64,000 nt of DNA from an uncultured Gemmatimonadales bacterium (lineage in GTDB: Bacteria > Gemmatimonadota > Gemmatimonadetes > Gemmatimonadales > GWC2-71-9): positions 2,304,001-2,368,000 of the forward strand of contig CAWHFW010000005.1 of assembly GCA_963828735.1 (NCBI GenBank). The letters are read 5' to 3'. Both the position numbers and the translations under genes were made by a program. Below, piece by piece: positions 1 through 64,000 of the stretch (positions are counted from its first letter, which is position 1; the number at the start of each line of letters is the position of its first letter). The notes below the pieces were generated by a model. That model saw only the letters and a list, made by a program, of their open reading frames with translations, was not told the DNA's origin and ran no database searches.

Positions 1-1
1 G

Positions 2-883
2 GCGGTCGGCGCCAAGCTTACGCACCTGCGCCGACTGCACGGCCGGGAGTGGCTTTGGCGCAACCCCGAGCAGCCGCTCGCGCTGCCTCGTCCCGGTGCG
101 CCGTACGCGGAGACGGCCTACAGCGGCGGATGGGACGAGTGTTTTCCGACGGTCTCGCCGTCGGCGATTCCCGGTGCCGGCCCAGGGGCACCGACCCTCC
201 CTGATCACGGCGAGCTCTGGAGCGCGGACTGGACCAGCGCGGTGTACGAAGACCAGGGGGGAACGACCCTCGCGAGCACGGCCAGCGGGATGCGCCTGCC
301 ATACGAGCTCCATCGCGAGGTCACGCTCGATCACGAGCGACCCACGGTCCGCTTCCGATACCGTCTCCGGCACCTCGGCGACGCGCCGTTCCCATGGATC
401 TGGTCTCCGCACCCCCTGTTCAACGTGCAGCCGGGAACGACCCTCGCGCTCGCCGGCATCCATCAGGTGAAGCTGGACGCCGTGTATGGTCGAGACGACG
501 TGGCCCGTGAAGACGTGGTGAGCTGGCCCGGCGCGATCGGCGGTCAGTCGGACACGTTCACGTTTCCCGAAACGGCTGCCTGGGCGATCAAACTGTTCGG
601 CGACGCGGGCGCGATCGGACGCATGGTGCTCACCGACCCGCGCCAGGGCGAGCGCCTCGAGATGGCAGTCGATCCCGCGGAGGTTCCGCAGGTGGCCGTC
701 TGGATCAACTGCGGTGGGTGGGGGCCGTCGGGTCAGGCGCCGGTGTACAACCTGAGCCTCGCGCCACGCATCGGAGCACCGGACCGGTTGGAGGACGCCG
801 TGCTGCACTGGCGCACGGCGCCGATGCTCGAGCCCGGAGGCGAGCGGCGGTGGAGCATCGAGGTGACGCTCCCGGAGGAGTGA
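2..883 (+). CDS. Galactose mutarotase/aldose 1-epimerase-like protein, 5'-truncated by window edge
   Basis: The frame of ORF 242..883 is open back to base 2 (AVGAKLTHLRRLHGREWLW...GGWDECFPT...DHGELW); WSPHPLF motif. Confidence 0.75.
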   Translation, partial: AVGAKLTHLRRLHGREWLWRNPEQPLALPRPGAPYAETAYSGGWDECFPTVSPSAIPGAGPGAPTLPDHGELWSADWTSAVYEDQGGTTLASTASGMRLPYELHREVTLDHERPTVRFRYRLRHLGDAPFPWIWSPHPLFNVQPGTTLALAGIHQVKLDAVYGRDDVAREDVVSWPGAIGGQSDTFTFPETAAWAIKLFGDAGAIGRMVLTDPRQGERLEMAVDPAEVPQVAVWINCGGWGPSGQAPVYNLSLAPRIGAPDRLEDAVLHWRTAPMLEPGGERRWSIEVTLPEE

Positions 884-937
884 CGGGGCGGGGGTCTCGG
901 TCGTCGTGGCGGGACGATCGCGACGGCGCGGTCCGGA

Positions 938-1867
938 TCAGTCTGCGGGCGGCGTCGGCGCGTCGGCGCGCTCGAGGCCTACGTCGGCGAAGGAGACCGG
1001 ATCCTCGATGGGCTCCAGGTGGGTGAACACGCTACTGCTGGGCACGGCCGCGCGCACTTCCTCCTCGATCCGCTCGAGCAGATCGTGCCCTCGCTGCACC
1101 GACCAGCTCCCCGGCACCAGCACGTGGAAGTCGATGAAGCGCCACGCGCCCGCCTGTCGCGTCCGCAGGGCGTGGAAGCGCACGCCGTCGTTCGCGTGCT
1201 GCGCGAGGATCTCGGTGATCTTGTGCTGCAGCTCCTCGGGGATGGCCGTATCGAGCAATCCCATGAGCGAGCGACGGAGGATGTTCACCCCCGTGCGCAA
1301 GATGTTGAGCGCGACCAGGATGGCGATGACCGGGTCGAGCCGCTGCCAGCCCGTCATCGCCGCCGCGGCCACGCCGACCACGACGCCAGCGGAGGTCCAG
1401 ACGTCGCTCATCAGGTGATGCGCATCGGCCTCCAGCGTGATCGACTGGTACGCCCGGCCCGCGCGAAACAGCTTCCTGGCGACGAACAGATTGATCAGGG
1501 ATGCGGCGATCGCGATGCCCGCGCCCACGGCGATCTGCTCGATCGGCTGCGGGGCGAGCAGGCGACGGACGGAGGCGTAGATGATGCTGGCGGCGGCGAG
1601 CAGGATGAGCGCGCCCTCGAAGCCGCTGGAAAAGTACTCCGCCTTGCTGTGGCCGTAGCGGTGATCCTCGTCCTCCGGGCGGGCGGCCGCGGAGAGCGCG
1701 ATCAACGCGACGATGGCCGCCGCGAGATTGACCAGCGACTCGAGCGCGTCCGAGAGGAGACCCACCGACCCCGTGATGACGTACGCGCTGCCCTTGAGCA
1801 CGATCGTCGCGAGCGCGGCCAGGATGGAGATGACGGCGTAACGGTAGAGCGACGCGCGGTCGACCAT
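938..1867 (-). CDS. Cation diffusion facilitator (FieF-like) transporter
   Basis: [24 protein letters not shown] motifs; C-terminal dimerisation domain ending HLEP. Confidence 0.92.
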
Positions 1868-1869
1868 GG

Positions 1870-2751
1870 TCAGGCGGCCACAGGCAGCATGCGGAGGACC
1901 TCGGCGACGGTCAGGGGGGCGCTCCCTTCGGCCCGGTTGTTGACGAGCAGATAGGCCGGGATACGGGTGCGGACGGCGGTCTCGATGAGACGCAGCAGGT
2001 CCTGCCGGAGCGGCGGCGAGGGATCCAGGATCCGGTCGTACGGGGCAAAGGCGTCCACCGCCTCATCGTAGGTGCGGCCGGGGCGAAGCAGCGCGCGCGC
2101 GACCAGAAACGGCCCGGAAACCGAGCCCGGCAGATCGAGCTGGTCGCCGATCGGCGGCATGCGGGTCCACGAGTTGAATACGTGCGCCACACCGTGCTCA
2201 CGCAGCACGGCAAAGTACATCGGGGTCAGGAACTCCTCGTTCCGGATCTCGACCCCGTACATCGCCTCTCGCGGCAGCGCGGAGAAGAATTCGTCCAGCT
2301 GCACGGCAAAGCGCTCGGGGGTCATCCCGCTCCCGCGCCCGATGGATTGGAACTCGAAGACGAACGGGCCGGTGTGGTCCGCGAAGTACCGCTGGTAGGG
2401 CTCGAACACGGCCTCGAGAAAGACCTCGGGATTGAGGAAGTCCGGGTTGACCTGGCCCGCCCGCGCCCTGTCCTGCGCTTGCGCGAACGTATGCACGGTC
2501 AACTGGTTCCACACCTTGCTCACGCACGGGAAGCCGGGCGGCAGGGACTCCGCGTACGACGCGAGCGTCGCCTCGGTGGGCGGCGCGTAGAAGCTGGAGT
2601 CGATGCCCACGGTGCGGAAGAGTGGAAATTGCGCGTACTCCTTCAGCATCCTGGCCGGCGCCCCGCGTCCGGCGTAGTCCTCGTGGTACACCAGCCCTCG
2701 CCACCCCGGATAGTTCCATGATGAGGCGCCGAACCGGACCGTCGCGGGCAA
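1870..2751 (-). CDS. DUF72 (YecE-like) protein; start TTG 2751 or possibly ATT 2802
   Basis: [38 protein letters not shown] motifs; the upstream part of the 468-aa ORF is only overlap with the next gene. Confidence 0.85.
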
Positions 2752-2780
2752 GCGGGCGGCCAGCGCCTCGAAGTCTGCGG

Positions 2781-3953
2781 CTAGTGCGGCACGATCCGGA
2801 ATACCCGTCCCTCCGAGTTCATCACGTACAGCTCGCCCGCCGCATCCTGCCCGAAGCTCGGCACCGCGCCGCCGGGCGCCAAGGTGGGCCACTGATGGGG
2901 GTCCACCGCCTGGCCGTTCTCCAGCCGGAAGCTGCGGACCCAGCCCTGGCAGTAGTCGGCGTAGAAATAATGCCCCTGCAGCGCGGGAATGGCAGCGCCC
3001 CGATAGACATAGCCGCCGGTGATGGAGCACGCGCCGTTGTCGTGCGAGTATTCCACCAGGGGCAAGGTATAGAGCGAGAGATCGCAGGTCGCGCTGGCAT
3101 AGCAGTGACGTCCCTCGGTCACGTTCCATCCGAAGTTGGCGCCCCGGCCCGCGCCATCGGCCGCAGTGACCACGTCCACTTCTTCCCACGCATTCTGACC
3201 GACGTCCGCGACGTACAGGTCGCCGGTGGCGGGATCGAAGGTGAATCGCCACGGGTTTCGAAGGCCGTAGCTCCACACCTCGGGACGGGCATCGGTCCGC
3301 CCCACGAAGGGGTTGTCGGCTGGTACTGTGTATCCCGTGCCGCTGGCGACGTCCACTCTCAGAATGTCCCCGAGGAGGTCAGTCAGGGACTGACCCCTTC
3401 CACCCGGGTCGCCGCCGCTGCCACCGTCGCCCAGGCCGATGTACAGCATGCCATCGGGACCGAACAGGATCTGGCCCCCATTATGATTGGCGAACGGCTG
3501 CTCGGCCGTGAGGACCACCGTCGCGCTCGACGGGTCCGCCTGGTCGGGATCGCCCGCGGATACCCGGTATGTCGCGACTGTGGTGTTGCCGTTCACGTCG
3601 GTATAGTGCACTACGAAGCGTCCGTCGGTCGCATACGCAGGATCGAAGGCGAGCCCGAGGAGGCCTTGCTCACCGCCCGTGGACACGAGCGGAGTGAGGT
3701 CGAGGAAGGGTGTCGGCAGCAGGCTTCCATCCTTGACGATCCGGATGAGTCCGCCCTTCTCCACGATGAAGAGTCGCGAATCGCCGGGAGGCGCCGTCAG
3801 GTACAGGGGGAAGTTCAATCCGGCCGCCACTTCCTGCAGACCGACCGCCACCGGGCCGTCGGTCGGCTCCTGCACGCTTCCGCCGGCGTCACAGGCCGCG
3901 GCGGTGAGCGCGAGCAGACCGAGAACCGGGGGCAGCGTGATCGCTCGTCTCAT
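2781..3953 (-). CDS. PQQ-dependent sugar (glucose/sorbosone) dehydrogenase family lipoprotein
   Basis: GEQGLLGLAFDP, NHNGG, GLRNPWR, DVGQNAWEE motifs; signal peptide with TAAAC lipobox. Confidence 0.9.
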   Translation of the reverse strand: MRRAITLPPVLGLLALTAAACDAGGSVQEPTDGPVAVGLQEVAAGLNFPLYLTAPPGDSRLFIVEKGGLIRIVKDGSLLPTPFLDLTPLVSTGGEQGLLGLAFDPAYATDGRFVVHYTDVNGNTTVATYRVSAGDPDQADPSSATVVLTAEQPFANHNGGQILFGPDGMLYIGLGDGGSGGDPGGRGQSLTDLLGDILRVDVASGTGYTVPADNPFVGRTDARPEVWSYGLRNPWRFTFDPATGDLYVADVGQNAWEEVDVVTAADGAGRGANFGWNVTEGRHCYASATCDLSLYTLPLVEYSHDNGACSITGGYVYRGAAIPALQGHYFYADYCQGWVRSFRLENGQAVDPHQWPTLAPGGAVPSFGQDAAGELYVMNSEGRVFRIVPH

Positions 3954-4446
3954 CCAGGTGCCTCTTGTCATCGGGTGTCTGGTCGCGGTCACCGGGTGTA
4001 CGCCCCTCGGGGTCTGGCTGTACGAGGACCCGCGAGTGACGGTGGCGCGCGTGCGGGTCGACGCCGATACCACGAATGACCGCCCGGTCCTCGTCGCCCT
4101 CGCCCTGAGCAACCCGAACGACTACACGGTCTCGACGACGCGCGTCGAGCTCAAGCTGGCGCTGGACGACCAGCCCATCGGGCGCCTGGACCAGGACAGC
4201 AGCTTCATCGCCACGCCCAGGGGGACGTCGACCATGGCGCTGCCCCTCATCCCGGACCGGACCGCGACCCGCGCGCGGCTCGAGACCTTCTACTCCGGGG
4301 TCCACCGGTTCAGCATCGAAGGCAGGGCCACGTTCACGACGCCGGTCGGGAAGCGGAAGGTCCGCTTCGTCCAGAGCGGGGAGCTGGCGTTCGGGCAGCC
4401 ACCTTTGCCGCCATCCGCTCCACCCGATCCAGATGGGTCACCGTAA
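3937..4446 (+). CDS. LEA type 2 (WHy domain) lipoprotein; start GTG 3937 or 3958
   Basis: Hydrophobic N-terminus with VTGC lipobox; LSNPNDY motif; beta-rich composition. Confidence 0.7.
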   Translation: MIARLIQVPLVIGCLVAVTGCTPLGVWLYEDPRVTVARVRVDADTTNDRPVLVALALSNPNDYTVSTTRVELKLALDDQPIGRLDQDSSFIATPRGTSTMALPLIPDRTATRARLETFYSGVHRFSIEGRATFTTPVGKRKVRFVQSGELAFGQPPLPPSAPPDPDGSP

Positions 4447-7441
4447 GGGTAATCGCGCCGAAGTCCTCCTCGACCTTCCCCCGAAAGATGAACGGTCCCT
4501 GATCGAAGAGCACGTGACCGCGCTCACGGTAGACGTCCGGAAAGAGCACGGTCTCGATGAGCCCATGGCCGTCGTCGAAGGTGGCGAACTCCATGGGCTC
4601 GTCCTTCAGGGTGTGGACCGGCTTGGCGGTGGTGAGCATCCCCGCGACCAGGACGTGCCGGCCCACGTGCCGGTGCAGCTCGGTGCTGGGACAGAGCCGG
4701 AATGCCCGGAGCGGGTCCGCGTACAACGCCATGGGGTGCGCGTCGGTGATGAAGCCCATGGCCGCGTGCTCCTCGCGCCGCCGGCGCTCGGGGCCGTACG
4801 CCTTGAGCACGGGGACCGCGGGTGGCAGGTGATCGAACCAGTCGCCAGGACGCTCGTCGGGCGAGCGGACGCAATCGGCGGTCGAGTCCACCAGCCAGAG
4901 CATCATCGGACGGGTCCAGCCGCCGCTGATGGAATCGAGCGCGCCGACCTTGATGAGCGCGCGGAGGTCGGCCGGCGCGAGACCGGCGCGGGTGCGGAGG
5001 TCGGCGAGGCCGGTGAAGGCGCGGACCGCCCTGACCGCGAGCAGTCGTTCCGCCCCCTCCGCCGACAACTCCTTCACGAACTGCAGGCCGACCCGTAGCT
5101 CCCGCCCTTCCCCCGTGCAGCGGACATCGCTCGCGTTCACGTCGGGCGGGAGCACCGTGAGGCCCATCCGCATGGCTTCCGCCACGTAGGCGAACGGGTG
5201 GTAGAACCCGCCGCCGTTGGCCAGCACCGCCGCCATGAACTCGGCCGGATAGTGCGCGCGCAGATAGCACGAGTGCTGCGCCACCTGGATGTACGACGCC
5301 GAGTGGCCCTTGCAGAAGCTGTAGCCGGCGAACGACATGATCATGGCCCAAACGCGCTTGATCGTCTCGGGGTCGCGGCCGCGCGCGAGGGCGCCCGTGA
5401 AGAACTCCTCGGCGTAGCCGGCGAGCGCCTTGGCCGGCCGCTTCTTGGACAGCGATTTCCGGAGCCCGTCGGCCACGGCGAGCGGCATGCCGGCGAACGC
5501 GTGGCAGACGTTCACCACGTCCTCCTGGTAGACCATGACGCCGAACGTGTCGGCCAGCGTGTCACGCAGCACCGGATCGAGCGGCTCGTAGGGCGCGCCG
5601 TGCAGCCGCTCGAGGTAGACCTTGATGTAGCGGTTGGACGCGGGCCGGATGATGCTGGTGTTGAGCACCAGCAGCTCGAAGGTGTCGGCCCGGCTCTTGG
5701 CGCAGAGCATCCGCGACGCGGGCGACTCGGTGTAGAAGACGCCCATGGTCTGCCCCGTGCGGAAGAGCGCCTTCGTGGGCTCGTCCTCGCCGGGATCGGA
5801 CGAGGTATAGTCGATGTGGCGACCGGTGTGCGCGCCCACCGCGGCGATGGCGTCGCGAATGACGGCAAGCGAGCGGTTGCCGAGCAGGTCGATCTTGACG
5901 AGTCCCGCGTCTTCGGCGCCGTCCTTCTCGAACTGGATGACGGGCACCGTAAGATCCGGATGCCCATCGAGCGTCTTCACCGCCGGCTCGATGGGGACGT
6001 AGTCGGTGAGCGCGGTGGGCACGATGACCACGCCGCCCGGGTGGAGCGAGAGGTGGCGCGGCAGGCCCACCAGCGGGGCCGCCATGCGGGCGAACTCCTG
6101 CCAGCTCGGCGGAAGGTCGAGCGCCTTGAAGTTGGGATGCGTCGCGAGCGTCTCCTCGAGCGGCAGGTCCTCGAAGACCGGAATGCGGCGGGTCACCTCG
6201 CGAATCTCGCCGGCGGGACGGCCGTGCACCTTGGCCACCTCGCGGAGCGCGCCGCGCAGGCGGAAGCAATTGTGGTTGGCCACCATCGCGGCCTGGGGAT
6301 GGGGATAGTGGCGGAACACGTAGGCCAGCACGTCGTCGCGCTCGTCCCAGGGGAAGTCGAGATCGATGTCGGGCGGGTCCTTGCGCTCGGGATTCAGGAA
6401 TCGCTCGAACAGGAGTCCCGCGCCGAGCGGCTCGACGTGGGTGATCCCGAGACAGTAGCTCACGATCGAGTTGGCGACGGAGCCGCGGCCGCAGTGGGTG
6501 GGCCCGTTCGCGACGATGTCGCGCACCACCAGGAAATAGTCGGCGAACCCCTTCGCCTCGATGATGGCGAGCTCGTGCTCGAGCCGCGCCGCGGTCACCG
6601 GCGCGACGGTGCCGTAGCGCCGCTCGGCGCCGGCGTACGCGTGTACCCGGAGCGCCGCGAGCGCGTCGTCCGCGTCGGCGAAGCGCGGCGCCACGATGCG
6701 GCCCACCGGAATGCGATACCGGCACCGCTCGGCGATCTCGGCGGCGGCGCGCACGGCGTCGGGGCAGTCGGGAAACTGGCGGATGAGGTCCGCCTCGGGG
6801 CGAAGCCAGGCGTCGCGGGGAAACAGACGGTCGGCCGGTCGGACGATCGGCCGGTCGGTGCCGACGAGGGCGGAGAGGGTCGTGTTGAGATGAATGGCGC
6901 GGAGGAGACGGTGACGCTGCCAGTCCTCGGGGTGCGCCATGACGGCGGCGCCGGTGACGACGGCGGAAAGCCCGAGCCGACGCCCGGCGGCGAGCACGGC
7001 GTGGCGCTCCTTGCCGGGCACGAGCTCGGCGTAGAGATCGCGCGGGCCGCTGACTCGAAGGACGCGCTCGAGAAACGCGGGATCGCGCGAGAGGAGGATC
7101 AGGCCGTCGCGGTCGGGAGCGAGCCGGTCGGAGAGGAGACCCTTCGGCTCCCTCTTCGCCCAATGGATCCAGGTGATTGCCCGGCACAGCGCGGCCCAGC
7201 CACGCTCGTCGGTCGCGAGGGCGATGGTCTCCTCATCGCCCGTGACGAGATGCGCGCCGAGGATCGGGCGCACGCCCGCGGCCTCGCAGGCGCGCTGGAA
7301 CTCGATGGCGCCGTAAACGCCGTTGGTGTCGGTGCACGCGAGCGCCGCAAGTCCCCGCTCTGCGGCGGCTGTGGCCAGGACCTCGGGGCTCGAGACGCCG
7401 ATGCCGAAGGAGAAGTGGGTGTGGAGGTGGAGATGGACCAC
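4334..7441 (-). CDS. dnaE2: Error-prone DNA polymerase III alpha subunit (DnaE2/ImuC-like)
   Basis: PHP domain HLHLHTHFS/TDTNG; GRGSVANS, LLFERFLNPER, PDIDLD, KIDLLG, FCKGHS motifs; C-terminal OB fold; 1035 aa; SOS-like box upstream. Confidence 0.88.
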   Translation of the reverse strand: MVHLHLHTHFSFGIGVSSPEVLATAAAERGLAALACTDTNGVYGAIEFQRACEAAGVRPILGAHLVTGDEETIALATDERGWAALCRAITWIHWAKREPKGLLSDRLAPDRDGLILLSRDPAFLERVLRVSGPRDLYAELVPGKERHAVLAAGRRLGLSAVVTGAAVMAHPEDWQRHRLLRAIHLNTTLSALVGTDRPIVRPADRLFPRDAWLRPEADLIRQFPDCPDAVRAAAEIAERCRYRIPVGRIVAPRFADADDALAALRVHAYAGAERRYGTVAPVTAARLEHELAIIEAKGFADYFLVVRDIVANGPTHCGRGSVANSIVSYCLGITHVEPLGAGLLFERFLNPERKDPPDIDLDFPWDERDDVLAYVFRHYPHPQAAMVANHNCFRLRGALREVAKVHGRPAGEIREVTRRIPVFEDLPLEETLATHPNFKALDLPPSWQEFARMAAPLVGLPRHLSLHPGGVVIVPTALTDYVPIEPAVKTLDGHPDLTVPVIQFEKDGAEDAGLVKIDLLGNRSLAVIRDAIAAVGAHTGRHIDYTSSDPGEDEPTKALFRTGQTMGVFYTESPASRMLCAKSRADTFELLVLNTSIIRPASNRYIKVYLERLHGAPYEPLDPVLRDTLADTFGVMVYQEDVVNVCHAFAGMPLAVADGLRKSLSKKRPAKALAGYAEEFFTGALARGRDPETIKRVWAMIMSFAGYSFCKGHSASYIQVAQHSCYLRAHYPAEFMAAVLANGGGFYHPFAYVAEAMRMGLTVLPPDVNASDVRCTGEGRELRVGLQFVKELSAEGAERLLAVRAVRAFTGLADLRTRAGLAPADLRALIKVGALDSISGGWTRPMMLWLVDSTADCVRSPDERPGDWFDHLPPAVPVLKAYGPERRRREEHAAMGFITDAHPMALYADPLRAFRLCPSTELHRHVGRHVLVAGMLTTAKPVHTLKDEPMEFATFDDGHGLIETVLFPDVYRERGHVLFDQGPFIFRGKVEEDFGAITLTVTHLDRVERMAAKVAARTPAPRSGRSGPSASRPAS

Positions 7442-7520
7442 GGGAGGCGCGCACCCCGGTTTCGGGTTTTGTTCGGTACCTCAAACCGAATCTACCCGTG
7501 GGGGGGAGGGCGTCAAGTCG
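7295..7520 (-). repeat. Copy 1 (intact) of a ~220-bp direct repeat: dnaE2 promoter plus first ~48 codons
   Basis: Aligns by eye to 8917-9128, e.g. ggctcgagacgccgatgccgaaggagaaRtgggtgtggaggtggagatgg. Confidence 0.9.
7461..7516 (-). promoter_or_regulatory. Sigma70-like promoter TTGACG-N16-TAGATT with a downstream LexA-like operator CCGAACAAAACCCGAA
   Basis: -35 at 7511-7516, -10 at 7489-7494, operator at 7461-7476; the same motif recurs at 13251 and 29561. Confidence 0.75.
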
Positions 7521-7595
7521 GGGGGATAAGAGACAGAGGCGAAGAGGCCTGGGACTGCGAGGCGCTACGAGAGTCACTGCAAGCCCGACGAGCCG

Positions 7596-8849
7596 CTAAT
7601 AGATGTGCAGCTTGCTCAGGAGGGCATACCAGTCATCGACGCATTCGAACAGGTCCTTGTTGTGCTTGATCATCTTGCTGCGCATGTAAACGCGGAGCCA
7701 CTGCTTGTACATGTACAGCTCATAGCGATCGAACTTCTCACCAAGTGACAGGTCAGGATGCGCGATGAGTCCCGCGAGGAACATCGCACACTCGAAGCCC
7801 AGCGAAATCGACTGAAAGTACGGCGACCCGATGGCCGAATCGCCGGCCAGGAACACCGCCGACCCGGTGAACGGGTGGTCGCCGGGTCCCGCGGCGCGCC
7901 ATTGCCGGCTGGTCGCATTGCGAGCCCGGTACAGATCCAGGGGCAGGCGCATGATCTCCAAGTCGCCCAGTATCTCGCCGTGGGTTTCCTGCTTGATCTT
8001 GTCGATGAAGTGGTCCATCGATCGGGCGACACTGGGGAAGTTGCCGCGAAGCCACGGGCCGTCGAACTGTCGCGGCATCGCCTCGTAGTCCTCGGCGGTG
8101 ATCTTGACGATGCCCGTCACGTGGCTGATGCTGCCGTCGTAGAACGTGCGATGGACCGACGGAATGAACTTGTAGGACGGGTTCTCGATGTTCTTGTAGT
8201 ACTTGCAATACTCGTTGCAGTCGTACGGCTGGCCGTACAGAAAGGTGATGACGAGCGCGTATTCGAGCCGGATGTTGTGCGTGCTCGCGCCCTCCACCGC
8301 ATCAAACCCGGGCTCCAGGTGGTCTCGAAACAGTGACTTGCTGCCGGTACAGTCGATCAGGATGTCCCCCGGCTCGAGCATCGCCATGGCGTCCTGTGCC
8401 GTCAGGGTGGCCGCGGTGCGCTGCACCGGAGTCGCCCCGCGGGCATCGATCAGATCGCTGAGGGAGTGCTCGATCGCGTTGAGCGGACAGAACCCCTGGG
8501 TCCACTGGCGAAGAAGTGCCATCAGGTCCGAAGGAATGGACCGTCTGAACACGAGACCCTGCTCGAGCTCCGATGGCTCGAAGACGGCCTCGATATTCTC
8601 TCCATCGATGTAGTCGGTACAGTAACTCTCGACCGAATCCGCCACGAGGTACGAGGCGAGCTGAACCATTCGGGTACGAGAATACTCGCGTCGCTTCTCG
8701 TAGAGGCGCACGGAGAACCCCGCCAGCGGCTGGAGCAAGGTCGTCAGTAGAAGGCCCACGGGTCCTGCGCCGACGACATGCACTCGGCGACTGGATGGCA
8801 CGGTCTCGACGGTTGGAAAGCTGGATTGCGGAGGCACTCGCGTTCTCAC
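7596..8849 (-). CDS. FAD-dependent monooxygenase/oxidoreductase of unknown function
   Basis: VVGAGPVG Rossmann motif, IDCTG (DG motif), FLAGDSA (GD motif); visibly more AT-rich than the flanking genes. Confidence 0.8.
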   Translation of the reverse strand: MRTRVPPQSSFPTVETVPSSRRVHVVGAGPVGLLLTTLLQPLAGFSVRLYEKRREYSRTRMVQLASYLVADSVESYCTDYIDGENIEAVFEPSELEQGLVFRRSIPSDLMALLRQWTQGFCPLNAIEHSLSDLIDARGATPVQRTAATLTAQDAMAMLEPGDILIDCTGSKSLFRDHLEPGFDAVEGASTHNIRLEYALVITFLYGQPYDCNEYCKYYKNIENPSYKFIPSVHRTFYDGSISHVTGIVKITAEDYEAMPRQFDGPWLRGNFPSVARSMDHFIDKIKQETHGEILGDLEIMRLPLDLYRARNATSRQWRAAGPGDHPFTGSAVFLAGDSAIGSPYFQSISLGFECAMFLAGLIAHPDLSLGEKFDRYELYMYKQWLRVYMRSKMIKHNKDLFECVDDWYALLSKLHIY

Positions 8850-8916
8850 TTGAGCCGCTTGAACTCAGCGGACCTCGAATGTTACCAGGTCGTTCCGAGG
8901 GGGGAAGGGCCCTCGC

Positions 8917-9128
8917 CTGGAACTCGATGGGCCGTATACGCCTTCGGTGTTGGTGGATGCGAGCGCCGCGAACCCCAGCTCCGCGGCGGCTGTGGCTCTG
9001 GGCTCGAGACGCCGATGCCGAAGGAGAAATGGGTGTGGAGGTGGAGATGGCCCACGGGCGGCGCTCCAGTTTCGGTTTTTGTACGGTTTCTCACCCCGAA
9101 TCTACCTGTGGGGAAGAGGGTCAAGTCG
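8917..9128 (-). pseudogene. Copy 2 (decayed): 5' fragment of dnaE2 with degenerate promoter and operator
   Basis: Encodes VGHLHLHTHFSFGIGVSSPE and then frameshifts; operator CCGTACAAAAACCGAA; -35/-10 spacer shortened to 14 bp. Confidence 0.85.
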
Positions 9129-9360
9129 CCCCGCCTCGGAGAAGGCGGAAACCATCTTCATGTGCGTTTCCGTCTCCTCTTCGGCTCGCCGTTCTATCGT
9201 TGTGCTTTCGCTGATCGGGGGAACGAGTGGCCAAGGCTCGTCAAGGCCACGGCATCCCTCAACATGGGTGCAGGCCGTGACAAGGGATCGGGCTACCTCC
9301 ACCGATGAGCCGGAGCCCAGCCGTCCTTGCAGCCCCGAATCTCCCACTGGCCTGAAGACC

Positions 9361-10719
9361 ATGAACCCGCCAGTACCGCCGTTGATGCGGCCAGACCCCA
9401 GGATCGTCAAGCTGGTCGCCGCTCTGGATCTCCTCTGCCTCGCCGCGTCGACCTCCATCTCGGCCGTCATCCTGCTCGGCTGGCAGGTACCTGCGGTGGG
9501 CCGGGCGCTGCCGCACGGGTGGTCGTTGATGAAAACCGAGTCGGCGCTCGGCGTGCTGCTGTGCAGCGCAAGCCTGGTGCTGGCCAGGGAGAGTCGCCGC
9601 CGCCCGCTTCTCGAGCTTGCCGGCCGGCTCTGTGCCGCGGTGGTCGTGTTTCTCGCGACCGCCGCCATAGTCGAGCATTCGGGTATGCGCGTCATAGGAT
9701 TGTCGAGCGAGTGGTCGGCGGCGGGGCCGATGTCGCTTCAGACCGCGTCCTCTTTCGTGCTGCTGGGGCTGTCACTGGTCATCGACCGCACACGGTGGCG
9801 CCTGCTCAGCCACGTGGTGCACTTCCTGATCCTTGCGCTCCTAATGCTCATTCTGGTCGTCATCGCGGGGTACATGTTCGGGGCGTCCGATCTGGTCGGT
9901 CAGTCACCTAATATCCGCATGTCACCGCAAACCTTGGTTTGCATGGCGTTGCTGGCTTTCGTCCGAGTCAATCGCGCAGCCTCCCACGGGGCATTTGCCA
10001 TCATGCTAGGCCCAGGCATGGGGAGCCAGGTCGCCCGGATCATGGTGCCGTCATCGGTAGTCCTGAGCTACGTGATCATTCGTGCCGGCGACCGCCTGCT
10101 CGAGACGGGCACACTGACCTTGCCCTACGCTGGCGCTGTGACCGCAACGAGCATGGCGGCGCTTATACTGATCTTCGTCCTGTTGCTGGCCGGGAAGATC
10201 AACGAGCTCGAAGCGGAGCTGCACGGCATGACGCTCATCGACGATCTGACCGGACTCTACAACCGCAAAGGATTCTGGCTACTCGGCGAGCAAGCACTGC
10301 GCGATGCACGACGGGCGGCAGAGGCGCGGAGCGTGCTCTTCCTCGATGCCGACGGCTTAAAGCAGGTCAACGACACACTAGGGCACGATCACGGATCGGA
10401 GCTCCTGGTCGACATCGCCACCTTGCTGCGCGACACCTTCCGGGACAGCGACGTGCTGGGGCGAGTCGGTGGGGACGAATTCGCCGTCATAACACACGGA
10501 CACGATGGCGAGCTGACATCGGTGTTGCGTCGCCTGGACGAAGCGACCGAAGCGCTCAACCGGACGGGCAACAAGCCGTACCAAGTCAACTTCAGCGTGG
10601 GAGCGGTGGCGGCCCATGTGAAGAGCGCCGAATCGCTTGCCATGTTGTTGAACCGTGCGGACGCGGTAATGTACGACAAGAAGCGACAGCGGCGCGCTGC
10701 ACGCCGGGCCCCGTCTTAG
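9361..10719 (+). CDS. Membrane-anchored diguanylate cyclase
   Basis: About 8 hydrophobic segments; DDLTGLYNR, LKQVNDTLGH, RDSD I-site and GGDEF motifs. Confidence 0.9.
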   Translation: MNPPVPPLMRPDPRIVKLVAALDLLCLAASTSISAVILLGWQVPAVGRALPHGWSLMKTESALGVLLCSASLVLARESRRRPLLELAGRLCAAVVVFLATAAIVEHSGMRVIGLSSEWSAAGPMSLQTASSFVLLGLSLVIDRTRWRLLSHVVHFLILALLMLILVVIAGYMFGASDLVGQSPNIRMSPQTLVCMALLAFVRVNRAASHGAFAIMLGPGMGSQVARIMVPSSVVLSYVIIRAGDRLLETGTLTLPYAGAVTATSMAALILIFVLLLAGKINELEAELHGMTLIDDLTGLYNRKGFWLLGEQALRDARRAAEARSVLFLDADGLKQVNDTLGHDHGSELLVDIATLLRDTFRDSDVLGRVGGDEFAVITHGHDGELTSVLRRLDEATEALNRTGNKPYQVNFSVGAVAAHVKSAESLAMLLNRADAVMYDKKRQRRAARRAPS

Positions 10720-11210
10720 GACCCAGCGCGAGGGGGGCCGCGGCCTCATCCTAGATCCCGGATTCCGATCACTTCGAAGGGGAGTCAGCTACAGCGGGTG
10801 CGACAAGGAGGCACCAGTTCCTCTTCGTAGGCGTCACCGGCGGGCCAAACGACCGGTGGGTTTCCGACAGGGTTCGTGCGCAAGGGGCAAGACCGACTGA
10901 TTCGCGACCCCTTTGCCTGCCTGGTTCTCAGGCCTGATGAGCAACGGTCCTTCGGCCAACCTTCGGGGCGCCTTCGTAGTGCAAGCCCGTCGCGGGCCCG
11001 TCGCTTATCCTCTACGTCGGCGCCGGGAGACTGGGCAGAACCCTCGGGCGACCTTTGCGGAATGCAGTCGGTGGGTACCCGCGGCGCGCCGGGCTGCGCC
11101 GGAAGCCGCCGGGGGAAATTCTGGCAAGCCACGAATTCACCGTAAGTTGTGGCGGCGTTTCAGACCGGCCCAACGAAGCGCCACGATCCTTGCCGTAGAG
11201 TGGCCCACCC

Positions 11211-11984
11211 ATGATTGAGCATCTTGTCACCCGGTTCGAGGCCGCCCGCCTCGATCGCCACCAGCGCGACCTGCGCCGGCGGGAAGAGGCCGCAATCGCC
11301 CGCCTGGGAGAGAAGACCCTGGCGGATGGCGGCGGTCGAAGCGGCCGGCTGGCCTCCCTGGCGTCCGAGGCGGCCGCGGCGCGCGGCCGATTGCAGGCCA
11401 TCGCAGCCGGGCCCGGCGCATCGCCCTCGGCCGCCTCTCGTCAGCGGACCGAGGCGCTCGAACAGCGACTCTACCAGATCCACCTGACGGCCGGGCGCCT
11501 GGCGCTCGCCATGCCGCCAACCGGCGCCGAAAGCGAGGTCCTGGCCATACGCGCCGAGATCGCCGAGGCCGCGAGCGAACGGGACCGGCTGCGCGGGGAA
11601 GGGCATCGCCTCATCGAAGACACATGGGCGCAAATCCATTCGTGGGTTGTCCCGCGGTGGCCTGCCCTCAGCGCCATGGTGGTGGGCTGGTTGATCGCTC
11701 ACAGCTACGCGGGATCGCACACCGAAGCGATCCTGGCCACGGTCGGCTTGAGCGTCAGACGGCGGGGTGCGCACCTGGTGAGCGTGCCGGTCGATACTGC
11801 CCTGGTGCACTACGGTCTCCCGCTGGTGGTGGCGGCGCTCTGCGCCTACGTGGCACACCGACTGGTCGGCAGAGTGCGCACCGCGGTCGAAACCGTTCGC
11901 GCCCGATCCAACGATGCTACGCGCGCGGCGGCGGCCGACACCCGTGACCCGCGCACCCGGCGCGTACCCGAGAAGGCGCGTTAG
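11211..11984 (+). CDS. Hypothetical coiled-coil protein with two C-terminal transmembrane segments
   Basis: ATG start, helical Ala/Arg/Glu-rich N-terminus, two hydrophobic stretches; no family recognised. Confidence 0.6.
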   Translation: MIEHLVTRFEAARLDRHQRDLRRREEAAIARLGEKTLADGGGRSGRLASLASEAAAARGRLQAIAAGPGASPSAASRQRTEALEQRLYQIHLTAGRLALAMPPTGAESEVLAIRAEIAEAASERDRLRGEGHRLIEDTWAQIHSWVVPRWPALSAMVVGWLIAHSYAGSHTEAILATVGLSVRRRGAHLVSVPVDTALVHYGLPLVVAALCAYVAHRLVGRVRTAVETVRARSNDATRAAAADTRDPRTRRVPEKAR

Positions 11985-12045
11985 TCGGGATCGAACGAAT
12001 CCCACCCTCAGCGCCTGAAGTGAAGTCCACATGGTTGGAATGAGC

Positions 12046-12074
12046 GCCGCCCGGAAGGCCTCCGCCGGGCGGCC
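12046..12074. terminator. GC-rich hairpin between convergent genes
   Basis: gccgcccgg...ccgggcggc inverted repeat; no U-tract. Confidence 0.35.
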
Positions 12075-12094
12075 GTCTCGATGGGAGGTGCTGG

Positions 12095-12451
12095 CTATCG
12101 GGCGTCGAAAACCTGGCGGATCTCCGATTCGCCCTCCCATCCCTTCCAGTGCTGCCGGTGCAGCTCCATGAAGCGCTCGCTCCATTTGACCGCCTCTTCC
12201 TTCGACTTCACGTCGTAGACCGCATAGCCGCCGATCACCTCCTTCGCCTCGGTGAAGGGGCCGTCCGTCGTGGTCAGCTTGCCGCCGGCGAGTCGCACGC
12301 GGGCGCCCATCGCCGATGGAAAGAGCCCGCCGATCTCGACGAGCACGCCGGCTCGCGTGCCTTCCTCACCGAGCTTGCCGATCGCGTCGATCAACGCCTG
12401 AGGGGGCGGGGTCGGGCTCTCCGCCGACTTCACCATCGCCATGAACCGCAT
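12095..12451 (-). CDS. YciI/DGPF family protein
   Basis: MRFMAMVK start; TDGPFTEAKEVIGGY; C-terminal EIRQV. Confidence 0.92.
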   Translation of the reverse strand: MRFMAMVKSAESPTPPPQALIDAIGKLGEEGTRAGVLVEIGGLFPSAMGARVRLAGGKLTTTDGPFTEAKEVIGGYAVYDVKSKEEAVKWSERFMELHRQHWKGWEGESEIRQVFDAR

Positions 12452-12539
12452 CGTCGTCCTGCCTCTCGTTGGGGTTGCCTCGCGGCATCCGGCCGCTCCG
12501 GTTGCTCGGAGCGAGGGAGTCCTCCGGTCCTCCCCAAGC

Positions 12540-12566
12540 GACGAACGAGCGGTGTCCAGATCGACA
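12540..12566 (-). promoter_or_regulatory. ECF42-type promoter TGTCGA-N17-CGTC upstream of the DGPF gene
   Basis: Minus strand reads TGTCGAtctggacaccgctcgttCGTC; ECF42 sigma factors are known to target DGPF genes through this motif. Confidence 0.6.
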
Positions 12567-12668
12567 CGCCTCCAGATGGGTGGATAAGCCTCGCGAATAA
12601 GCCGAAGACGGTCGGTGGCGGCATGGGGGACGTGCACTGCGCACTTCCCCTCGGATTTGCTCAGGCCA

Positions 12669-13238
12669 TCACTTGGTGGTGGGGGGAACGGTCCGACCGT
12701 TCGTCCGAGCCCATCGAGGCGAGAGCGCGAGCACCTTCGGATAGACCGGGCAGCCCGGCGCATGCGCCCCGGGCAAATATCCGATACTCATGAGAAACTC
12801 GCCGACGATGTCGCCGCCCGTGAAGCGGAAGGTCTGCCTGAAGAGCTTCACCCACTCGTCTTTGGGACGCGGGTCGTGGGCGTCGAGCCAGCCGGCGAAG
12901 GAGCCATAGTCCTCGCGGAGCTGCAGAATCGTCGCTGCGTTCGCGATGGCCGCGTCCACCTTGAGCCGGTTCCGGATGATGCCAGGATCGGCGAGCAGCC
13001 GGCGACGGTCCCGCGCGCGATACGCGGCCACGACCTCGGGATCGAACCCGCCGTAGGCGCGCCGGAATGCCTCGCGCTTCTTCAGGATGGTGAGCCAGGA
13101 CAGGCCGGCCTGATTGATCTCGAGAACGAGCCGCTCGAAGAGCGCCGCATCGTCGGTGAGCGAGAAGCCGTATTCGGTGTCGTGGTAGGGCCCGTGCCAC
13201 TCGTGGCCCGGAGCGATATCGCAGTAGGTAGTACCCAT
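12669..13238 (-). CDS. tag: DNA-3-methyladenine glycosylase I
   Basis: YHDTEYG, LFERLVLEINQAGLSWLTILKK, IIRNRLK motifs; Zn ligands C...H/HAPGC. Confidence 0.93.
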   Translation of the reverse strand: MGTTYCDIAPGHEWHGPYHDTEYGFSLTDDAALFERLVLEINQAGLSWLTILKKREAFRRAYGGFDPEVVAAYRARDRRRLLADPGIIRNRLKVDAAIANAATILQLREDYGSFAGWLDAHDPRPKDEWVKLFRQTFRFTGGDIVGEFLMSIGYLPGAHAPGCPVYPKVLALSPRWARTNGRTVPPTTK

Positions 13239-13250
13239 CGACAGGCCGCC

Positions 13251-13306
13251 TTCGGCATTTGGTCGGAGCCCTGACGGAATATCTGGAGCACCCCGGGCTT
13301 ACTCAA
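13251..13306 (-). promoter_or_regulatory. LexA-like operator CCGACCAAATGCCGAA plus TTGAGT -35 upstream of tag
   Basis: 13/16 match to the box at 29561; same 45-bp operator-to--35 offset. Confidence 0.6.
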
Positions 13307-13916
13307 GCGTCCGCGTCTCGCCGGCGACGGTAGTAGGCCGCAGCATTCGCACGGTTGCCGCAGGTGCGCATGTCGCACCATCGCCGAGTGCCATTCTTGG
13401 TCTGGTCCAGGAAATAGAGGACGCACGCGGGGTGCGCGCAGCGTCGGATCCGCCGCAGGTCGGCCTGACACAGCAGGTCCGCTGCCGCCTCGGCGATCGG
13501 TACCAGGAGGTCTACCGGGCGATCGAGCCGCAGGCCGCGCCGCGCGACGAACCCGTCGTCGCCGACAACCACCTCGGTGACGCCGGCGCCGCGTCGCAGC
13601 ACGCCGTTGATCGCGTCCAGCGTCGAGCGCGGCACCCGGCGGCCCGTCGCTGCGGCGTCGGACATGCGGCGAAGTGCGGTGCGAAGGGTCCGTGTCTCCT
13701 CGAGCAGCGCGTGGCCCGCCCGTTTGCCCCCCACTTCTCGTGTGCCGTCCGCGCCGTCGTCCGATCGATGGCACCGGCCTGCTCGAGCCAGCTCACCAAG
13801 TCGGCCAGGTCCGCCAGGAGGTCGCGGAGCCCGCCGTCCGCGACGACCTCGGTGTTGACGAAGTCGAGAGCGCGCTGCTTGACGATGAAGACGAACGGAG
13901 ATGCGGCGACGGGCAT
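13303..13916 (-). CDS. ABATE/CGNR zinc-finger regulator, frameshifted at a G6 run (13727-13732)
   Basis: N-terminal ALDFVNT in one frame; CAHPAC...RRWCDMRTCGNR in another; one extra G joins them (WGGKRAGHALL); leaderless-type TATACT-N7-ATG. Confidence 0.85.
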
Positions 13917-14033
13917 GGTTGGGAGTATAAGGGTCTAAAGTCGTGTTGACCACTGAGCCACCGGGAACTATCAGCATCAAAATGGCATTTAGGGGATGAC
14001 GCCTCTCTCGTCTCGACGTCCAAGGATGGTTCC

Positions 14034-14180
14034 ATGGCCAGATTGTCCGATCTCATGCCCGACCACACCGGGCTAAACCTTGCCGACCTCGAGCAGTCCA
14101 TTGCCGCCTACGACGAGCTGCTGGAGTTGAAGGTGATTCAGGAATCGATGGCCGGTGCGCGGCCGTGTAGGTCCTTCTGA
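14034..14180 (+). pseudogene. Internally deleted VOC/glyoxalase gene (48 aa)
   Basis: MARLSDLMPDHTGLNLADLEQSIAAYDELLELKVIQESMAGARPCRSF*; first VOC beta-alpha unit only; its TGA overlaps the next ATG. Confidence 0.65.
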
Positions 14181-15028
14181 TGGCGATCTATCACGAGGGG
14201 GAGCTCGAGGTCCAGCGGCGGGCGGGTGTGCTCGCGAACGCGGAGCGGGTGGGGCGTATCGTACGGCGGGAGATCCCCGACGTCGCGCGGGAGTTTGTCG
14301 CCGAGCGACCGTTCGTCATTCTCGGCGCCGCGGATCAGGACAACCGCCTCTGGGCAACGATGATGCGCGGCAAGCCAGGCCTGCTCTCGGTTTCCTCGGA
14401 GGACCGGCTCGTCATCGGCGCGCGTGTGAGCCTCGAGGACCCCCTCGCGCGTGCGCTCGAAGGCGAGGTGGACGTCGGCTTGCTCCTCATCGATCCGGCG
14501 ACTCGCAGGCGCATGCGCGTCAACGGGCGCGCGCGCCCCCTGGAGGGGCGTTGTCTCGAGGTAGCCACCCGCGAGGTCTACTCGAACTGCCCGAAGTACA
14601 TCCAGCCGCGGGATGTGGCGCCATCCACGTGGGAGGGGGCGCCGCCGCGCGTCGAGCGCGGATCCGCCCTGACTGACGCGCAGGCGGCCATGATCGCGAC
14701 GACCGACACGCTGTTTCTCGCGAGCAGGCATCCAGTCGCGGGAGCAGATGTTTCGCACCGCGGCGGGCAGCGTGGATTCGTACGGGTGACTACTCCCAAT
14801 CGTCTCCTGTTTCCCGACTACCAGGGGAACATGATGTTCAACACACTCGGCAACCTGGCGGTCAATCCACGCGCGGGCATCCTGGTCGTGGACTTCGAGA
14901 ATGGCCATACGCTGCAGCTGAGCGGGCGCGCGACCGTCGTGTGGGACGCCACGGTCGCGGCCGCGCTGCCCGGCGCGCACCGAGCCGTCGAGTTCATGAT
15001 CGACAACGTCGTCGGGCGAGGTTCGTAG
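14180..15028 (+). CDS. Pyridoxamine 5'-phosphate oxidase-like FMN-binding protein (two domains)
   Basis: YHEGELEVQ, RRRMRVNG, YSNCPKYIQ, DVSHRGG, PDYQGN motifs. Confidence 0.9.
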   Translation: MAIYHEGELEVQRRAGVLANAERVGRIVRREIPDVAREFVAERPFVILGAADQDNRLWATMMRGKPGLLSVSSEDRLVIGARVSLEDPLARALEGEVDVGLLLIDPATRRRMRVNGRARPLEGRCLEVATREVYSNCPKYIQPRDVAPSTWEGAPPRVERGSALTDAQAAMIATTDTLFLASRHPVAGADVSHRGGQRGFVRVTTPNRLLFPDYQGNMMFNTLGNLAVNPRAGILVVDFENGHTLQLSGRATVVWDATVAAALPGAHRAVEFMIDNVVGRGS

Positions 15029-15075
15029 TGAAGAACCGTCGGATCTCGCTGGCGGTCACCGCGAAGTGGCGGCGC

Positions 15076-15771
15076 TCAGTCCGCTTTGAGCCGGTAGCCC
15101 ACGCCCGGCTCGGTGAGCAGCAGGCGCGGCCGCGCCGGATCGACCTCGATCTTCTGGCGAAGCTGGGCGAGGTAGACGCGCACGTAGTGCGCCTGATTCA
15201 GATAGTTGGTCCCCCAGACTTCCTTCAGTAGCTGCCGGTGGGTGAGCACCTTGCCGGCGTGCCGCACCATCGTCGTGAGCAGCTTGTACTCCGTAGGAGT
15301 GAGGTGGACCTCCTGCCCGGCGCGCCAAATGCGCCGGGCGGGAAGGTCCACGCGGAGGTCGCCGGACTCGAAGACCGGCTCCGCCGGATCGCCGGCCGTA
15401 GCCGCGTGACGGAGGGCCACCCGGATTCGAGCGAGCAGCTCCTCAACGCCAAACGGCTTGGTCAGGTAGTCGTCGGCGCCGAGATCGAGCGCCTTCACCT
15501 TGTCCTCCTCGCGACCCCGCGCGGAGAGGACGATGATCGGCGTCGCAGTCCAGCCACGAAGCTCGCGTGTCACGTCGAGCCCGTCGCGGTCGGGGAGCCC
15601 GAGATCGAGCAGGATGACGTCGGGATTCCGGGCCGCCGCCTGCCCGAGGCCGTCCTTCGCCGTCTCCGCCTCGACCAGCCGATAGTCGTTGGCGCCAAGC
15701 GCGGTGCGGAGGAAGCGCCGCATCTGCGGCTCGTCCTCGATCAGGAGGATGAGGGGGGCGGGACGGTCCAC
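15076..15771 (-). CDS. kdpE: Response regulator KdpE
   Basis: LLDLGLPD receiver; OmpR-type HLTPTEY...LLTEPGVGYR; follows kdpD. Confidence 0.93.
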   Translation of the reverse strand: MDRPAPLILLIEDEPQMRRFLRTALGANDYRLVEAETAKDGLGQAAARNPDVILLDLGLPDRDGLDVTRELRGWTATPIIVLSARGREEDKVKALDLGADDYLTKPFGVEELLARIRVALRHAATAGDPAEPVFESGDLRVDLPARRIWRAGQEVHLTPTEYKLLTTMVRHAGKVLTHRQLLKEVWGTNYLNQAHYVRVYLAQLRQKIEVDPARPRLLLTEPGVGYRLKAD

Positions 15772-18491
15772 GCGCCGGCTGCCTCCGAGTCCTGACGGTT
15801 GGGGAAGGGCGCCTCGGTGACGAGCTCGGGTGGCGTGCCGCTGATCGGGAGCGCGAGCTTGAAAATCGCGCCGCCACCGGCACGGTTCTCGGCCCAGATG
15901 CGCCCGCCGTGGGCGGTGACGATGCCACGGCAAATGGTGAGGCCGAGGCCGATGCCACCCGCGCCACCGCCGCCGCGATGGAACTTGCGGAAGATCAGCT
16001 CTTCCTCGCCAGGCGGCAGCCCCGGCCCCCGATCGGCCACATACGCGACCACCCCGCCCGGCTGGCTCGTGGCGCCGACCTCGACCGGCGTGCCGGCCGG
16101 TGTGTGTTTGGCGGCATTCTCGAGCAGGTTGACGAACACCTGCTCCAGCAGGATTTCGTCCATCGGCACCAGCGGAAGGTCCGGCGGAAAGGCCGTCGAT
16201 ACCGGATGGCCGTGGAGCTGGTCCTCGGTGCGGAGCAGGGCCACGCCCGCCACATCGGACAGCAGCTGCCATTCCTTCTGCACCTGCAGCGCGCCCGCCT
16301 CCACCCGGATCATGTCGAGCAGGTTGGCGACGAGACGTCCCATCCGATGCGATTCCTGTACGATCGTGGCCGCGAGGTCCCGTCGCGCGGCGGGGGCAGG
16401 CTCGGTGTCCTGGAGGAGCGTGCTCGCCGCCCCTTCGATCGACGCGAGCGGCGTGCGCATGTCGTGAGAGAGCGAGCTCAGCAAAGCCGTGCGTAACCGC
16501 TCGGCCTCGACCTCGACCTCGGACTCCCGGCTCCGTTCCGCCAGCGCAAGCCGCTCGAGCGCCGCCGCCGTCTGGCCGGCGAGGGATTCGAGCAGGCGGC
16601 GACGCGCCGGGTCGCGGAATTCCGCCGGCTCGGCCAAGGGGAGCCCGAGGACCCCGACGGCGTTGCCCGACGACTCGAGGGGCAGGTACAGGGCACCAGC
16701 TCCGGGCAACGTGGTCGTCCCCCGGCCGGCCGCCCGGGCGTGATCGAAGCTCCACTGCGCCACGGCCCGCTCCCGATCGTCCAGTGGGTACGGCGCCGAA
16801 CCGACGACGGCCACTCCCCCGGCCTCGTCGGGGAGGAGCACGGCAGCGTCGATCGCGAACGTGTCCCGCAGACTCTTCAGGGCCGCGGCGAGCACCACGT
16901 CCCGGTCCCGCGCCGCGGCCAGCTCGCGGCTCAGCCCATAGAGCGCGGAGGTGCGCTGCTCCCGCTCGCGGGCCGCCTCCGCCTGGCTCCGGATCCGGCC
17001 CGTGAGGTTCCCGAGCACGAGGGCCACGACCAGCATCACGCCGAAGGTGAGCACGTAGCGGACGTCCGCCACCGAGAAGGTGTAAAACGGGTGGACGAAG
17101 AAGAAGTCGAACGACGCGATGCCCACCAGCGATGCCACCACCGCCGGCCCGCGTCGGAACCGGGCCGAGGCCACCACCACTGCCAGCAGATAGAGCATGG
17201 CCGCGTCGATCGGCAGCACCGGGAGGCCGACCCGGCGGACGACTAGGCCAAGCAGCGTGGGTACCACCGCGATGGCGGCGGCCTTTACATAGTCGCTCAA
17301 GGCGGAGCCGCGGGAGGGCGCTGGTGGCGCGGGTCGGGGGCTCTCGTCATCGTCGACGCCGGTGATGGCGAGCACCTCGATCCCGCCGCTGCCCCGGACG
17401 AGCGCGTCCAACAGCGAGCCCTGGAGCACGTCGCGCCAGCGCGCGCGGCGGGTCTTCCCCAGGATGATGCGGGTGACGTTGTGGTTCCGCGCGTACACGA
17501 GAATCTCCTCGGCGCTGCTCTGCCCGCTCAGCGTGACTGGCCGGCCACCGAGCTGTTCGGCGAGCTCCATGGCTCGGAGAATGTTCTCGCGCTCTTCGGC
17601 GCTGAGACGCTGGTCGCGCGGGGTCTCGACGTGCACGGCGAACCACTCCGCGTGGACTCGGGCGGCCATCCGCCGCGCGGCCCGAACCAGCCGTGCCGCG
17701 CTGACGCTGGGCCCGACGCACACCACCAGCCGCTCGCCCGTGGCCCAGGTCTCCCGGATTCCCTGCTCGGCCATGTAGCCGCGCATCTGGGCATCCACCC
17801 GCTCGGCGGTACGCCGGAGCGCCAGCTCCCGCAGCGCGATCAGGTTCCCTTTGCGGAAGAACCGCTCGATCGCACGGCCCGCCTGCTCGGGCACGTACAC
17901 CTTGCCCTCCCGCAGGCGCTGCTGGAGGACATCGGGCGTCACGTCCACGAGCTCGACTTCGTCGGCGCGCTCGAGCACGGAATCCGGTACGGTCTCCCGC
18001 ACCGTCACGCCGGTGATCTGGGCGACGACGTCGTTGAGGCTCTCGAAGTGCTGGATGTTGACCGTGGTGTAGATGTTGATGCCGGCGCCGAGCAGCTCCT
18101 CGACATCCTGCCAGCGTTTGGCGTGACGCGATCCGGGCGCGTTCGTGTGGGCGAGCTCGTCCACCAGCAGAAGGGCAGGGTGCCGGGTGAGCGCGGCGTC
18201 GAGATCGAACTCCTCGAGCCGCACGCCCCGATAGTCGATGGCGCGGCGAGGAAGCAGCTCGAGGCCCTCGAGCAGCCGCTGCGTCTCCGCCCGGCCATGC
18301 GTCTCGACGACGCCGACCACGACGTCGAGCGCCTCCGCCCGCTTGGCCCGCGCGGTCTCCAACATGGTGAAGGTCTTCCCGACGCCGGGCGAGGCACCGA
18401 GGAAGACCTTCAGTTGCCCCCGCCGCTCGCGCGCCTCTTCGGCGCGAACTCGCTGCAGCAGCGCGTCGGGGTCGGGTCGCTTGGGAGTCAC
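15741..18491 (-). CDS. kdpD: Sensor histidine kinase KdpD
   Basis: GASPGVGKT, LVDELAHTN, USP domain, 4 TM, GAF, SHDMRTPL, HATPase. Confidence 0.96.
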   Translation of the reverse strand: MTPKRPDPDALLQRVRAEEARERRGQLKVFLGASPGVGKTFTMLETARAKRAEALDVVVGVVETHGRAETQRLLEGLELLPRRAIDYRGVRLEEFDLDAALTRHPALLLVDELAHTNAPGSRHAKRWQDVEELLGAGINIYTTVNIQHFESLNDVVAQITGVTVRETVPDSVLERADEVELVDVTPDVLQQRLREGKVYVPEQAGRAIERFFRKGNLIALRELALRRTAERVDAQMRGYMAEQGIRETWATGERLVVCVGPSVSAARLVRAARRMAARVHAEWFAVHVETPRDQRLSAEERENILRAMELAEQLGGRPVTLSGQSSAEEILVYARNHNVTRIILGKTRRARWRDVLQGSLLDALVRGSGGIEVLAITGVDDDESPRPAPPAPSRGSALSDYVKAAAIAVVPTLLGLVVRRVGLPVLPIDAAMLYLLAVVVASARFRRGPAVVASLVGIASFDFFFVHPFYTFSVADVRYVLTFGVMLVVALVLGNLTGRIRSQAEAAREREQRTSALYGLSRELAAARDRDVVLAAALKSLRDTFAIDAAVLLPDEAGGVAVVGSAPYPLDDRERAVAQWSFDHARAAGRGTTTLPGAGALYLPLESSGNAVGVLGLPLAEPAEFRDPARRRLLESLAGQTAAALERLALAERSRESEVEVEAERLRTALLSSLSHDMRTPLASIEGAASTLLQDTEPAPAARRDLAATIVQESHRMGRLVANLLDMIRVEAGALQVQKEWQLLSDVAGVALLRTEDQLHGHPVSTAFPPDLPLVPMDEILLEQVFVNLLENAAKHTPAGTPVEVGATSQPGGVVAYVADRGPGLPPGEEELIFRKFHRGGGGAGGIGLGLTICRGIVTAHGGRIWAENRAGGGAIFKLALPISGTPPELVTEAPFPNRQDSEAAGAWTVPPPSSS

Positions 18492-18540
18492 GGCTGGTTG
18501 GCCATAGACGATGGATAATACCAGGGACGAGTGCCGCGAG

Positions 18541-20622
18541 TCAGACGAGGCCGAGGGCGTTGAGCACGATGTCGATCAGCTTGATGCCCACGAAGGGCGC
18601 GAGCAGGCCACCCACGCCGTAGACCAGGAGATTACGCCGGAGAATCACAGCCGCCGGCGCGGGCCTGTAGGCCACGCCGCGCAGCGCCAGCGGGATGAGC
18701 GCGACGATGATGAGCGCGTTAAACATCACGCTGCTCAGGATGGCCGAATGAGGCGACGCGAGGTGCATGATGTTGAGCACGCGCAGATCCGGGTAGGCCG
18801 CGACGAACATCGCCGGGATGATGGCGAAGTATTTCGCGACGTCGTTGGCGATGGAAAAGGTGGTGAGTGAGCCGCGGGTCATCAACAGCTGTTTGCCGAC
18901 TTCGACGATCTCGAGCAGCTTGGTCGGATTGGAATCGAGATCCACCATGTTCCCGGCCTCGCGGGCGGCTCGGGCGCCCGTGTTCATCGCCACGCCGACG
19001 TCCGCCTGGGCCAGCGCGGGGGCGTCGTTGGTCCCGTCGCCTGTCATCGCGACCAGCCGCCCGGTGTCCTGTTCTGTCCGAATGAGGGCAAGCTTGCCCT
19101 CGGGTGTGGCCTCGGCAAGGAAGTCATCCAGGCCGGCCTCGGCGGCGATCGCGGCGGCAGTCAGCGCGTTGTCGCCGGTGATCATGACCGTGCGGATGCC
19201 GAGGCTCCGGAGTTGCTCGAACCGCTCCCGGATGCCGCCCTTCACCAGGTCCTTGAGGTGAATGGCGCCGTAGACTTTCGCGGTGCCGTCCCTACGCTCG
19301 GCCACGATCAAGGGCGTGCCGCCCTGGCGTGCGATGGCCTCCGCCGCGCTGGCCGTCTCGGCGGGCAGCGACCCGCCCGATGACGCGAGCCAGCGCGACA
19401 CGGCGTCGACGGCGCCCTTTCGAATCTGCACCCCGCCGACGTTGACGCCGCTCATCCTCGTCGCGGCCGTGAAGGGAACGAAGGTGATTGGGGCACCCGC
19501 GCCGGCACCCACGGACGAGGCGCGCAACCCGAACCGCTCCTTGGCCAGGACCACGATGCTCCGGCCCTCCGGGGTCTCGTCGGGGAGCGAGGCGAGCCGA
19601 GCGCGGTCGGCTAGCTCCTCGACCGCCACTCCGGCGGAGGGCAGGAATTCGACGGCCTGACGGTTTCCCAGCGTGATTGTTCCGGTCTTGTCGAGCAGCA
19701 GGGTGTTCACGTCGCCTGCCGCCTCGACGGCGCGACCGCTCATCGCGATGACGTTGCGCTGGATCAGCCGGTCCATCCCCGCGATGCCGATGGCCGAGAG
19801 CAGCCCGCCGATGGTGGTCGGGATCAGGCAGACGAGCAGCGCGATCAGGACCGGCACGCGGAGCTCGACGCTGCTATACGCGGCGAACGGTCGAAGCATG
19901 GTGACGGTCCACAGAAATACGATGGTGAGTCCCGAGAGCAGGGTCGTGAGGGCGACCTCGTTGGGGGTCCTGCGTCGGTTGGCGCCCTCGACCAGGGCGA
20001 TCATCCGGTCGACGAACGTCTCGCCCGGGTTGGCCGTCACCCGCACGACGAGCCAGTCGGAGACCAGGCGGGTGCCGCCGGTGACGGCCGAACGATCAGC
20101 GCCGGCCTCGCGGATCACCGGCGCGGACTCCCCCGTGATTGCGGCCTCGTCCACCGACGCGATGCCCTCGATCACCTCGCCGTCCGCCGGCATCAGGTCG
20201 CCCGACTTCACGATGACGTGGTCGCCTCGCCGCAGCTCGGTCGCGAACACCGACACGAAGTCCAGGTGGTCGGTGGGATCCCGCAGCCGCTTTGCGCGAG
20301 TCTCGAGCCGGGTGCCGCGCAGCGCGTCGGCCTGCGCCTTGCCTCGACCTTCGGCCATCGCCTCCGCGAAATTGGCGAACAAGACGGTGAACCAGAGCCA
20401 GACAGCGAGCTGCACGGTGAAGCCGACACCCGGGATGCCAAGGATCAGGTCCCGAACGCAGGCCAGCGTGGTGAGAACGCTGCCCGTGAGCACCACGAAC
20501 ATGACCGGATTCCGCAGCATGTGCCGCGGGTTCAGCTTGCAGAACGCCTCCCGAACCGCCCGACGAACGATCGGGGGATGGAAGAGGGGGTGCCTCGCGG
20601 GACCCAAGGAGCGCTCCGCCAC
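18541..20622 (-). CDS. kdpB: Second K+-transporting ATPase subunit B paralogue
   Basis: [23 protein letters not shown] and [11 protein letters not shown] all intact. Confidence 0.93.
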
Positions 20623-20633
20623 GCCGGCCGCGG

Positions 20634-21221
20634 CTAGGGCCGCCGCGGGAAGGCGCTGTCGAGCGCGAGGTTGAGCTCGAGCACGTTGACCGCAGGGTCA
20701 CCCAACACCCCGAACTGGCGGCCTTCGGTGTGGCGCTCGACCAGTGCGCGAATGGCGGTGGAGTCGGCGCCGCGCTCACGGGCGACTCGGCCCACCTGCA
20801 GGAGGGCATTGGCGGGGGAGATGTGCGGATCCAACCCCGACGCGGACGCGGTCACCATGTCCGACGGGATGTGTCCCTTCCGGGCGCCGTCTTCCCCCAC
20901 CACCGTCTCCACTGCCTGCGCGATGAGCGTGTCGGCCAGCTTCCGGTCCGTCGGGCCCTTGTTCGTGCCTCCGGATGCCGTGGCGTCGAACCCCGCGCCG
21001 GCGGCCGACGGGCGCGGATGGAAGTAATACGGCGCCGTGAATGCCTGCCCGATCAGCCGGCTGCCGACGAGCTGCCCGTCGCGCACGATGAGGGAGCCGT
21101 TGGCCTGGCTCGGAAAGAGCAGCTGGGCAAAGACCGTCACCACGCCCGGGTACAGCAACCCCGTGATGGCGCAGAGCAGCAGCGTGAGCACGACGGCCGG
21201 GCGGAGATGTTCTCGGAACAT
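20634..21221 (-). CDS. kdpC: K+-transporting ATPase subunit C
   Basis: [37 protein letters not shown] motifs. Confidence 0.95.
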
Positions 21222-21223
21222 GG

Positions 21224-23296
21224 TCACACCAGGTGCAGGGAGACGAGGAGGACATCGATGGCTTTGATCCCGATGAAGGGAACAATCACGCCACCGATCC
21301 CGTAGATCACGAAATTCCGCCGGAGGATGCTGGCCGCGCCCGACGGGCGATACCGTACTCCTCGGAGCGCCAGCGGGATCAGCGCGATGATGATGAGCGC
21401 GTTGAACACGACCGCGCTCAGGATCGCCGAGACGGGCGAGTGGAGCCGCATGATGTTGAGGGCGTTGAGTGCCGGATAGGTGGCGGCGAACATCGCCGGG
21501 ATGATGGCGAAGTACTTGGCGACGTCGTTGGCGATCGAGAACGTCGTGAGCGAGCCGCGAGTAATGAGCAGCTGCTTCCCAATCTCCACCAGCTCGATGA
21601 GCTTGGTCGGGTTTGAGTCGAGGTCGATGAGGTTGCCGGCCTCCTTCGCCGCCTGGGTTCCGGTGTTCATGGCCAGGCCGACGTCGGCCTGCGCGAGGGC
21701 CGGGGCGTCGTTGGTGCCGTCGCCGGTCATCGCGACCAGCCGGCCTCCGGCCTGCTCCTGCCGGATCAGCGCCAACTTGTCCTCGGGCCTGGCCTCCGCC
21801 AGGAAGTCGTCCACACCCGCTTCGGCCGCGATCGCCGCGGCGGTGAGCGGGTTGTCGCCGGTGATCATCACGGTGCGGATGCCCATCGCGCGCAGCCGGT
21901 CGAACCGTTCCCTCATCCCGCCTTTGACGATGTCCTTGAGGTGCACGACGCCAAGCACCCGCGTGGCCCCTCCCGCCGTCTCCGCGACGACGAGCGGCGT
22001 GCCGCCGGCCCGGGCGATCTGCTCCACCGCCGGGGTGAGGCGCGCTGGCACGTCCGCCCCCATCTGGCCCACCCAGCCGGCGATCGCGTCGGCCGCGCCC
22101 TTGCGCACCTGAAGGCCGTCCGTGTTCACCCCGCTCATGCGGGTGGCCGCCGAGAAAGGAATGAAGGTGGGCGACGCGTGCGACCCGCCGTCCTCGCTCA
22201 GGGGCCGGCCGCGAAGCCCGTACTTGTCCTTGGCGAGAACAACGATGCTGCGTCCTTCGGGGGTCTCGTCCGGCAGCGAAGCCAGCTGGGCCCGGTCGGC
22301 CAACTCCTCCGCGGAGATTCCGGGCAGCGGCACGAACTCGACTGCCTGGCGGTTGCCCAGGGTGATGGTGCCGGTCTTGTCGAGCAGCAAGGTGTTGACG
22401 TCGCCCGCCGCCTCGACGGCGCGTCCGCTCATCGCGACGATGTTGTGCTGGATGACGCGGTCCATGCCCGCGATGCCGATGGCCGAGAGGAGCCCGCCGA
22501 TGGTGGTCGGGATGAGGCACACCAGCAGCGCGATGAGAATGGACACGGCGACGCCGCCGCCACTGTAGATCGCGAGCGGCTGCAGGGTGGCAATGGCCAG
22601 CAGGAAGACGATCGTGAGTCCGGAGAGGAGGATCGTCAGCGCGATCTCGTTCGGCGTCTTCTGGCGCGAGGCACCTTCGACCAGAGCGATCATGCGGTCG
22701 AGGAACGTCCGGCCGGGCTCCGCGGTGATCTTCACGATGAGCTGGTCGGACAGCACCTTGGTGCCGCCGGTGACGGCCGACCGGTCGCCGCCGGACTCGC
22801 GGATCACCGGGGCTGACTCGCCGGTGACGGCCGACTCGTCCACCGAGGCGACCCCGTCGATGACCTCGCCGTCACCGGGGATGACGTCGCCGGGCCGGCA
22901 CAACACCAGGTCTCCCATCCGCAGGTCGCTCGAGGACACGCTCTCGACCCGCGACGTGTCCCGTGGGTCCCTGAGCCGCTTGGCCACCGTAAGCCGCCGC
23001 GTCTTGCGCAGCTCGTCGGCCTGCGCCTTCCCGCGCCCCTCCGCCATCGCCTCGGCGAAGTTGGCGAACAGGACCGTGAACCAGAGCCAGAGCGCGAGCT
23101 GGAAGAGGAAGCCGAGCTCCGAGCCGCCCCTGGCAACCTCGCGGATCAGCGCGAAGGTCGTGAACACGCTGCCGACGAGCACGACGAACATGACCGGGTT
23201 CCGGACCATGTGCGCCGGCGCGAGCTTCACAAAGGCGTCCTTCGCCGCCCGCCGGACGATGGGTGGATCGAAGAGCGGTCGCTTGGTGACGGCCAT
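21224..23296 (-). CDS. kdpB: K+-transporting ATPase subunit B
   Basis: Canonical position after kdp[23 protein letters not shown] motifs. Confidence 0.96.
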
Positions 23297-23297
23297 G

Positions 23298-25013
23298 CTA
23301 GAAGAGCCTCCCGCTCTGCATCAGCAGGTGCTCGACGATGGGGCCCAGCGACCAGGCCGGGAAGAACGTGAGAGCGCCCACGATCACGATGACGCTGATG
23401 AGGAGGACCACGAAGAGCGGCGTCGTGACCGGAAATGTGCCGGCCGACTCGGGAGCGATGCGCTTCTCGGCGAGGAACCCCGCCGCGGCCAGCATCGGCA
23501 CCTGCATCGCGAAGCGCCCGATCAGCGTCGCGAACCCGAACATGGTGTTGTAGTAGTAGGTGCTTCCGGTGAGGCCGGCGAAGGCGCTGCCGTTGTTGGC
23601 CGGCGTCGAAGTGAACGCGTAGAGGATCTCGGTGAGCCCATGCGGCCCGGCATTGTTGAGGCCTTTGAGGCCCGCGGGGAGGACGACCGAGAGGCCGGTG
23701 GCCACCAGAATCACCAGGGGGAAGACCAGCACGTAGAGCATCACCATTCGCACTTCCCGGCTCTCGACCTTCTTGCCGAGATACTCCGGCGTTCGCCCGA
23801 CCATGAGGCCGGCGATGAACACCGTGAGCAGGACCATCATGAGCATGCCGTAGAGGCCGGCGCCCACGCCCCCGAAGATCAGCTCGCCCATCTGCATGTT
23901 GACCAGCGGCACCATGCCGCCGATGGGGGTAAAGGAGTCATGCATGCTGTTGACGCAGCCGCACGACGCGTCGGTGGTGATGGTGGCGTAGAGGGCCGAG
24001 TTCACGATGCCGAACCGGACCTCCTTGCCCTCCATGTTGCCGCCGGGCTGGGTGGCTGAGGCCTCGACGTCGATGCCCCGGGCCGCGTGAATCGGGTTGC
24101 CCCGCGCCTCCGCCCAGTAGGCGGTGGCCGCGCCGACGAAGAACATGACGTACATCGCCGCCCACAGCGCCCAGCCGTGCGCCTGCTTCTTCACCATGTG
24201 GCCGAAGGTCCAGGTGAGCCCGGCCGAGACGAGGAAGATCTCCAGCAGCTGCAGGAAGTTCGTGAGCGGGGTCGGATTCTCGAATCCATGCGCCGAGTTG
24301 GCATTGAAGAAACCGCCGCCGTTGGTGCCGACCTCCTTGATGGATTCCTGGCTCGCGACCGGGCCCATCGCGATGGTCTGCTTGGCGCCCTCCAGCGTGT
24401 GGACGTCTACATACGGCAGGAAGTTCTGGATGGCGCCCTGCTGCACGTGGACCAGGGCGATGACGAACGAGAGCGGGAGGAAGATGTACAAGGTCCCCCG
24501 CACCAGATCGGCCCAGAAGTTCCCCAGGTGGCCCGCGGAGCGCCGCGCAATGCCCCGGGCCAGGGCCACGGCCACCGCCACGCCGGCCGCGGCCGAGATG
24601 AAGTTGTGGAACGCGAGCTGGCTCATCTGGGAGAAGTACGACATCGTCGACTCGCCCGAATACGACTGCCAGTCCGTGTTGGTGGTGAACGACGCCGCCG
24701 TCTCGAAGGCCTGGCGGTCCACCACCGCCGGGAAGTGCTGGGGGTTGAACGGCAGGACGTGCTGGAGGCGCAGTACGACGTAGGTGAGCAGCATGGACGC
24801 CGCGCTGAAGATCAGCATCGCGGCCGTGTACTTGGTCCAGTGCTGGTCCTCCTCCGGGTCGATGCCGCCTGCACGGTAGAGGAAGCGCTCGATCGGCCGG
24901 AGCCAGCCCATCGATCCGTCGTACACCTTGACCATGTACACACCCATGGGTTTGGTCAGCGCCAGGAGGACGACCGAGTACAAGGCGATCTGCAGCCAGC
25001 CGTTGGCGGTCAT
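23298..25013 (-). CDS. kdpA: K+-transporting ATPase subunit A
   Basis: [38 protein letters not shown] motifs. Confidence 0.96.
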
Positions 25014-25014
25014 C

Positions 25015-25104
25015 TCAGAACCTCTCCGGATGGAGCATCGTGTAGCACAGGTACACCAGCAGCCCCACCGAGATGAGGCCGCCGATCCAGTTCTCCGCGC
25101 TCAT
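25015..25104 (-). CDS. kdpF: KdpF small subunit (29 aa), absent from the ORF track
   Basis: MSAENWIGGLISVGLLVYLCYTMLHPERF*, with the typical PERF ending. Confidence 0.9.
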   Translation of the reverse strand: MSAENWIGGLISVGLLVYLCYTMLHPERF

Positions 25105-25220
25105 GGGGCCCGTTCCTCCCCATGCTCGGTATCGTGGCCCAAGCCCTCGCACGCCCGGATGTAGGCGAGCATGAGGGCGAAGAAGCCGACGCTGCCAATG
25201 ACATAGAGCACATCCATCAT
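25101..25220 (-). CDS. Small single-TM protein leading the kdp operon (39 aa)
   Basis: GGAGG RBS; MMDVLYVIGSVGFFALMLAYIRACEGLGHDTEHGEERAP*; ATGA overlap with kdpF. Confidence 0.75.
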   Translation of the reverse strand: MMDVLYVIGSVGFFALMLAYIRACEGLGHDTEHGEERAP

Positions 25221-25277
25221 CGCTCGTTCCTCCACCGTGGTCGGTGTCGTCCGAAAATGTGCCCGGAAGGTATCGGC

Positions 25278-25335
25278 CGCGGCGTCAGGACGGAGTCTTG
25301 ATCGGCGGGCGCGGCGTCAGGAAATCGTAAAGACG
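25278..25335 (-). promoter_or_regulatory. Putative KdpE binding sites
   Basis: Minus strand CTTTACGatttCCTGACG 11-bp-phased repeat; TCCTGACGCCGCG occurs twice, 32 bp apart. Confidence 0.5.
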
Positions 25336-25419
25336 GGCCGCTGTCCCGGCGCACCCTACCGTTCGGATCGTGGACGGTCCCATCGCGATAGATTGAAGGT
25401 CCCTTCAGCGGCGAGAGTT

Positions 25420-26398
25420 ATGCGGGCGGTCATCTACAATGGCGCCGGCGGTCCCGAGGTGATCAGCATCGGCGACGTTCCGAAGCCCGAGGTGCGCCCC
25501 GGACACATCCGCGTCCGGGTCCACGCCGCGGGGCTCAACCGCGCCGATCTCATTCAGCGGCGAGGCCAGTATTCGCCGCCGCCGGGCGTCGCCGACCGAC
25601 ATTCCGGGGATGGAGTACGCGGGTGAGGTCGAAGCGGTGCGGGACGCGACCCGCTGGAAGGTTGGGGAACGCGTTATGGGCCTCGTGGGTGGCGGCGCGC
25701 AGGCCGAATTCGTCACGGTGCACCAGGACGAGGCGCTGGCGATCCCGAGCGGCCTCTCCTACGTCGAGGCGGCCGCCATTCCGGAGGTGTTCCTCACCGC
25801 CTACGACGCGCTGGTCACGCGCGGGCGGGTGGCGCCGGGCGACCGGGTCCTGATCCACGCCGTGGGCAGCGGCGTGGGGACGGCCGCCGCGCAGATCGCC
25901 AAGCACCTCGGCGCCACGGTGCTGGGCACGTCGCGCAGCGCGGAGAAGCTGGCGCGTGCGACGGTGTACGGGCTCGACCACGGCATCGACACCTCACGCG
26001 CGTCGTTTCGCGAGGTGGTGGGCGACCCGGTGGACGTGGTGCTCGACGTGCTTGGCGGCCCGGCGTTCGCCGACAACCTGGCGGTGCTGGCGCCGCGCGG
26101 CCGACTGGTCTTGCTCGGCTTCCTCGCGGGCAGCCGCTTCACCGGCGACCTAGGCCCGATCCTCCGGAAGCGCCTCGAGGTGATCGGCACGATGATGCGG
26201 ACACGGGGACACGAGGAGCGGGTGCCGCTGGTGCGGGAGTTCACGGAGCGCATGCTACCGCTGTTCGATCGTCGCGTCGACCACGCGGCGCCGCTGCGGC
26301 CGGTGGTCGAGCGCACGTATCCGATGCCCGAGCTCCCCGAGGCGCACCGAGCGCTCGAGAGCAACGAGACGTTCGGCAAGGTGGTCATGAGCTGGTGA
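25420..26398 (+). CDS. NAD(P)H-quinone oxidoreductase (PIG3 type), frameshifted near 25590
   Basis: MRAVIY...GLNRADLIQRRGQY continues as DIPGMEYAGEV in another frame; HAVGSGVGTAA motif. Confidence 0.88.
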
Positions 26399-26606
26399 CC
26401 GGGCCTGCCCGGACGCGTGCGGTCCCGGCGCCAATTCTGCCCGATCGGTTCGATTCGTCCGGACAGTTTGGCCCACCTTCCTCAGTCGCACGCTCCCGAG
26501 ACGCTCATCCGTTGCGCGGTCCGATGGTCCGGGACCTGCACGCGTCTCCAGTTGCCGGCGGGTCATGGGTCAGCGCCGGCGCACCTGCTCGAGGAGGCAC
26601 GCCAGG

Positions 26607-27068
26607 ATGGACCGCATTCGTTCGGCATCGTTTGCCGCCCTGTTCACTATCTCCCTGACGTCGCTCGCGAGCGCGCAACGACAGGAGATCGCCGTCGTCT
26701 CTCCTGACAGCGCATTGGACTCGAACATCGTGGCTCGAGATTCGACCCGTGCCGTGCTGGCTGAGGTCGCGGGTCATGTCCAGCTGGACCAGGCGCGGGT
26801 CGACTCACTTCAAGTTGCGCTCGCGACGGCCCGCGCGGCGCCGCCGCCGGACACGGCCACGGTGCGGCGCGCCACGGCCGCACTCAAGGAGGCGAAAGAC
26901 ACGCTGAAGCGCGACTTGAGCCGCTCGAGGCGGGAGCGCGCGCGGCTGGCGGCTATCGAGAAGAGGCTCGGCAAGGAATCGGACCCGGAGAGGGACCGCT
27001 CGACGATCTCCGCGCTTCCATCCACGGCGCCGTCCCGGGAAACGGGCAGAGTGGCTTCGACGCCGTGA
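26607..27068 (+). CDS. Hypothetical secreted coiled-coil protein
   Basis: GAGGAGG upstream; signal peptide ending ASA-Q. Confidence 0.6.
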   Translation: MDRIRSASFAALFTISLTSLASAQRQEIAVVSPDSALDSNIVARDSTRAVLAEVAGHVQLDQARVDSLQVALATARAAPPPDTATVRRATAALKEAKDTLKRDLSRSRRERARLAAIEKRLGKESDPERDRSTISALPSTAPSRETGRVASTP

Positions 27069-27081
27069 GCCTGGCGCCTGA

Positions 27082-28353
27082 TCAGGTCGTCGCTCTCCGC
27101 GACCCGCCGGCGAGCACGAGGCCGGTGCCGCGCACCACGCCGCGCGCGCCCCAGCGACCTCGAATACGATCGATCGCATCCTGCAAGGCAGGGCCCTGGC
27201 TCTCGGGATGCCGGGGCCCCGGGTCGTCTCGATCGATGCGGAGGAGGCTCTCTTCGGAGAGGCCCCTTTCGCCGTGCTCGTGACCCGAGACCGCACCCAC
27301 CTCCTCCCACAGATCGAGCTGCGCTTCGGCCGCCTCCAACCGGTCCAGCGTCAGCGCCACGGTCCGCACGGCGAGCCGCCGTGCGTTGGCGCTGGTAAAA
27401 GCGCGGCGCGCCGCGTCCCAGAGCTCGGCGTCGAGCGCCGCCGCGTGGAGCGGCACGGCGCGCGCGGCGGCGGTGAGGTCGGCGTACGTGAGCGCGACGC
27501 GGAGCCGCCGCGCCACCAGGCCGCGTCGGCGGAGCCGCCGGCCGAGCCGCTCGCCGAGGAGGCGGAGCAGGGGGTGCAGCACACCGAGGTCGTTGGTGTC
27601 GGTGGCGAGCGCGTGCGCCACGTAAAACTCGGCCTGCTGCTCGGGCGGGAGCACCGGCCGCGGATCGATGCCGCGCGCCTGCGCGCGCAGCGTGCGGCCG
27701 GCGCCGCCGAAGACGGCGCAGAGCGCGCTCTCGGGGATGACCGCGACCTCGCCGATGAGGTCGAGCTGATAGTCGTCGAGCCGGCGGCGCAGGCGGGGAT
27801 GCAGGTCGGGGAGCACGTCGAGCGGATGGGGTGCGAGGAAGCCCGCTTCCCCGCCGCCCGGCACCTCGAGCAGCGGCTCGGGCTTGATGACGGTGGAGGC
27901 CGCCTGGCTCACCAGCTTGTTGGCGGCGACGCCGACCGACACGGCGAGCCCGAGCCGCTCGCGCACCTCGCGCTGCACCCGCGCAGCGACGTCCACCGCC
28001 GGGCCGAAGAGCCGGCCCGTGCCGGTGAGGTCGAGAAAGGCATGGCCGTACCCCCGCGGCTCGATGACCGGCGCGTAGATCCGGAGTACCTCGTGCAGCG
28101 CGCGCGAGGCGCGGGCATAGAGCCGCGGGTTGGGCGGGAGCAGCACGAGATCCGGGCAGCGCTTGAGCGCCTGCCGCACCGGCATGCCCCGCTCGATCCC
28201 GGCGAGCCGAGCCTCCGCGGAGAGCGCGAGCACGGTGGCACGGTCGGCGCCCGGCGGCGCCACGGCCACCGGCCGGCTCCGAAGCGCGGGCGCGACGAGC
28301 CCCTCCACGGTGGTGCAGAAGGCGGGGGGATCGATGAAGAGGACGGAGCGCAC
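27082..28353 (-). CDS. imuB: Y-family polymerase homologue lacking catalytic residues (ImuB-like)
   Basis: FIDPPAF replaces HxDMDAF; GYGHAFLD replaces SIDEAYLD; QLDLW clamp motif; DRIRGRWG tail. Confidence 0.8.
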   Translation of the reverse strand: MRSVLFIDPPAFCTTVEGLVAPALRSRPVAVAPPGADRATVLALSAEARLAGIERGMPVRQALKRCPDLVLLPPNPRLYARASRALHEVLRIYAPVIEPRGYGHAFLDLTGTGRLFGPAVDVAARVQREVRERLGLAVSVGVAANKLVSQAASTVIKPEPLLEVPGGGEAGFLAPHPLDVLPDLHPRLRRRLDDYQLDLIGEVAVIPESALCAVFGGAGRTLRAQARGIDPRPVLPPEQQAEFYVAHALATDTNDLGVLHPLLRLLGERLGRRLRRRGLVARRLRVALTYADLTAAARAVPLHAAALDAELWDAARRAFTSANARRLAVRTVALTLDRLEAAEAQLDLWEEVGAVSGHEHGERGLSEESLLRIDRDDPGPRHPESQGPALQDAIDRIRGRWGARGVVRGTGLVLAGGSRRATT

Positions 28354-28363
28354 TATGAGCGCA

Positions 28364-29389
28364 CTATAGAAGGAGGAGGGGATCCTCCGTGACGTGGCGC
28401 TCACGCCCCTCGAGCTGCCGCCGCCGCCGGCGCCCCTCGTCCAGCGGAAAGCCGTGGTGCCGCTGGAGATCATGCAGCCGTTCCGCCAGCGCCTGCTGGT
28501 AGGCAGGACTCACGCCCTCGCGCCGCGCGTAATGCCGCTCGTACCGCGCGGCGAGCTCGGGAAACTCGTGAGCGAGCACGGGAAGGAAGCGCTGCCGCGC
28601 CGCGGGGCCGAGCCGGAGCGCCGACCCGACCACGTAGCGGGCACCCGCCTCCTTCGCCGCGCCCATGAGCCGTCCGAGCCCAGCACGGTCGTCGGTGATG
28701 CCGGGCAGAATGGGCGCCACCAGGAGACCGGCGTGGACGCCGGCCGACGTGAGCCGGGCGAGCGCGCGGATGCGCGCCTCCGGCACCGGCGACTTGAGCT
28801 CGAGCCGCCGCGCGAGGCGGCGATCGAGCGTGGCGAGCGACACGTTGACGGTGACCTCGTGCCGTTCGGCGAGTTGGCGCAGCACGTCGATGTCGCGCAC
28901 GACCAGCGGCGACTTGGTGATGATCTCGATGGAGAGCCCGCGATATCGATGCAGCGCCTGCAGGATCCCGCGCGTGAGGCGGAAGCGCCGCTCCGCGGGC
29001 TGGTAGGGATCGGTGGCGGTCCCGATGACGAGGGAATGGTTGCCGAAGCGCGTGGGATCGAGCGTGCGCACGAGCACGTCGGTGACGCCGGTCTTCACCA
29101 GGATCCGCCGCTCGAACGCCTCCCACGCGGGCAGCGGCTCGGCGGGGAGACCGCTGCGCTCGACGGCGTAACGGTGCGTATCCCGCGCGTAGCAATAGGT
29201 GCAGCCGAACTCGCAGCCGACGTAGGGATTGATCGACCAGAACCCCATGCGGGTGGCGGCCGGCGTGTTGAGCACCGAACGTACCGGAAGCTCGAGGAAC
29301 CTGGTGCCCCGCGCACGTTCGTCCAGCACCTCCAGCCGTGGCTCCGCCGGCTCGGGCGGCGGCAGGAGGTCGAGCTGACGGCCGGTCAC
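28364..29389 (-). CDS. Radical SAM protein, SplB-like/Rv2578c family
   Basis: SINPYVGCEFGCTYCYAR (CxxxCxxC), GTATDPYQPAE, IITKS, APILPGITD motifs. Confidence 0.9.
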   Translation of the reverse strand: MTGRQLDLLPPPEPAEPRLEVLDERARGTRFLELPVRSVLNTPAATRMGFWSINPYVGCEFGCTYCYARDTHRYAVERSGLPAEPLPAWEAFERRILVKTGVTDVLVRTLDPTRFGNHSLVIGTATDPYQPAERRFRLTRGILQALHRYRGLSIEIITKSPLVVRDIDVLRQLAERHEVTVNVSLATLDRRLARRLELKSPVPEARIRALARLTSAGVHAGLLVAPILPGITDDRAGLGRLMGAAKEAGARYVVGSALRLGPAARQRFLPVLAHEFPELAARYERHYARREGVSPAYQQALAERLHDLQRHHGFPLDEGRRRRRQLEGRERHVTEDPLLLL

Positions 29390-29541
29390 TCGCAGCGTGC
29401 CCAGCCGCAGTGACGGCAGCTGACGCAGCCGGACGCGCGCACGAGCGGGCCCGCGCACTCAGGGCACACACGCACGGCGGCAGGCGGGAGGGTATCGGGT
29501 CCGGTAGCAGCAGGGCGGGGGCGGGGTTGGAGTGTTGGCAT
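29386..29541 (-). CDS. 51-aa zinc-ribbon microprotein
   Basis: GAGGGA RBS then ATG; CPECAGPLVRASGCVSCRHCGWARCE*; GTGA overlap with the radical SAM start. Confidence 0.75.
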   Translation of the reverse strand: MPTLQPRPRPAATGPDTLPPAAVRVCPECAGPLVRASGCVSCRHCGWARCE

Positions 29542-29560
29542 TGAGTGTCCCTCGACGGGC

Positions 29561-29616
29561 TTCGGTTTTTGTTCGGTACGCAATCTATAGATGCGCCTCG
29601 CGCCGAGTCCTGTCAA
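29561..29616 (-). promoter_or_regulatory. LexA-like operator CCGAACAAAAACCGAA with perfect TTGACA -35
   Basis: GTACCGAACAAAA is identical to the dnaE2 box; same 19-bp distance to the start codon and 45-bp offset to -35. Confidence 0.78.
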
Positions 29617-29639
29617 GGGCGCGGGGATACCTTTGCACC

Positions 29640-30488
29640 ATGCTCGGTGACGGATGGTCCGGCGCGACCGACGAATGGTTCGAGGGCGCCGGCGGAACCC
29701 GGCTGTTCTACCGCCATGCCCGCCCCGCCGGCGGCACGCGGGCGGTCGTGGTCGCCCTGCACGGATTGGGCGACCACTCGGGGTTGTACCCGATGCTGCC
29801 CGACGCGCTGCTGCCCCGAGGCATCGAGCTCTTCGCGCCGGATCTTCGCGGCAACGGCCGCTCGCCGGGCCAGCGCGGCTACCTGCAGTCCTGGGACGAG
29901 TTGCGCGAGGACCTCACCCGGCTGGTCACGAAGGCCCGCGCCGAACGGCCGGCGGTCGCGCTGTTCCTGCTCGGCAGCAGCCTCGGCGGGCTCGCCGTGC
30001 TGGACTACGCGCTGCACCGGCCCGAAGGCATCCGCGGCGTCATAGCGGTCGCTCCGCCGCTCGGTGACGTGGGGGTTCCGGCTCCGCTCCTCGCGCTCGG
30101 ACGGGTGCTGTCCCGTATCTGGCCGCGCTTTTCACTCGAGACCGGGATGGACCTGTCGGGCCTCGCGCGCGATCCGGGCATCGCCGAGCGCGTGCTTGCC
30201 GACCCGCTCTTTCACCGCAGGGGCACCGCGCGACTCTCCACCGAGGTGACGGCGACGATCACGGGCCTTCAGGCCGGCGCGGCGCGCTATCCGGTGCCGG
30301 TGCTCGTGCTCCACGGCGGCGCCGACCGGATGGTCCCGCCCGACGGAAGTCGGCGGTTCATCGCCGGGGTGGGGCATCCCGACAAACGGCTCATCGAATA
30401 TCCCGGCGCCTACCATGCGCTGCTCGCCGACATCGGTGGGGAGCGGGTGCTCGCGGATCTCGGTGAATGGCTCGACGCCCGGACGTGA
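29640..30488 (+). CDS. Alpha/beta hydrolase (lysophospholipase/monoglyceride lipase)
   Basis: HGLGDH, DLRGNGRS, GSSLGG nucleophile, D/H triad. Confidence 0.9.
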   Translation: MLGDGWSGATDEWFEGAGGTRLFYRHARPAGGTRAVVVALHGLGDHSGLYPMLPDALLPRGIELFAPDLRGNGRSPGQRGYLQSWDELREDLTRLVTKARAERPAVALFLLGSSLGGLAVLDYALHRPEGIRGVIAVAPPLGDVGVPAPLLALGRVLSRIWPRFSLETGMDLSGLARDPGIAERVLADPLFHRRGTARLSTEVTATITGLQAGAARYPVPVLVLHGGADRMVPPDGSRRFIAGVGHPDKRLIEYPGAYHALLADIGGERVLADLGEWLDART

Positions 30489-30976
30489 CGACGCGTCCGG
30501 TCGCCAAGGTGATGCCGGATCTCGCGCCGACCGGTACGGATGGCTACCGTAGAACAGTGCTGTCCCACTTCGTGCGCGCCATGCGCCTGCGTTGCCCGCA
30601 CTGCGGGGGCGGACCGATCTTCACCAGTTGGTCGCGCCTGCTCCCCGTGTGCCCCGTCTGCGGCCTCGGGCTCGAACGGGGAGAGCAGGGGTACTGGCTC
30701 GGCGCCTACTTCTTCAATCTGATGGGAGTGGAGACGGTCTTCAGCGTGTGGGTAGCGGGGTTTCTGCTCTGGACCTGGCCGAATCCGCCATGGGAGCTCT
30801 TCCAGGTCACCACGGTGGTGCTGATGGTCGTGGTTCCCTTCATCTTCTTTCCGTTCTCGAAGACGCTGTTTCTCGCGTTCGATCTCCTGATGCGTCCCCC
30901 GGACGAGGACGACTTCGCGGCTCCGCACGAGCCGTCGCCGCACTCGCGCGGGGCCGGCTCATCGGGCTCGCCCTAG
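30485..30976 (+). CDS. DUF983 family membrane protein
   Basis: CPHCG...CPVCG followed by two TM helices. Confidence 0.8.
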   Translation: MTTRPVAKVMPDLAPTGTDGYRRTVLSHFVRAMRLRCPHCGGGPIFTSWSRLLPVCPVCGLGLERGEQGYWLGAYFFNLMGVETVFSVWVAGFLLWTWPNPPWELFQVTTVVLMVVVPFIFFPFSKTLFLAFDLLMRPPDEDDFAAPHEPSPHSRGAGSSGSP

Positions 30977-33232
30977 GGCCTCCTCCAGCCGGCTCAACAG
31001 CTCTTCCGCCGTGAACGGCTTCTGCAGGTAGGGGCGATCGCCCTCGAGGAGGAGACGGCGGGTGCCCTCGTCGGGGTGGCCGGACATGAAGAGCACCGGC
31101 AGATCGGGCCGGAGCCGTGTCGCCCGCTCGGCCAGCTCCCGACCGTCCATCCGCGGCATGGCCAGGTCGGTGATGAGTAGATCGAACGACTCTTGCTCGT
31201 GCGCCAGCCGCTCGAGCGCCGCCTCGCCGTCGGGCGCCTCCACGACGCGATAGCCCTGGCTCATGAGCTCGCGGGCCACGACCGTCCGAACCAGCGGATC
31301 GTCCTCCACGACCAGCACGCTGGCCGCCGCGGCCGGCGCCGCCGGCGTGATCGGCTCGGACACGACGTGGGTCGGGGCCTCCACGCGCGGCAGGAACACC
31401 TCGATGCGCGTGCCGCGACCCTGCTCGCTCGCCGCGCGGATATACCCGCCGCTCTGCTTCACGAGGCCGTACACCATCGAAAGGCCCAGGCCGGTGCCCT
31501 TGCCCGGCGCCTTCGTGGTGAAGAACGGCTCGAAGGCACGCTGCAGGGTCGTCGGGGTCATCCCCTGGCCCGTGTCGGACACCACGAGACTGACGTACTC
31601 GCCCGCCTCGATCTCCTCGTCCTGGGACGGGAACGCCGTGCCGGCCGGCACGTTCACCAGCGACGTGCGAATCGAGAGCGTCCCTCCATCCGGCATCGCA
31701 TCGCGGGCATTGAGCGTCAGGTTGAGGAGCATCTGCTCGATCTGGCCCACGTCCGCCCTGACCCGTTGGCTCAGCGACCCGGGCTGAAGCTCGAGGGTGC
31801 AGCGGTCTCCCAGCGCACGGGCGAGGAACGGCCGCAGCCGCTCGATCACGGTGTCCAGGTCGACGACCTCGGGCTGGAGATGCTGGCGCCGGCCGTAGGC
31901 GAGGAGTTGCGCCGTGATCCGCGCGGTCCGCTCGGCCGCCTGGCGGATCTGCTCCACGTCGGTCCGCACGGGCCCAGGAAGCGCCGGATGCCGGAGGACG
32001 AACCCAGCGCATCCCAGGACGACCGTCATCTGGTTGTTGGTCTCGTGCGCGACGCCGCCCGCGAGGCGGCCGACGGCCTCGAGGCGATGGGCTTCGATCA
32101 GCTTCTCCTGCAGACGGCGATTCTCGGTCACTTCTTCCGCGGCGATGTTGATCCCGGCCATTCGTCCATCCGCGTCGCGGAGCGGGAGCCAAGTCGCGAC
32201 CCACACGCGCTCGATCCCCGGTTGGGCGTCCGTGATCCCGCGGATCTCGAGGTCCCGGACCGGTTCGCCGGTGGCCAGCAGGTGCTGGAGCTTCGGCTCG
32301 ATCTCGTCGGCGAGGGCCGGCGTGACCTCGCGCACGCTGCGTCCGATCAGTGCCTCCACCGGAGAACCGATCATCTCCGCCATGCGCTCGTTGAGGCGGA
32401 CGTACCGCAGCTCGCGATCGAGCACGCAGAGGCCCACCGGCGCCGAGCTGTAGACGGCCTCGATCTCGCGCAGGCGGGCCTGCGCCTCATCCTCGCTCCG
32501 CCGGAGCGCCGCCTCCTGCCGCTGGCGCTCGGTGATATCGCCGAGCACCCAGGCCCGCGTGGCCAGCCCCTCCTCGTTCTGGCCCAGGTCGGCGGTCACG
32601 CGGAAGTGCCGCTCGCCAAGCTGGATGTCCGTCGTCCCGAAGGGATCGCGCATCGCCGGGGCGAGCTCCGGGACCACGTCCTGCAGCCGCCGACCGATTA
32701 CCTCGTTGAAGGGACGGCCGACCAGACGGGCGAAGGCGACGTTGCAGCGCACGACCTGGTCGCCGTCGCGCGTCAGACACACGGGGTCGCTGATGAGATC
32801 GAACGTGGTGGTCCACTCGCGTGCAGCCGCGCGAATTATCCCCTCGGCCTGCCGCGCGCGAAGAAGGGAGCGCACCGTCGCGACGAGCTCGCTCGCGTCC
32901 ACGGGATGGGTCAGGTACCCGTCGGCGCCGCCCTCGAGCCCTTCGGCCTTGTTCTCAGGGCTGGTGAAGCTGGCGGAGATGTGGAGCACGGGCACGTCGC
33001 GCGTCGTCAGATTGCCCTTGAGCCGCCGGCACACCTCCAGACCGTTGAGGTCGGGGAGACGAATGTCGAGCGTGATCAGCGACGGGACATCCACCTGGGC
33101 GAGGCGGAGGGCCTCCAGGCCCGTCGCCGCCTCGCGCACGGCGAAACCGGCCTTGGACAGGACCCGTGCGACGTAGTAGCGCTCGGCGTCGTTGTCGTCC
33201 ACCACCAGGATGGACTCGAGGGCCTCAGGCAT
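30959..33232 (-). CDS. Hybrid histidine kinase REC-PAS-PAS-HisKA-HATPase-REC
   Basis: VVDDN/TLDIRLPD; AGGVAHETNN; EPFFTTK, GTGLGL; C-terminal ITDLAMP. Confidence 0.92.
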   Translation of the reverse strand: MPEALESILVVDDNDAERYYVARVLSKAGFAVREAATGLEALRLAQVDVPSLITLDIRLPDLNGLEVCRRLKGNLTTRDVPVLHISASFTSPENKAEGLEGGADGYLTHPVDASELVATVRSLLRARQAEGIIRAAAREWTTTFDLISDPVCLTRDGDQVVRCNVAFARLVGRPFNEVIGRRLQDVVPELAPAMRDPFGTTDIQLGERHFRVTADLGQNEEGLATRAWVLGDITERQRQEAALRRSEDEAQARLREIEAVYSSAPVGLCVLDRELRYVRLNERMAEMIGSPVEALIGRSVREVTPALADEIEPKLQHLLATGEPVRDLEIRGITDAQPGIERVWVATWLPLRDADGRMAGINIAAEEVTENRRLQEKLIEAHRLEAVGRLAGGVAHETNNQMTVVLGCAGFVLRHPALPGPVRTDVEQIRQAAERTARITAQLLAYGRRQHLQPEVVDLDTVIERLRPFLARALGDRCTLELQPGSLSQRVRADVGQIEQMLLNLTLNARDAMPDGGTLSIRTSLVNVPAGTAFPSQDEEIEAGEYVSLVVSDTGQGMTPTTLQRAFEPFFTTKAPGKGTGLGLSMVYGLVKQSGGYIRAASEQGRGTRIEVFLPRVEAPTHVVSEPITPAAPAAAASVLVVEDDPLVRTVVARELMSQGYRVVEAPDGEAALERLAHEQESFDLLITDLAMPRMDGRELAERATRLRPDLPVLFMSGHPDEGTRRLLLEGDRPYLQKPFTAEELLSRLEEALGRAR

Positions 33233-34613
33233 GCTGAATGTCCTCGATCGCGCGGAGCCCGGGGTCGGACAGTCTGGCGGGCTCGACATAGCAGGCCGGG
33301 ATCGTCACGGTGAACGTGGAGCCCACGCCGGGCGTGCTCGAGAGGGTGAGCTGCCCGCCCAACAGCTCCGCGAGCTTCCGCGACAGCGGAAGCCCGAGCC
33401 CGGCGCCGGTAGCCTTGCGCTGTAACGCGCTCTCGAGCTGCGAGAACTCCTCGAAGATCCGCTCCTGATCCTCCGGCGCGATGCCGATGCCGGTGTCGGC
33501 CACCGCGAACGCCACCCGCCCGCCGGACTCCGCGGCGGCGCCGACCCGCACCTCGCCGCGCTCGGTGAACTTGAGCGCGTTGGAGATCAGGTTGCGGAGG
33601 ATCTGCGACAGCTTGCCTTCATCGGTGGCAAACGCGGGAAGGTCGTTCGGGTCGTCGAAGACCAGCGCGACACGCTCGCTGGGAGTGATCGCCCGGAACA
33701 TGCCGCGAAGTCCCCCGAACAGGTCGATGGCAGTGAACGAGGTCGGACGGACGACGCTCCGGCCGGCCTCGATGCGCGCGAGGTCCAGGAGGTCGTTCAC
33801 CATCTCGGCCAGCGTCAGGGCCGCACCTCGCACGAAGCTGACCTGTCGATCCTGCTCGTCGTTGAGAGGGCCGTCCGCCCGATCGATCAGCAGGCCGGTG
33901 ATGTTGAGGATGGCGTTGAGCGGCGTTCGCAGCTCGTGGCTGATGTTGGAAAGGAAGCGCGACTTGAGCTCGGAGGCGCGGGCCAGATCGGCCGCCTTCT
34001 CCTCGAGCTCCGCGTACAGCGCCAGCACGCCGCGGTTCGTCTCCGCGAGCTCCTGGTTGAGGCGCTCGACCTCGCCCTGGTGATCGCGCACTTCCTGCAG
34101 AGCCCCCAGGAGCTCCTGGTTCTGGGCCTGGATCTCACCCAGTGGATCGGGCGGGGTGATCGAGGCCAGCTCGCGGCTCACGCGCGCCACCGCCTCGGCC
34201 GAGACCTGGGAGCCACGGGGCAACGTCTTGCCCAGCGTCACCACCGTGCCGACCCCCGGATTCGTCTCGATCTCGAACCGGTCGGCCAGGCGCCGGGCGC
34301 CGACGATGCCGAGGCCCATGCCCGTCGAGGAGCGGTACTGGCCTTCCAGCACGTCCTGCAGGCGTGCGATGCCCGGGCCGCGATCGGAGACGCGGATCAC
34401 CAACATCGCGGGGTCGGGCGCGAGCTCGAACGTCACCTTGCCGCCGCGGCCATACTGAAAGGCGTTGCGCGCGATCTCGGACACCGCCGTAGCCAGCCGG
34501 GTCTGCTCCAGCGCGTCGAACCCGAGCAGCGCCGAGACCTGGCGCGCCCGCTGGCGGGCGACCACGACGTCCTGCGCGCTTCGGATCTCGGAGGTGAGGA
34601 TCGAGGGGGTCAC
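33225..34613 (-). CDS. Histidine kinase with N-terminal RsbT-like domain
   Basis: TAVSEIARNAFQY...GMGLG; ETNRGVLALYAEL; SHELRTPLN. Confidence 0.9.
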   Translation of the reverse strand: MTPSILTSEIRSAQDVVVARQRARQVSALLGFDALEQTRLATAVSEIARNAFQYGRGGKVTFELAPDPAMLVIRVSDRGPGIARLQDVLEGQYRSSTGMGLGIVGARRLADRFEIETNPGVGTVVTLGKTLPRGSQVSAEAVARVSRELASITPPDPLGEIQAQNQELLGALQEVRDHQGEVERLNQELAETNRGVLALYAELEEKAADLARASELKSRFLSNISHELRTPLNAILNITGLLIDRADGPLNDEQDRQVSFVRGAALTLAEMVNDLLDLARIEAGRSVVRPTSFTAIDLFGGLRGMFRAITPSERVALVFDDPNDLPAFATDEGKLSQILRNLISNALKFTERGEVRVGAAAESGGRVAFAVADTGIGIAPEDQERIFEEFSQLESALQRKATGAGLGLPLSRKLAELLGGQLTLSSTPGVGSTFTVTIPACYVEPARLSDPGLRAIEDIQHA

Positions 34614-35611
34614 GCGGCTCCCGCCTCCCGTGCCGCCACGACGGTCACATCGTCCCGCCCGCGGGCGAAATCCCGGTAGAGCACGGCCGCCAGGAGCGCG
34701 GGATCCCGCAATCGCAGCGCCGGATAACGGTCCAGCGTCCACCGGGTCTGCAGTCCATCCGAATACAGCACCAGTACCGACCCCTTCGACCAGGGATAGG
34801 AGAACGTCTGGATCTTGCGGCACTCGTGACCCACGATCCCGGCATGGGACACGAGACCGCGCGTGGCCTCCGGGTCGAGCAGTGTGCCGCCGATGTTGCC
34901 GACGCCGGTGAAGGTCAGCTCGCCCTCCGCGGGCCGGACCTCCGCGATCGCGACCGCGGCGCCGCGGGTATGTCGCATGGCCGCGTGCGCCGTGGCCAGG
35001 ATGTCGGCTGCCGGCTCGGTGGAGTGCTCACGAAAGATCCGCACTGCTTCCGCGGCCGCCGCGGCCGCGCCTGGGCCATGGCCCAGGCCGTCGGCCACCA
35101 GCACCGACCATCGGCGGCCGTTTCCGAACCAGGACCAGGCGTCGCCGCAGACCGTTTCGCCGTGCTTCGCGACGGAAACCCCTGCGATCGCGACGTCTGA
35201 CGGCCAGGACCCCGCCGCCAGACGGAGCCGCGCCAGCACCGCCGTCCCCGCGCCGCTCACGGAAAAGATCTCGCACCGGTCCGCGATCCGCTGCACGGCG
35301 CCCAGCCCCGCGCCGCTGCTGCCGCCGGTGGAGTAGCCGTCGCGCAGGGCCTGCTCCACGCTGGTCATGCCCGGTCCGCGGTCGATGGCCACGAGCTCCA
35401 CCGCGGCCGGCTCCGTCAGGGTGCGCACGAGCAGCTCCCCACCGCCGCCGTGGCGCGCGAGATTGGTCGCCAGCTCGGTGGCGATGAGCGCGACCTTGCC
35501 GGCGTCGCTCTCGCCCGCGCCGAGACGCTCCGCCTCGGCCACGGCCGCCCGGCGCGCCGTGCCCACCTGGGTGGCGTCCTGCACGGGCACGACGAGACTC
35601 GAATTGGTCAC
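34610..35611 (-). CDS. RsbT-like ATPase fused to a SpoIIE/PP2C phosphatase (RsbX-like)
   Basis: ATELATNL, CGDAW, ADGLGHG, YSDGL, RDDVT motifs. Confidence 0.88.
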   Translation of the reverse strand: MTNSSLVVPVQDATQVGTARRAAVAEAERLGAGESDAGKVALIATELATNLARHGGGGELLVRTLTEPAAVELVAIDRGPGMTSVEQALRDGYSTGGSSGAGLGAVQRIADRCEIFSVSGAGTAVLARLRLAAGSWPSDVAIAGVSVAKHGETVCGDAWSWFGNGRRWSVLVADGLGHGPGAAAAAAEAVRIFREHSTEPAADILATAHAAMRHTRGAAVAIAEVRPAEGELTFTGVGNIGGTLLDPEATRGLVSHAGIVGHECRKIQTFSYPWSKGSVLVLYSDGLQTRWTLDRYPALRLRDPALLAAVLYRDFARGRDDVTVVAAREAGAA

Positions 35612-36015
35612 CGGGTCCACCGCGTGGCGGTGACGCGGGTGCCTTCGCCGACGCGCGACTCGATGGCGAAATCGTTCACCAGCCGCCGTGCTCCGCCCAG
35701 ACCCAGCCCGAGACCGCCGCGGGAGGTGTACCCATCCTTGAGGGCGAGCTGAATATCCGCGATGCCCGGCCCCTGGTCCTCGCAGATGAGCCGAAGCCCT
35801 CGCCGCCCGCCTTCGACCAGCAGCTCCAGGCGCGCGGTGCCGCCCCCGCCGTGCTCCAGCGTGTTGCGAGCGAGTTCGCTCGCCGCCGTCACGACCTTGG
35901 TCTGATCGACGAGGCCGAAGCCGACTTCCACCGCCCATTCCCGCATCCGCTGGCGCACCCGCACGATGTCGTTCGCGCTGCGGATCTCGAACGATTCATT
36001 CCGCTCGACCGTCAT
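35608..36015 (-). CDS. rsbT: Stressosome Ser/Thr kinase RsbT
   Basis: [23 protein letters not shown] motifs. Confidence 0.93.
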
Positions 36016-36391
36016 CGCTCACCTCGAGGACGCGGTCCTGGACCGCCCCTCGGAGCAGATCCATCCCCCGCTCCACGTTGAGCGCGGTGCGGACGCCTGG
36101 TAGGGAGAGGCCCAGCTCGACGAGCGTGATGGCCACGGCCGGCTGCATGCCCACCACGACGGTGGCCGCGTCCAGGACGCGCGCCATCGCGGCGCTGTTG
36201 GCCAGCATGCGGCCGATGAACGAGTCCACCACTTCGAGCGAGCTGATGTCGATCAGCACGCCCCGCGCACCGGTGCGGGAGATCCGGTCGGTGAGGTCGT
36301 CCTGCAAAGTGAGGGCGAGCTGGTCGTGCATGTCCACCTGGATCGTCACCAGGAGGAATTCGCCCATCTTGAGGATCGGGATGCGCTCCAC
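35996..36391 (-). CDS. rsbS: Stressosome STAS protein RsbS
   Basis: IPILKMG, VVDSF phosphosite, [14 protein letters not shown]. Confidence 0.93.
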
Positions 36392-36402
36392 GGCCGCCTC
36401 GG

Positions 36403-37275
36403 CTACGCGCGCACGGCCGCGCGGCTGACGACCAGATTGAGCCGCTTGAGCGCCATGGAGAAGGCGTCGGCCAGCGTGGCTTTGGTGATCACGTCGCCGA
36501 GGTCGACGCCGAGGTGCACGATCGTCTGGGCGATCTGCGGCCGGATGCCGCTGATGATGCACTCCGCTCCCATGAGGCGGGCGGCGGTCACGGTCTTGAG
36601 CAGATGCTGGGCGGTGAGCGTGTCCACGGTCGGAACGCCGGTGATGTCGAGGATGGCGACCTCGGCGCCGGTCTCCACGATGCGCTGGAGCAGCGACTCC
36701 ATGACGACCTGGGTCCGGGCGCTGTCGAGGGTCCCGATCATGGGCAGCGCGAGAATCCCGTCCCACAGCTTGACGACCGGCGTGGACAGCTCGAGCATGT
36801 CCTCCTGCTGCCGCAGGATGATCTCCTCCCGGGTCTTCTGGTACACCTCGGTGGTGTAGAGGCCGAGACGGTCCAACAGCTCGTCCGCCAGGCGCAGCTC
36901 CTCGAACAGCATGCCCACGTCCTTGCCGAGCTCGTCCCGGAGGCGCTGGAACAGCGCGGGCTTGAGGGAGAAGACGAAGGTCGCGGTCTCCGAGGGCGTG
37001 AACCCCTGTATGCTGCGGCTTCGTGTGATGGCGCTCAACATGTCACGGACGGCCGCCCACTCGGCGCCCCGCTGCACGTCCCTGAACGCGCCCGTCTGGA
37101 CGGCAGTCTGCAGGAGGCCGAGGAACTCTTTGGATTGAGCCTGCAGCTCCTGGTCCGAGATCAGGTCCCGCCGACGGGCGACAGATTCCTGCTGGAGCCG
37201 CAGCCAATCGCGCAGGATCTCCGAGTCGTACTTCCGGAGGATCTCGGGAAGGCGGGTCGAACGCTCGGCGGTCAC
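36403..37275 (-). CDS. rsbR: Stressosome sensor RsbR (RsbRD_N plus STAS)
   Basis: [31 protein letters not shown] motifs. Confidence 0.93.
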
Positions 37276-37462
37276 GGGCGCTGCTCCTAAGGAGGTTGTC
37301 GGCGTGGGCTGGGGGCGACGGGATGCACCCTGGGAGGGACGGCGGGAGACGTTACGTCTGTAGCCCGGGTAACCGTAGCTTGAGTATAGCGCCAGCATGG
37401 CGGGCCGCAATGTAGCCAGCGTACCGAGTACGGTGCCTCGCAAGGCATCGCTATGATTGAGC

Positions 37463-39367
37463 ATGGCGCTGAGTTTTCGAGCCCGCCGCCGGTTGGTGGC
37501 GCTCCGGGGTCCCGCCTGGCGGACGTGGCGGCGAGCGGACCGCGCCCGCCGGCGCGCGATCGTGGTGGTCGGCCGTCCGGTTGCCGCGGCACGCGGCATG
37601 TGGGACGAGTTCGTGGACTGGGTGAACGGGCTCGGGCTCAGCGAGAACACGATTCTCCTGGGCTTCGCCGTCGTGGTCGGCGTTGGCGGGGCGCTCGGGG
37701 TCGTCGTCTTCTACAAGCTTATCGACGCTGCTTATGGGCTGTTTTACCTATGGCCCGCAGGCTTCCTCTCGCGCGCGGACTTCCTGGCCTACCGGCCGCT
37801 GGTGACCGCGACCGGCTTCGCCGCGGCCTGGGCCGTCTGGCGACGCTTCGGGCACGGACTCGACGGCCTGAATGTGCCCGACGTCCAGCTCCGCGTCGCC
37901 CGTCAGGGCGGGCGCATCCCGATCCAGCCGGCCCTCGCTCGCACGGCCGCGAGTGCGATCACCATCGGCGCGGGCGGCTCGGCGGGGAGCGAGGGCCCGG
38001 TGGCCGTGCTGGGCTCGACCTTCGGCTCGTGGCTCGGCGGGATTTTCCGGTTCGAGCCCTCCCGCGTGTCGACCCTGGTCGGCGCCGGCGCAGCGGCCGC
38101 GATCTCGGCCGCGTTCAACGCGCCGCTCGCCGGGGCGTTCTTCGCGATCGAGGAGATCCTGGGCTCGTTCGCGGCCGGCGCCTTTTCGGCCGTCGTGGTG
38201 AGCAGCGTGCTGGCGGCCGTGGTGTCGCGCGCAGTGTTCGGCAACCATCCGGCGTTCCCGATTCCGGTCGAGTACGGCTACACGCTCACGCGCGAGGTCG
38301 TGCTCTTCTATCCGCTGCTCGGGGCGGTGACCGGGCTGATGTCGGCGCTGTTCATCTGGTGCTACTTCGGCTCCGACGCCTGGGCCCGCCGGCTTCGAGT
38401 GCCGACGGCGGCGCTGCCCTGGATCGGGGGCGCGCTCGTGGGTGGGATGGTCTACCTGTCGCGCGGGATCCTGGTGGGATACGGCCACCTCGCGGTGCAT
38501 CTCGAGGTGTTCGGGCAGATGGCGTGGTACTTCCTCCTGCTGCTCGCTCTCGGCAAGGTGCTCGCGACTTCCATCACGCTCACCACCGGCGGCTCCGGCG
38601 GCCTGTTCACCCCGTCGCTCTACATAGGTGCCGCCACCGGCGGCGCCTTCGGCGTGGCGCTCCGCGAGGTTTTCCCGGGCCTGCATATCCGTCCGGAGGC
38701 GTACGCGCTCGTCGGCATGGGGGCGCTAGTGGCCGGCGCGACCAATGCACCGATCACCGGCATCCTGATCGTGTTCGAGATGACGAACGACTACGCAATC
38801 GTCCTTCCATTGATGCTGACGACCGTGATCTGCCATCTCGTCGCGCGGCGACTAGCGCCCGACTCGCTGTATAGCGGCTGGCTCAGGCGGCGGGGCGAGC
38901 GGATCGAGCATGGGTCGGATCACGCGGTCCTGACGGATCTTCGAGTCCGCGACGCGTACGAGGCGGCGCCGCAGATCTTCGCGGCGGACGCCCCGATCGC
39001 CTCGCTCCTCGAACATTTGCGCCCTGGGGAACAGACCACCTTCCCCGTGGTGGATGGCGCCGGTGCTCTGCTCGGCGTGATCACCATGGCCGATCTCGCC
39101 CGGCTGGCGGAGGCTTCGACGCCGGATGGCGGCGCCCGCTCGGCGGCCGACCTCGCCGGGCCGATCGAGGCGGTCACGCTCGGCGACTCGCTGCTCGAGG
39201 CCGTCCGGAGGATGGGCGTCCGCGGTACGCCGGCGCTCCCGGTCGTGGACCGAAGCGCTCGGCTCCTCGGGATCGTGAGCCGGAGCCACATCCTCGCGGC
39301 CTACGAGCGCGCTCTGACCGGCGGACGTGGTACCACGGGCGGTGGCGATCTGGATCGTCGGGCTTAG
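37463..39367 (+). CDS. CLC family chloride channel/antiporter with a CBS pair
   Basis: GSEGP, FNAPLAG, GGLFTP, EMTNDY motifs; C-terminal CBS domains. Confidence 0.92.
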   Translation: MALSFRARRRLVALRGPAWRTWRRADRARRRAIVVVGRPVAAARGMWDEFVDWVNGLGLSENTILLGFAVVVGVGGALGVVVFYKLIDAAYGLFYLWPAGFLSRADFLAYRPLVTATGFAAAWAVWRRFGHGLDGLNVPDVQLRVARQGGRIPIQPALARTAASAITIGAGGSAGSEGPVAVLGSTFGSWLGGIFRFEPSRVSTLVGAGAAAAISAAFNAPLAGAFFAIEEILGSFAAGAFSAVVVSSVLAAVVSRAVFGNHPAFPIPVEYGYTLTREVVLFYPLLGAVTGLMSALFIWCYFGSDAWARRLRVPTAALPWIGGALVGGMVYLSRGILVGYGHLAVHLEVFGQMAWYFLLLLALGKVLATSITLTTGGSGGLFTPSLYIGAATGGAFGVALREVFPGLHIRPEAYALVGMGALVAGATNAPITGILIVFEMTNDYAIVLPLMLTTVICHLVARRLAPDSLYSGWLRRRGERIEHGSDHAVLTDLRVRDAYEAAPQIFAADAPIASLLEHLRPGEQTTFPVVDGAGALLGVITMADLARLAEASTPDGGARSAADLAGPIEAVTLGDSLLEAVRRMGVRGTPALPVVDRSARLLGIVSRSHILAAYERALTGGRGTTGGGDLDRRA

Positions 39368-39834
39368 CGTCCGACGATCACCGCCGTCTCTTCCGCCAGC
39401 CAGCCCTCCGGCAGCGCCAGCACCTCCCGCGCCCGCACCCGCCGCACCGGGACGATCGCCTCGGCGCTCGCGAGTGCCCGGCTCCCCGCTCCGAAAGTCA
39501 GCAGATAGAGAGTTTCGCCGGCGTTTCGCGCGTGCTCGGCGACAAAGGCCGCGAGCGCGCGGGGCCATCCGCCCGGCGGTGCCGGCACGTGAGCGCCGCG
39601 CCGGTGCCGTTCGAGCGTCGCGAGCAGCGCGTCGCGCGTCCCACGAGCCTCGCGATGGCGGGCGCGGTGGTGCCGTTCGTCCTCGAGCGGGTCGGCATGG
39701 CGAGGGCGAACCAGATCGCACGAGCACGCGCCCACGAGGAGACGGACGACGGTCCGCGCGTCGGGATGGAGATGGCGCAGCCGTTGGTGGTGCGCGCGGT
39801 CGGCCGGCTGGGCGGTCAGGCCCGGCGGCAGCAT
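39364..39834 (-). CDS. Hypothetical protein
   Basis: Fills the gap downstream of groES; CSCD motif; start uncertain. Confidence 0.5.
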   Translation of the reverse strand: MLPPGLTAQPADRAHHQRLRHLHPDARTVVRLLVGACSCDLVRPRHADPLEDERHHRARHREARGTRDALLATLERHRRGAHVPAPPGGWPRALAAFVAEHARNAGETLYLLTFGAGSRALASAEAIVPVRRVRAREVLALPEGWLAEETAVIVGR

Positions 39835-39891
39835 CGCCCGGACCTCACTCAGCGTGAGCGGGCTCGCGGCGAAGAGGAGGTAGCACAGAGG

Positions 39892-40260
39892 TCAGATCGG
39901 GAGGTCGTCGCGGATCAGGACGAGAATGGCCGCCTGGGGGACGACCAGATACTTCTTCTCCTCGAACGAGATCTCGACCGCGGCCTTGCGGAAGAAGATG
40001 GCGTGATCCCCGACGCGTGCCTGCATCCCGCGGTTCTTGCTTTCGCGCGCGTCCACTCTCCAGGGCTCGTCGTCGAGCGTGCTGAGGTCGGCGATCGGCG
40101 TACCGGGCCCGGTCGCGACGATGAGGCCGGTCTGGACCTGCTGCGAGTCGATCGCCGTGGCCGGAAGGTACAGTCCCACGCGGGTACGATCGTCACCGTC
40201 CTCCGCGGTGATGAGCACCCGATCGCCGACGACCATCAGCTGCTTCTGGGGAAACTCCAT
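39892..40260 (-). CDS. GroES-family co-chaperonin (not adjacent to groEL)
   Basis: VGDRVLI, GLYLPATA, ATGPG, VGDHAIF motifs. Confidence 0.85.
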   Translation of the reverse strand: MEFPQKQLMVVGDRVLITAEDGDDRTRVGLYLPATAIDSQQVQTGLIVATGPGTPIADLSTLDDEPWRVDARESKNRGMQARVGDHAIFFRKAAVEISFEEKKYLVVPQAAILVLIRDDLPI

Positions 40261-40261
40261 C

Positions 40262-40756
40262 TCATCCGTTTCCGTTGATGCCGCTGCCCTCGGCCTGATG
40301 CACGGTGACGAGCTCGAGAATGCGGAGCTTGCGCATCGCGGTGGGTAGGCGAAGGCTGATCTCGTCCCCGACTCGGCCGTTGGAGAGCGCGCGGCCGAGG
40401 GGTGAGGCGAGCGAGATGTGGCCCGCGTCGAAGTCCATCATCTCCGCGAGCACCACCATATAGGTATCGGTGTCGTTGGTGTCGAGGTCGAGTACCGTGA
40501 CCCGGGAGCCGAGCCCAACGCGGTCGGTCGGGGCTTCGGTGTTGGCGAGCTGGCTCAGCTGGTTGAGCCGCTGATGCAGCTGGCCAAGGCGCGCCTGCAC
40601 GAACTGCTGACGCTCGAGCGCCGCCTTGTACTCGCTGTTCTCCCGGAGATCACCGAGCTCGACCGCCTGGGCGATAGCCTGCGGCAGCAGCACGTTCAAT
40701 TCATGGCTGAGCTGATCGATTTCGCGGCCCAGCTTCTCCCGCATTTCACGGATCAT
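40262..40756 (-). CDS. greA: Transcription elongation factor GreA
   Basis: GDLRENSEY, VGLGSRV, ISLASPLGRAL motifs. Confidence 0.92.
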   Translation of the reverse strand: MIREMREKLGREIDQLSHELNVLLPQAIAQAVELGDLRENSEYKAALERQQFVQARLGQLHQRLNQLSQLANTEAPTDRVGLGSRVTVLDLDTNDTDTYMVVLAEMMDFDAGHISLASPLGRALSNGRVGDEISLRLPTAMRKLRILELVTVHQAEGSGINGNG

Positions 40757-40772
40757 GGTCCAACCGGGCGAT

Positions 40773-40808
40773 AAAGAAAAGACGGCCCCGAGCGGCGGCG
40801 CTCAGGGC
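40773..40808 (-). terminator. Intrinsic terminator in the greA leader
   Basis: gccctgagcg-ccgc-cgctcggggc 10-bp stem followed by cgtcttttcttt, 16 nt before the greA ATG; TGgTATCTT extended -10 at 40830-40838. Confidence 0.6.
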
Positions 40809-41386
40809 GGAGGTGGAAGCGACTTACCAAAGATACCACCGGCACCGCGAGTGCGGAATCCGGCGTCCAGTAACCCATTGGATGCTTGCCGCTTGCAGGC
40901 CGTGGCGAGGACGGCCGCCGTCCCCAGCCCGGGCGGGGACTCGAGTTTGGGGGTGAGATCTTGGGTCGCCGTGGACCTCACGCAGGTGCACCTGGTGACC
41001 GGTGCGGAGGTCCTGATGGAGACCTGTTCGACACGTTCTCAGACGCCGCGCACACGACGAAAGCCCATGATTGGGTGTGCCGGTACCGGGCAACCCGGGG
41101 TCCGCGGGGAACCAAGGGGTCCAGCGCGAGAGGGTTGGGAAGACCGGGTTCAGGGGTCGCGGCGCGGGGCAAGTCGACTGGGGTACGGGAGACAGCTACG
41201 GAAGTAGTAGCTTGCGCTACTCACTCGTTTCGCGCCAGTTCGTGAACCGCGAGAATCGTCTCTCCGCAGGTGTCCGAACGTACATGTAGCACTGTGCGGC
41301 GCGGCGGTTACTGATGAAAGCACAGGACCGCCGACTCGCCCGCGGCGCGATCGGCCAAGCGTATTGGGCGCAAGGCGCGGAGTTCC

Positions 41387-41415
41387 TTGACCTTCCGGAT
41401 CGAAACCCGTAAACT
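41387..41415 (+). promoter_or_regulatory. Sigma70 promoter of the cox operon
   Basis: TTGACC-N17-TAAACT. Confidence 0.65.
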
Positions 41416-41474
41416 GCGGCGGCTTGTTACCCCGCGGTGTGGACGTCGATTCTCGCCAACAGGATGGCCGCGTA

Positions 41475-42639
41475 ATGCACCTTCGGATCCGCGCCCTCCG
41501 GCTGCTGCGCCGGGTGGCTCTCGTGCTCCCCTTCCTGGTGCTCGTCGCGAGCGCTTGCAGCCCCGATCACTATCCCCAAACGGCGCTTCGGCCGCTCTCG
41601 GACTTCGGCAAGATCGGCGATGACATCCAGACCACGACGTTCTACTGGGCGCTCGGGGTGTTTGTCCTGGTCGAGGGGGCGCTGCTCTACGCCATCTTCC
41701 GCTTCCGGGGCAAGCCCGATGATCCGGAGCCCCGGCAGGTGCACGGCAACACGACGGTCGAGATCATCTGGACCGTGATTCCGGCGCTGATCCTGGCCGC
41801 CATCGCCGTGCCGACCGTCCGCGGCGATCTTCGAGACGAACGCCATTCCGAAGGGCGACATCCTCACGATCGAGGTCGTGGGGCATCAGTGGTGGTGGGA
41901 GTTCCGGTATCCGGACCTCAAGCTCACCACCGCCAACGAGGTCCACATTCCGGTCGGCCAGACGGTGTCGTTCCGGATGAGCACGGCGGACGTCGTCCAC
42001 AGCTTCTGGCCGCCCAGGTTCGCGGGCAAGCGCGACGTGTTCCCCAATCGCCAGACCCGCCTCTGGTTCAAGGCCGAACAGGCGGGTGAATACCCGGGCC
42101 AGTGCGCGGAATTCTGCGGCATTGAGCACGCACGCATGGCCTTTCGGGTGCGGGCGCAGACGCCCGAGGAGTTCCAGGCCTGGGTGGCGCACATGCAGAC
42201 GCTGGGCGCCAAGCCGGCGGCGGCCGGTGCGGCGCCCTCGGACTCGGTCCACACGGCCAGCGCCGGCGCCAACGTGCAGGCTCCCCAACCCAAGCCAGGC
42301 GCACCCCAGGCTTCCGCCAAGGATTCGGCGCCGGCCGCCCCGAAGCCGCCCGCCGACCCGGCCTACGCCGCGGGTGAGAAGCTCTTCCTGGCCAAGGGCT
42401 GCGTGGGATGCCACTCGCTCGCGGCCGTCGATGCGCCCAAGGGGATGATCGGGCCGAACCTCGCCAACGTCGGCGCCCGCTCGTTCATCGGCGCCGGCAG
42501 CTTCAAGAACACGGACGAGAACCTCGCCCGCTGGATCCAGAACCCGCAGGCGTTGAAGAAGGGCGTGCTCATGCCCAACCTCGGGGTGACTCCCGAGGAG
42601 GCCAAGTCGCTCGTCGCCTATCTCCGCGCTCACCAATAA
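41475..42639 (+). CDS. coxB: Cytochrome caa3 oxidase subunit II with fused cytochrome c, frameshifted near 41820
   Basis: LVASAC lipobox, HGNTTVEIIWT; then GHQWWW, DVVHSF, CAEFCGIEHARM (CuA), CVGCH. Confidence 0.92.
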
Positions 42640-42647
42640 CAGGGCCT

Positions 42648-44486
42648 ATGGCAACCACCGCACTCGATCAGCAACGGGCGCACGCCGCGAGCCACACCGA
42701 GCCGACCGGCCTGTGGAGCTGGATCACCACGGTCGATCACAAGCGCATCGGCATTCTCTACGGCACCACCGCCTTCATCTTCTTCCTCCTGGGCGGCATC
42801 GAGGCCCTGCTGCTGCGGATCCAGCTCGGGTCGCCGAACAACACGTTCCTTTCGCCCGAGGCCTACAACCAGCTGTTCACCATGCACGGCACGACCATGA
42901 TCTTCCTCGCGATCATGCCGATCAGTGCCGCGTTCTTCAACTTCATCATCCCGCTCCAGATCGGCGCGCGGGACGTGGCGTTCCCGCGGCTCAACGCCTT
43001 CAGCTATTGGGTCTTCCTCGCCGGCGGCCTGTTCTTGAACTCGAGCTTCCTGTTCGGCGCCGCGCCGGACCAGGGCTGGTACGGGTACGCGAACCTCACT
43101 TCGCGCCAGTACTCGCCGGGGCTCAACGTGGACTTCTGGCTGCTGGGTCTCCAGATCCTCGGTGTGGCCTCGCTGGCGGCGGCGGTGAACTTCTTCGTCA
43201 CCATCGTCAATCTGCGCGCGCCCGGCATGAAGCTGATGCGCATGCCGATGTTCACCTGGATGAGCTTCATCACCCAGGTCCTGCTGCTGCTGGCCTTCCC
43301 GGTCATCACGGTGGCGCTGATCCTGCTCATGTTCGACCGCTTCTTCGGGACGCACTTCTTCGTCCCGTCCGGCGGTGGCGATCCGCTGCTCTGGCAGCAC
43401 ATGTTCTGGATCTTCGGGCACCCCGAGGTCTACATCCTGATCCTGCCCGCGTTCGGCGTGGTGAGCGAGGTCCTGCCGGTGTTCTCGCGCAAGCCACTGT
43501 TCGGCTACGCGGCGATGGTCTTCTCGGGCGTGTTCATCGCGTTCCTCGGGTTCGGCGTGTGGAGCCACCACATGTTCACGACGGGCATGGGCCCGATCGC
43601 CGACACCTTCTTCTCGTTGACCACGATGCTGATCGCGATCCCGACGGGCGTGAAGATCTTCAACTGGCTGGGCACCGTGTGGGGCGGCTCGATCCAGTAC
43701 CGCGTGCCGATGTACTTCGCCCTGGGCTTCATCGCGATGTTCATCATCGGCGGGCTGTCGGGCGTCATGCACTCCTCGCCGCCGGCCGATCTGCAGCAGA
43801 ACGACACGTACTTCATCGTCGCGCACTTCCACTACGTGCTGTTCGGTGGCAGCATCTTCGGCCTCACGGCCGGCGCCTACTACTGGTGGCCCAAGATGTT
43901 CGGCCGGATGCTCGACGAGACCCTGGGCAAGGTCCACTTCTGGCTGATGCTCATCGGCTTCAACGTGACCTTCTTCCCGATGCACATCCTCGGGCTCAAC
44001 GGCATGCCGCGCCGGGTGTACACCTACCCGGAGGGGCTCGGGTTCGAGACCCTCAACCGGATCGAGACGATCGGGTCGTTCATCCTGGGATTCTCGTTCC
44101 TGATCTTCCTCATCAACATCGTCAAGACGTGGCGCGGCCCGCGCAACGCGCCGGCCGACCCGTGGAACGGCGCCACCCTCGAGTGGGCCATCCCGTCGCC
44201 GCCGCAGGAGTGGAACTTCGCGGAGATCCCGACCGTGCATGGGCGTGACGCCTTGTGGGAGGCGAAGCGCCTGCAGGGCGGCAAGCTGCCGGAGCCGCCC
44301 CGGGTGAGCGGCCAGGGGATCCATCTCCCCCATCCGTCGTACTGGCCGATGGTCGCAGCCCTCGGCGTGGTGGGGCTGATGATCGGCGTGATGCTCGTGC
44401 CCCACATCGGTCCGTGGGGCATCATCGCGGGCGCGGCGATCCTGTTCACCGGAGTGTTCAACTGGGCCTTCGAGCCCGCGGGGTGA
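42648..44486 (+). CDS. coxA: Cytochrome c oxidase subunit I
   Basis: DHKRIG, TMHG, GHPEVY, WSHHMF, AHFHY, GMPRR motifs. Confidence 0.97.
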   Translation: MATTALDQQRAHAASHTEPTGLWSWITTVDHKRIGILYGTTAFIFFLLGGIEALLLRIQLGSPNNTFLSPEAYNQLFTMHGTTMIFLAIMPISAAFFNFIIPLQIGARDVAFPRLNAFSYWVFLAGGLFLNSSFLFGAAPDQGWYGYANLTSRQYSPGLNVDFWLLGLQILGVASLAAAVNFFVTIVNLRAPGMKLMRMPMFTWMSFITQVLLLLAFPVITVALILLMFDRFFGTHFFVPSGGGDPLLWQHMFWIFGHPEVYILILPAFGVVSEVLPVFSRKPLFGYAAMVFSGVFIAFLGFGVWSHHMFTTGMGPIADTFFSLTTMLIAIPTGVKIFNWLGTVWGGSIQYRVPMYFALGFIAMFIIGGLSGVMHSSPPADLQQNDTYFIVAHFHYVLFGGSIFGLTAGAYYWWPKMFGRMLDETLGKVHFWLMLIGFNVTFFPMHILGLNGMPRRVYTYPEGLGFETLNRIETIGSFILGFSFLIFLINIVKTWRGPRNAPADPWNGATLEWAIPSPPQEWNFAEIPTVHGRDALWEAKRLQGGKLPEPPRVSGQGIHLPHPSYWPMVAALGVVGLMIGVMLVPHIGPWGIIAGAAILFTGVFNWAFEPAG

Positions 44487-44524
44487 GTCGAGTCGATTTG
44501 CCGACTCCCGACTCCCGACTCACC
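44482..44524. repeat. Intergenic hairpin built from CGACTCC heptamers
   Basis: ggtgagtcg...cgactcc cgactcc cgactcacc. Confidence 0.55.
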
Positions 44525-44544
44525 ACTGCTCCAAGGAGCCGACC

Positions 44545-45177
44545 TTGTCCGACCACGCAGCCGCAGCGCATCCCGAGACCTCGACCGGACTCGACAGCCG
44601 AAAGCTGGCGATCTGGACCTTCATCGGGTCGGAATGCCTGTTCTTCGCCACGTTGATCTCCAACTACCTCGTGCACAAGGAAACCTGGCTGTCGGGGCCG
44701 GGTCCGTTTCCGCATGACGTCTGGAAATCCCCCTCCGGCCAGGTCTTCGAGCCGATCATCGAGATCCCGCTGGTCACGCTGGGCACCGCGTTGCTGCTGT
44801 TCAGCTCGCTCTTCGTGGTGCTGGCCCTGGCCAGCGCGCAGCGGGGGAACCGGCGCGGGCTGCTCCTGTGGCTCGGCGCCACGCTGTTCTGCGGCTTCTT
44901 CTTCGTCGGCATGCAGGTGTTCGAGTTCACCCACTTCGTCCACAAGGGGCTCACGCTCAAGACCAACCTGTTCGGGGCGAGCTTCTTCACGCTGACCGGG
45001 TTCCATGGTACGCACGTGACGTTGGGCGTGATCTGGCTGCTGACGCTCTGGATCGAGGCGTTCCGCGGCAAGATCCCGCCGGCAAAATCGTTGAACCTCG
45101 AGATTGCCGCGCTGTACTGGCACTTCGTGGACGTGGTCTGGATCGTGATCTTCCCCGTCGTCTACCTGATCAAGTAG
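44545..45177 (+). CDS. coxC: Cytochrome c oxidase subunit III (short form)
   Basis: AAGGAG RBS with TTG start; FIGSECLFF, TGFHGTHV, YWHFVDVVW motifs. Confidence 0.95.
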   Translation: MSDHAAAAHPETSTGLDSRKLAIWTFIGSECLFFATLISNYLVHKETWLSGPGPFPHDVWKSPSGQVFEPIIEIPLVTLGTALLLFSSLFVVLALASAQRGNRRGLLLWLGATLFCGFFFVGMQVFEFTHFVHKGLTLKTNLFGASFFTLTGFHGTHVTLGVIWLLTLWIEAFRGKIPPAKSLNLEIAALYWHFVDVVWIVIFPVVYLIK

Positions 45178-45186
45178 GGGACTCGC

Positions 45187-45540
45187 ATGGACGCCCACGG
45201 TTCTCAGCCCGCCGAGCACACCCACCCGAGCTCCGGCGTGTACGTCAAGATCGGGCTCGTGCTGTTCGTGCTCACCGCGCTCGAGGTCGGACTCTACGAG
45301 TTCACCTACGGCGAGCATTCCGGCGCCACCGGTCACGCGCTCCAGCCGTTCTTCGTGCCGCTCCTGCTGGCGCTGTCCGCGCTCAAGTTCGCGCTCGTGG
45401 CGATGTTCTACATGCACCTCAAGCAGGATAGCCGGCTGTTCAGCGGCGTGTTCGTGTTCCCGCTCATCATCGCCACGGTGATCATCCTGGCCCTCATCGC
45501 CCTCGAGGCCTACCACTTCGCCTTCGCGACCTCCGGGTGA
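45187..45540 (+). CDS. Cytochrome c oxidase subunit IV (caa3 type)
   Basis: LTALEV, KFALVAMFYMHLK motifs. Confidence 0.9.
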   Translation: MDAHGSQPAEHTHPSSGVYVKIGLVLFVLTALEVGLYEFTYGEHSGATGHALQPFFVPLLLALSALKFALVAMFYMHLKQDSRLFSGVFVFPLIIATVIILALIALEAYHFAFATSG

Positions 45541-46361
45541 TCCTGCTGCCGTTCGCGCCGCTCCTCGACGAGCGGCCGCGGCCGACCGGGCCATACGAGT
45601 GGGCCTGGTCGCTGCACCCCAGCGTACTCTTGGGCACCGGGCTTCTCGGTGCCCTGTACTTTTACGGGATCGGGCCCTGGCGACGCGCGCGGGGCCTGCC
45701 GCCCGCGCCGCGCTGGAAGGTGGCGTCCTTCGTCGCGTCGCTGCTCGTGCTGCTCGGCTCGCTCAACGGCCCGGTACACGATCTGAGCGACTACTACCTG
45801 TTCTCCGTCCACATGGCGCAGCACCTGCTGCTCACCCTGGTCTTCCCGCCGCTGCTGATTCTGGGACTGCCCGGGTGGCTGGTCGAGCCCCTGCTCAAGC
45901 CGGCGTCCGTGCGCCGGGTGGCGCGGGTCCTGACGCACCCGGTCGCGGCCGCGGTGATCTTCACCGCGACGATCGCCGTCTGGCACGTGTCGCAGTACTA
46001 CGATCTGATGATGCGGGATCACGACGTTCACATCGTCACCCACCTCATGTTCATGGCGACGGCCACGCTGCTGTGGTGGCCCGTGATGAGCCCGGTGCCC
46101 GACGTCCTGCCGCGACTCGGGTACGGCCTTGGCATGCTCTACCTGTTCCTCGTGGGCATTCCGATGCAGATCGTCGCCGCGTTGATCACGTTGAGCGGCA
46201 GCGTACTGTATCCCTGGTACTCGGTCGCGCCGCGCACCTGGGGGCTCTCGCCGCTCGACGATCAGCAGCTCGGCGGACTCCTCATGTGGGTGCCGGGGAA
46301 CCTGTACATGTTCCTGGTGATCGGGGTGCTGTTTCTGGTGTGGGCGAGGGAGAATCAGTAG
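45537..46361 (+). CDS. caa3-type cytochrome oxidase assembly factor (CtaG-like)
   Basis: LFSVHMAQHLLL, WH, DQQLGGLLMWVPG motifs. Confidence 0.9.
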   Translation: MILLPFAPLLDERPRPTGPYEWAWSLHPSVLLGTGLLGALYFYGIGPWRRARGLPPAPRWKVASFVASLLVLLGSLNGPVHDLSDYYLFSVHMAQHLLLTLVFPPLLILGLPGWLVEPLLKPASVRRVARVLTHPVAAAVIFTATIAVWHVSQYYDLMMRDHDVHIVTHLMFMATATLLWWPVMSPVPDVLPRLGYGLGMLYLFLVGIPMQIVAALITLSGSVLYPWYSVAPRTWGLSPLDDQQLGGLLMWVPGNLYMFLVIGVLFLVWARENQ

Positions 46362-46407
46362 GGCCGGACGGGGGGCGGCGAGACGTACGCGTTGAGGAAC
46401 TCTTCCT

Positions 46408-47079
46408 TCAGGCCTTCGGTTCGGTCGCTCCCGCCTCGACCACCGCCGCCGCGATGGTCGTCTCGAACCCCCAGCGGTCGGCATCTCCGAAGCGCCCGAG
46501 GGCCGCCGACCGCAGACACTCCATCTCCCGCTCCTCGAATCCCTCGAGCGCGAACGGCGTCGGCGGCAGGTCGGCGTAGCCGGGAAACTGATGCTGAATC
46601 GGGCAGGCGTTCTCGATCACGCGTCCAGCGGGCGTGACCATGCCGAGGCCGATCATGCGGCACACGAGCGGACGGTCCTCGTAGACGACACAGCGACCGG
46701 CATCGTCCAGCAGCGGACACGGCTCACCGGCCAGCGCATCCGAGAGCCGATCGAAGCGCTCCTCCCCCAGTTCCGCGATTTCGTAAGGAGTCCCCCAGGC
46801 GGGCTCGATGGCGCGCATGCGATCCAGCAGGCTCGCCGCGCGCACGACCGCCTGTGCCCGAAGCGGGGTGGGTAAATGGCGCACCGCCTCTGTCAGCAGT
46901 TCGGCATCGGCGACGGAGATGTCGAACGGTCCGTGGCAGCAGGCCGTACAGCCGCCGCGACAGGGGACCCGTCCGCCGGCCGTCTCGCGGCCGCTATCGA
47001 ACCACTCAGCCAGCTCCGCGAGAAGTGATCGGTAGGGGGTGACGGTCATCGGGAAGCTTTGTCCCCGGGTGTCATCCAC
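46408..47079 (-). CDS. YkgJ family cysteine-cluster protein
   Basis: CRGGCTACC; CPLL...CVVYEDRPLVCR. Confidence 0.88.
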   Translation of the reverse strand: MDDTRGQSFPMTVTPYRSLLAELAEWFDSGRETAGGRVPCRGGCTACCHGPFDISVADAELLTEAVRHLPTPLRAQAVVRAASLLDRMRAIEPAWGTPYEIAELGEERFDRLSDALAGEPCPLLDDAGRCVVYEDRPLVCRMIGLGMVTPAGRVIENACPIQHQFPGYADLPPTPFALEGFEEREMECLRSAALGRFGDADRWGFETTIAAAVVEAGATEPKA

Positions 47080-47082
47080 GGC

Positions 47083-47451
47083 TCACCCGCGGCGAGTGGC
47101 GAGCGCTAGGCAGATCCATCCGGCGAGGAACGCCAAGCCGCCGAGCGGCGTAACGGCTCCCAGCCATCGAGCGCCGGACAACGCCAAGGCATAGAGGCTT
47201 CCGGAAAAGAGCAGGGTCCCCGCGACGAACAGCCACCCTGCGCACTGGGTGAGCGGACCGGGCCACCTGCTAACGGCCCACGCCACGGCGATCAGGCCGA
47301 GCGCGTGGTACATCTCATACCGGGCACCGGTCTCGAACGCGGCGAGCAGATCGGCCGGGAGCCGCGCGCGAAGGGCGTGGGCACCGAAGGCCCCAGCGGC
47401 GACGGAAACGAACGCCGAGAACGCGCCAAGGCCGAAGAAGAGGCGTTCCAC
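47083..47451 (-). CDS. DUF423 membrane protein
   Basis: GAFGAH, YEMYH, FSGSLY, TPLGG motifs. Confidence 0.92.
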   Translation of the reverse strand: MERLFFGLGAFSAFVSVAAGAFGAHALRARLPADLLAAFETGARYEMYHALGLIAVAWAVSRWPGPLTQCAGWLFVAGTLLFSGSLYALALSGARWLGAVTPLGGLAFLAGWICLALATRRG

Positions 47452-47455
47452 GCCG

Positions 47456-48148
47456 TCACCGCACCGGGTGGGCCGCCGACTCGGCGGTGGTGGCCGCCCG
47501 GTCCGCCCAGGCGGCGAGCGCGGCGATCACGAGCATGAACCCGATGTCGCCGGCACCGATGGCGAGCGTGCTCGCCGGCGCGGGCCCGAGCAGCGATGCC
47601 GCATAGGTCGCGAGCAGCAGCGCCAGCACGCAGCCGATCCGCACCGGTCGAACCGGATGACGGCGCGAGGCGCCCCGGGCGTAGATGACGAGGCCGGCGG
47701 TCAGCACCGCCACCTCGAGCGCGACGCTCACTCCGACGTGACGCCAGAGGCCGAGTCCGAACTTGGGCGAATCGTTGCCCGCGAGCGGCAGGTCGGGGAC
47801 GTGCACGATGAGGTCGAGAAACCAGTGCGACGCGACGGCAAGCCCCACGAGCGCCGAGGCTTGCCAGTGGCGCGTCGTGTCGCGTGTGGGCCAGGAGTAG
47901 TAGCACACGGCCGCGGCCAATCCCCAGCCCACCGCGCCCGCGAGACTGTGGCTGATCGGATAGTCGTAGAACTGCAGCTTGAGGAGAGGGTTCTCGTCCG
48001 GAAGGATCCGCACGTGCTCCCATCCGAGAATGAGGAACGCGCCCCACAGCAGGTCCACCAGCTGCACCGCGATGAACAGCGTGCCGAGCGACACTTTGGG
48101 CTCCGCTCGCTTGAGACCCAGCGCCACCCCGTAGTGACCCACGAACAT
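47456..48148 (-). CDS. Membrane-bound metal-dependent hydrolase-like protein
   Basis: MFVGH, QLVDLLW, ISHSL, SHWFLDLIVHVPDLP motifs. Confidence 0.8.
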   Translation of the reverse strand: MFVGHYGVALGLKRAEPKVSLGTLFIAVQLVDLLWGAFLILGWEHVRILPDENPLLKLQFYDYPISHSLAGAVGWGLAAAVCYYSWPTRDTTRHWQASALVGLAVASHWFLDLIVHVPDLPLAGNDSPKFGLGLWRHVGVSVALEVAVLTAGLVIYARGASRRHPVRPVRIGCVLALLLATYAASLLGPAPASTLAIGAGDIGFMLVIAALAAWADRAATTAESAAHPVR

Positions 48149-48149
48149 G

Positions 48150-48986
48150 TCAGGATCTCCCGCCTGCGAGCCATGAGCCGCCATCCACGACGAAGATCGC
48201 TCCAGTAATCCATTCCGCGGCCGGGCCCGCGAGGAACGTGACTATCTGTCCCACGTCCTCCGGTCTACCCCACCGGCCGAGCGGAATGGCCCGCTCGGCG
48301 TACTCGTCCATGCGGAAGAGGTCGGGGGCCCGCGCGTCCGGCGGCGTGAAGGCCCGCTTGACGCCCTCGGTCGGAATGGGCCCGGGCGCGACCGCGTTGA
48401 CCGTGATCCGGTCAGGGGCCCACTCGAGCGCGAGCGTGCGGGTCAACGCGTCCACGCCGGCTTTCGCCGCCGTCGCGTGCGCCATCAGCGGCCAGCCGCG
48501 ATAGTGCAGGGTCATCGAGATCGAGACGATGCGGCCGCCACCCTGCGACTTCATCACCGGGTAGACGGCCTGCGCGCAGTAGAAGCTGCCGTAGAGGTCG
48601 GTCTCGACCACCGCGCGCCAGGCATTGGGCGACAGGCTCGCCGAGGGGGCGTAGAAGTTGCCCGCCGCATTGTTCACCAGGATGTCGATACGTCCGTGGT
48701 CGGCCGTCACCTGCTCAACCATGCGGGCCACCGCCTCGGGCTCGCGCACGTTGGTCTCGACCGTGCTCACGCGCGCGCCGCGCCCGCGGAGGGCCGTGGC
48801 GGCCGGCTCGAGGTGCTCGGGCTTGCGGCTCGCGATCGCTACAGTCGCCCCCGCCGCGGCCAGACACGACGCGATGCCCAGGCCGATGCCGGTCCCCCCG
48901 CCGGTGACGAGGGCGACACGGCCGGCGAGCATGTCGGATCGGAAGACGGCGCTCTCTGAGGTCCCGGCCGGTCCGGGCGCGCTCAC
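48150..48986 (-). CDS. SDR oxidoreductase, 2,4-dienoyl-CoA reductase-like
   Basis: TGGGTGIG, NNAAGNF, HATAAKAGV, APGPI motifs. Confidence 0.9.
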   Translation of the reverse strand: MSAPGPAGTSESAVFRSDMLAGRVALVTGGGTGIGLGIASCLAAAGATVAIASRKPEHLEPAATALRGRGARVSTVETNVREPEAVARMVEQVTADHGRIDILVNNAAGNFYAPSASLSPNAWRAVVETDLYGSFYCAQAVYPVMKSQGGGRIVSISMTLHYRGWPLMAHATAAKAGVDALTRTLALEWAPDRITVNAVAPGPIPTEGVKRAFTPPDARAPDLFRMDEYAERAIPLGRWGRPEDVGQIVTFLAGPAAEWITGAIFVVDGGSWLAGGRS

Positions 48987-49771
48987 GCGCCCTCCGCGCG
49001 TGCGGCGGCCTTCACGGTGAATGCCTCGAGCCGACGCCGGAACTCGGGCCCCTGCAGGGCCTGGAGCTGCGCCGCGCCCTCCGTCGCGAGGACCTGCTCG
49101 AGCGCGCCGACCTCCTGGGCCCGCACCAGCCGCTTGATCGCGCGCACGCTCGACGTCGCCCCCGCAGTCAGACGGGCGGCGATCGTCGTCACCTCCGCGT
49201 CGAGCTGTCCCGGGTCCGCCACTTCGTCAACCAGGCCGATGGCCAGCGCGCGGGCCGCATCGATCGTCTCGCCCGCCAGCAGGAGACGGAGCGCGGGGCC
49301 GATCCCGACCAACCTCGGCAGCGTGAAGGTGGAGCCGCCGTCGGGGATGAGCGCCATGCGTGCGAATGCCGAGGTGAAGCTGGCGTCGCGGGACGCGACT
49401 CGAAGGTCGCACGCGAGGGCCAGATCGAGTCCGAAGCCCGCGGCGGTGCCTTCGACCACGGCGAGGACGGGCACCGGGCAGCGTACGACGGCGAGGATAG
49501 CCGCCTGAAAATCGGCGAGGCCATGCTGCAGCTCGGCGATGGCGGGAATGTCGCCCAGCCCACGGAGCCAATGCAGGTCCAGTCCGGCCGAGAAATGTCC
49601 GCCCGCGCCGCGAAGCACCACGAGCTCCGCCTCGCCCGAAACCTCGACCTCGTCCAGCGCCTGGGCGAGGGCTCGGGCGAGCGTGGGGGTCAGCGCGTTG
49701 CGACGGCCGGGACGATTGATGGTGAGCCGATGGATGGGCCCATCGGTGCGGGACAGCAACTCGTCGGACAT
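48983..49771 (-). CDS. Enoyl-CoA hydratase/isomerase family protein
   Basis: INRPGRRNAL, FSAGLD, LALACDLR, LIPDGG motifs. Confidence 0.9.
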   Translation of the reverse strand: MSDELLSRTDGPIHRLTINRPGRRNALTPTLARALAQALDEVEVSGEAELVVLRGAGGHFSAGLDLHWLRGLGDIPAIAELQHGLADFQAAILAVVRCPVPVLAVVEGTAAGFGLDLALACDLRVASRDASFTSAFARMALIPDGGSTFTLPRLVGIGPALRLLLAGETIDAARALAIGLVDEVADPGQLDAEVTTIAARLTAGATSSVRAIKRLVRAQEVGALEQVLATEGAAQLQALQGPEFRRRLEAFTVKAAARAEGA

Positions 49772-49839
49772 CGGTCGACTCTCGGGATGACTGCGGAGCT
49801 ACGTGCTGCGAAGGCCAGGGCGTGTATAATATGGCGTCC

Positions 49840-50739
49840 TCAGCCGCCATCCCCCACCACCGCCATGCCCATCGCGTGGAACCCGTTGTCCACGTACACG
49901 ACGCTGCCGGTGATCGCAGCGGCGAGTGGGCTGCAGAGGAACGCGGCCGTGTGGCCCACGTCGACCGCGTCGATGGGTCGGGGCAACGGCGAGTTCGCGG
50001 CGGCGTACTTGATCATCGTGTCGATGAAGCCGATCGCCGACGCGGCGCGCGAGGCCCAGGGCCCGGCGGAGATGGCGTTGACCCGCACGCCCCACCGGCG
50101 GCCCGCCTCGTAGGCGAGCGTCCGGGTATCGGCCTCCAGTGCCGCCTTGGCCGAGGACATCCCGCCGCCGTATCCCGGAATCACGCGCTCCCCGGCCATG
50201 TAGGTCAACGACAGGAACGAGCCACCCGGCCGGAGCAGCGGCGACAGGTGCCGCACCAGGCTGATGTTGCTGTAGGCGCTGACACTCACCGCGGCGAGAT
50301 ACCCCTGCCGGCTGGTGTCCACCAACGGCGACTTCACTTCGGGCGCGTTGGCCAGGCTGTGGACGACGATGTCGAGCCCCTGATCGCCGAAGTCCTGGCG
50401 GATGCGCTCGGTCATCCCCTGGATGCTGAAGTCCCCCTGCTCCTTGTAGCGCTTGTTCTCGAGGACGTCGGACGGCGCGTCGGCCAGCGTGTCGAAGGCC
50501 GCGTCGAGTGGATAGATCCGCTCGAACGCGAACTTGGCGCCGCCGCCGAGCTGCATCGACTCGTCCATCTTGCCGCGCTCGAGCAGTTTGGTGAAGATGC
50601 CGAGCGCCGGCGGCCAGCTACCCACACAGATGCTTGCGCCGGCCTCGGCGAGCGCCTTGGCGATGGCGAAGCCGAAGCCGCCGTCGTCCGAGACGCCGGC
50701 CACGAGGGCGCGCTTGCCGGTGAGGTCGATCGTGAGCAT
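49840..50739 (-). CDS. fabI: Enoyl-ACP reductase FabI (long chlamydial/plastid-like form)
   Basis: AGVSDDGGFG, WPPALGIF, ENKRY insertion, HSLANAPEV, YGGGMSSAKAALE motifs. Confidence 0.88.
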   Translation of the reverse strand: MLTIDLTGKRALVAGVSDDGGFGFAIAKALAEAGASICVGSWPPALGIFTKLLERGKMDESMQLGGGAKFAFERIYPLDAAFDTLADAPSDVLENKRYKEQGDFSIQGMTERIRQDFGDQGLDIVVHSLANAPEVKSPLVDTSRQGYLAAVSVSAYSNISLVRHLSPLLRPGGSFLSLTYMAGERVIPGYGGGMSSAKAALEADTRTLAYEAGRRWGVRVNAISAGPWASRAASAIGFIDTMIKYAAANSPLPRPIDAVDVGHTAAFLCSPLAAAITGSVVYVDNGFHAMGMAVVGDGG

Positions 50740-50841
50740 GCGGTCGCCTGGTCGTGAGTCGTGGGTGGCGAACGAGCCGCGCGCCGCGAGGCGCGCGTCG
50801 TAAGTCATAGGTCATCCGCCGGAGGATGTAAAGGCTCGCGG

Positions 50842-53379
50842 CTACTCTCCGCGCAGCACCTCGAGCGGCGGGCGCCGAAGGACGTCGCGGCTGTTGGCCA
50901 GTCCCACGGCCACCGTGAGGGCGATGATGCCCGCGCCGAGGGCCGCGAGCGGCATCACCGGCAGGGCAAAGCGTCCGTCGAAGACGAACCGGGTCAGCGC
51001 CCAACCCGCCACGCCGGCGAGCACCAGTGCGACCAGCGCGGCGAGCGCGCCCAGCGAGAAGTATTCGGACAGCACGATGCTGAAGAGCTGCTTCCGGGTG
51101 GCGCCGAGCGTCCGGAGCAGGGCCCCTTCGCGGATACGCTGGAAGCGGCTGGTGGCGAGCGCGCCGACGAGCACCAGCGCGCCGGTCGCGAGCGTGAAGA
51201 GCGCCATGAAGCGGATGGCCAGGACCACGCGGTCGATGAGGCGCTCGAGCGTGACCTGTACGTTCGACAGGTCCAGGCTCGTGACGTTGGGCAGCCGCTC
51301 CGCGATGCGACGCTGCAGCGTCCCGCGCTCGGCAGGAGAGGCGACCCGCGTCAGCAGCAGTGCCGTCTGCGGGGCCGATTCGAGCGCACCCGGCGCGAAG
51401 ACGACGAAAAAGTTGGGCTCGAACCGCGCCCAGTCCACCTCCCGCAGGCTCGCGATCCGCGTGGTCAGCGGCACGCCCTGCACGTCCCACACGATCTCGT
51501 CCCCGACCCCCACTCCCAGCTCGCGCGCGACGTCGCGCTCCATGGAGATCTCGGTCGCGTGGGCGTCCGGGGTCCACCAGCGCCCCGCCACCAGCCGCTC
51601 TGACGGAACCAGGGAATCCCGGTAGGTCGAGCGGTATTCGCGGCGGACCGCCCAGTTGCCGGGACCGGGGCCGTCGTCGTCGCGGGCCGTGTCCGCGCGA
51701 GCGAGCGCGACCGGCCGACCCTTGAGGGACTGGATCCGCATCGGCACGATCGGCACCGGCCCGATCGCGTGATACCCACGGGCCCCGAGCTCGCGCTCGA
51801 CCGCGGCCACCTGATCGGTCTGAATGTCGAACAGGACGAGATTGGGGCGCTCGGGTCCGCCGGTGAGCCGGAGCGTGCGCATCAGGTTGTACTGCACCAG
51901 GAACAAGGTTCCGAGCAGGAAGGCGCCGAATCCGATGGCCAGGACGATGGTGGTCGTCTGGTTCGACGGACGGTGCAGGTTGGCCAGCCCCTGTCGCCAG
52001 ACATACGGCCACGCGCCCGGCAGCCAGCGCCGCGCCGCTCGGATGGCCGCCCACGAGACAACCCAGAGGACGACCAGCGCGCCGGCCACGCCCCCGGTGA
52101 AGATCGCACCCTGTCGCCAGCTGCCGACCTGATGCGCCGCGAGCGCCACCGTGCTGGCCGCGAGCACGGCCACGGCCGCGAGCCGCCACGGGTCCAGCCG
52201 GCGCCGCTCTGGCTCGACGTCACGTCGAAGCGCCGCGAGGGGCGGCACCCGCCGCACCGCCAGGAGGGGGATGAGCGCGAAGACCAGCGCCACCCAGAGC
52301 CCCGTGCCGACGCCGATGGCCACGGCGCCGGGGGACACCGCGGTGACGACGTCCACGGGCAAGAGCCCGGCCAGCAGCAGTGGCAGGAGGCGCTGGGCCG
52401 CCAAGCCGAGCGCCGCGCCGGCAGCGCCCCCGGCGAGACCCATCGTCGCCGCTTCGACGGTGTAGATCGCGAGCACCAGCATGGCACTCGCACCGAGGCA
52501 TCGGAGCACCGCGATCGTGTCGAGCCGCTGCCGGATGAATACCACGACCGCGCTCGCCACCCCGATACCGCCGAGCAACAGCGCGATGAGCCCGACGAGG
52601 CCGAGATAGCCGGCCAACCGTCCCAGCGCGTCGTTGAGATCACGCTGGTCCTCGGATACCGTGCGAACGGTGACCCTCTCGGGCCGCAACGCCGGCCGAT
52701 ACTCGCCGGCGAGCTGCTGCGGCGAGACGGAGGCGGGCAGCCGGACGAAGGCCTGGTATTCGGCGCGCGAGCCGAAGCCCAGCAGCCGGGTCGCGACGAG
52801 ATCGCGGGCGGCGATGTAGATGCGCGGGCCGAGCGCGGCCCGAATCCCGACGTCACCCGGGGCGTTGGTCACTACGCCGCTGATGACGAACCGCGTCTCA
52901 CCGAGGGCCAGCGTGTCGCCGGGGTGCGCGGCGAGGGCGGTCAGGAGCGATGGATCCACCACGACCCGCCCGCCTCCCTGGAGGTCGCGCCAGGCGGCGG
53001 CCGGCTGGGTGCGGAGCTCGCCATAGAAGGGATAGCCCGCCTCCACGGCGGCGACCTGCACGAGCCGCGTACCGCTCGTCCGGGGCACGTAGGCCATGCC
53101 GCCGAAGCTCGTGAGCCGGGCGATGGTGCCGCCACGCGCGCGCAGGGTGTCGAGCACCCGCTCGGCCGACGGCGGCAGTGGGCGACGACTCGAGAGCGCG
53201 AAGTCCGCGCCGAGGAGACCGCGCGCCTGCGTGCGCACGGACTCGCGGAGGTTGTCGGTGAACGATCCGATGGCCACGAGCGCGGCCACGCCGATCGCGA
53301 CCGAGCCCGTGAGGAGGAGCAACCGCCGCGGCGCCGCGCGCATCTCGCGCGCGGCCATGCGGAGCACGAACAGGATCAC
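50842..53379 (-). CDS. ABC transporter permease, YbbP/FtsX type
   Basis: Two FtsX halves; LLGAD, REVDW...PNFF motifs. Confidence 0.9.
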   Translation of the reverse strand: MILFVLRMAAREMRAAPRRLLLLTGSVAIGVAALVAIGSFTDNLRESVRTQARGLLGADFALSSRRPLPPSAERVLDTLRARGGTIARLTSFGGMAYVPRTSGTRLVQVAAVEAGYPFYGELRTQPAAAWRDLQGGGRVVVDPSLLTALAAHPGDTLALGETRFVISGVVTNAPGDVGIRAALGPRIYIAARDLVATRLLGFGSRAEYQAFVRLPASVSPQQLAGEYRPALRPERVTVRTVSEDQRDLNDALGRLAGYLGLVGLIALLLGGIGVASAVVVFIRQRLDTIAVLRCLGASAMLVLAIYTVEAATMGLAGGAAGAALGLAAQRLLPLLLAGLLPVDVVTAVSPGAVAIGVGTGLWVALVFALIPLLAVRRVPPLAALRRDVEPERRRLDPWRLAAVAVLAASTVALAAHQVGSWRQGAIFTGGVAGALVVLWVVSWAAIRAARRWLPGAWPYVWRQGLANLHRPSNQTTTIVLAIGFGAFLLGTLFLVQYNLMRTLRLTGGPERPNLVLFDIQTDQVAAVERELGARGYHAIGPVPIVPMRIQSLKGRPVALARADTARDDDGPGPGNWAVRREYRSTYRDSLVPSERLVAGRWWTPDAHATEISMERDVARELGVGVGDEIVWDVQGVPLTTRIASLREVDWARFEPNFFVVFAPGALESAPQTALLLTRVASPAERGTLQRRIAERLPNVTSLDLSNVQVTLERLIDRVVLAIRFMALFTLATGALVLVGALATSRFQRIREGALLRTLGATRKQLFSIVLSEYFSLGALAALVALVLAGVAGWALTRFVFDGRFALPVMPLAALGAGIIALTVAVGLANSRDVLRRPPLEVLRGE

Positions 53380-54044
53380 GCGGCGGTGTCGGCCACGATG
53401 GCCCCGTCGGCGAGTCGGATGGTGCGCCGGGCTCGGCCGGCGAGGTCGAGATCGTGGGTCACCAGCAGCAGCGTCGTGCCGAGGTCCCGGTTCAGCTCCG
53501 TCATGAGGTCGATGATGGTGGCGCCCGTGCGGGCGTCGAGATTGCCGGTCGGCTCGTCCGCCAGGAGGACCTTGGGCCGCGTGCTGAACGCGCGGGCGAG
53601 CGCCACCCGTTGCTGCTCGCCGCCCGAGAGCTGCGCGGGATAGTGATGCCCGCGGTCCCCGAGCCCCACCCGGGTGAGCAGCTCCGTCGCGCGATCGGCG
53701 GACTCTTCGCCCCTGAGCTCGAGCGGCACCTGCACGTTCTCACGCGCGGTCAGCGTCGGGATGAGCTGAAACGACTGGAAGACGAACCCGATCTTTTCGG
53801 CGCGGAGCCTCGCGCGCCGGTCCTCATCGAGGGCGCCCAACTCCTGGCCGTCGAGGTGCACGGTACCCGCCGATGGGCGGTCGAGCCCGGCGAGCAGTCC
53901 GAGCAGGGTCGTCTTCCCGCTCCCCGATGGTCCCACGATGGCGACGAACGCGCCCGGCTCCACCGTGAAGCTGATATCCTTCAGCACCGTGAGCCGGCGT
54001 CCGCCGGAGAGATAGGTCTTGGTGAGTGAGGCGCAGCGCAGCAT
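53376..54044 (-). CDS. ABC transporter ATP-binding protein, YbbA type
   Basis: GPSGSGKT, LSGGEQQR, ADEPTGNLD motifs; TATCAT-N7-ATG leaderless signature. Confidence 0.92.
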   Translation of the reverse strand: MLRCASLTKTYLSGGRRLTVLKDISFTVEPGAFVAIVGPSGSGKTTLLGLLAGLDRPSAGTVHLDGQELGALDEDRRARLRAEKIGFVFQSFQLIPTLTARENVQVPLELRGEESADRATELLTRVGLGDRGHHYPAQLSGGEQQRVALARAFSTRPKVLLADEPTGNLDARTGATIIDLMTELNRDLGTTLLLVTHDLDLAGRARRTIRLADGAIVADTAA

Positions 54045-54720
54045 GACGTCAATGATAGTCCGGTGGGGGTGGATCGGTCTGATCGCGGCGGCGATCCTCG
54101 GGTGCGATCGCGATTCATCGCCCCCGGCATCCCCGCCTCCCCCACCGGCCGATGGGAGCCGCGGTCGAGTGGTCTTCCTCGGGACGAGTCTCACCGCGGG
54201 GTTGGGCCTCGATCCGTCCGACGCCTATCCCACGCTGCTGCAGCGGAAGATCGATTCCGCGGGCCTCGCCTTCACGACGGTCAATGCCGGCGTGAGCGGC
54301 GAAACGTCCGCGGGCGCCCGGCATCGCATCGACTGGCTCATGAGCCAGCCGGTTTCGGTGCTGGTCATCGAGACGGGCGCGAACGACGGGCTCCGAGGGC
54401 TCGACGTCGACACGCTCCGGGCCAACATCCAGGCCATCATCGATCGCGCGCGCACGCAACAGCCCCCGCCGCGGATCATCCTGGTGGGCATGCGGGCCCT
54501 GCCCAACTACGGATTGCAGTACGTGCGGCGATTCAAGGCGGTCTATCCCGAACTGGCCAAGCAGAACCAGGTGCCGCTCGTGCCGTTCCTGCTGGAGGGC
54601 GTAGCTGGCGTGGACTCGCTCAACCAGGCGGACATGATGCATCCCACCGCGGCAGGCCAGCGGCGAGTGGCGGAGACGATCTGGCCGGTGCTCGAGGGGG
54701 TCCTGCGAGGTCAGCGATAA
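54043..54720 (+). CDS. SGNH arylesterase/acyl-CoA thioesterase I (TesA-like) lipoprotein
   Basis: FLGTSLTAG, NAGVSGET, GANDG, DMMHP motifs; divergent overlap with ybbA as in E. coli. Confidence 0.9.
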   Translation: MTSMIVRWGWIGLIAAAILGCDRDSSPPASPPPPPADGSRGRVVFLGTSLTAGLGLDPSDAYPTLLQRKIDSAGLAFTTVNAGVSGETSAGARHRIDWLMSQPVSVLVIETGANDGLRGLDVDTLRANIQAIIDRARTQQPPPRIILVGMRALPNYGLQYVRRFKAVYPELAKQNQVPLVPFLLEGVAGVDSLNQADMMHPTAAGQRRVAETIWPVLEGVLRGQR

Positions 54721-54734
54721 GAACCGACGTCCAC

Positions 54735-55937
54735 CTACTGCACCAACTCTCCCAGCACGTTCGCGACCGTTTCGATCTCCCCCGCTGTGTTGTAGTAATG
54801 CGGCGAGATCCTGAGCGCCGAGGCCGCGCCCTTGGCGTCCATGTCGATCACCGCGTCTTCTCGCGCGGGTGAGCTGGTGTTGATCCCGCGGGCCCGAAGC
54901 GCCAGCTTCACGCCCTCGCCGGCGTGTCCCGCCGGATCCACCGTCACAATCGCACACAGATCGGCGCCCCGATCGAGCAGCCGAACGCCGGGGATCCGGG
55001 CCAGGCATTCCCTGGCGTAGCCGGCGAGCGCGCCCGAGCGGGCGTGGGCGGCCTCGATGCCGACGGTGTCGAGCGCGTAGCGCACCGCGGCCCCCAGGCC
55101 GAGGACCAGCGCGTAGGCGATCTCCCAGGATTCGAATCGGCGCGCATCGGGCGTGAGCGTGAAGCGATCCGGGTCGGTCCAGGTCGCGCCGTGCATGTCC
55201 ACCAGCAGCGGATATGCGCCGGCCGCGAGCGCCCGGTCGGCGACGTAGAGAAAGCCGACGCCTCGCGGCCCCCGGAGGAACTTGCGAGCCGTAGCCGCGA
55301 AGTAGTCGCATCCGATGGCGGCCACATCCACTGGAAGCTGCCCGACGGCCTGGCAGGCATCCACGAGGTACGGCACGTCCGCTGCCCGGCACACGTCGCC
55401 TACGGCCGCGACGTCCTGGACCAGGCCGGAGTTGGTGGGCACCCAGGTGAGCGCGACCAGGGTCGGCCGGCGCCGGTGCACGAGCTCACGAACGGCCTCC
55501 GGGTCCACGCCCCCAGCCGGCAAGTCGGGTGCGCGGACGATCTCGACCCCGAGCCGCTGGGCGAGGGACAGGTACATGATCTGGTTCGAGGCGTAATCGG
55601 CGCGGCTGGTGAGGATCGAATCTCCGTGAGCGAAGTCGAACGCTCCGAGCGCCTGGGCGAAGGCGATCGTCGAATTCTGGGTGAGGGCGATATTTCGCCG
55701 GTGGGCACCGATCAGACGGCCCAGGTCATCGCCGACCTGCTGCAGGGCGTCCGCCCGGGCCTCGGCGGCCTCATAGGCGCCGAGCTCGTCCTCGAGATCG
55801 AGGTGGGCATCCACCGCCTCGCGCACGGCCGTGGGGACCAGGGCCGCACCGGCGTTGTTGAAGTGGATTCGGCGCTCGCAGCCTGGGGTGTCTGCTCGCC
55901 AACGGGTGAGCTGGGGATGGTCGGCAGGGGCGGTCAC
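54735..55937 (-). CDS. Class V PLP-dependent aminotransferase/cysteine desulfurase-like enzyme
   Basis: HFNNAGAA, VDACQAVG, ARKFLRGPRG, RISPHYYNT motifs. Confidence 0.9.
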   Translation of the reverse strand: MTAPADHPQLTRWRADTPGCERRIHFNNAGAALVPTAVREAVDAHLDLEDELGAYEAAEARADALQQVGDDLGRLIGAHRRNIALTQNSTIAFAQALGAFDFAHGDSILTSRADYASNQIMYLSLAQRLGVEIVRAPDLPAGGVDPEAVRELVHRRRPTLVALTWVPTNSGLVQDVAAVGDVCRAADVPYLVDACQAVGQLPVDVAAIGCDYFAATARKFLRGPRGVGFLYVADRALAAGAYPLLVDMHGATWTDPDRFTLTPDARRFESWEIAYALVLGLGAAVRYALDTVGIEAAHARSGALAGYARECLARIPGVRLLDRGADLCAIVTVDPAGHAGEGVKLALRARGINTSSPAREDAVIDMDAKGAASALRISPHYYNTAGEIETVANVLGELVQ

Positions 55938-56587
55938 GCAGTACCCCCGGGGCGGCCTTGGGTCCACGATTCGAGCTCCGCGACGCCTTTCTTCCACTGC
56001 TGCTCGAATACTGCCGCGCCACTGTCTTGACCACCATCCTTCAGCGCGAGAAGGATCTTGGCGTGAGGGAGGGTAGAGAGGGACAATCGGCCAGCCTCGC
56101 GCATATAGGCGGCCAGATAGCGGCGCGGGATCTGTCGGAGCGACGCGATCAGCTCGAGCAGCCGATGATTGGGGCACTGCTCGAGCAGGACGCCGTGCCA
56201 CTCGTCCTCGAGGTCCAGGCAGCGGGACACGTCGCCCCGGGTCTGCTCCAGCCGGCGATCGAGGGCGAGGAGCCGCGCCCGACGGGCTTCGTCGGGAGCG
56301 GGAGACAGCCGCAACGCGAGGGACTCGAGGACCCCGAGGATGGCGCCGACCTCGCGAAGCTCGACCGGACTGAGAGGACGGACGCGGAAGCCGCGCCCCA
56401 CGGTTGTATCGAGGACGCCTTCCCTGACGAGGCGGAGCAGAGCTTCGCGGACCGGGGTCCGGCTAACGCCGAGCTGCAGGGCGAGGGTCGCATCCCGTAC
56501 GCGAGAGCCAGCGGGGAGGTCGCCGCGCTGGACCTGAGTCACGATGGTGCGATAGACCTCGTCGCGGAGGGGGACACGAGAGATCAT
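55934..56587 (-). CDS. GntR family regulator (FCD domain)
   Basis: GAGGA RBS; LGVSRTPVREAL HTH. Confidence 0.92.
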   Translation of the reverse strand: MISRVPLRDEVYRTIVTQVQRGDLPAGSRVRDATLALQLGVSRTPVREALLRLVREGVLDTTVGRGFRVRPLSPVELREVGAILGVLESLALRLSPAPDEARRARLLALDRRLEQTRGDVSRCLDLEDEWHGVLLEQCPNHRLLELIASLRQIPRRYLAAYMREAGRLSLSTLPHAKILLALKDGGQDSGAAVFEQQWKKGVAELESWTQGRPGGTA

Positions 56588-56616
56588 CTGGTCCTCACGA
56601 AATGTATTGGGAATTA

Positions 56617-56631
56617 TGTATTCCGTATACA
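56617..56631. promoter_or_regulatory. Palindromic GntR-type operator TGTAT-N5-ATACA overlapping the promoter
   Basis: AT-rich patch; minus strand TTGCGA-N16-TATTGT overlaps the palindrome. Confidence 0.55.
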
Positions 56632-56694
56632 ATATACCCAGACGTAAAATTCGCAACCACATTACACACTCCAGCCGCTCAGATCTCATCAGGC

Positions 56695-57711
56695 CTATCG
56701 AGGGAAGCCGCCAGGCTCGCCGGCCACGGGCGCGAGCGACGTCGGGGATACAGGCACCGCTACGGTGACGCTGCCGAAGCCCGCATTCGGCCGGTCGGCA
56801 TAGCGCAGGTCGATCAGGTGGACCAGCGAGCCGCCGTTCGGGCCGGCCTCGACCTGCACCGCAGGGAACCGAGCCCATCCCAGGAATCGCCGGCCGGCGG
56901 GCGTCGCGCGTGCGGCGGCGAGCGCCCGATCGTCCGTATGAGGCCGCGGTACGCTTCGGCGTGACGATGGATCGAGGTGCGGGTGTCCCAGCCAGCGAAA
57001 GGTGGCGAGCCGATAGGCGTCGCCCTGCGCCGCCACGACCTGTCGCACCAGCGGAGTGACGGGTCGCGGTGCCACCATCAACCGCTCGACCGCGGTGCCG
57101 TCCGCCTCCAACTCCCGTCGCGTGATGTCCCGCGAGGCCACACCCAGGAGCAGCATGACGGCGACGTACGCCGTCGCCACGCAGAGCGCCACTCGTGCGG
57201 GCCGGCCACCCTGGTCCACGTAGCCGCGCGCGGTGCGGCGCGGGCGGCCCAACAGGACGCCCGCCCCCAGAACGAGCCACAGCCAGGGATCGACGATGAA
57301 GAGCGTGTCGCCGTAGAACCAGTCGCCACGGAACGGCATCAGCCAGCGCATGCCGTACGTATTGAGCGTGTCCAGGAAGGGATGCGTAAGGATTGCGATG
57401 GCGGCGAGTCGGAGAATCTGACGGGGGACGACGCTCGACGGGAGGGACGCGCGCCCGAAGCGCCGCACGCCGCGATCGAGCAGCAGCATGGCGCCGGTCA
57501 GGACGAAGGGCAGTACGACGAGTCCGAGTATCCCGTGCGTCCAGCCGCGCCGGAAGGCGAGATCCGCCTCCGGCCCGCCGGCGTACGCGAGGACGTCGAT
57601 GTCGGGCAGGTTGGCGCCGATGAGCAGCGTCGCGGTGCCGAGGCCCGTGCGCCTCCCGACACCGGCGCGCGCCAGGGCGGCGCCGACCAGGGTATGGCAG
57701 ACCGGATCTAT
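56695..57711 (-). CDS. YdjM-like membrane metal-dependent hydrolase with apparent ATA start
   Basis: Frame is open upstream of 57489: (I)DPVCHTLVGA...NLPDIDV...RRGWTHG; THPFLDTLNTYG. Confidence 0.85.
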   Translation of the reverse strand: MDPVCHTLVGAALARAGVGRRTGLGTATLLIGANLPDIDVLAYAGGPEADLAFRRGWTHGILGLVVLPFVLTGAMLLLDRGVRRFGRASLPSSVVPRQILRLAAIAILTHPFLDTLNTYGMRWLMPFRGDWFYGDTLFIVDPWLWLVLGAGVLLGRPRRTARGYVDQGGRPARVALCVATAYVAVMLLLGVASRDITRRELEADGTAVERLMVAPRPVTPLVRQVVAAQGDAYRLATFRWLGHPHLDPSSRRSVPRPHTDDRALAAARATPAGRRFLGWARFPAVQVEAGPNGGSLVHLIDLRYADRPNAGFGSVTVAVPVSPTSLAPVAGEPGGFPR

Positions 57712-58136
57712 GCCAGCCTCGCGTCCAGCTCCATCTGCAGGTTGCCCTTGAGGGCTTGTGAGACGGGACAGCCTTCGCTGGCCTTCTGCGCGGCCGCCTC
57801 GAACCCGGCCTGGTCGAGGCCGGGGACCTGCCCACGAACCTCGAGCCGCATCTTGGTGATCCGGAACCCGTCACCCACCTTCTCGACGGTACACGACGCC
57901 TTGGTGCTGATGCGGGTGGCCGGCGTCTTCGCGGCCTCGAGGCCGGCGGAGAGTGCCATGCTCAGACAGGCTGCGTGCGCGGCGGCGATCAGTTCTTCCG
58001 GATTGGTACCTTTCGCGCTCTCGAACCGGGTCGCGAACGTGTAGTCCCCGCTGAAGGCGCCGGAGCCGGCGCTGAACTTTCCGTGTCCGTTGCGAAGGCC
58101 GCCTTCCCAGACGGCGCTCGAAGTACTGGTGCGCAC
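57708..58136 (-). CDS. osmC: OsmC family peroxiredoxin
   Basis: AAGGAG RBS; AVWEG, TRFE, NPEELIAAAHAACLSMA, CPVS motifs. Confidence 0.93.
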   Translation of the reverse strand: MRTSTSSAVWEGGLRNGHGKFSAGSGAFSGDYTFATRFESAKGTNPEELIAAAHAACLSMALSAGLEAAKTPATRISTKASCTVEKVGDGFRITKMRLEVRGQVPGLDQAGFEAAAQKASEGCPVSQALKGNLQMELDARLA

Positions 58137-58167
58137 TGACGTCTCCTTCGTGGTGAGCCGTTTCGCG

Positions 58168-58659
58168 CTAAAGGGCGTAAGTAAAGCCGGTCGCGAGGCG
58201 GAACGGGCTGGTGTCGTTGACGAATGTCCAGCGAAACTCGAGGAACGGTTTGAGCCGCTGCTCCGGCGGGGCGGTGCTGATCCCGAAGAAGAGGTTGTAA
58301 CCAGTCTTGGTCTCGCCGCCGCCCGGATGATAGAAGGCGACGCCACCCCCCCCGTACAACCCACCCCCTTGGCCGAGGTGAATGGCCGCGTCGCCGTTGG
58401 CCTGCCACCCCATGTCGGCGTCCTTGGGGAAGAACAGGTCGCCGCTCGGACGGAGCTCGAGCCGCTTGCCCATCGGGATGCCGATCTGGCCGCCAATGCT
58501 CCAGGCGTGATTCTCGAAGTCCCGGCCGACGCGCGGGCCGACGGTGATCGGGCCATGGAGCAGCGAGCCGCCGCCACGTCGGTTCTGCGCAGTCGCGCGG
58601 GCGGGGACGAGCATGACAACGATCGCGCCCACGAGCGCGAGGCTACGCCAAACGTGCAT
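58168..58659 (-). CDS. Small outer-membrane beta-barrel protein
   Basis: Signal peptide; alternating aromatic/Gly strands; C-terminal GFTYAL. Confidence 0.7.
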   Translation of the reverse strand: MHVWRSLALVGAIVVMLVPARATAQNRRGGGSLLHGPITVGPRVGRDFENHAWSIGGQIGIPMGKRLELRPSGDLFFPKDADMGWQANGDAAIHLGQGGGLYGGGGVAFYHPGGGETKTGYNLFFGISTAPPEQRLKPFLEFRWTFVNDTSPFRLATGFTYAL

Positions 58660-58723
58660 CCGGTCTCCGGGATGGTGATGGAGCTGAAGAGTACTCGGGC
58701 GTGTGCGGCTCGGCTACGACCGA

Positions 58724-61459
58724 TCACGACGTCGGCACGGCGTTTCCGTCGGCGTCGACCAGATGGATCTCGCCGAGATTGAGCTCCCGCAGCGCGGGCT
58801 CGATGCGCGCCCGATCGCCAACGACCACCCAGACGAGGTGGTCGGGCTGCACGACCTCGGCCGCGGCGGCCGTGACCGTCGCCGGCGTCTGCGCGCGCAC
58901 CCGGTCCGCGTAGGTGTCGAAGTAGCGGTCATCCAGTCCGTACGCCACGATCTCCCCGATCGAGCCCGCCACGGCACCCATCGTTTCCCACGATCCCGGC
59001 AGCGTCAGCGTGAGCGAGGCCTGGGCCCGCTGCAGCTCTTCGGGCTGGACCGGGCGCTCGCCCAGGATCCCGCGGAGCTCCTTCTGCAGCTCGACGATGG
59101 CGTCCTTGGTCTTGTCCGTCTGCACCGGCGCGTAGGCGATGAACGGCCGCGGTCCCCGCGCGTCGCGGATGAAGCTGAAGGCGCCGTAGGACCAGTGCTT
59201 GTCCTCGCGCAGGTTCATGTTGATCCGCGAGCCGAAATCGCTGCCGAGCACCGCGCCCATGGTCTCGATCGCGGCTTCGTTGGGATTCGCCTTGGGCGGC
59301 GCGATGTCGCCGGCGATGAGCACCGTCTGAATCGCGCCCGGACGGTCGAGAAGGTACACCGAGGTGGTCGGGCGCGGGGGTACGGCCGCGATGTTCTTCT
59401 GCGGGACGTCGCCCGGACGCCAGCCGGCGAAGAGTCGCTCGAGGCGGGGGCGGATCTCGGCCATCGAGGTGGCGCCGACGACGATGAGCGTGGCATGGTT
59501 GGGCTTGAACCAGGTCTGGTGGAACTTGACCAGGTCGGCCCGCGTGATCTTGGCCGTCGAGGCCTCCGTACCGGATCCGGTCCACGGGATCGCGTACGCG
59601 TGGCCTTCGCCGTAGGCGACGCGGGGGAAGACCCGGATAGCCATGCCGACGGGGTCGGCCTTTTCCCGCTGGATCTGAACCAGCCGTTGTTTCCGGAGCC
59701 GCTCGACGTCCGCCGTCCGGAACGCCGGATGCAGCACCACGTCCGCGAACAGCTCGAGCGATGGCTCCAGCTGCGCGGTGAGCGCCTCCAGCGACACCGT
59801 GGACACATCGAGGCGCGAGCTGGTGCCGAGCGTGGCGCCCAGATCCGCGAGGCGATCGCTGATCTGGAGCGCGGACCGCGTCGTCGTTCCCTCGTCGAGC
59901 ATGCTCATCGCCAGGCTCGCCGTCCCGGGCTCGGCGAACTGGTCCGAGGCGAAGCCGGCATCGAGCAGCAGGTCGAACTGCACCTGGGGGATCGACGGCC
60001 GCCGGGCCAGGACGATCTTGAGCCCGTTCGAGAGCGTCGCGCGTTCGAGCTCGGGGAATTCGGCCTTCGGCGGCGCGCCGGGCTCCGGCAGCTTCGAGCG
60101 GTCCACGCCGGTCGCGGCCGTCGCGTACTCCGGGAAGGGCTGAACCTCGAGCGTATAGTCTCCGTCGCTCAGCCAGCGCGCGGCGGCCCCGCGCACCTGC
60201 GCGGCGGTCGCTCCCGCGATCCGGGACAGCTGGACCTTGTAATAGTCGGGCCGGCCCGCGAAGACCTGACCCTTGGCGAGCACATCCGATTTGCCGCCGA
60301 AGCCGCCGATCCGTTCGACGCCCCGGATGAAGTCGGCGCGCACGAGCGTCTTGGCCCGGGCGAGCTCGACGGCGGTGGGTCCGGACGCGAGGAAGCGAGC
60401 CAGCTCCTCCTTCACCGCGCGCTCCACCTTGGCCGGGTCCCCGCCGGGTCGGACCCCGGCCTCCACCGAGAAGAGCCCGCTGATCTCGCGCAGCGCGAGG
60501 GAAGCGTCCACATCGCTCGCGATCTGCTCGTCGAACACGAGCCGCTTGTAGAGCCTGGACGACTTGCCGGTGCTGAGCACGGACGCGGCCAGCGTGAGAT
60601 AGTCGGCGTCCACCGAGCCCCACTCGGGCACGTTCCATACCTTGTACAGCCGCGTTTGCGGCACGCGATCCTGCATGACCCCGCGCTGGCTTCCCGTCCG
60701 CTTGGCGATCCACTCGCCCTGGCGCGCGACCGGCGGTCCCGACGGAATGTCGCCGAAATACTTCTCGACCTTCTCCTTGGCGGTCTTGGCGTCCACGTCA
60801 CCCGCCAGGACGAGCACGGCGTTGGACGGGCCGTAGTAGGTCTGGAACCAGCCCTTCACGTCGTCGAGCTTGGCCGCGTCCAGATCCTCCATGGAGCCGA
60901 TCACCGTCCAGGAGTACGGGTGGTTGGCGGGATAGAGCCGGGGCGTGAGGAAATCCCACACCTTGCCGTACGGCTCGTTCTCGTTCTGCCGCTTCTCGTT
61001 CTGGACCACCCCGCGCTGCTCGTCGAGCTTGGCCTGGCTGATCGCACCGACCAGGTGTCCCATGCGGTCCGACTCGAGCCACAGCGCCAGGTCGAGCGCG
61101 GAGGTCGGGACATTGACGAAGTAGTTGGTACGATCCTCGTTCGTCGTGCCGTTCAGCTCGGTGGCGCCGACGCGCTCGAGCGGAGCCTGGAACTCCTTGT
61201 CGTAGTGCTCGCTGCCGTTGAACATCAGGTGCTCGAAGAGGTGGGCGAACCCGGTGCGGCCCGGGCGCTCGTTCTTCGAGCCGACATGGTACCAGACGTT
61301 CACCGCGACGATCGGCGCCTTGTGGTCCTCATGGACGAGCAACGTGAGCCCATTGGGCAGAACGAAGCGCTCGTAGGGGATGTCGACGGGGGACTGCGCG
61401 GCGAGCGGAACGGCGGCGGCGGACACGACGAGTGCGGCGCGAATGGCACGGGCGAGCAC
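58724..61459 (-). CDS. M16 (pitrilysin) family zinc peptidase, secreted
   Basis: HLFEHLMF motif; second inactive half ending NLREDKHWSYG. Confidence 0.93.
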   Translation of the reverse strand: MLARAIRAALVVSAAAVPLAAQSPVDIPYERFVLPNGLTLLVHEDHKAPIVAVNVWYHVGSKNERPGRTGFAHLFEHLMFNGSEHYDKEFQAPLERVGATELNGTTNEDRTNYFVNVPTSALDLALWLESDRMGHLVGAISQAKLDEQRGVVQNEKRQNENEPYGKVWDFLTPRLYPANHPYSWTVIGSMEDLDAAKLDDVKGWFQTYYGPSNAVLVLAGDVDAKTAKEKVEKYFGDIPSGPPVARQGEWIAKRTGSQRGVMQDRVPQTRLYKVWNVPEWGSVDADYLTLAASVLSTGKSSRLYKRLVFDEQIASDVDASLALREISGLFSVEAGVRPGGDPAKVERAVKEELARFLASGPTAVELARAKTLVRADFIRGVERIGGFGGKSDVLAKGQVFAGRPDYYKVQLSRIAGATAAQVRGAAARWLSDGDYTLEVQPFPEYATAATGVDRSKLPEPGAPPKAEFPELERATLSNGLKIVLARRPSIPQVQFDLLLDAGFASDQFAEPGTASLAMSMLDEGTTTRSALQISDRLADLGATLGTSSRLDVSTVSLEALTAQLEPSLELFADVVLHPAFRTADVERLRKQRLVQIQREKADPVGMAIRVFPRVAYGEGHAYAIPWTGSGTEASTAKITRADLVKFHQTWFKPNHATLIVVGATSMAEIRPRLERLFAGWRPGDVPQKNIAAVPPRPTTSVYLLDRPGAIQTVLIAGDIAPPKANPNEAAIETMGAVLGSDFGSRINMNLREDKHWSYGAFSFIRDARGPRPFIAYAPVQTDKTKDAIVELQKELRGILGERPVQPEELQRAQASLTLTLPGSWETMGAVAGSIGEIVAYGLDDRYFDTYADRVRAQTPATVTAAAAEVVQPDHLVWVVVGDRARIEPALRELNLGEIHLVDADGNAVPTS

Positions 61460-61540
61460 GGAAGCCTCGAAGCATGGCGTGGGACCGAGCCGATGACGGA
61501 CGTGGGGGCCCGCTCGCTCGGACGGAAAGCGGAGCCGATA

Positions 61541-62017
61541 CTAGGACGGAGCGAGGGCCCGAATGGTGTCGCCGCCCGCGGCGGCGCGGTTGAGCTCGAG
61601 CCAATACCGGCCCGTCGCCCGCAAGGCCTCCGCGAACTCGCGGAATTCGATCGGCTTCCGGATGCAGCTGTTGGCCCCCGCCTGGTAGCACTGCGCCACC
61701 TCGCGCGGCTCCGCCGAGGACGTGAGGACGACGACGGGCACGGTAGCGGTGCGCGGACTCGCGCGGAGGGTCCGCAGGATCTCGACGCCGTCGAGCCGGG
61801 GGAGGCGAAGCTCCAGCAGCACGAGACGGGGGAGCGCACCGCCCAGGCGCTGACGATACCCTCCGCGGCCGAGCAGCCAGTCGAGCGCCTCTTCCCCGTC
61901 GCGGGCCACGCCGACCAGCCCCGGCGGGAGCAGCTCCCGCATGGTGCGGAGCACGAGCTCAGCCTCGAGGGGATCGTGCTCGATCAGCAGCAGGTCCAGC
62001 CGGTCGGGCAAGGTCAC
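61541..62017 (-). CDS. Single-domain receiver (Rcp1 type) with Asp-to-Glu substitution
   Basis: IEHD...LLELRLPRLDG...LTSS...GANSCIRKP...YWL. Confidence 0.85.
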   Translation of the reverse strand: MTLPDRLDLLLIEHDPLEAELVLRTMRELLPPGLVGVARDGEEALDWLLGRGGYRQRLGGALPRLVLLELRLPRLDGVEILRTLRASPRTATVPVVVLTSSAEPREVAQCYQAGANSCIRKPIEFREFAEALRATGRYWLELNRAAAGGDTIRALAPS

Positions 62018-64000
62018 GCGGGCGGCGCGCCCAGCGTCAGGTAGAACGTGGCGCCGGTCTCACCACTCGACTCCGCCCACACGCGGCCGCCGTGCTTCTG
62101 GGCCACTCGCTGGACCAGCGCGAGCCCCGCGCCGTTGCCCTCGAACTCGTCGGGTCGGTGGAGCCGCTGGAAGACGCCGAACAACTTTCCAGCGTAGGCC
62201 ATCTTAAACCCGACGCCGTTGTCCTGTACGGCGATGCCGGCCTGTCCCTCGTGCTCGATCGGGCGGATGGTGATCACCGTCCGGTCGCGCGGGCGGGTGA
62301 ACTTGAGGGCATTCGACAGCAGGCTCTGCAGCGCGAGCGACACGAGCGCGGGATCGCAGTCCACCGTCGGTAGCGACTGCACCCGCCACTCGACCTCACG
62401 CCCTTCCGCTTGCGGCTGCAGCCGGCTCAGGACGTCCTCCGCCAACGAGGTCAGGTCGACGGGGCGCCGCATCACGTCCTGCCGGGCCACCCGTGCCAGG
62501 CTTACGAGGTCGTCCACCATGCCGGCCATGCGGCCGGCACCATCACGAATCCGGCGGGCATAGTGCTGGACGGCGGGATCGAGCGCGGGGCCGGCGTCGT
62601 CGAGCAGCAGCTGGGTGAAGCCGCAGATGTGCCGGAGCGGCTCGCGGAGATCGTGGGATACCGCGTACACCATCGTCTCGAGCTCGGCGCTGACCGCACG
62701 GAGCGCGGCGCCCCGCTCGGCCACGCGCCGTTCGAGCTCGCTGGTCTGCCGCCCGAGCTCGTCGCGGAGCCGCGCCTGCTGGATCGCGATGGCGAGCGGT
62801 GCCGCGACCTCGACGGCGATGTCGCGATGCTCCGCGGTGAAGCCCCGCGCGGTGTTCGAGGCCAGGTTCACTTCGCCGATGGCCTCGCCGTCCACCAGGA
62901 GCGGGACGCTGAGAACGCTGCGCATGCCCTCCCCGCGCAGCTCCTGAAGGAGCGCGGCTGGGGATTCGACCGCGGCCAGGTCGTCGATGATGCGCACCGC
63001 GCCGCGCCGCAGCACGTCGCCGGGCGAGAGCCGCTCCAGGGGAATCGACCCGGGGGCGAGCGGCGCGCCGGCGGAGTACCCCGCGATGAGCTGCGCGTGG
63101 CCGCGCGGGAAATCGAACAGCACCACGCTGCAGCGGTGGCACGGGACCATCCGCCGCATGCGGCCGAGCGCCGCGCGCCCGATCTCGGCCGGCGAGCGCG
63201 CGGCCAGGATCGACTGGTCGAGGTCGTGCAGCACCGTGAGCCGCTCGGCCGAGCGCCGGAGCCGCTCCTCGGTGCGCTTCCGCTCGGTGATGTCGGTGAC
63301 CATGCCGACCATGCCGATCGGGGCGCCGTCGCGCGCGGTGATCGGGCTCGCGGAGACGAGGCCCCAGAGCTCGGCGCCGTCCTGGCGGCGGAAACGGAGG
63401 TCGAGGGTCTCTCCGCTCGCGCTCGGCCGCCCCAGGGCCCGCTGCGCTCCGGCGCGGGCCGTGGCGTCGAGGAAGTCGTAGACCGGGCGGCCGAGCAGGG
63501 CGCCGTTCTGATAGCCCAGCAGGTCGCCCATGCGCTGGTTCACATACGTGATGATGCCCTCCTCGTCGGCGACCCAGATGCCCTCCTGGGCCACATCCAC
63601 GACCTGCTTGAACCGCTGCTCGCTCTCCTGGAGCGCGCGGGTCCGGTCCTCGAGCCGGGTCTGGCGCGCCTCGAACGCGGCCGCGTGCTCGAGCGAGGCG
63701 CCGACCAGTCCGCCGAGCAGGAGCAGCGCCTTGGCGTCGCGGTCGCTGAACGCCGCCGGCCTGGGCGAAAGAACCTTGAGGACGCCGAGGATCCGCTGGT
63801 CGTCGCGCAGGGGGATCGAGAGCATGGAGCGGATACCCTGCGGGTGGTACACCTGGTGCCCGATGCGCGGGTCGGTCAAAATGTCGTCGGATCGCTGCAG
63901 GTCGCCGGTTCGCACCGCGGCGCCGGAAAGGCTATCGGCCACGCTGAGCCTCGGGCTCTCGACCCCGACCTGGAGCACGGGTGCGAGCTCGTCGCCCTCG
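62014..64000 (-). CDS. Sensor histidine kinase GAF-PAS-GAF-HisKA-HATPase, 5'-truncated by window edge
   Basis: SHDLREPLR, NALKF, DNGVGF, FQRLH motifs. Confidence 0.92.
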   Translation of the reverse strand, partial: EGDELAPVLQVGVESPRLSVADSLSGAAVRTGDLQRSDDILTDPRIGHQVYHPQGIRSMLSIPLRDDQRILGVLKVLSPRPAAFSDRDAKALLLLGGLVGASLEHAAAFEARQTRLEDRTRALQESEQRFKQVVDVAQEGIWVADEEGIITYVNQRMGDLLGYQNGALLGRPVYDFLDATARAGAQRALGRPSASGETLDLRFRRQDGAELWGLVSASPITARDGAPIGMVGMVTDITERKRTEERLRRSAERLTVLHDLDQSILAARSPAEIGRAALGRMRRMVPCHRCSVVLFDFPRGHAQLIAGYSAGAPLAPGSIPLERLSPGDVLRRGAVRIIDDLAAVESPAALLQELRGEGMRSVLSVPLLVDGEAIGEVNLASNTARGFTAEHRDIAVEVAAPLAIAIQQARLRDELGRQTSELERRVAERGAALRAVSAELETMVYAVSHDLREPLRHICGFTQLLLDDAGPALDPAVQHYARRIRDGAGRMAGMVDDLVSLARVARQDVMRRPVDLTSLAEDVLSRLQPQAEGREVEWRVQSLPTVDCDPALVSLALQSLLSNALKFTRPRDRTVITIRPIEHEGQAGIAVQDNGVGFKMAYAGKLFGVFQRLHRPDEFEGNGAGLALVQRVAQKHGGRVWAESSGETGATFYLTLGAPPA

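Follow-up and report, generated by a model that had tools for sequence, protein, structure and literature searches.

A direct repeat as the predicted LexA operator of DNA-damage genes in the class Gemmatimonadetes

The 64-kb stretch of DNA analysed here (the window), which comes from a Gemmatimonadales genome, raises the question of which regulator would act on a 16-bp motif that recurs in front of three units with DNA-repair genes. An initial annotation took the motif for an SOS box, and the four 16-mers that it listed are indeed present on the minus strand, at the positions given in Table 1. Sequence comparison makes it very likely that LexA acts on the repeat CCGAA-N6-CCGAA as its operator to repress DNA-damage genes in the little-studied class Gemmatimonadetes. 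The sites coincide with, or closely follow, the predicted promoters of lexA, recA and the genes for error-prone polymerases and radical-SAM repair proteins.

Table 1. Predicted operators, promoter elements and associated genes in the window
Feature	Coordinates	Strand	Remark
Accessory DNA polymerase III alpha homologue, 1035 aa	4334..7441	-	Inferred to be DnaE2-like
Predicted operator CCGAA-N6-CCGAA before DnaE2-like gene	7461..7476	-	27.2 bits
Predicted sigma-70 promoter TTGACG-16-TAGATT (dnaE2)	7489..7516	-	
Second copy of the dnaE2 promoter with a frameshifted 5' part of the gene (pseudogene remnant)	8918..9128	-	
Decayed operator copy within dnaE2 remnant	9071..9086	-	21.0 bits
Perfect CCGAA-N6-CCGAA, intergenic	10951..10966	-	16.9 bits
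tag, 3-methyladenine DNA glycosylase I family	12669..13238	-	PF03352
Weak candidate operator before tag, one half-site mismatched	13251..13266	-	11.0 bits
TTGAGT, putative -35 of tag	13301..13306	-	Not called by promoter scan
Y-family (DinB/ImuB-type) polymerase homologue	27082..28353	-	IMS and IMS_C domains
Radical SAM protein	28364..29389	-	Related to Rv2578c/PA0069, below cut-offs
Zn-ribbon ORF, 51 aa	29386..29541	-	
Predicted operator before Zn-ribbon/radical SAM/Y-family polymerase operon	29561..29576	-	28.7 bits
TTGACA, putative -35 of Zn-ribbon operon	29611..29616	-	

Three exact copies of CCGAA-N6-CCGAA occur in the window (at 7461, 10951 and 29561) versus 0.20 expected, a count reached by none of 100 shuffles of the window. 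With one mismatch allowed, which the tag and 9071 sites both need in order to match, there are 11 matches versus 5.65 expected, and because 7 of 100 shuffles reach at least 11, these two sites are not significant alone. The copy at 9071 is present as described and is not independent evidence, because it lies within the duplicated, broken dnaE2 fragment. The tag site, also present, makes a weak case: only 2 of 26 tag loci reach 15 bits, and this genome's own tag, which is counted in the 26, is not one of the two. A genome of the same genus (L358) carries a perfect box before tag at an equal distance from the start codon. That the tag site alone has lost its function is possible, and we lean slightly against it. 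The perfect repeat at 10951, the third in the window, was missing from the initial annotation; no repair gene adjoins it, and it may be a chance occurrence.

The product of the DnaE2-like gene scores 555.7 against NF004225, below the cut-off of 939, and the polymerase is matched at E<=1e-60 in 36 of 100 genomes of the family. The Zn-ribbon ORF is weakly similar to the C-terminal end of B12-dependent ribonucleotide reductase, and its stop codon overlaps a GTG of the downstream radical SAM gene, whose start at 29389 is inferred within an open frame that extends to 29458. The units of the window look like pieces of a cassette (radical SAM, tag and dnaE2) that is often contiguous in relatives.

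The assignment to LexA was originally made from a window without a lexA gene. In this genome, lexA lies elsewhere (C4:194580-195188), with a box on either side of its -10, the two being 25 nt apart, and recA has one box in its promoter. The scan upstream of lexA and recA that had been proposed as a refutation thus found the motif at both genes, twice at lexA, in this genome and in its relatives, which supports LexA as the predicted binding protein. Among the closest 80 lexA loci, two boxes are found in 78 and at least one in 79, the sole locus without a box being a truncated contig. The other lexA loci of the class carry at least one box in 59 of 59 cases and two in 48, and the core TTCG-N7-TTCG precedes lexA in all 10 loci from the other classes of the phylum. 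For recA, a strict box was found in 30/31 loci of the same family and the core in 20/23 loci from other families of the class; in the other classes of the phylum, no core site was found at recA (0/15 loci).

The motif itself is a direct repeat with a period of 11 bp. It had been described as GAAC-N7-GAAN, like the box of Alphaproteobacteria with conserved CC flanks; the direct repeat stands, while the conserved half-site is CCGAA (TTCGG on the other strand) and not GAAC. Only 55 of 147 sites from relatives fit GAAC-N7-GAAN, and 6 of the 147 read the alphaproteobacterial GTTC-N7-GTTC; conservation of GTTC in both half-sites was not seen, the information content at those positions being 0.1-0.2 bit. 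When direct repeats of CCGAA were counted in the genome with spacers of 0-20, spacer 6 gave the most non-coding matches (14 of 22). The consensus GAAC-N7-GAAC was not enriched in the genome at spacer 7 (21/71 non-coding, like the neighbouring spacers), and palindromic arrangements of CCGAA gave no spacer peak; both were discarded. A reversed-pattern control gave enrichment in 30 of 31 genomes, with a tie in G095, and is given little weight because it was not matched for word frequency.

A scoring matrix was built from 159 lexA and recA sites of other genomes, with core columns that are invariant by construction and related genomes that are not independent. With this matrix, 17 sites in the genome score at least 19 bits, versus 1 in an order-4 simulation, the top-scoring one being that before the Zn-ribbon operon. 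The expected enrichment at repair genes is seen, the best matches being mostly at SOS-type genes: 9 of the 17 lie at such genes or at the dnaE2 remnant, and 6 lie away from recognisable repair genes, two of these six being inside coding sequence. Across loci, the box precedes the radical-SAM operon in 29/29 cases, dnaE2 in 9/29 and tag in 2/26, the low counts of the latter two being partly due to both genes being often internal to operons. For uvrA, also put forward for scanning, the box is present in 4 of 30 loci, each of them from this genus, and absent from the other 26; uvrA was therefore rejected as a class-wide member of the regulon. A conserved hypothetical protein of 90 aa has the box in 8/8 loci. 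With the query used, the 184-aa ORF of the ECF/S24 unit had no match in 60 relatives.

The position of the box relative to the promoter had been called fixed. The 45-bp spacing is exact in the window (7471/7516, 13261/13306 and 29571/29616), with TTGACG, TTGAGT and TTGACA beginning at 7516, 13306 and 29616 and the first C of the box following 40 nt on in each case. As a rule it was rejected: the distance from -35 to box varies from 37 to 42 nt across 14 promoters, is 40 nt in 1 of 11 promoters from other genomes, and is 38 nt at the 9071 copy. A consensus -35/-10 pair is called at dnaE2 only, and not at tag or the Zn-ribbon operon; at the latter, no consensus -10 was found 16-18 nt from TTGACA. 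There is also a second arrangement, at lexA and recA, in which the box has the inverted orientation and takes up the -35/-10 spacer. A TTG lies 4-20 nt before TTCGG boxes and 37-42 nt before CCGAA boxes, and the TTCGG type often contains the -10 (TATATT). Judged by consensus pattern, the site would overlap the promoter or the transcription start at lexA, recA and dnaE2. The three units of the window appear to share one geometry because only the downstream box of an often inverted pair has been kept; a TTCGG after the dnaE2 promoter resembles a surviving half of the inverted operator that relatives carry upstream.

In the LexA reading, a dimer would bind a pair of CCGAA half-sites spaced by one helical turn (11 bp). 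At lexA and recA, where the coding strand reads TTCGG, it would block RNA polymerase from inside the -35/-10 spacer, and at the three units of the window, where the coding strand reads CCGAA, from about +6 to +21. Upon DNA damage, RecA on single-stranded DNA would trigger self-cleavage of LexA, and the promoters would be freed.

This genome encodes RecA and one canonical LexA. The latter scores 220 bits against TIGR00498 (cut-off 111) and has a winged helix and an S24 domain, with an Ala-Gly cleavage site and a Ser-Lys dyad that align to solved LexA. It is the only PF01726 LexA of the genome, a second hit being HrcA-like by sequence. One base of the motif appears to follow one amino acid of LexA: when the residue equivalent to Glu45 is compared with the fifth base, Glu goes with G, Lys with C and Tyr with A, a covariation that rests on few independent changes. 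Glassbacteria and two other families have Lys at this position, and their lexA promoters carry TTCGC/T instead.

In 59 of 59 loci, boxes span the promoter of lexA itself, which speaks against the strongest alternative, namely that a real damage-response element is bound by another regulator, such as a WYL-type activator or a phage-like S24 repressor. So do the covariation of the fifth base with a residue of the LexA recognition helix, the overlap with promoters that is typical of repressor sites, and a genome with only one PF01726 LexA. In its favour, it is structurally odd for a symmetric LexA dimer to sit on a direct repeat, LexA binding is itself predicted, and many genomes of the class also encode a second, distant S24 protein. 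Non-canonical SOS repressors are also known from Bacteroidetes, according to excerpts of PMC8565304. We consider this alternative improbable. Still less probable is that the motif belongs to the promoter as an element for a sigma factor or start site, which the equal 40-nt distance in three units and the -10 within many TTCGG-type boxes could suggest; boxes are found in either orientation and at different distances, and the strongest sites cluster at damage genes. Local duplication plus chance, with tag and 9071 sites devoid of function, is true of the duplicated 9071 fragment and agrees with the frequent one-mismatch matches and the low tag score, and is refuted for the motif as a whole by the unlinked lexA, recA and uvrA sites and the class-wide conservation, as well as having no place for the perfect tag box of L358, leaving it hardly any credence.

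Set beside known systems, the LexA operator proposed here is a lineage variant of a known switch, direct-repeat LexA boxes being already known; a literature search found no published LexA box for Gemmatimonadota. The alphaproteobacterial box is GTTC-N7-GTTC in excerpts of PMC3323433 and PMC8565304. Like that of Gemmatimonadota, it is a direct repeat at lexA with an 11-bp period and the same register (TTC being common), but it conserves GTTC whereas the latter conserves TTCGG. The Cereibacter lexA promoter, which has GTTC-N7-GTTC sites, scores -2.8 bits on the Gemmatimonadota matrix. The recognition helix is SKSGIHRL in the one Cereibacter sequence versus SLATVHEHL in this genome, which is not of the alphaproteobacterial type. 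In the LexA tree, one alphaproteobacterial LexA groups, on a long branch, with LexA of Gemmatimonadota and of Patescibacteria type (support 96/97).

The core TTCG-N7-TTCG also stands upstream of two lexA loci of Patescibacteria type, L452, found by a pattern containing the core, and L484, found by protein. Most of the named relatives of L452 LexA at ~65-72% identity belong to Patescibacteria, and the tree places L484 as its sister; their sites read TTCGA with Tyr at the Glu45-equivalent, in contrast to TTCGG with Glu in Gemmatimonadetes. A direct-repeat LexA motif of Patescibacteria was reportedly described by Sanchez-Osuna, Barbe and Erill in 2017, and the core may therefore already be published. 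Excerpts of PMC7739468 cite a Patescibacteria LexA motif among direct-repeat motifs. A homologue search from the LexA of G103 returned named matches from Gemmatimonadota only, and plasmid and phage LexA searches returned none from Acidobacteria. Acidobacterium capsulatum is said to have a LexA box with the consensus GTTC-N7-GTTC (Mazon et al. 2006), like that of Gemmatimonadota a direct repeat outside Proteobacteria. The LexA of L483, a locus whose taxon is not established, has the helix SLATVHKH and TTCGC-N6-TTCGC sites, and we take it to resemble acidobacterial LexA. We are close to evenly divided, leaning against, on whether Gemmatimonadota, Patescibacteria and others share an old LexA clade reading TTCG-N7-TTCG in which the Glu45-equivalent sets the next base (Glu CCGAA, Lys GCGAA, Tyr TCGAA). 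If so, single swaps among three natural variants could test how a symmetric LexA dimer reads such a repeat, and the box would reveal new SOS genes, the conserved 90-aa protein being an example. The Balneolaeota LexA direct repeat, TTACACATATTTTWTACATA, is unrelated in sequence and was found by the same comparative logic. Excerpts of PMC7739468 give it a similar regulon, which comprises lexA and recA together with translesion polymerases and one radical SAM protein, and report its validation by EMSA, whereas the Gemmatimonadota box is predicted from sequence.

A common soil phylum thus gains a probable SOS operator, with a damage regulon readable from genomes alone. The box points to new members such as the 90-aa protein, and the covariation between residue and base allows the LexA recognition rule to be tested at low cost. 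In a motif-only scan of metagenomes, 97 of 119 loci with double boxes matched none of 12 queries, being by appearance mostly low-complexity tandem repeats, and 21 adjoin lexA. A scan of IMG/VR for promoter plus core gave 25 loci, one beside lexA, the others probably being phage promoters that fit by chance or chunks of host DNA. Few full-length LexA were found in IMG/VR, and the core lies upstream in 2 of the 4 examined.

It is very likely that the direct repeat CCGAA-N6-CCGAA (TTCGG-N6-TTCGG on the other strand, core TTCG-N7-TTCG) is the LexA operator of the class Gemmatimonadetes, judging from its placement and conservation. The genome has one recA and one canonical lexA, the closest relatives of which are named Gemmatimonadales, and the box, which the initial annotation had proposed to seek upstream of these genes, is present at both, here and in relatives across the class. 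The lexA gene is divergent from trpC, and its promoter reads TTGTCC-[TTCGG-N6-TTCGG]-G-TATTGT-[TTCGG-N6-TTCGG], with the first box occupying the whole predicted -35/-10 spacer and the second coming after the -10; at recA a single box directly follows TTGA. Two boxes lie within 130 nt in 78 of the 80 closest lexA loci, with one box in L043 and none in the truncated L015. The 59 other lexA loci of the class, from nine families (29 best matches plus 30 chosen for spread out of 116, with some genomes overlapping the closest-relative set), all have at least one box, and 48 have two. Upstream of the lexA of genome G069, one TTCGG box is accompanied by an inverted CCGAA box, versus the tandem pair elsewhere. 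For recA, the strict box occurs in 30 of 31 loci of the same family, the sole miss being a truncated locus; in other families of the class the core is found in 20 of 23 loci and the strict box in five, and box and core are absent from all 15 recA loci of the phylum's other classes. A metagenome scan for the double box alone gave 119 loci, of which 21 adjoin a lexA of 46-91% identity, with the helix SLATVHEH in 20 of these 21 neighbors (one frameshifted); 97 loci, mostly tandem-repeat-like, have no match to any of 12 queries.

Upstream of recA in family f1 (L154-L181) there is another conserved element, imperfectly palindromic (GTGAC-CAAAATCGGTCAC or similar), and in many relatives it stands on both sides of the recA promoter. 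It is possibly the site of another regulator.

The genome was scanned with a matrix built on 159 distinct lexA and recA sites of other genomes; because these sites were chosen by the core, the matrix cannot vary in its core columns. The scan gave 17 sites scoring 19 bits or more, versus one in an order-4 Markov simulation, and 31 versus 18 at 15 bits or more. The proposed association of the box with repair genes stands for nine of the 17 top sites, which are at SOS-type genes if the dnaE2 remnant is counted, but at uvrA the box is found in only four of 30 loci, all within this genus. Two further top sites precede units of unknown function, and six are away from known repair genes, two of them intragenic and the other four near an HlyD-family gene, a LysM transglycosylase, a membrane protein and a small peptide gene. 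Sites below 19 bits include those of a DNA polymerase IV gene (17.4 bits) and a SWIM protein.

Features associated with the box. Plain coordinates are those of the window; G000 is the genome itself, C5 and C6 its contigs, and L numbers are extracted loci.
Feature	Coordinates	Strand	Box (bits)	Remarks
Pol III alpha homologue (dnaE2)	4334-7441		27.2	error-prone model match below cut-off
Broken duplicate of dnaE2 promoter and 5' end	8918-9128	-	21.0	1.6 kb upstream of intact dnaE2, FAD-dependent gene in between
tag	12669-13238
Zn-ribbon ORF, 51 aa	29386-29541		28.7 (radical-SAM operon)	followed by Rv2578c-like radical SAM protein, then Y-family polymerase
TIGR03916-like radical SAM gene			27.6
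lexA (two sites), recA (one), two uvrA genes			at least 19
90-aa protein	L225:1000-1272 = G000:C5:2291899-2292171	+	27.5	no PHROG family
184-aa ORF (phrog_11717), ECF-sigma-like gene, S24 peptidase gene	L226:374-2450 = G000:C5:1672673-1674749	+	25.8
LysM lytic transglycosylase	L232, G000:C5:673458		18-21 range
HlyD-family gene	L230, C5:2676330		18-21 range
Membrane protein adjoining Flp pilin	L231, C6:117379		18-21 range
SWIM zinc-finger gene	L234, C5:2273398		18.1

The four 16-mers initially placed at 7461 (dnaE2), 9071 (a decayed copy), 13251 (tag) and 29561 (Zn-ribbon operon) were all recovered on the minus strand. The site at 9071 belongs to a second copy of the dnaE2 promoter and first codons that carries small deletions, and the window therefore has three independent sites, one of them weak. 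This duplicate is the trace of a rearrangement that separated tag from dnaE2. We infer that the Pol III alpha homologue is a DnaE2 from its patchy occurrence, in 36 of 100 family genomes. The window contains three exact repeats where 0.20 would be expected, the third (10951-10966) being new to the list, while the excess of one-mismatch repeats (11 against 5.65 expected) is not significant, given that 11 or more occur in 7 of 100 shuffles. The minus-strand stretch 10951-10977, flanked by a GGDEF gene and an uncharacterized ORF with no repair gene adjoining, has three CCGAA-like words in an 11-bp register, including one perfect pair (16.9 bits).

The elements TTGACG (dnaE2), TTGAGT (tag) and TTGACA (Zn-ribbon operon) begin 40 nt ahead of the box, which corresponds to the 45-bp spacing described in the initial annotation; in the 9071 copy the distance is 38 nt. 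The geometry is thus constant in these three units, but it is not fixed in general, since the distance varies between 37 and 42 nt across the 14 promoters that combine a CCGAA-oriented box with TTGA[CG] and equals 40 nt in four, three of them in this window. In at least seven of 29 radical-SAM promoters the -10 is overlaid by a further TTCGG box in inverted orientation, 24-26 nt upstream; the count is a lower bound, because the inspection reached about 20 nt beyond the best site on its downstream side. The window units keep the downstream box alone, and dnaE2 still has one TTCGG of the upstream box. The spacing is therefore a genuine but loosely kept arrangement, with the box just behind the predicted start, and not an exact rule. 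Among the window units, a promoter scan called a consensus promoter at dnaE2 only.

All 29 loci of the radical-SAM operon (this genome's among them, a truncated one set aside) carry the box; for dnaE2 the figure is nine of 29 and for tag two of 26. In relatives tag often lies immediately upstream of dnaE2, and such operon-internal positions account in part for the missing boxes. The tag site of the window scores 11.0 bits. In a same-genus genome (L358) a perfect box occupies the equivalent position, 12 nt ahead of the start of tag, so the window's site is probably a genuine operator in decay.

The site, its placement, its conservation and the cognate genes were observed directly. Following established SOS biology, LexA dimers would occupy the site and shut out RNA polymerase, and RecA on ssDNA would trigger LexA self-cleavage at Ala-Gly. 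The strongest link of the site to LexA itself is a covariation of residue and base. The LexA proteins of the class have HEH in helix 3 and half-sites ending in G (224 G, 6 C). At 10 lexA loci from other classes, one named Glassbacteria, the helix has HKH, the core is present in 10 of 10, and the half-sites counted end in C (27) or T (3) and never in G. The LexA of locus L483 has HKH with TTCGC twice, and those of the Patescibacteria-type loci L452 and L484 have HYH with the half-site TTCGA. The variable position aligns with Glu45 of E. coli, which PMC13416735 lists as DNA-binding. Given that the LexA tree holds few independent changes, it is only as a hypothesis that we propose that the residue at this position may set the fifth base.

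The likeness to the alphaproteobacterial box noted initially holds for the direct repeat, which works alike, but the consensus fails: GTTC-N7-GTTC is found in 6 of 147 sites, and with the Gemmatimonadetes matrix the lexA promoter of Cereibacter gets a score of -2.8 bits. In a tree of 31 LexA sequences, a supported clade unites Gemmatimonadota with L483, the L452/L484 pair and Cereibacter and leaves Bacillus, Collinsella, E. coli and Geobacter outside, although the Cereibacter branch is long and the sampling sparse. The core also precedes at least Patescibacteria-type lexA, and a direct-repeat LexA motif of Patescibacteria was published in 2017, as cited in PMC7739468. The box is a variant of the known direct-repeat type of LexA box. 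The named relatives of the L452 LexA are mostly Patescibacteria; on this IMG/VR contig the protein (L452:773-2224, plus strand) is fused to an adenine methyltransferase, with TTCGA-N6-TTCGA upstream. For Gemmatimonadota the box is apparently unpublished, given that none was found in a search of titles, abstract openings and motif spellings, with key LexA papers and supplements still able to bear on its novelty. The accessible part of the supplement of PMC8565304 does not mention Gemmatimonadota, and among the validated LexA proteins its Table S2 includes Acidobacterium, Microgenomates and Parcubacteria.

The gene of the 90-aa protein is likely an SOS gene: all seven homologues identified among 100 family genomes likewise carry a box, scoring 22.9-28.7 bits. 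In the Atlas it matches hypothetical clusters of Gemmatimonadota origin plus a single phage one. The 184-aa ORF that opens the ECF/S24 unit was not found in 60 relatives. Elsewhere in the window, the kdp operon (18541-20520 and 21224-23296, minus strand) has two KdpB-like P-type ATPase genes flanking kdpC, one on each side.
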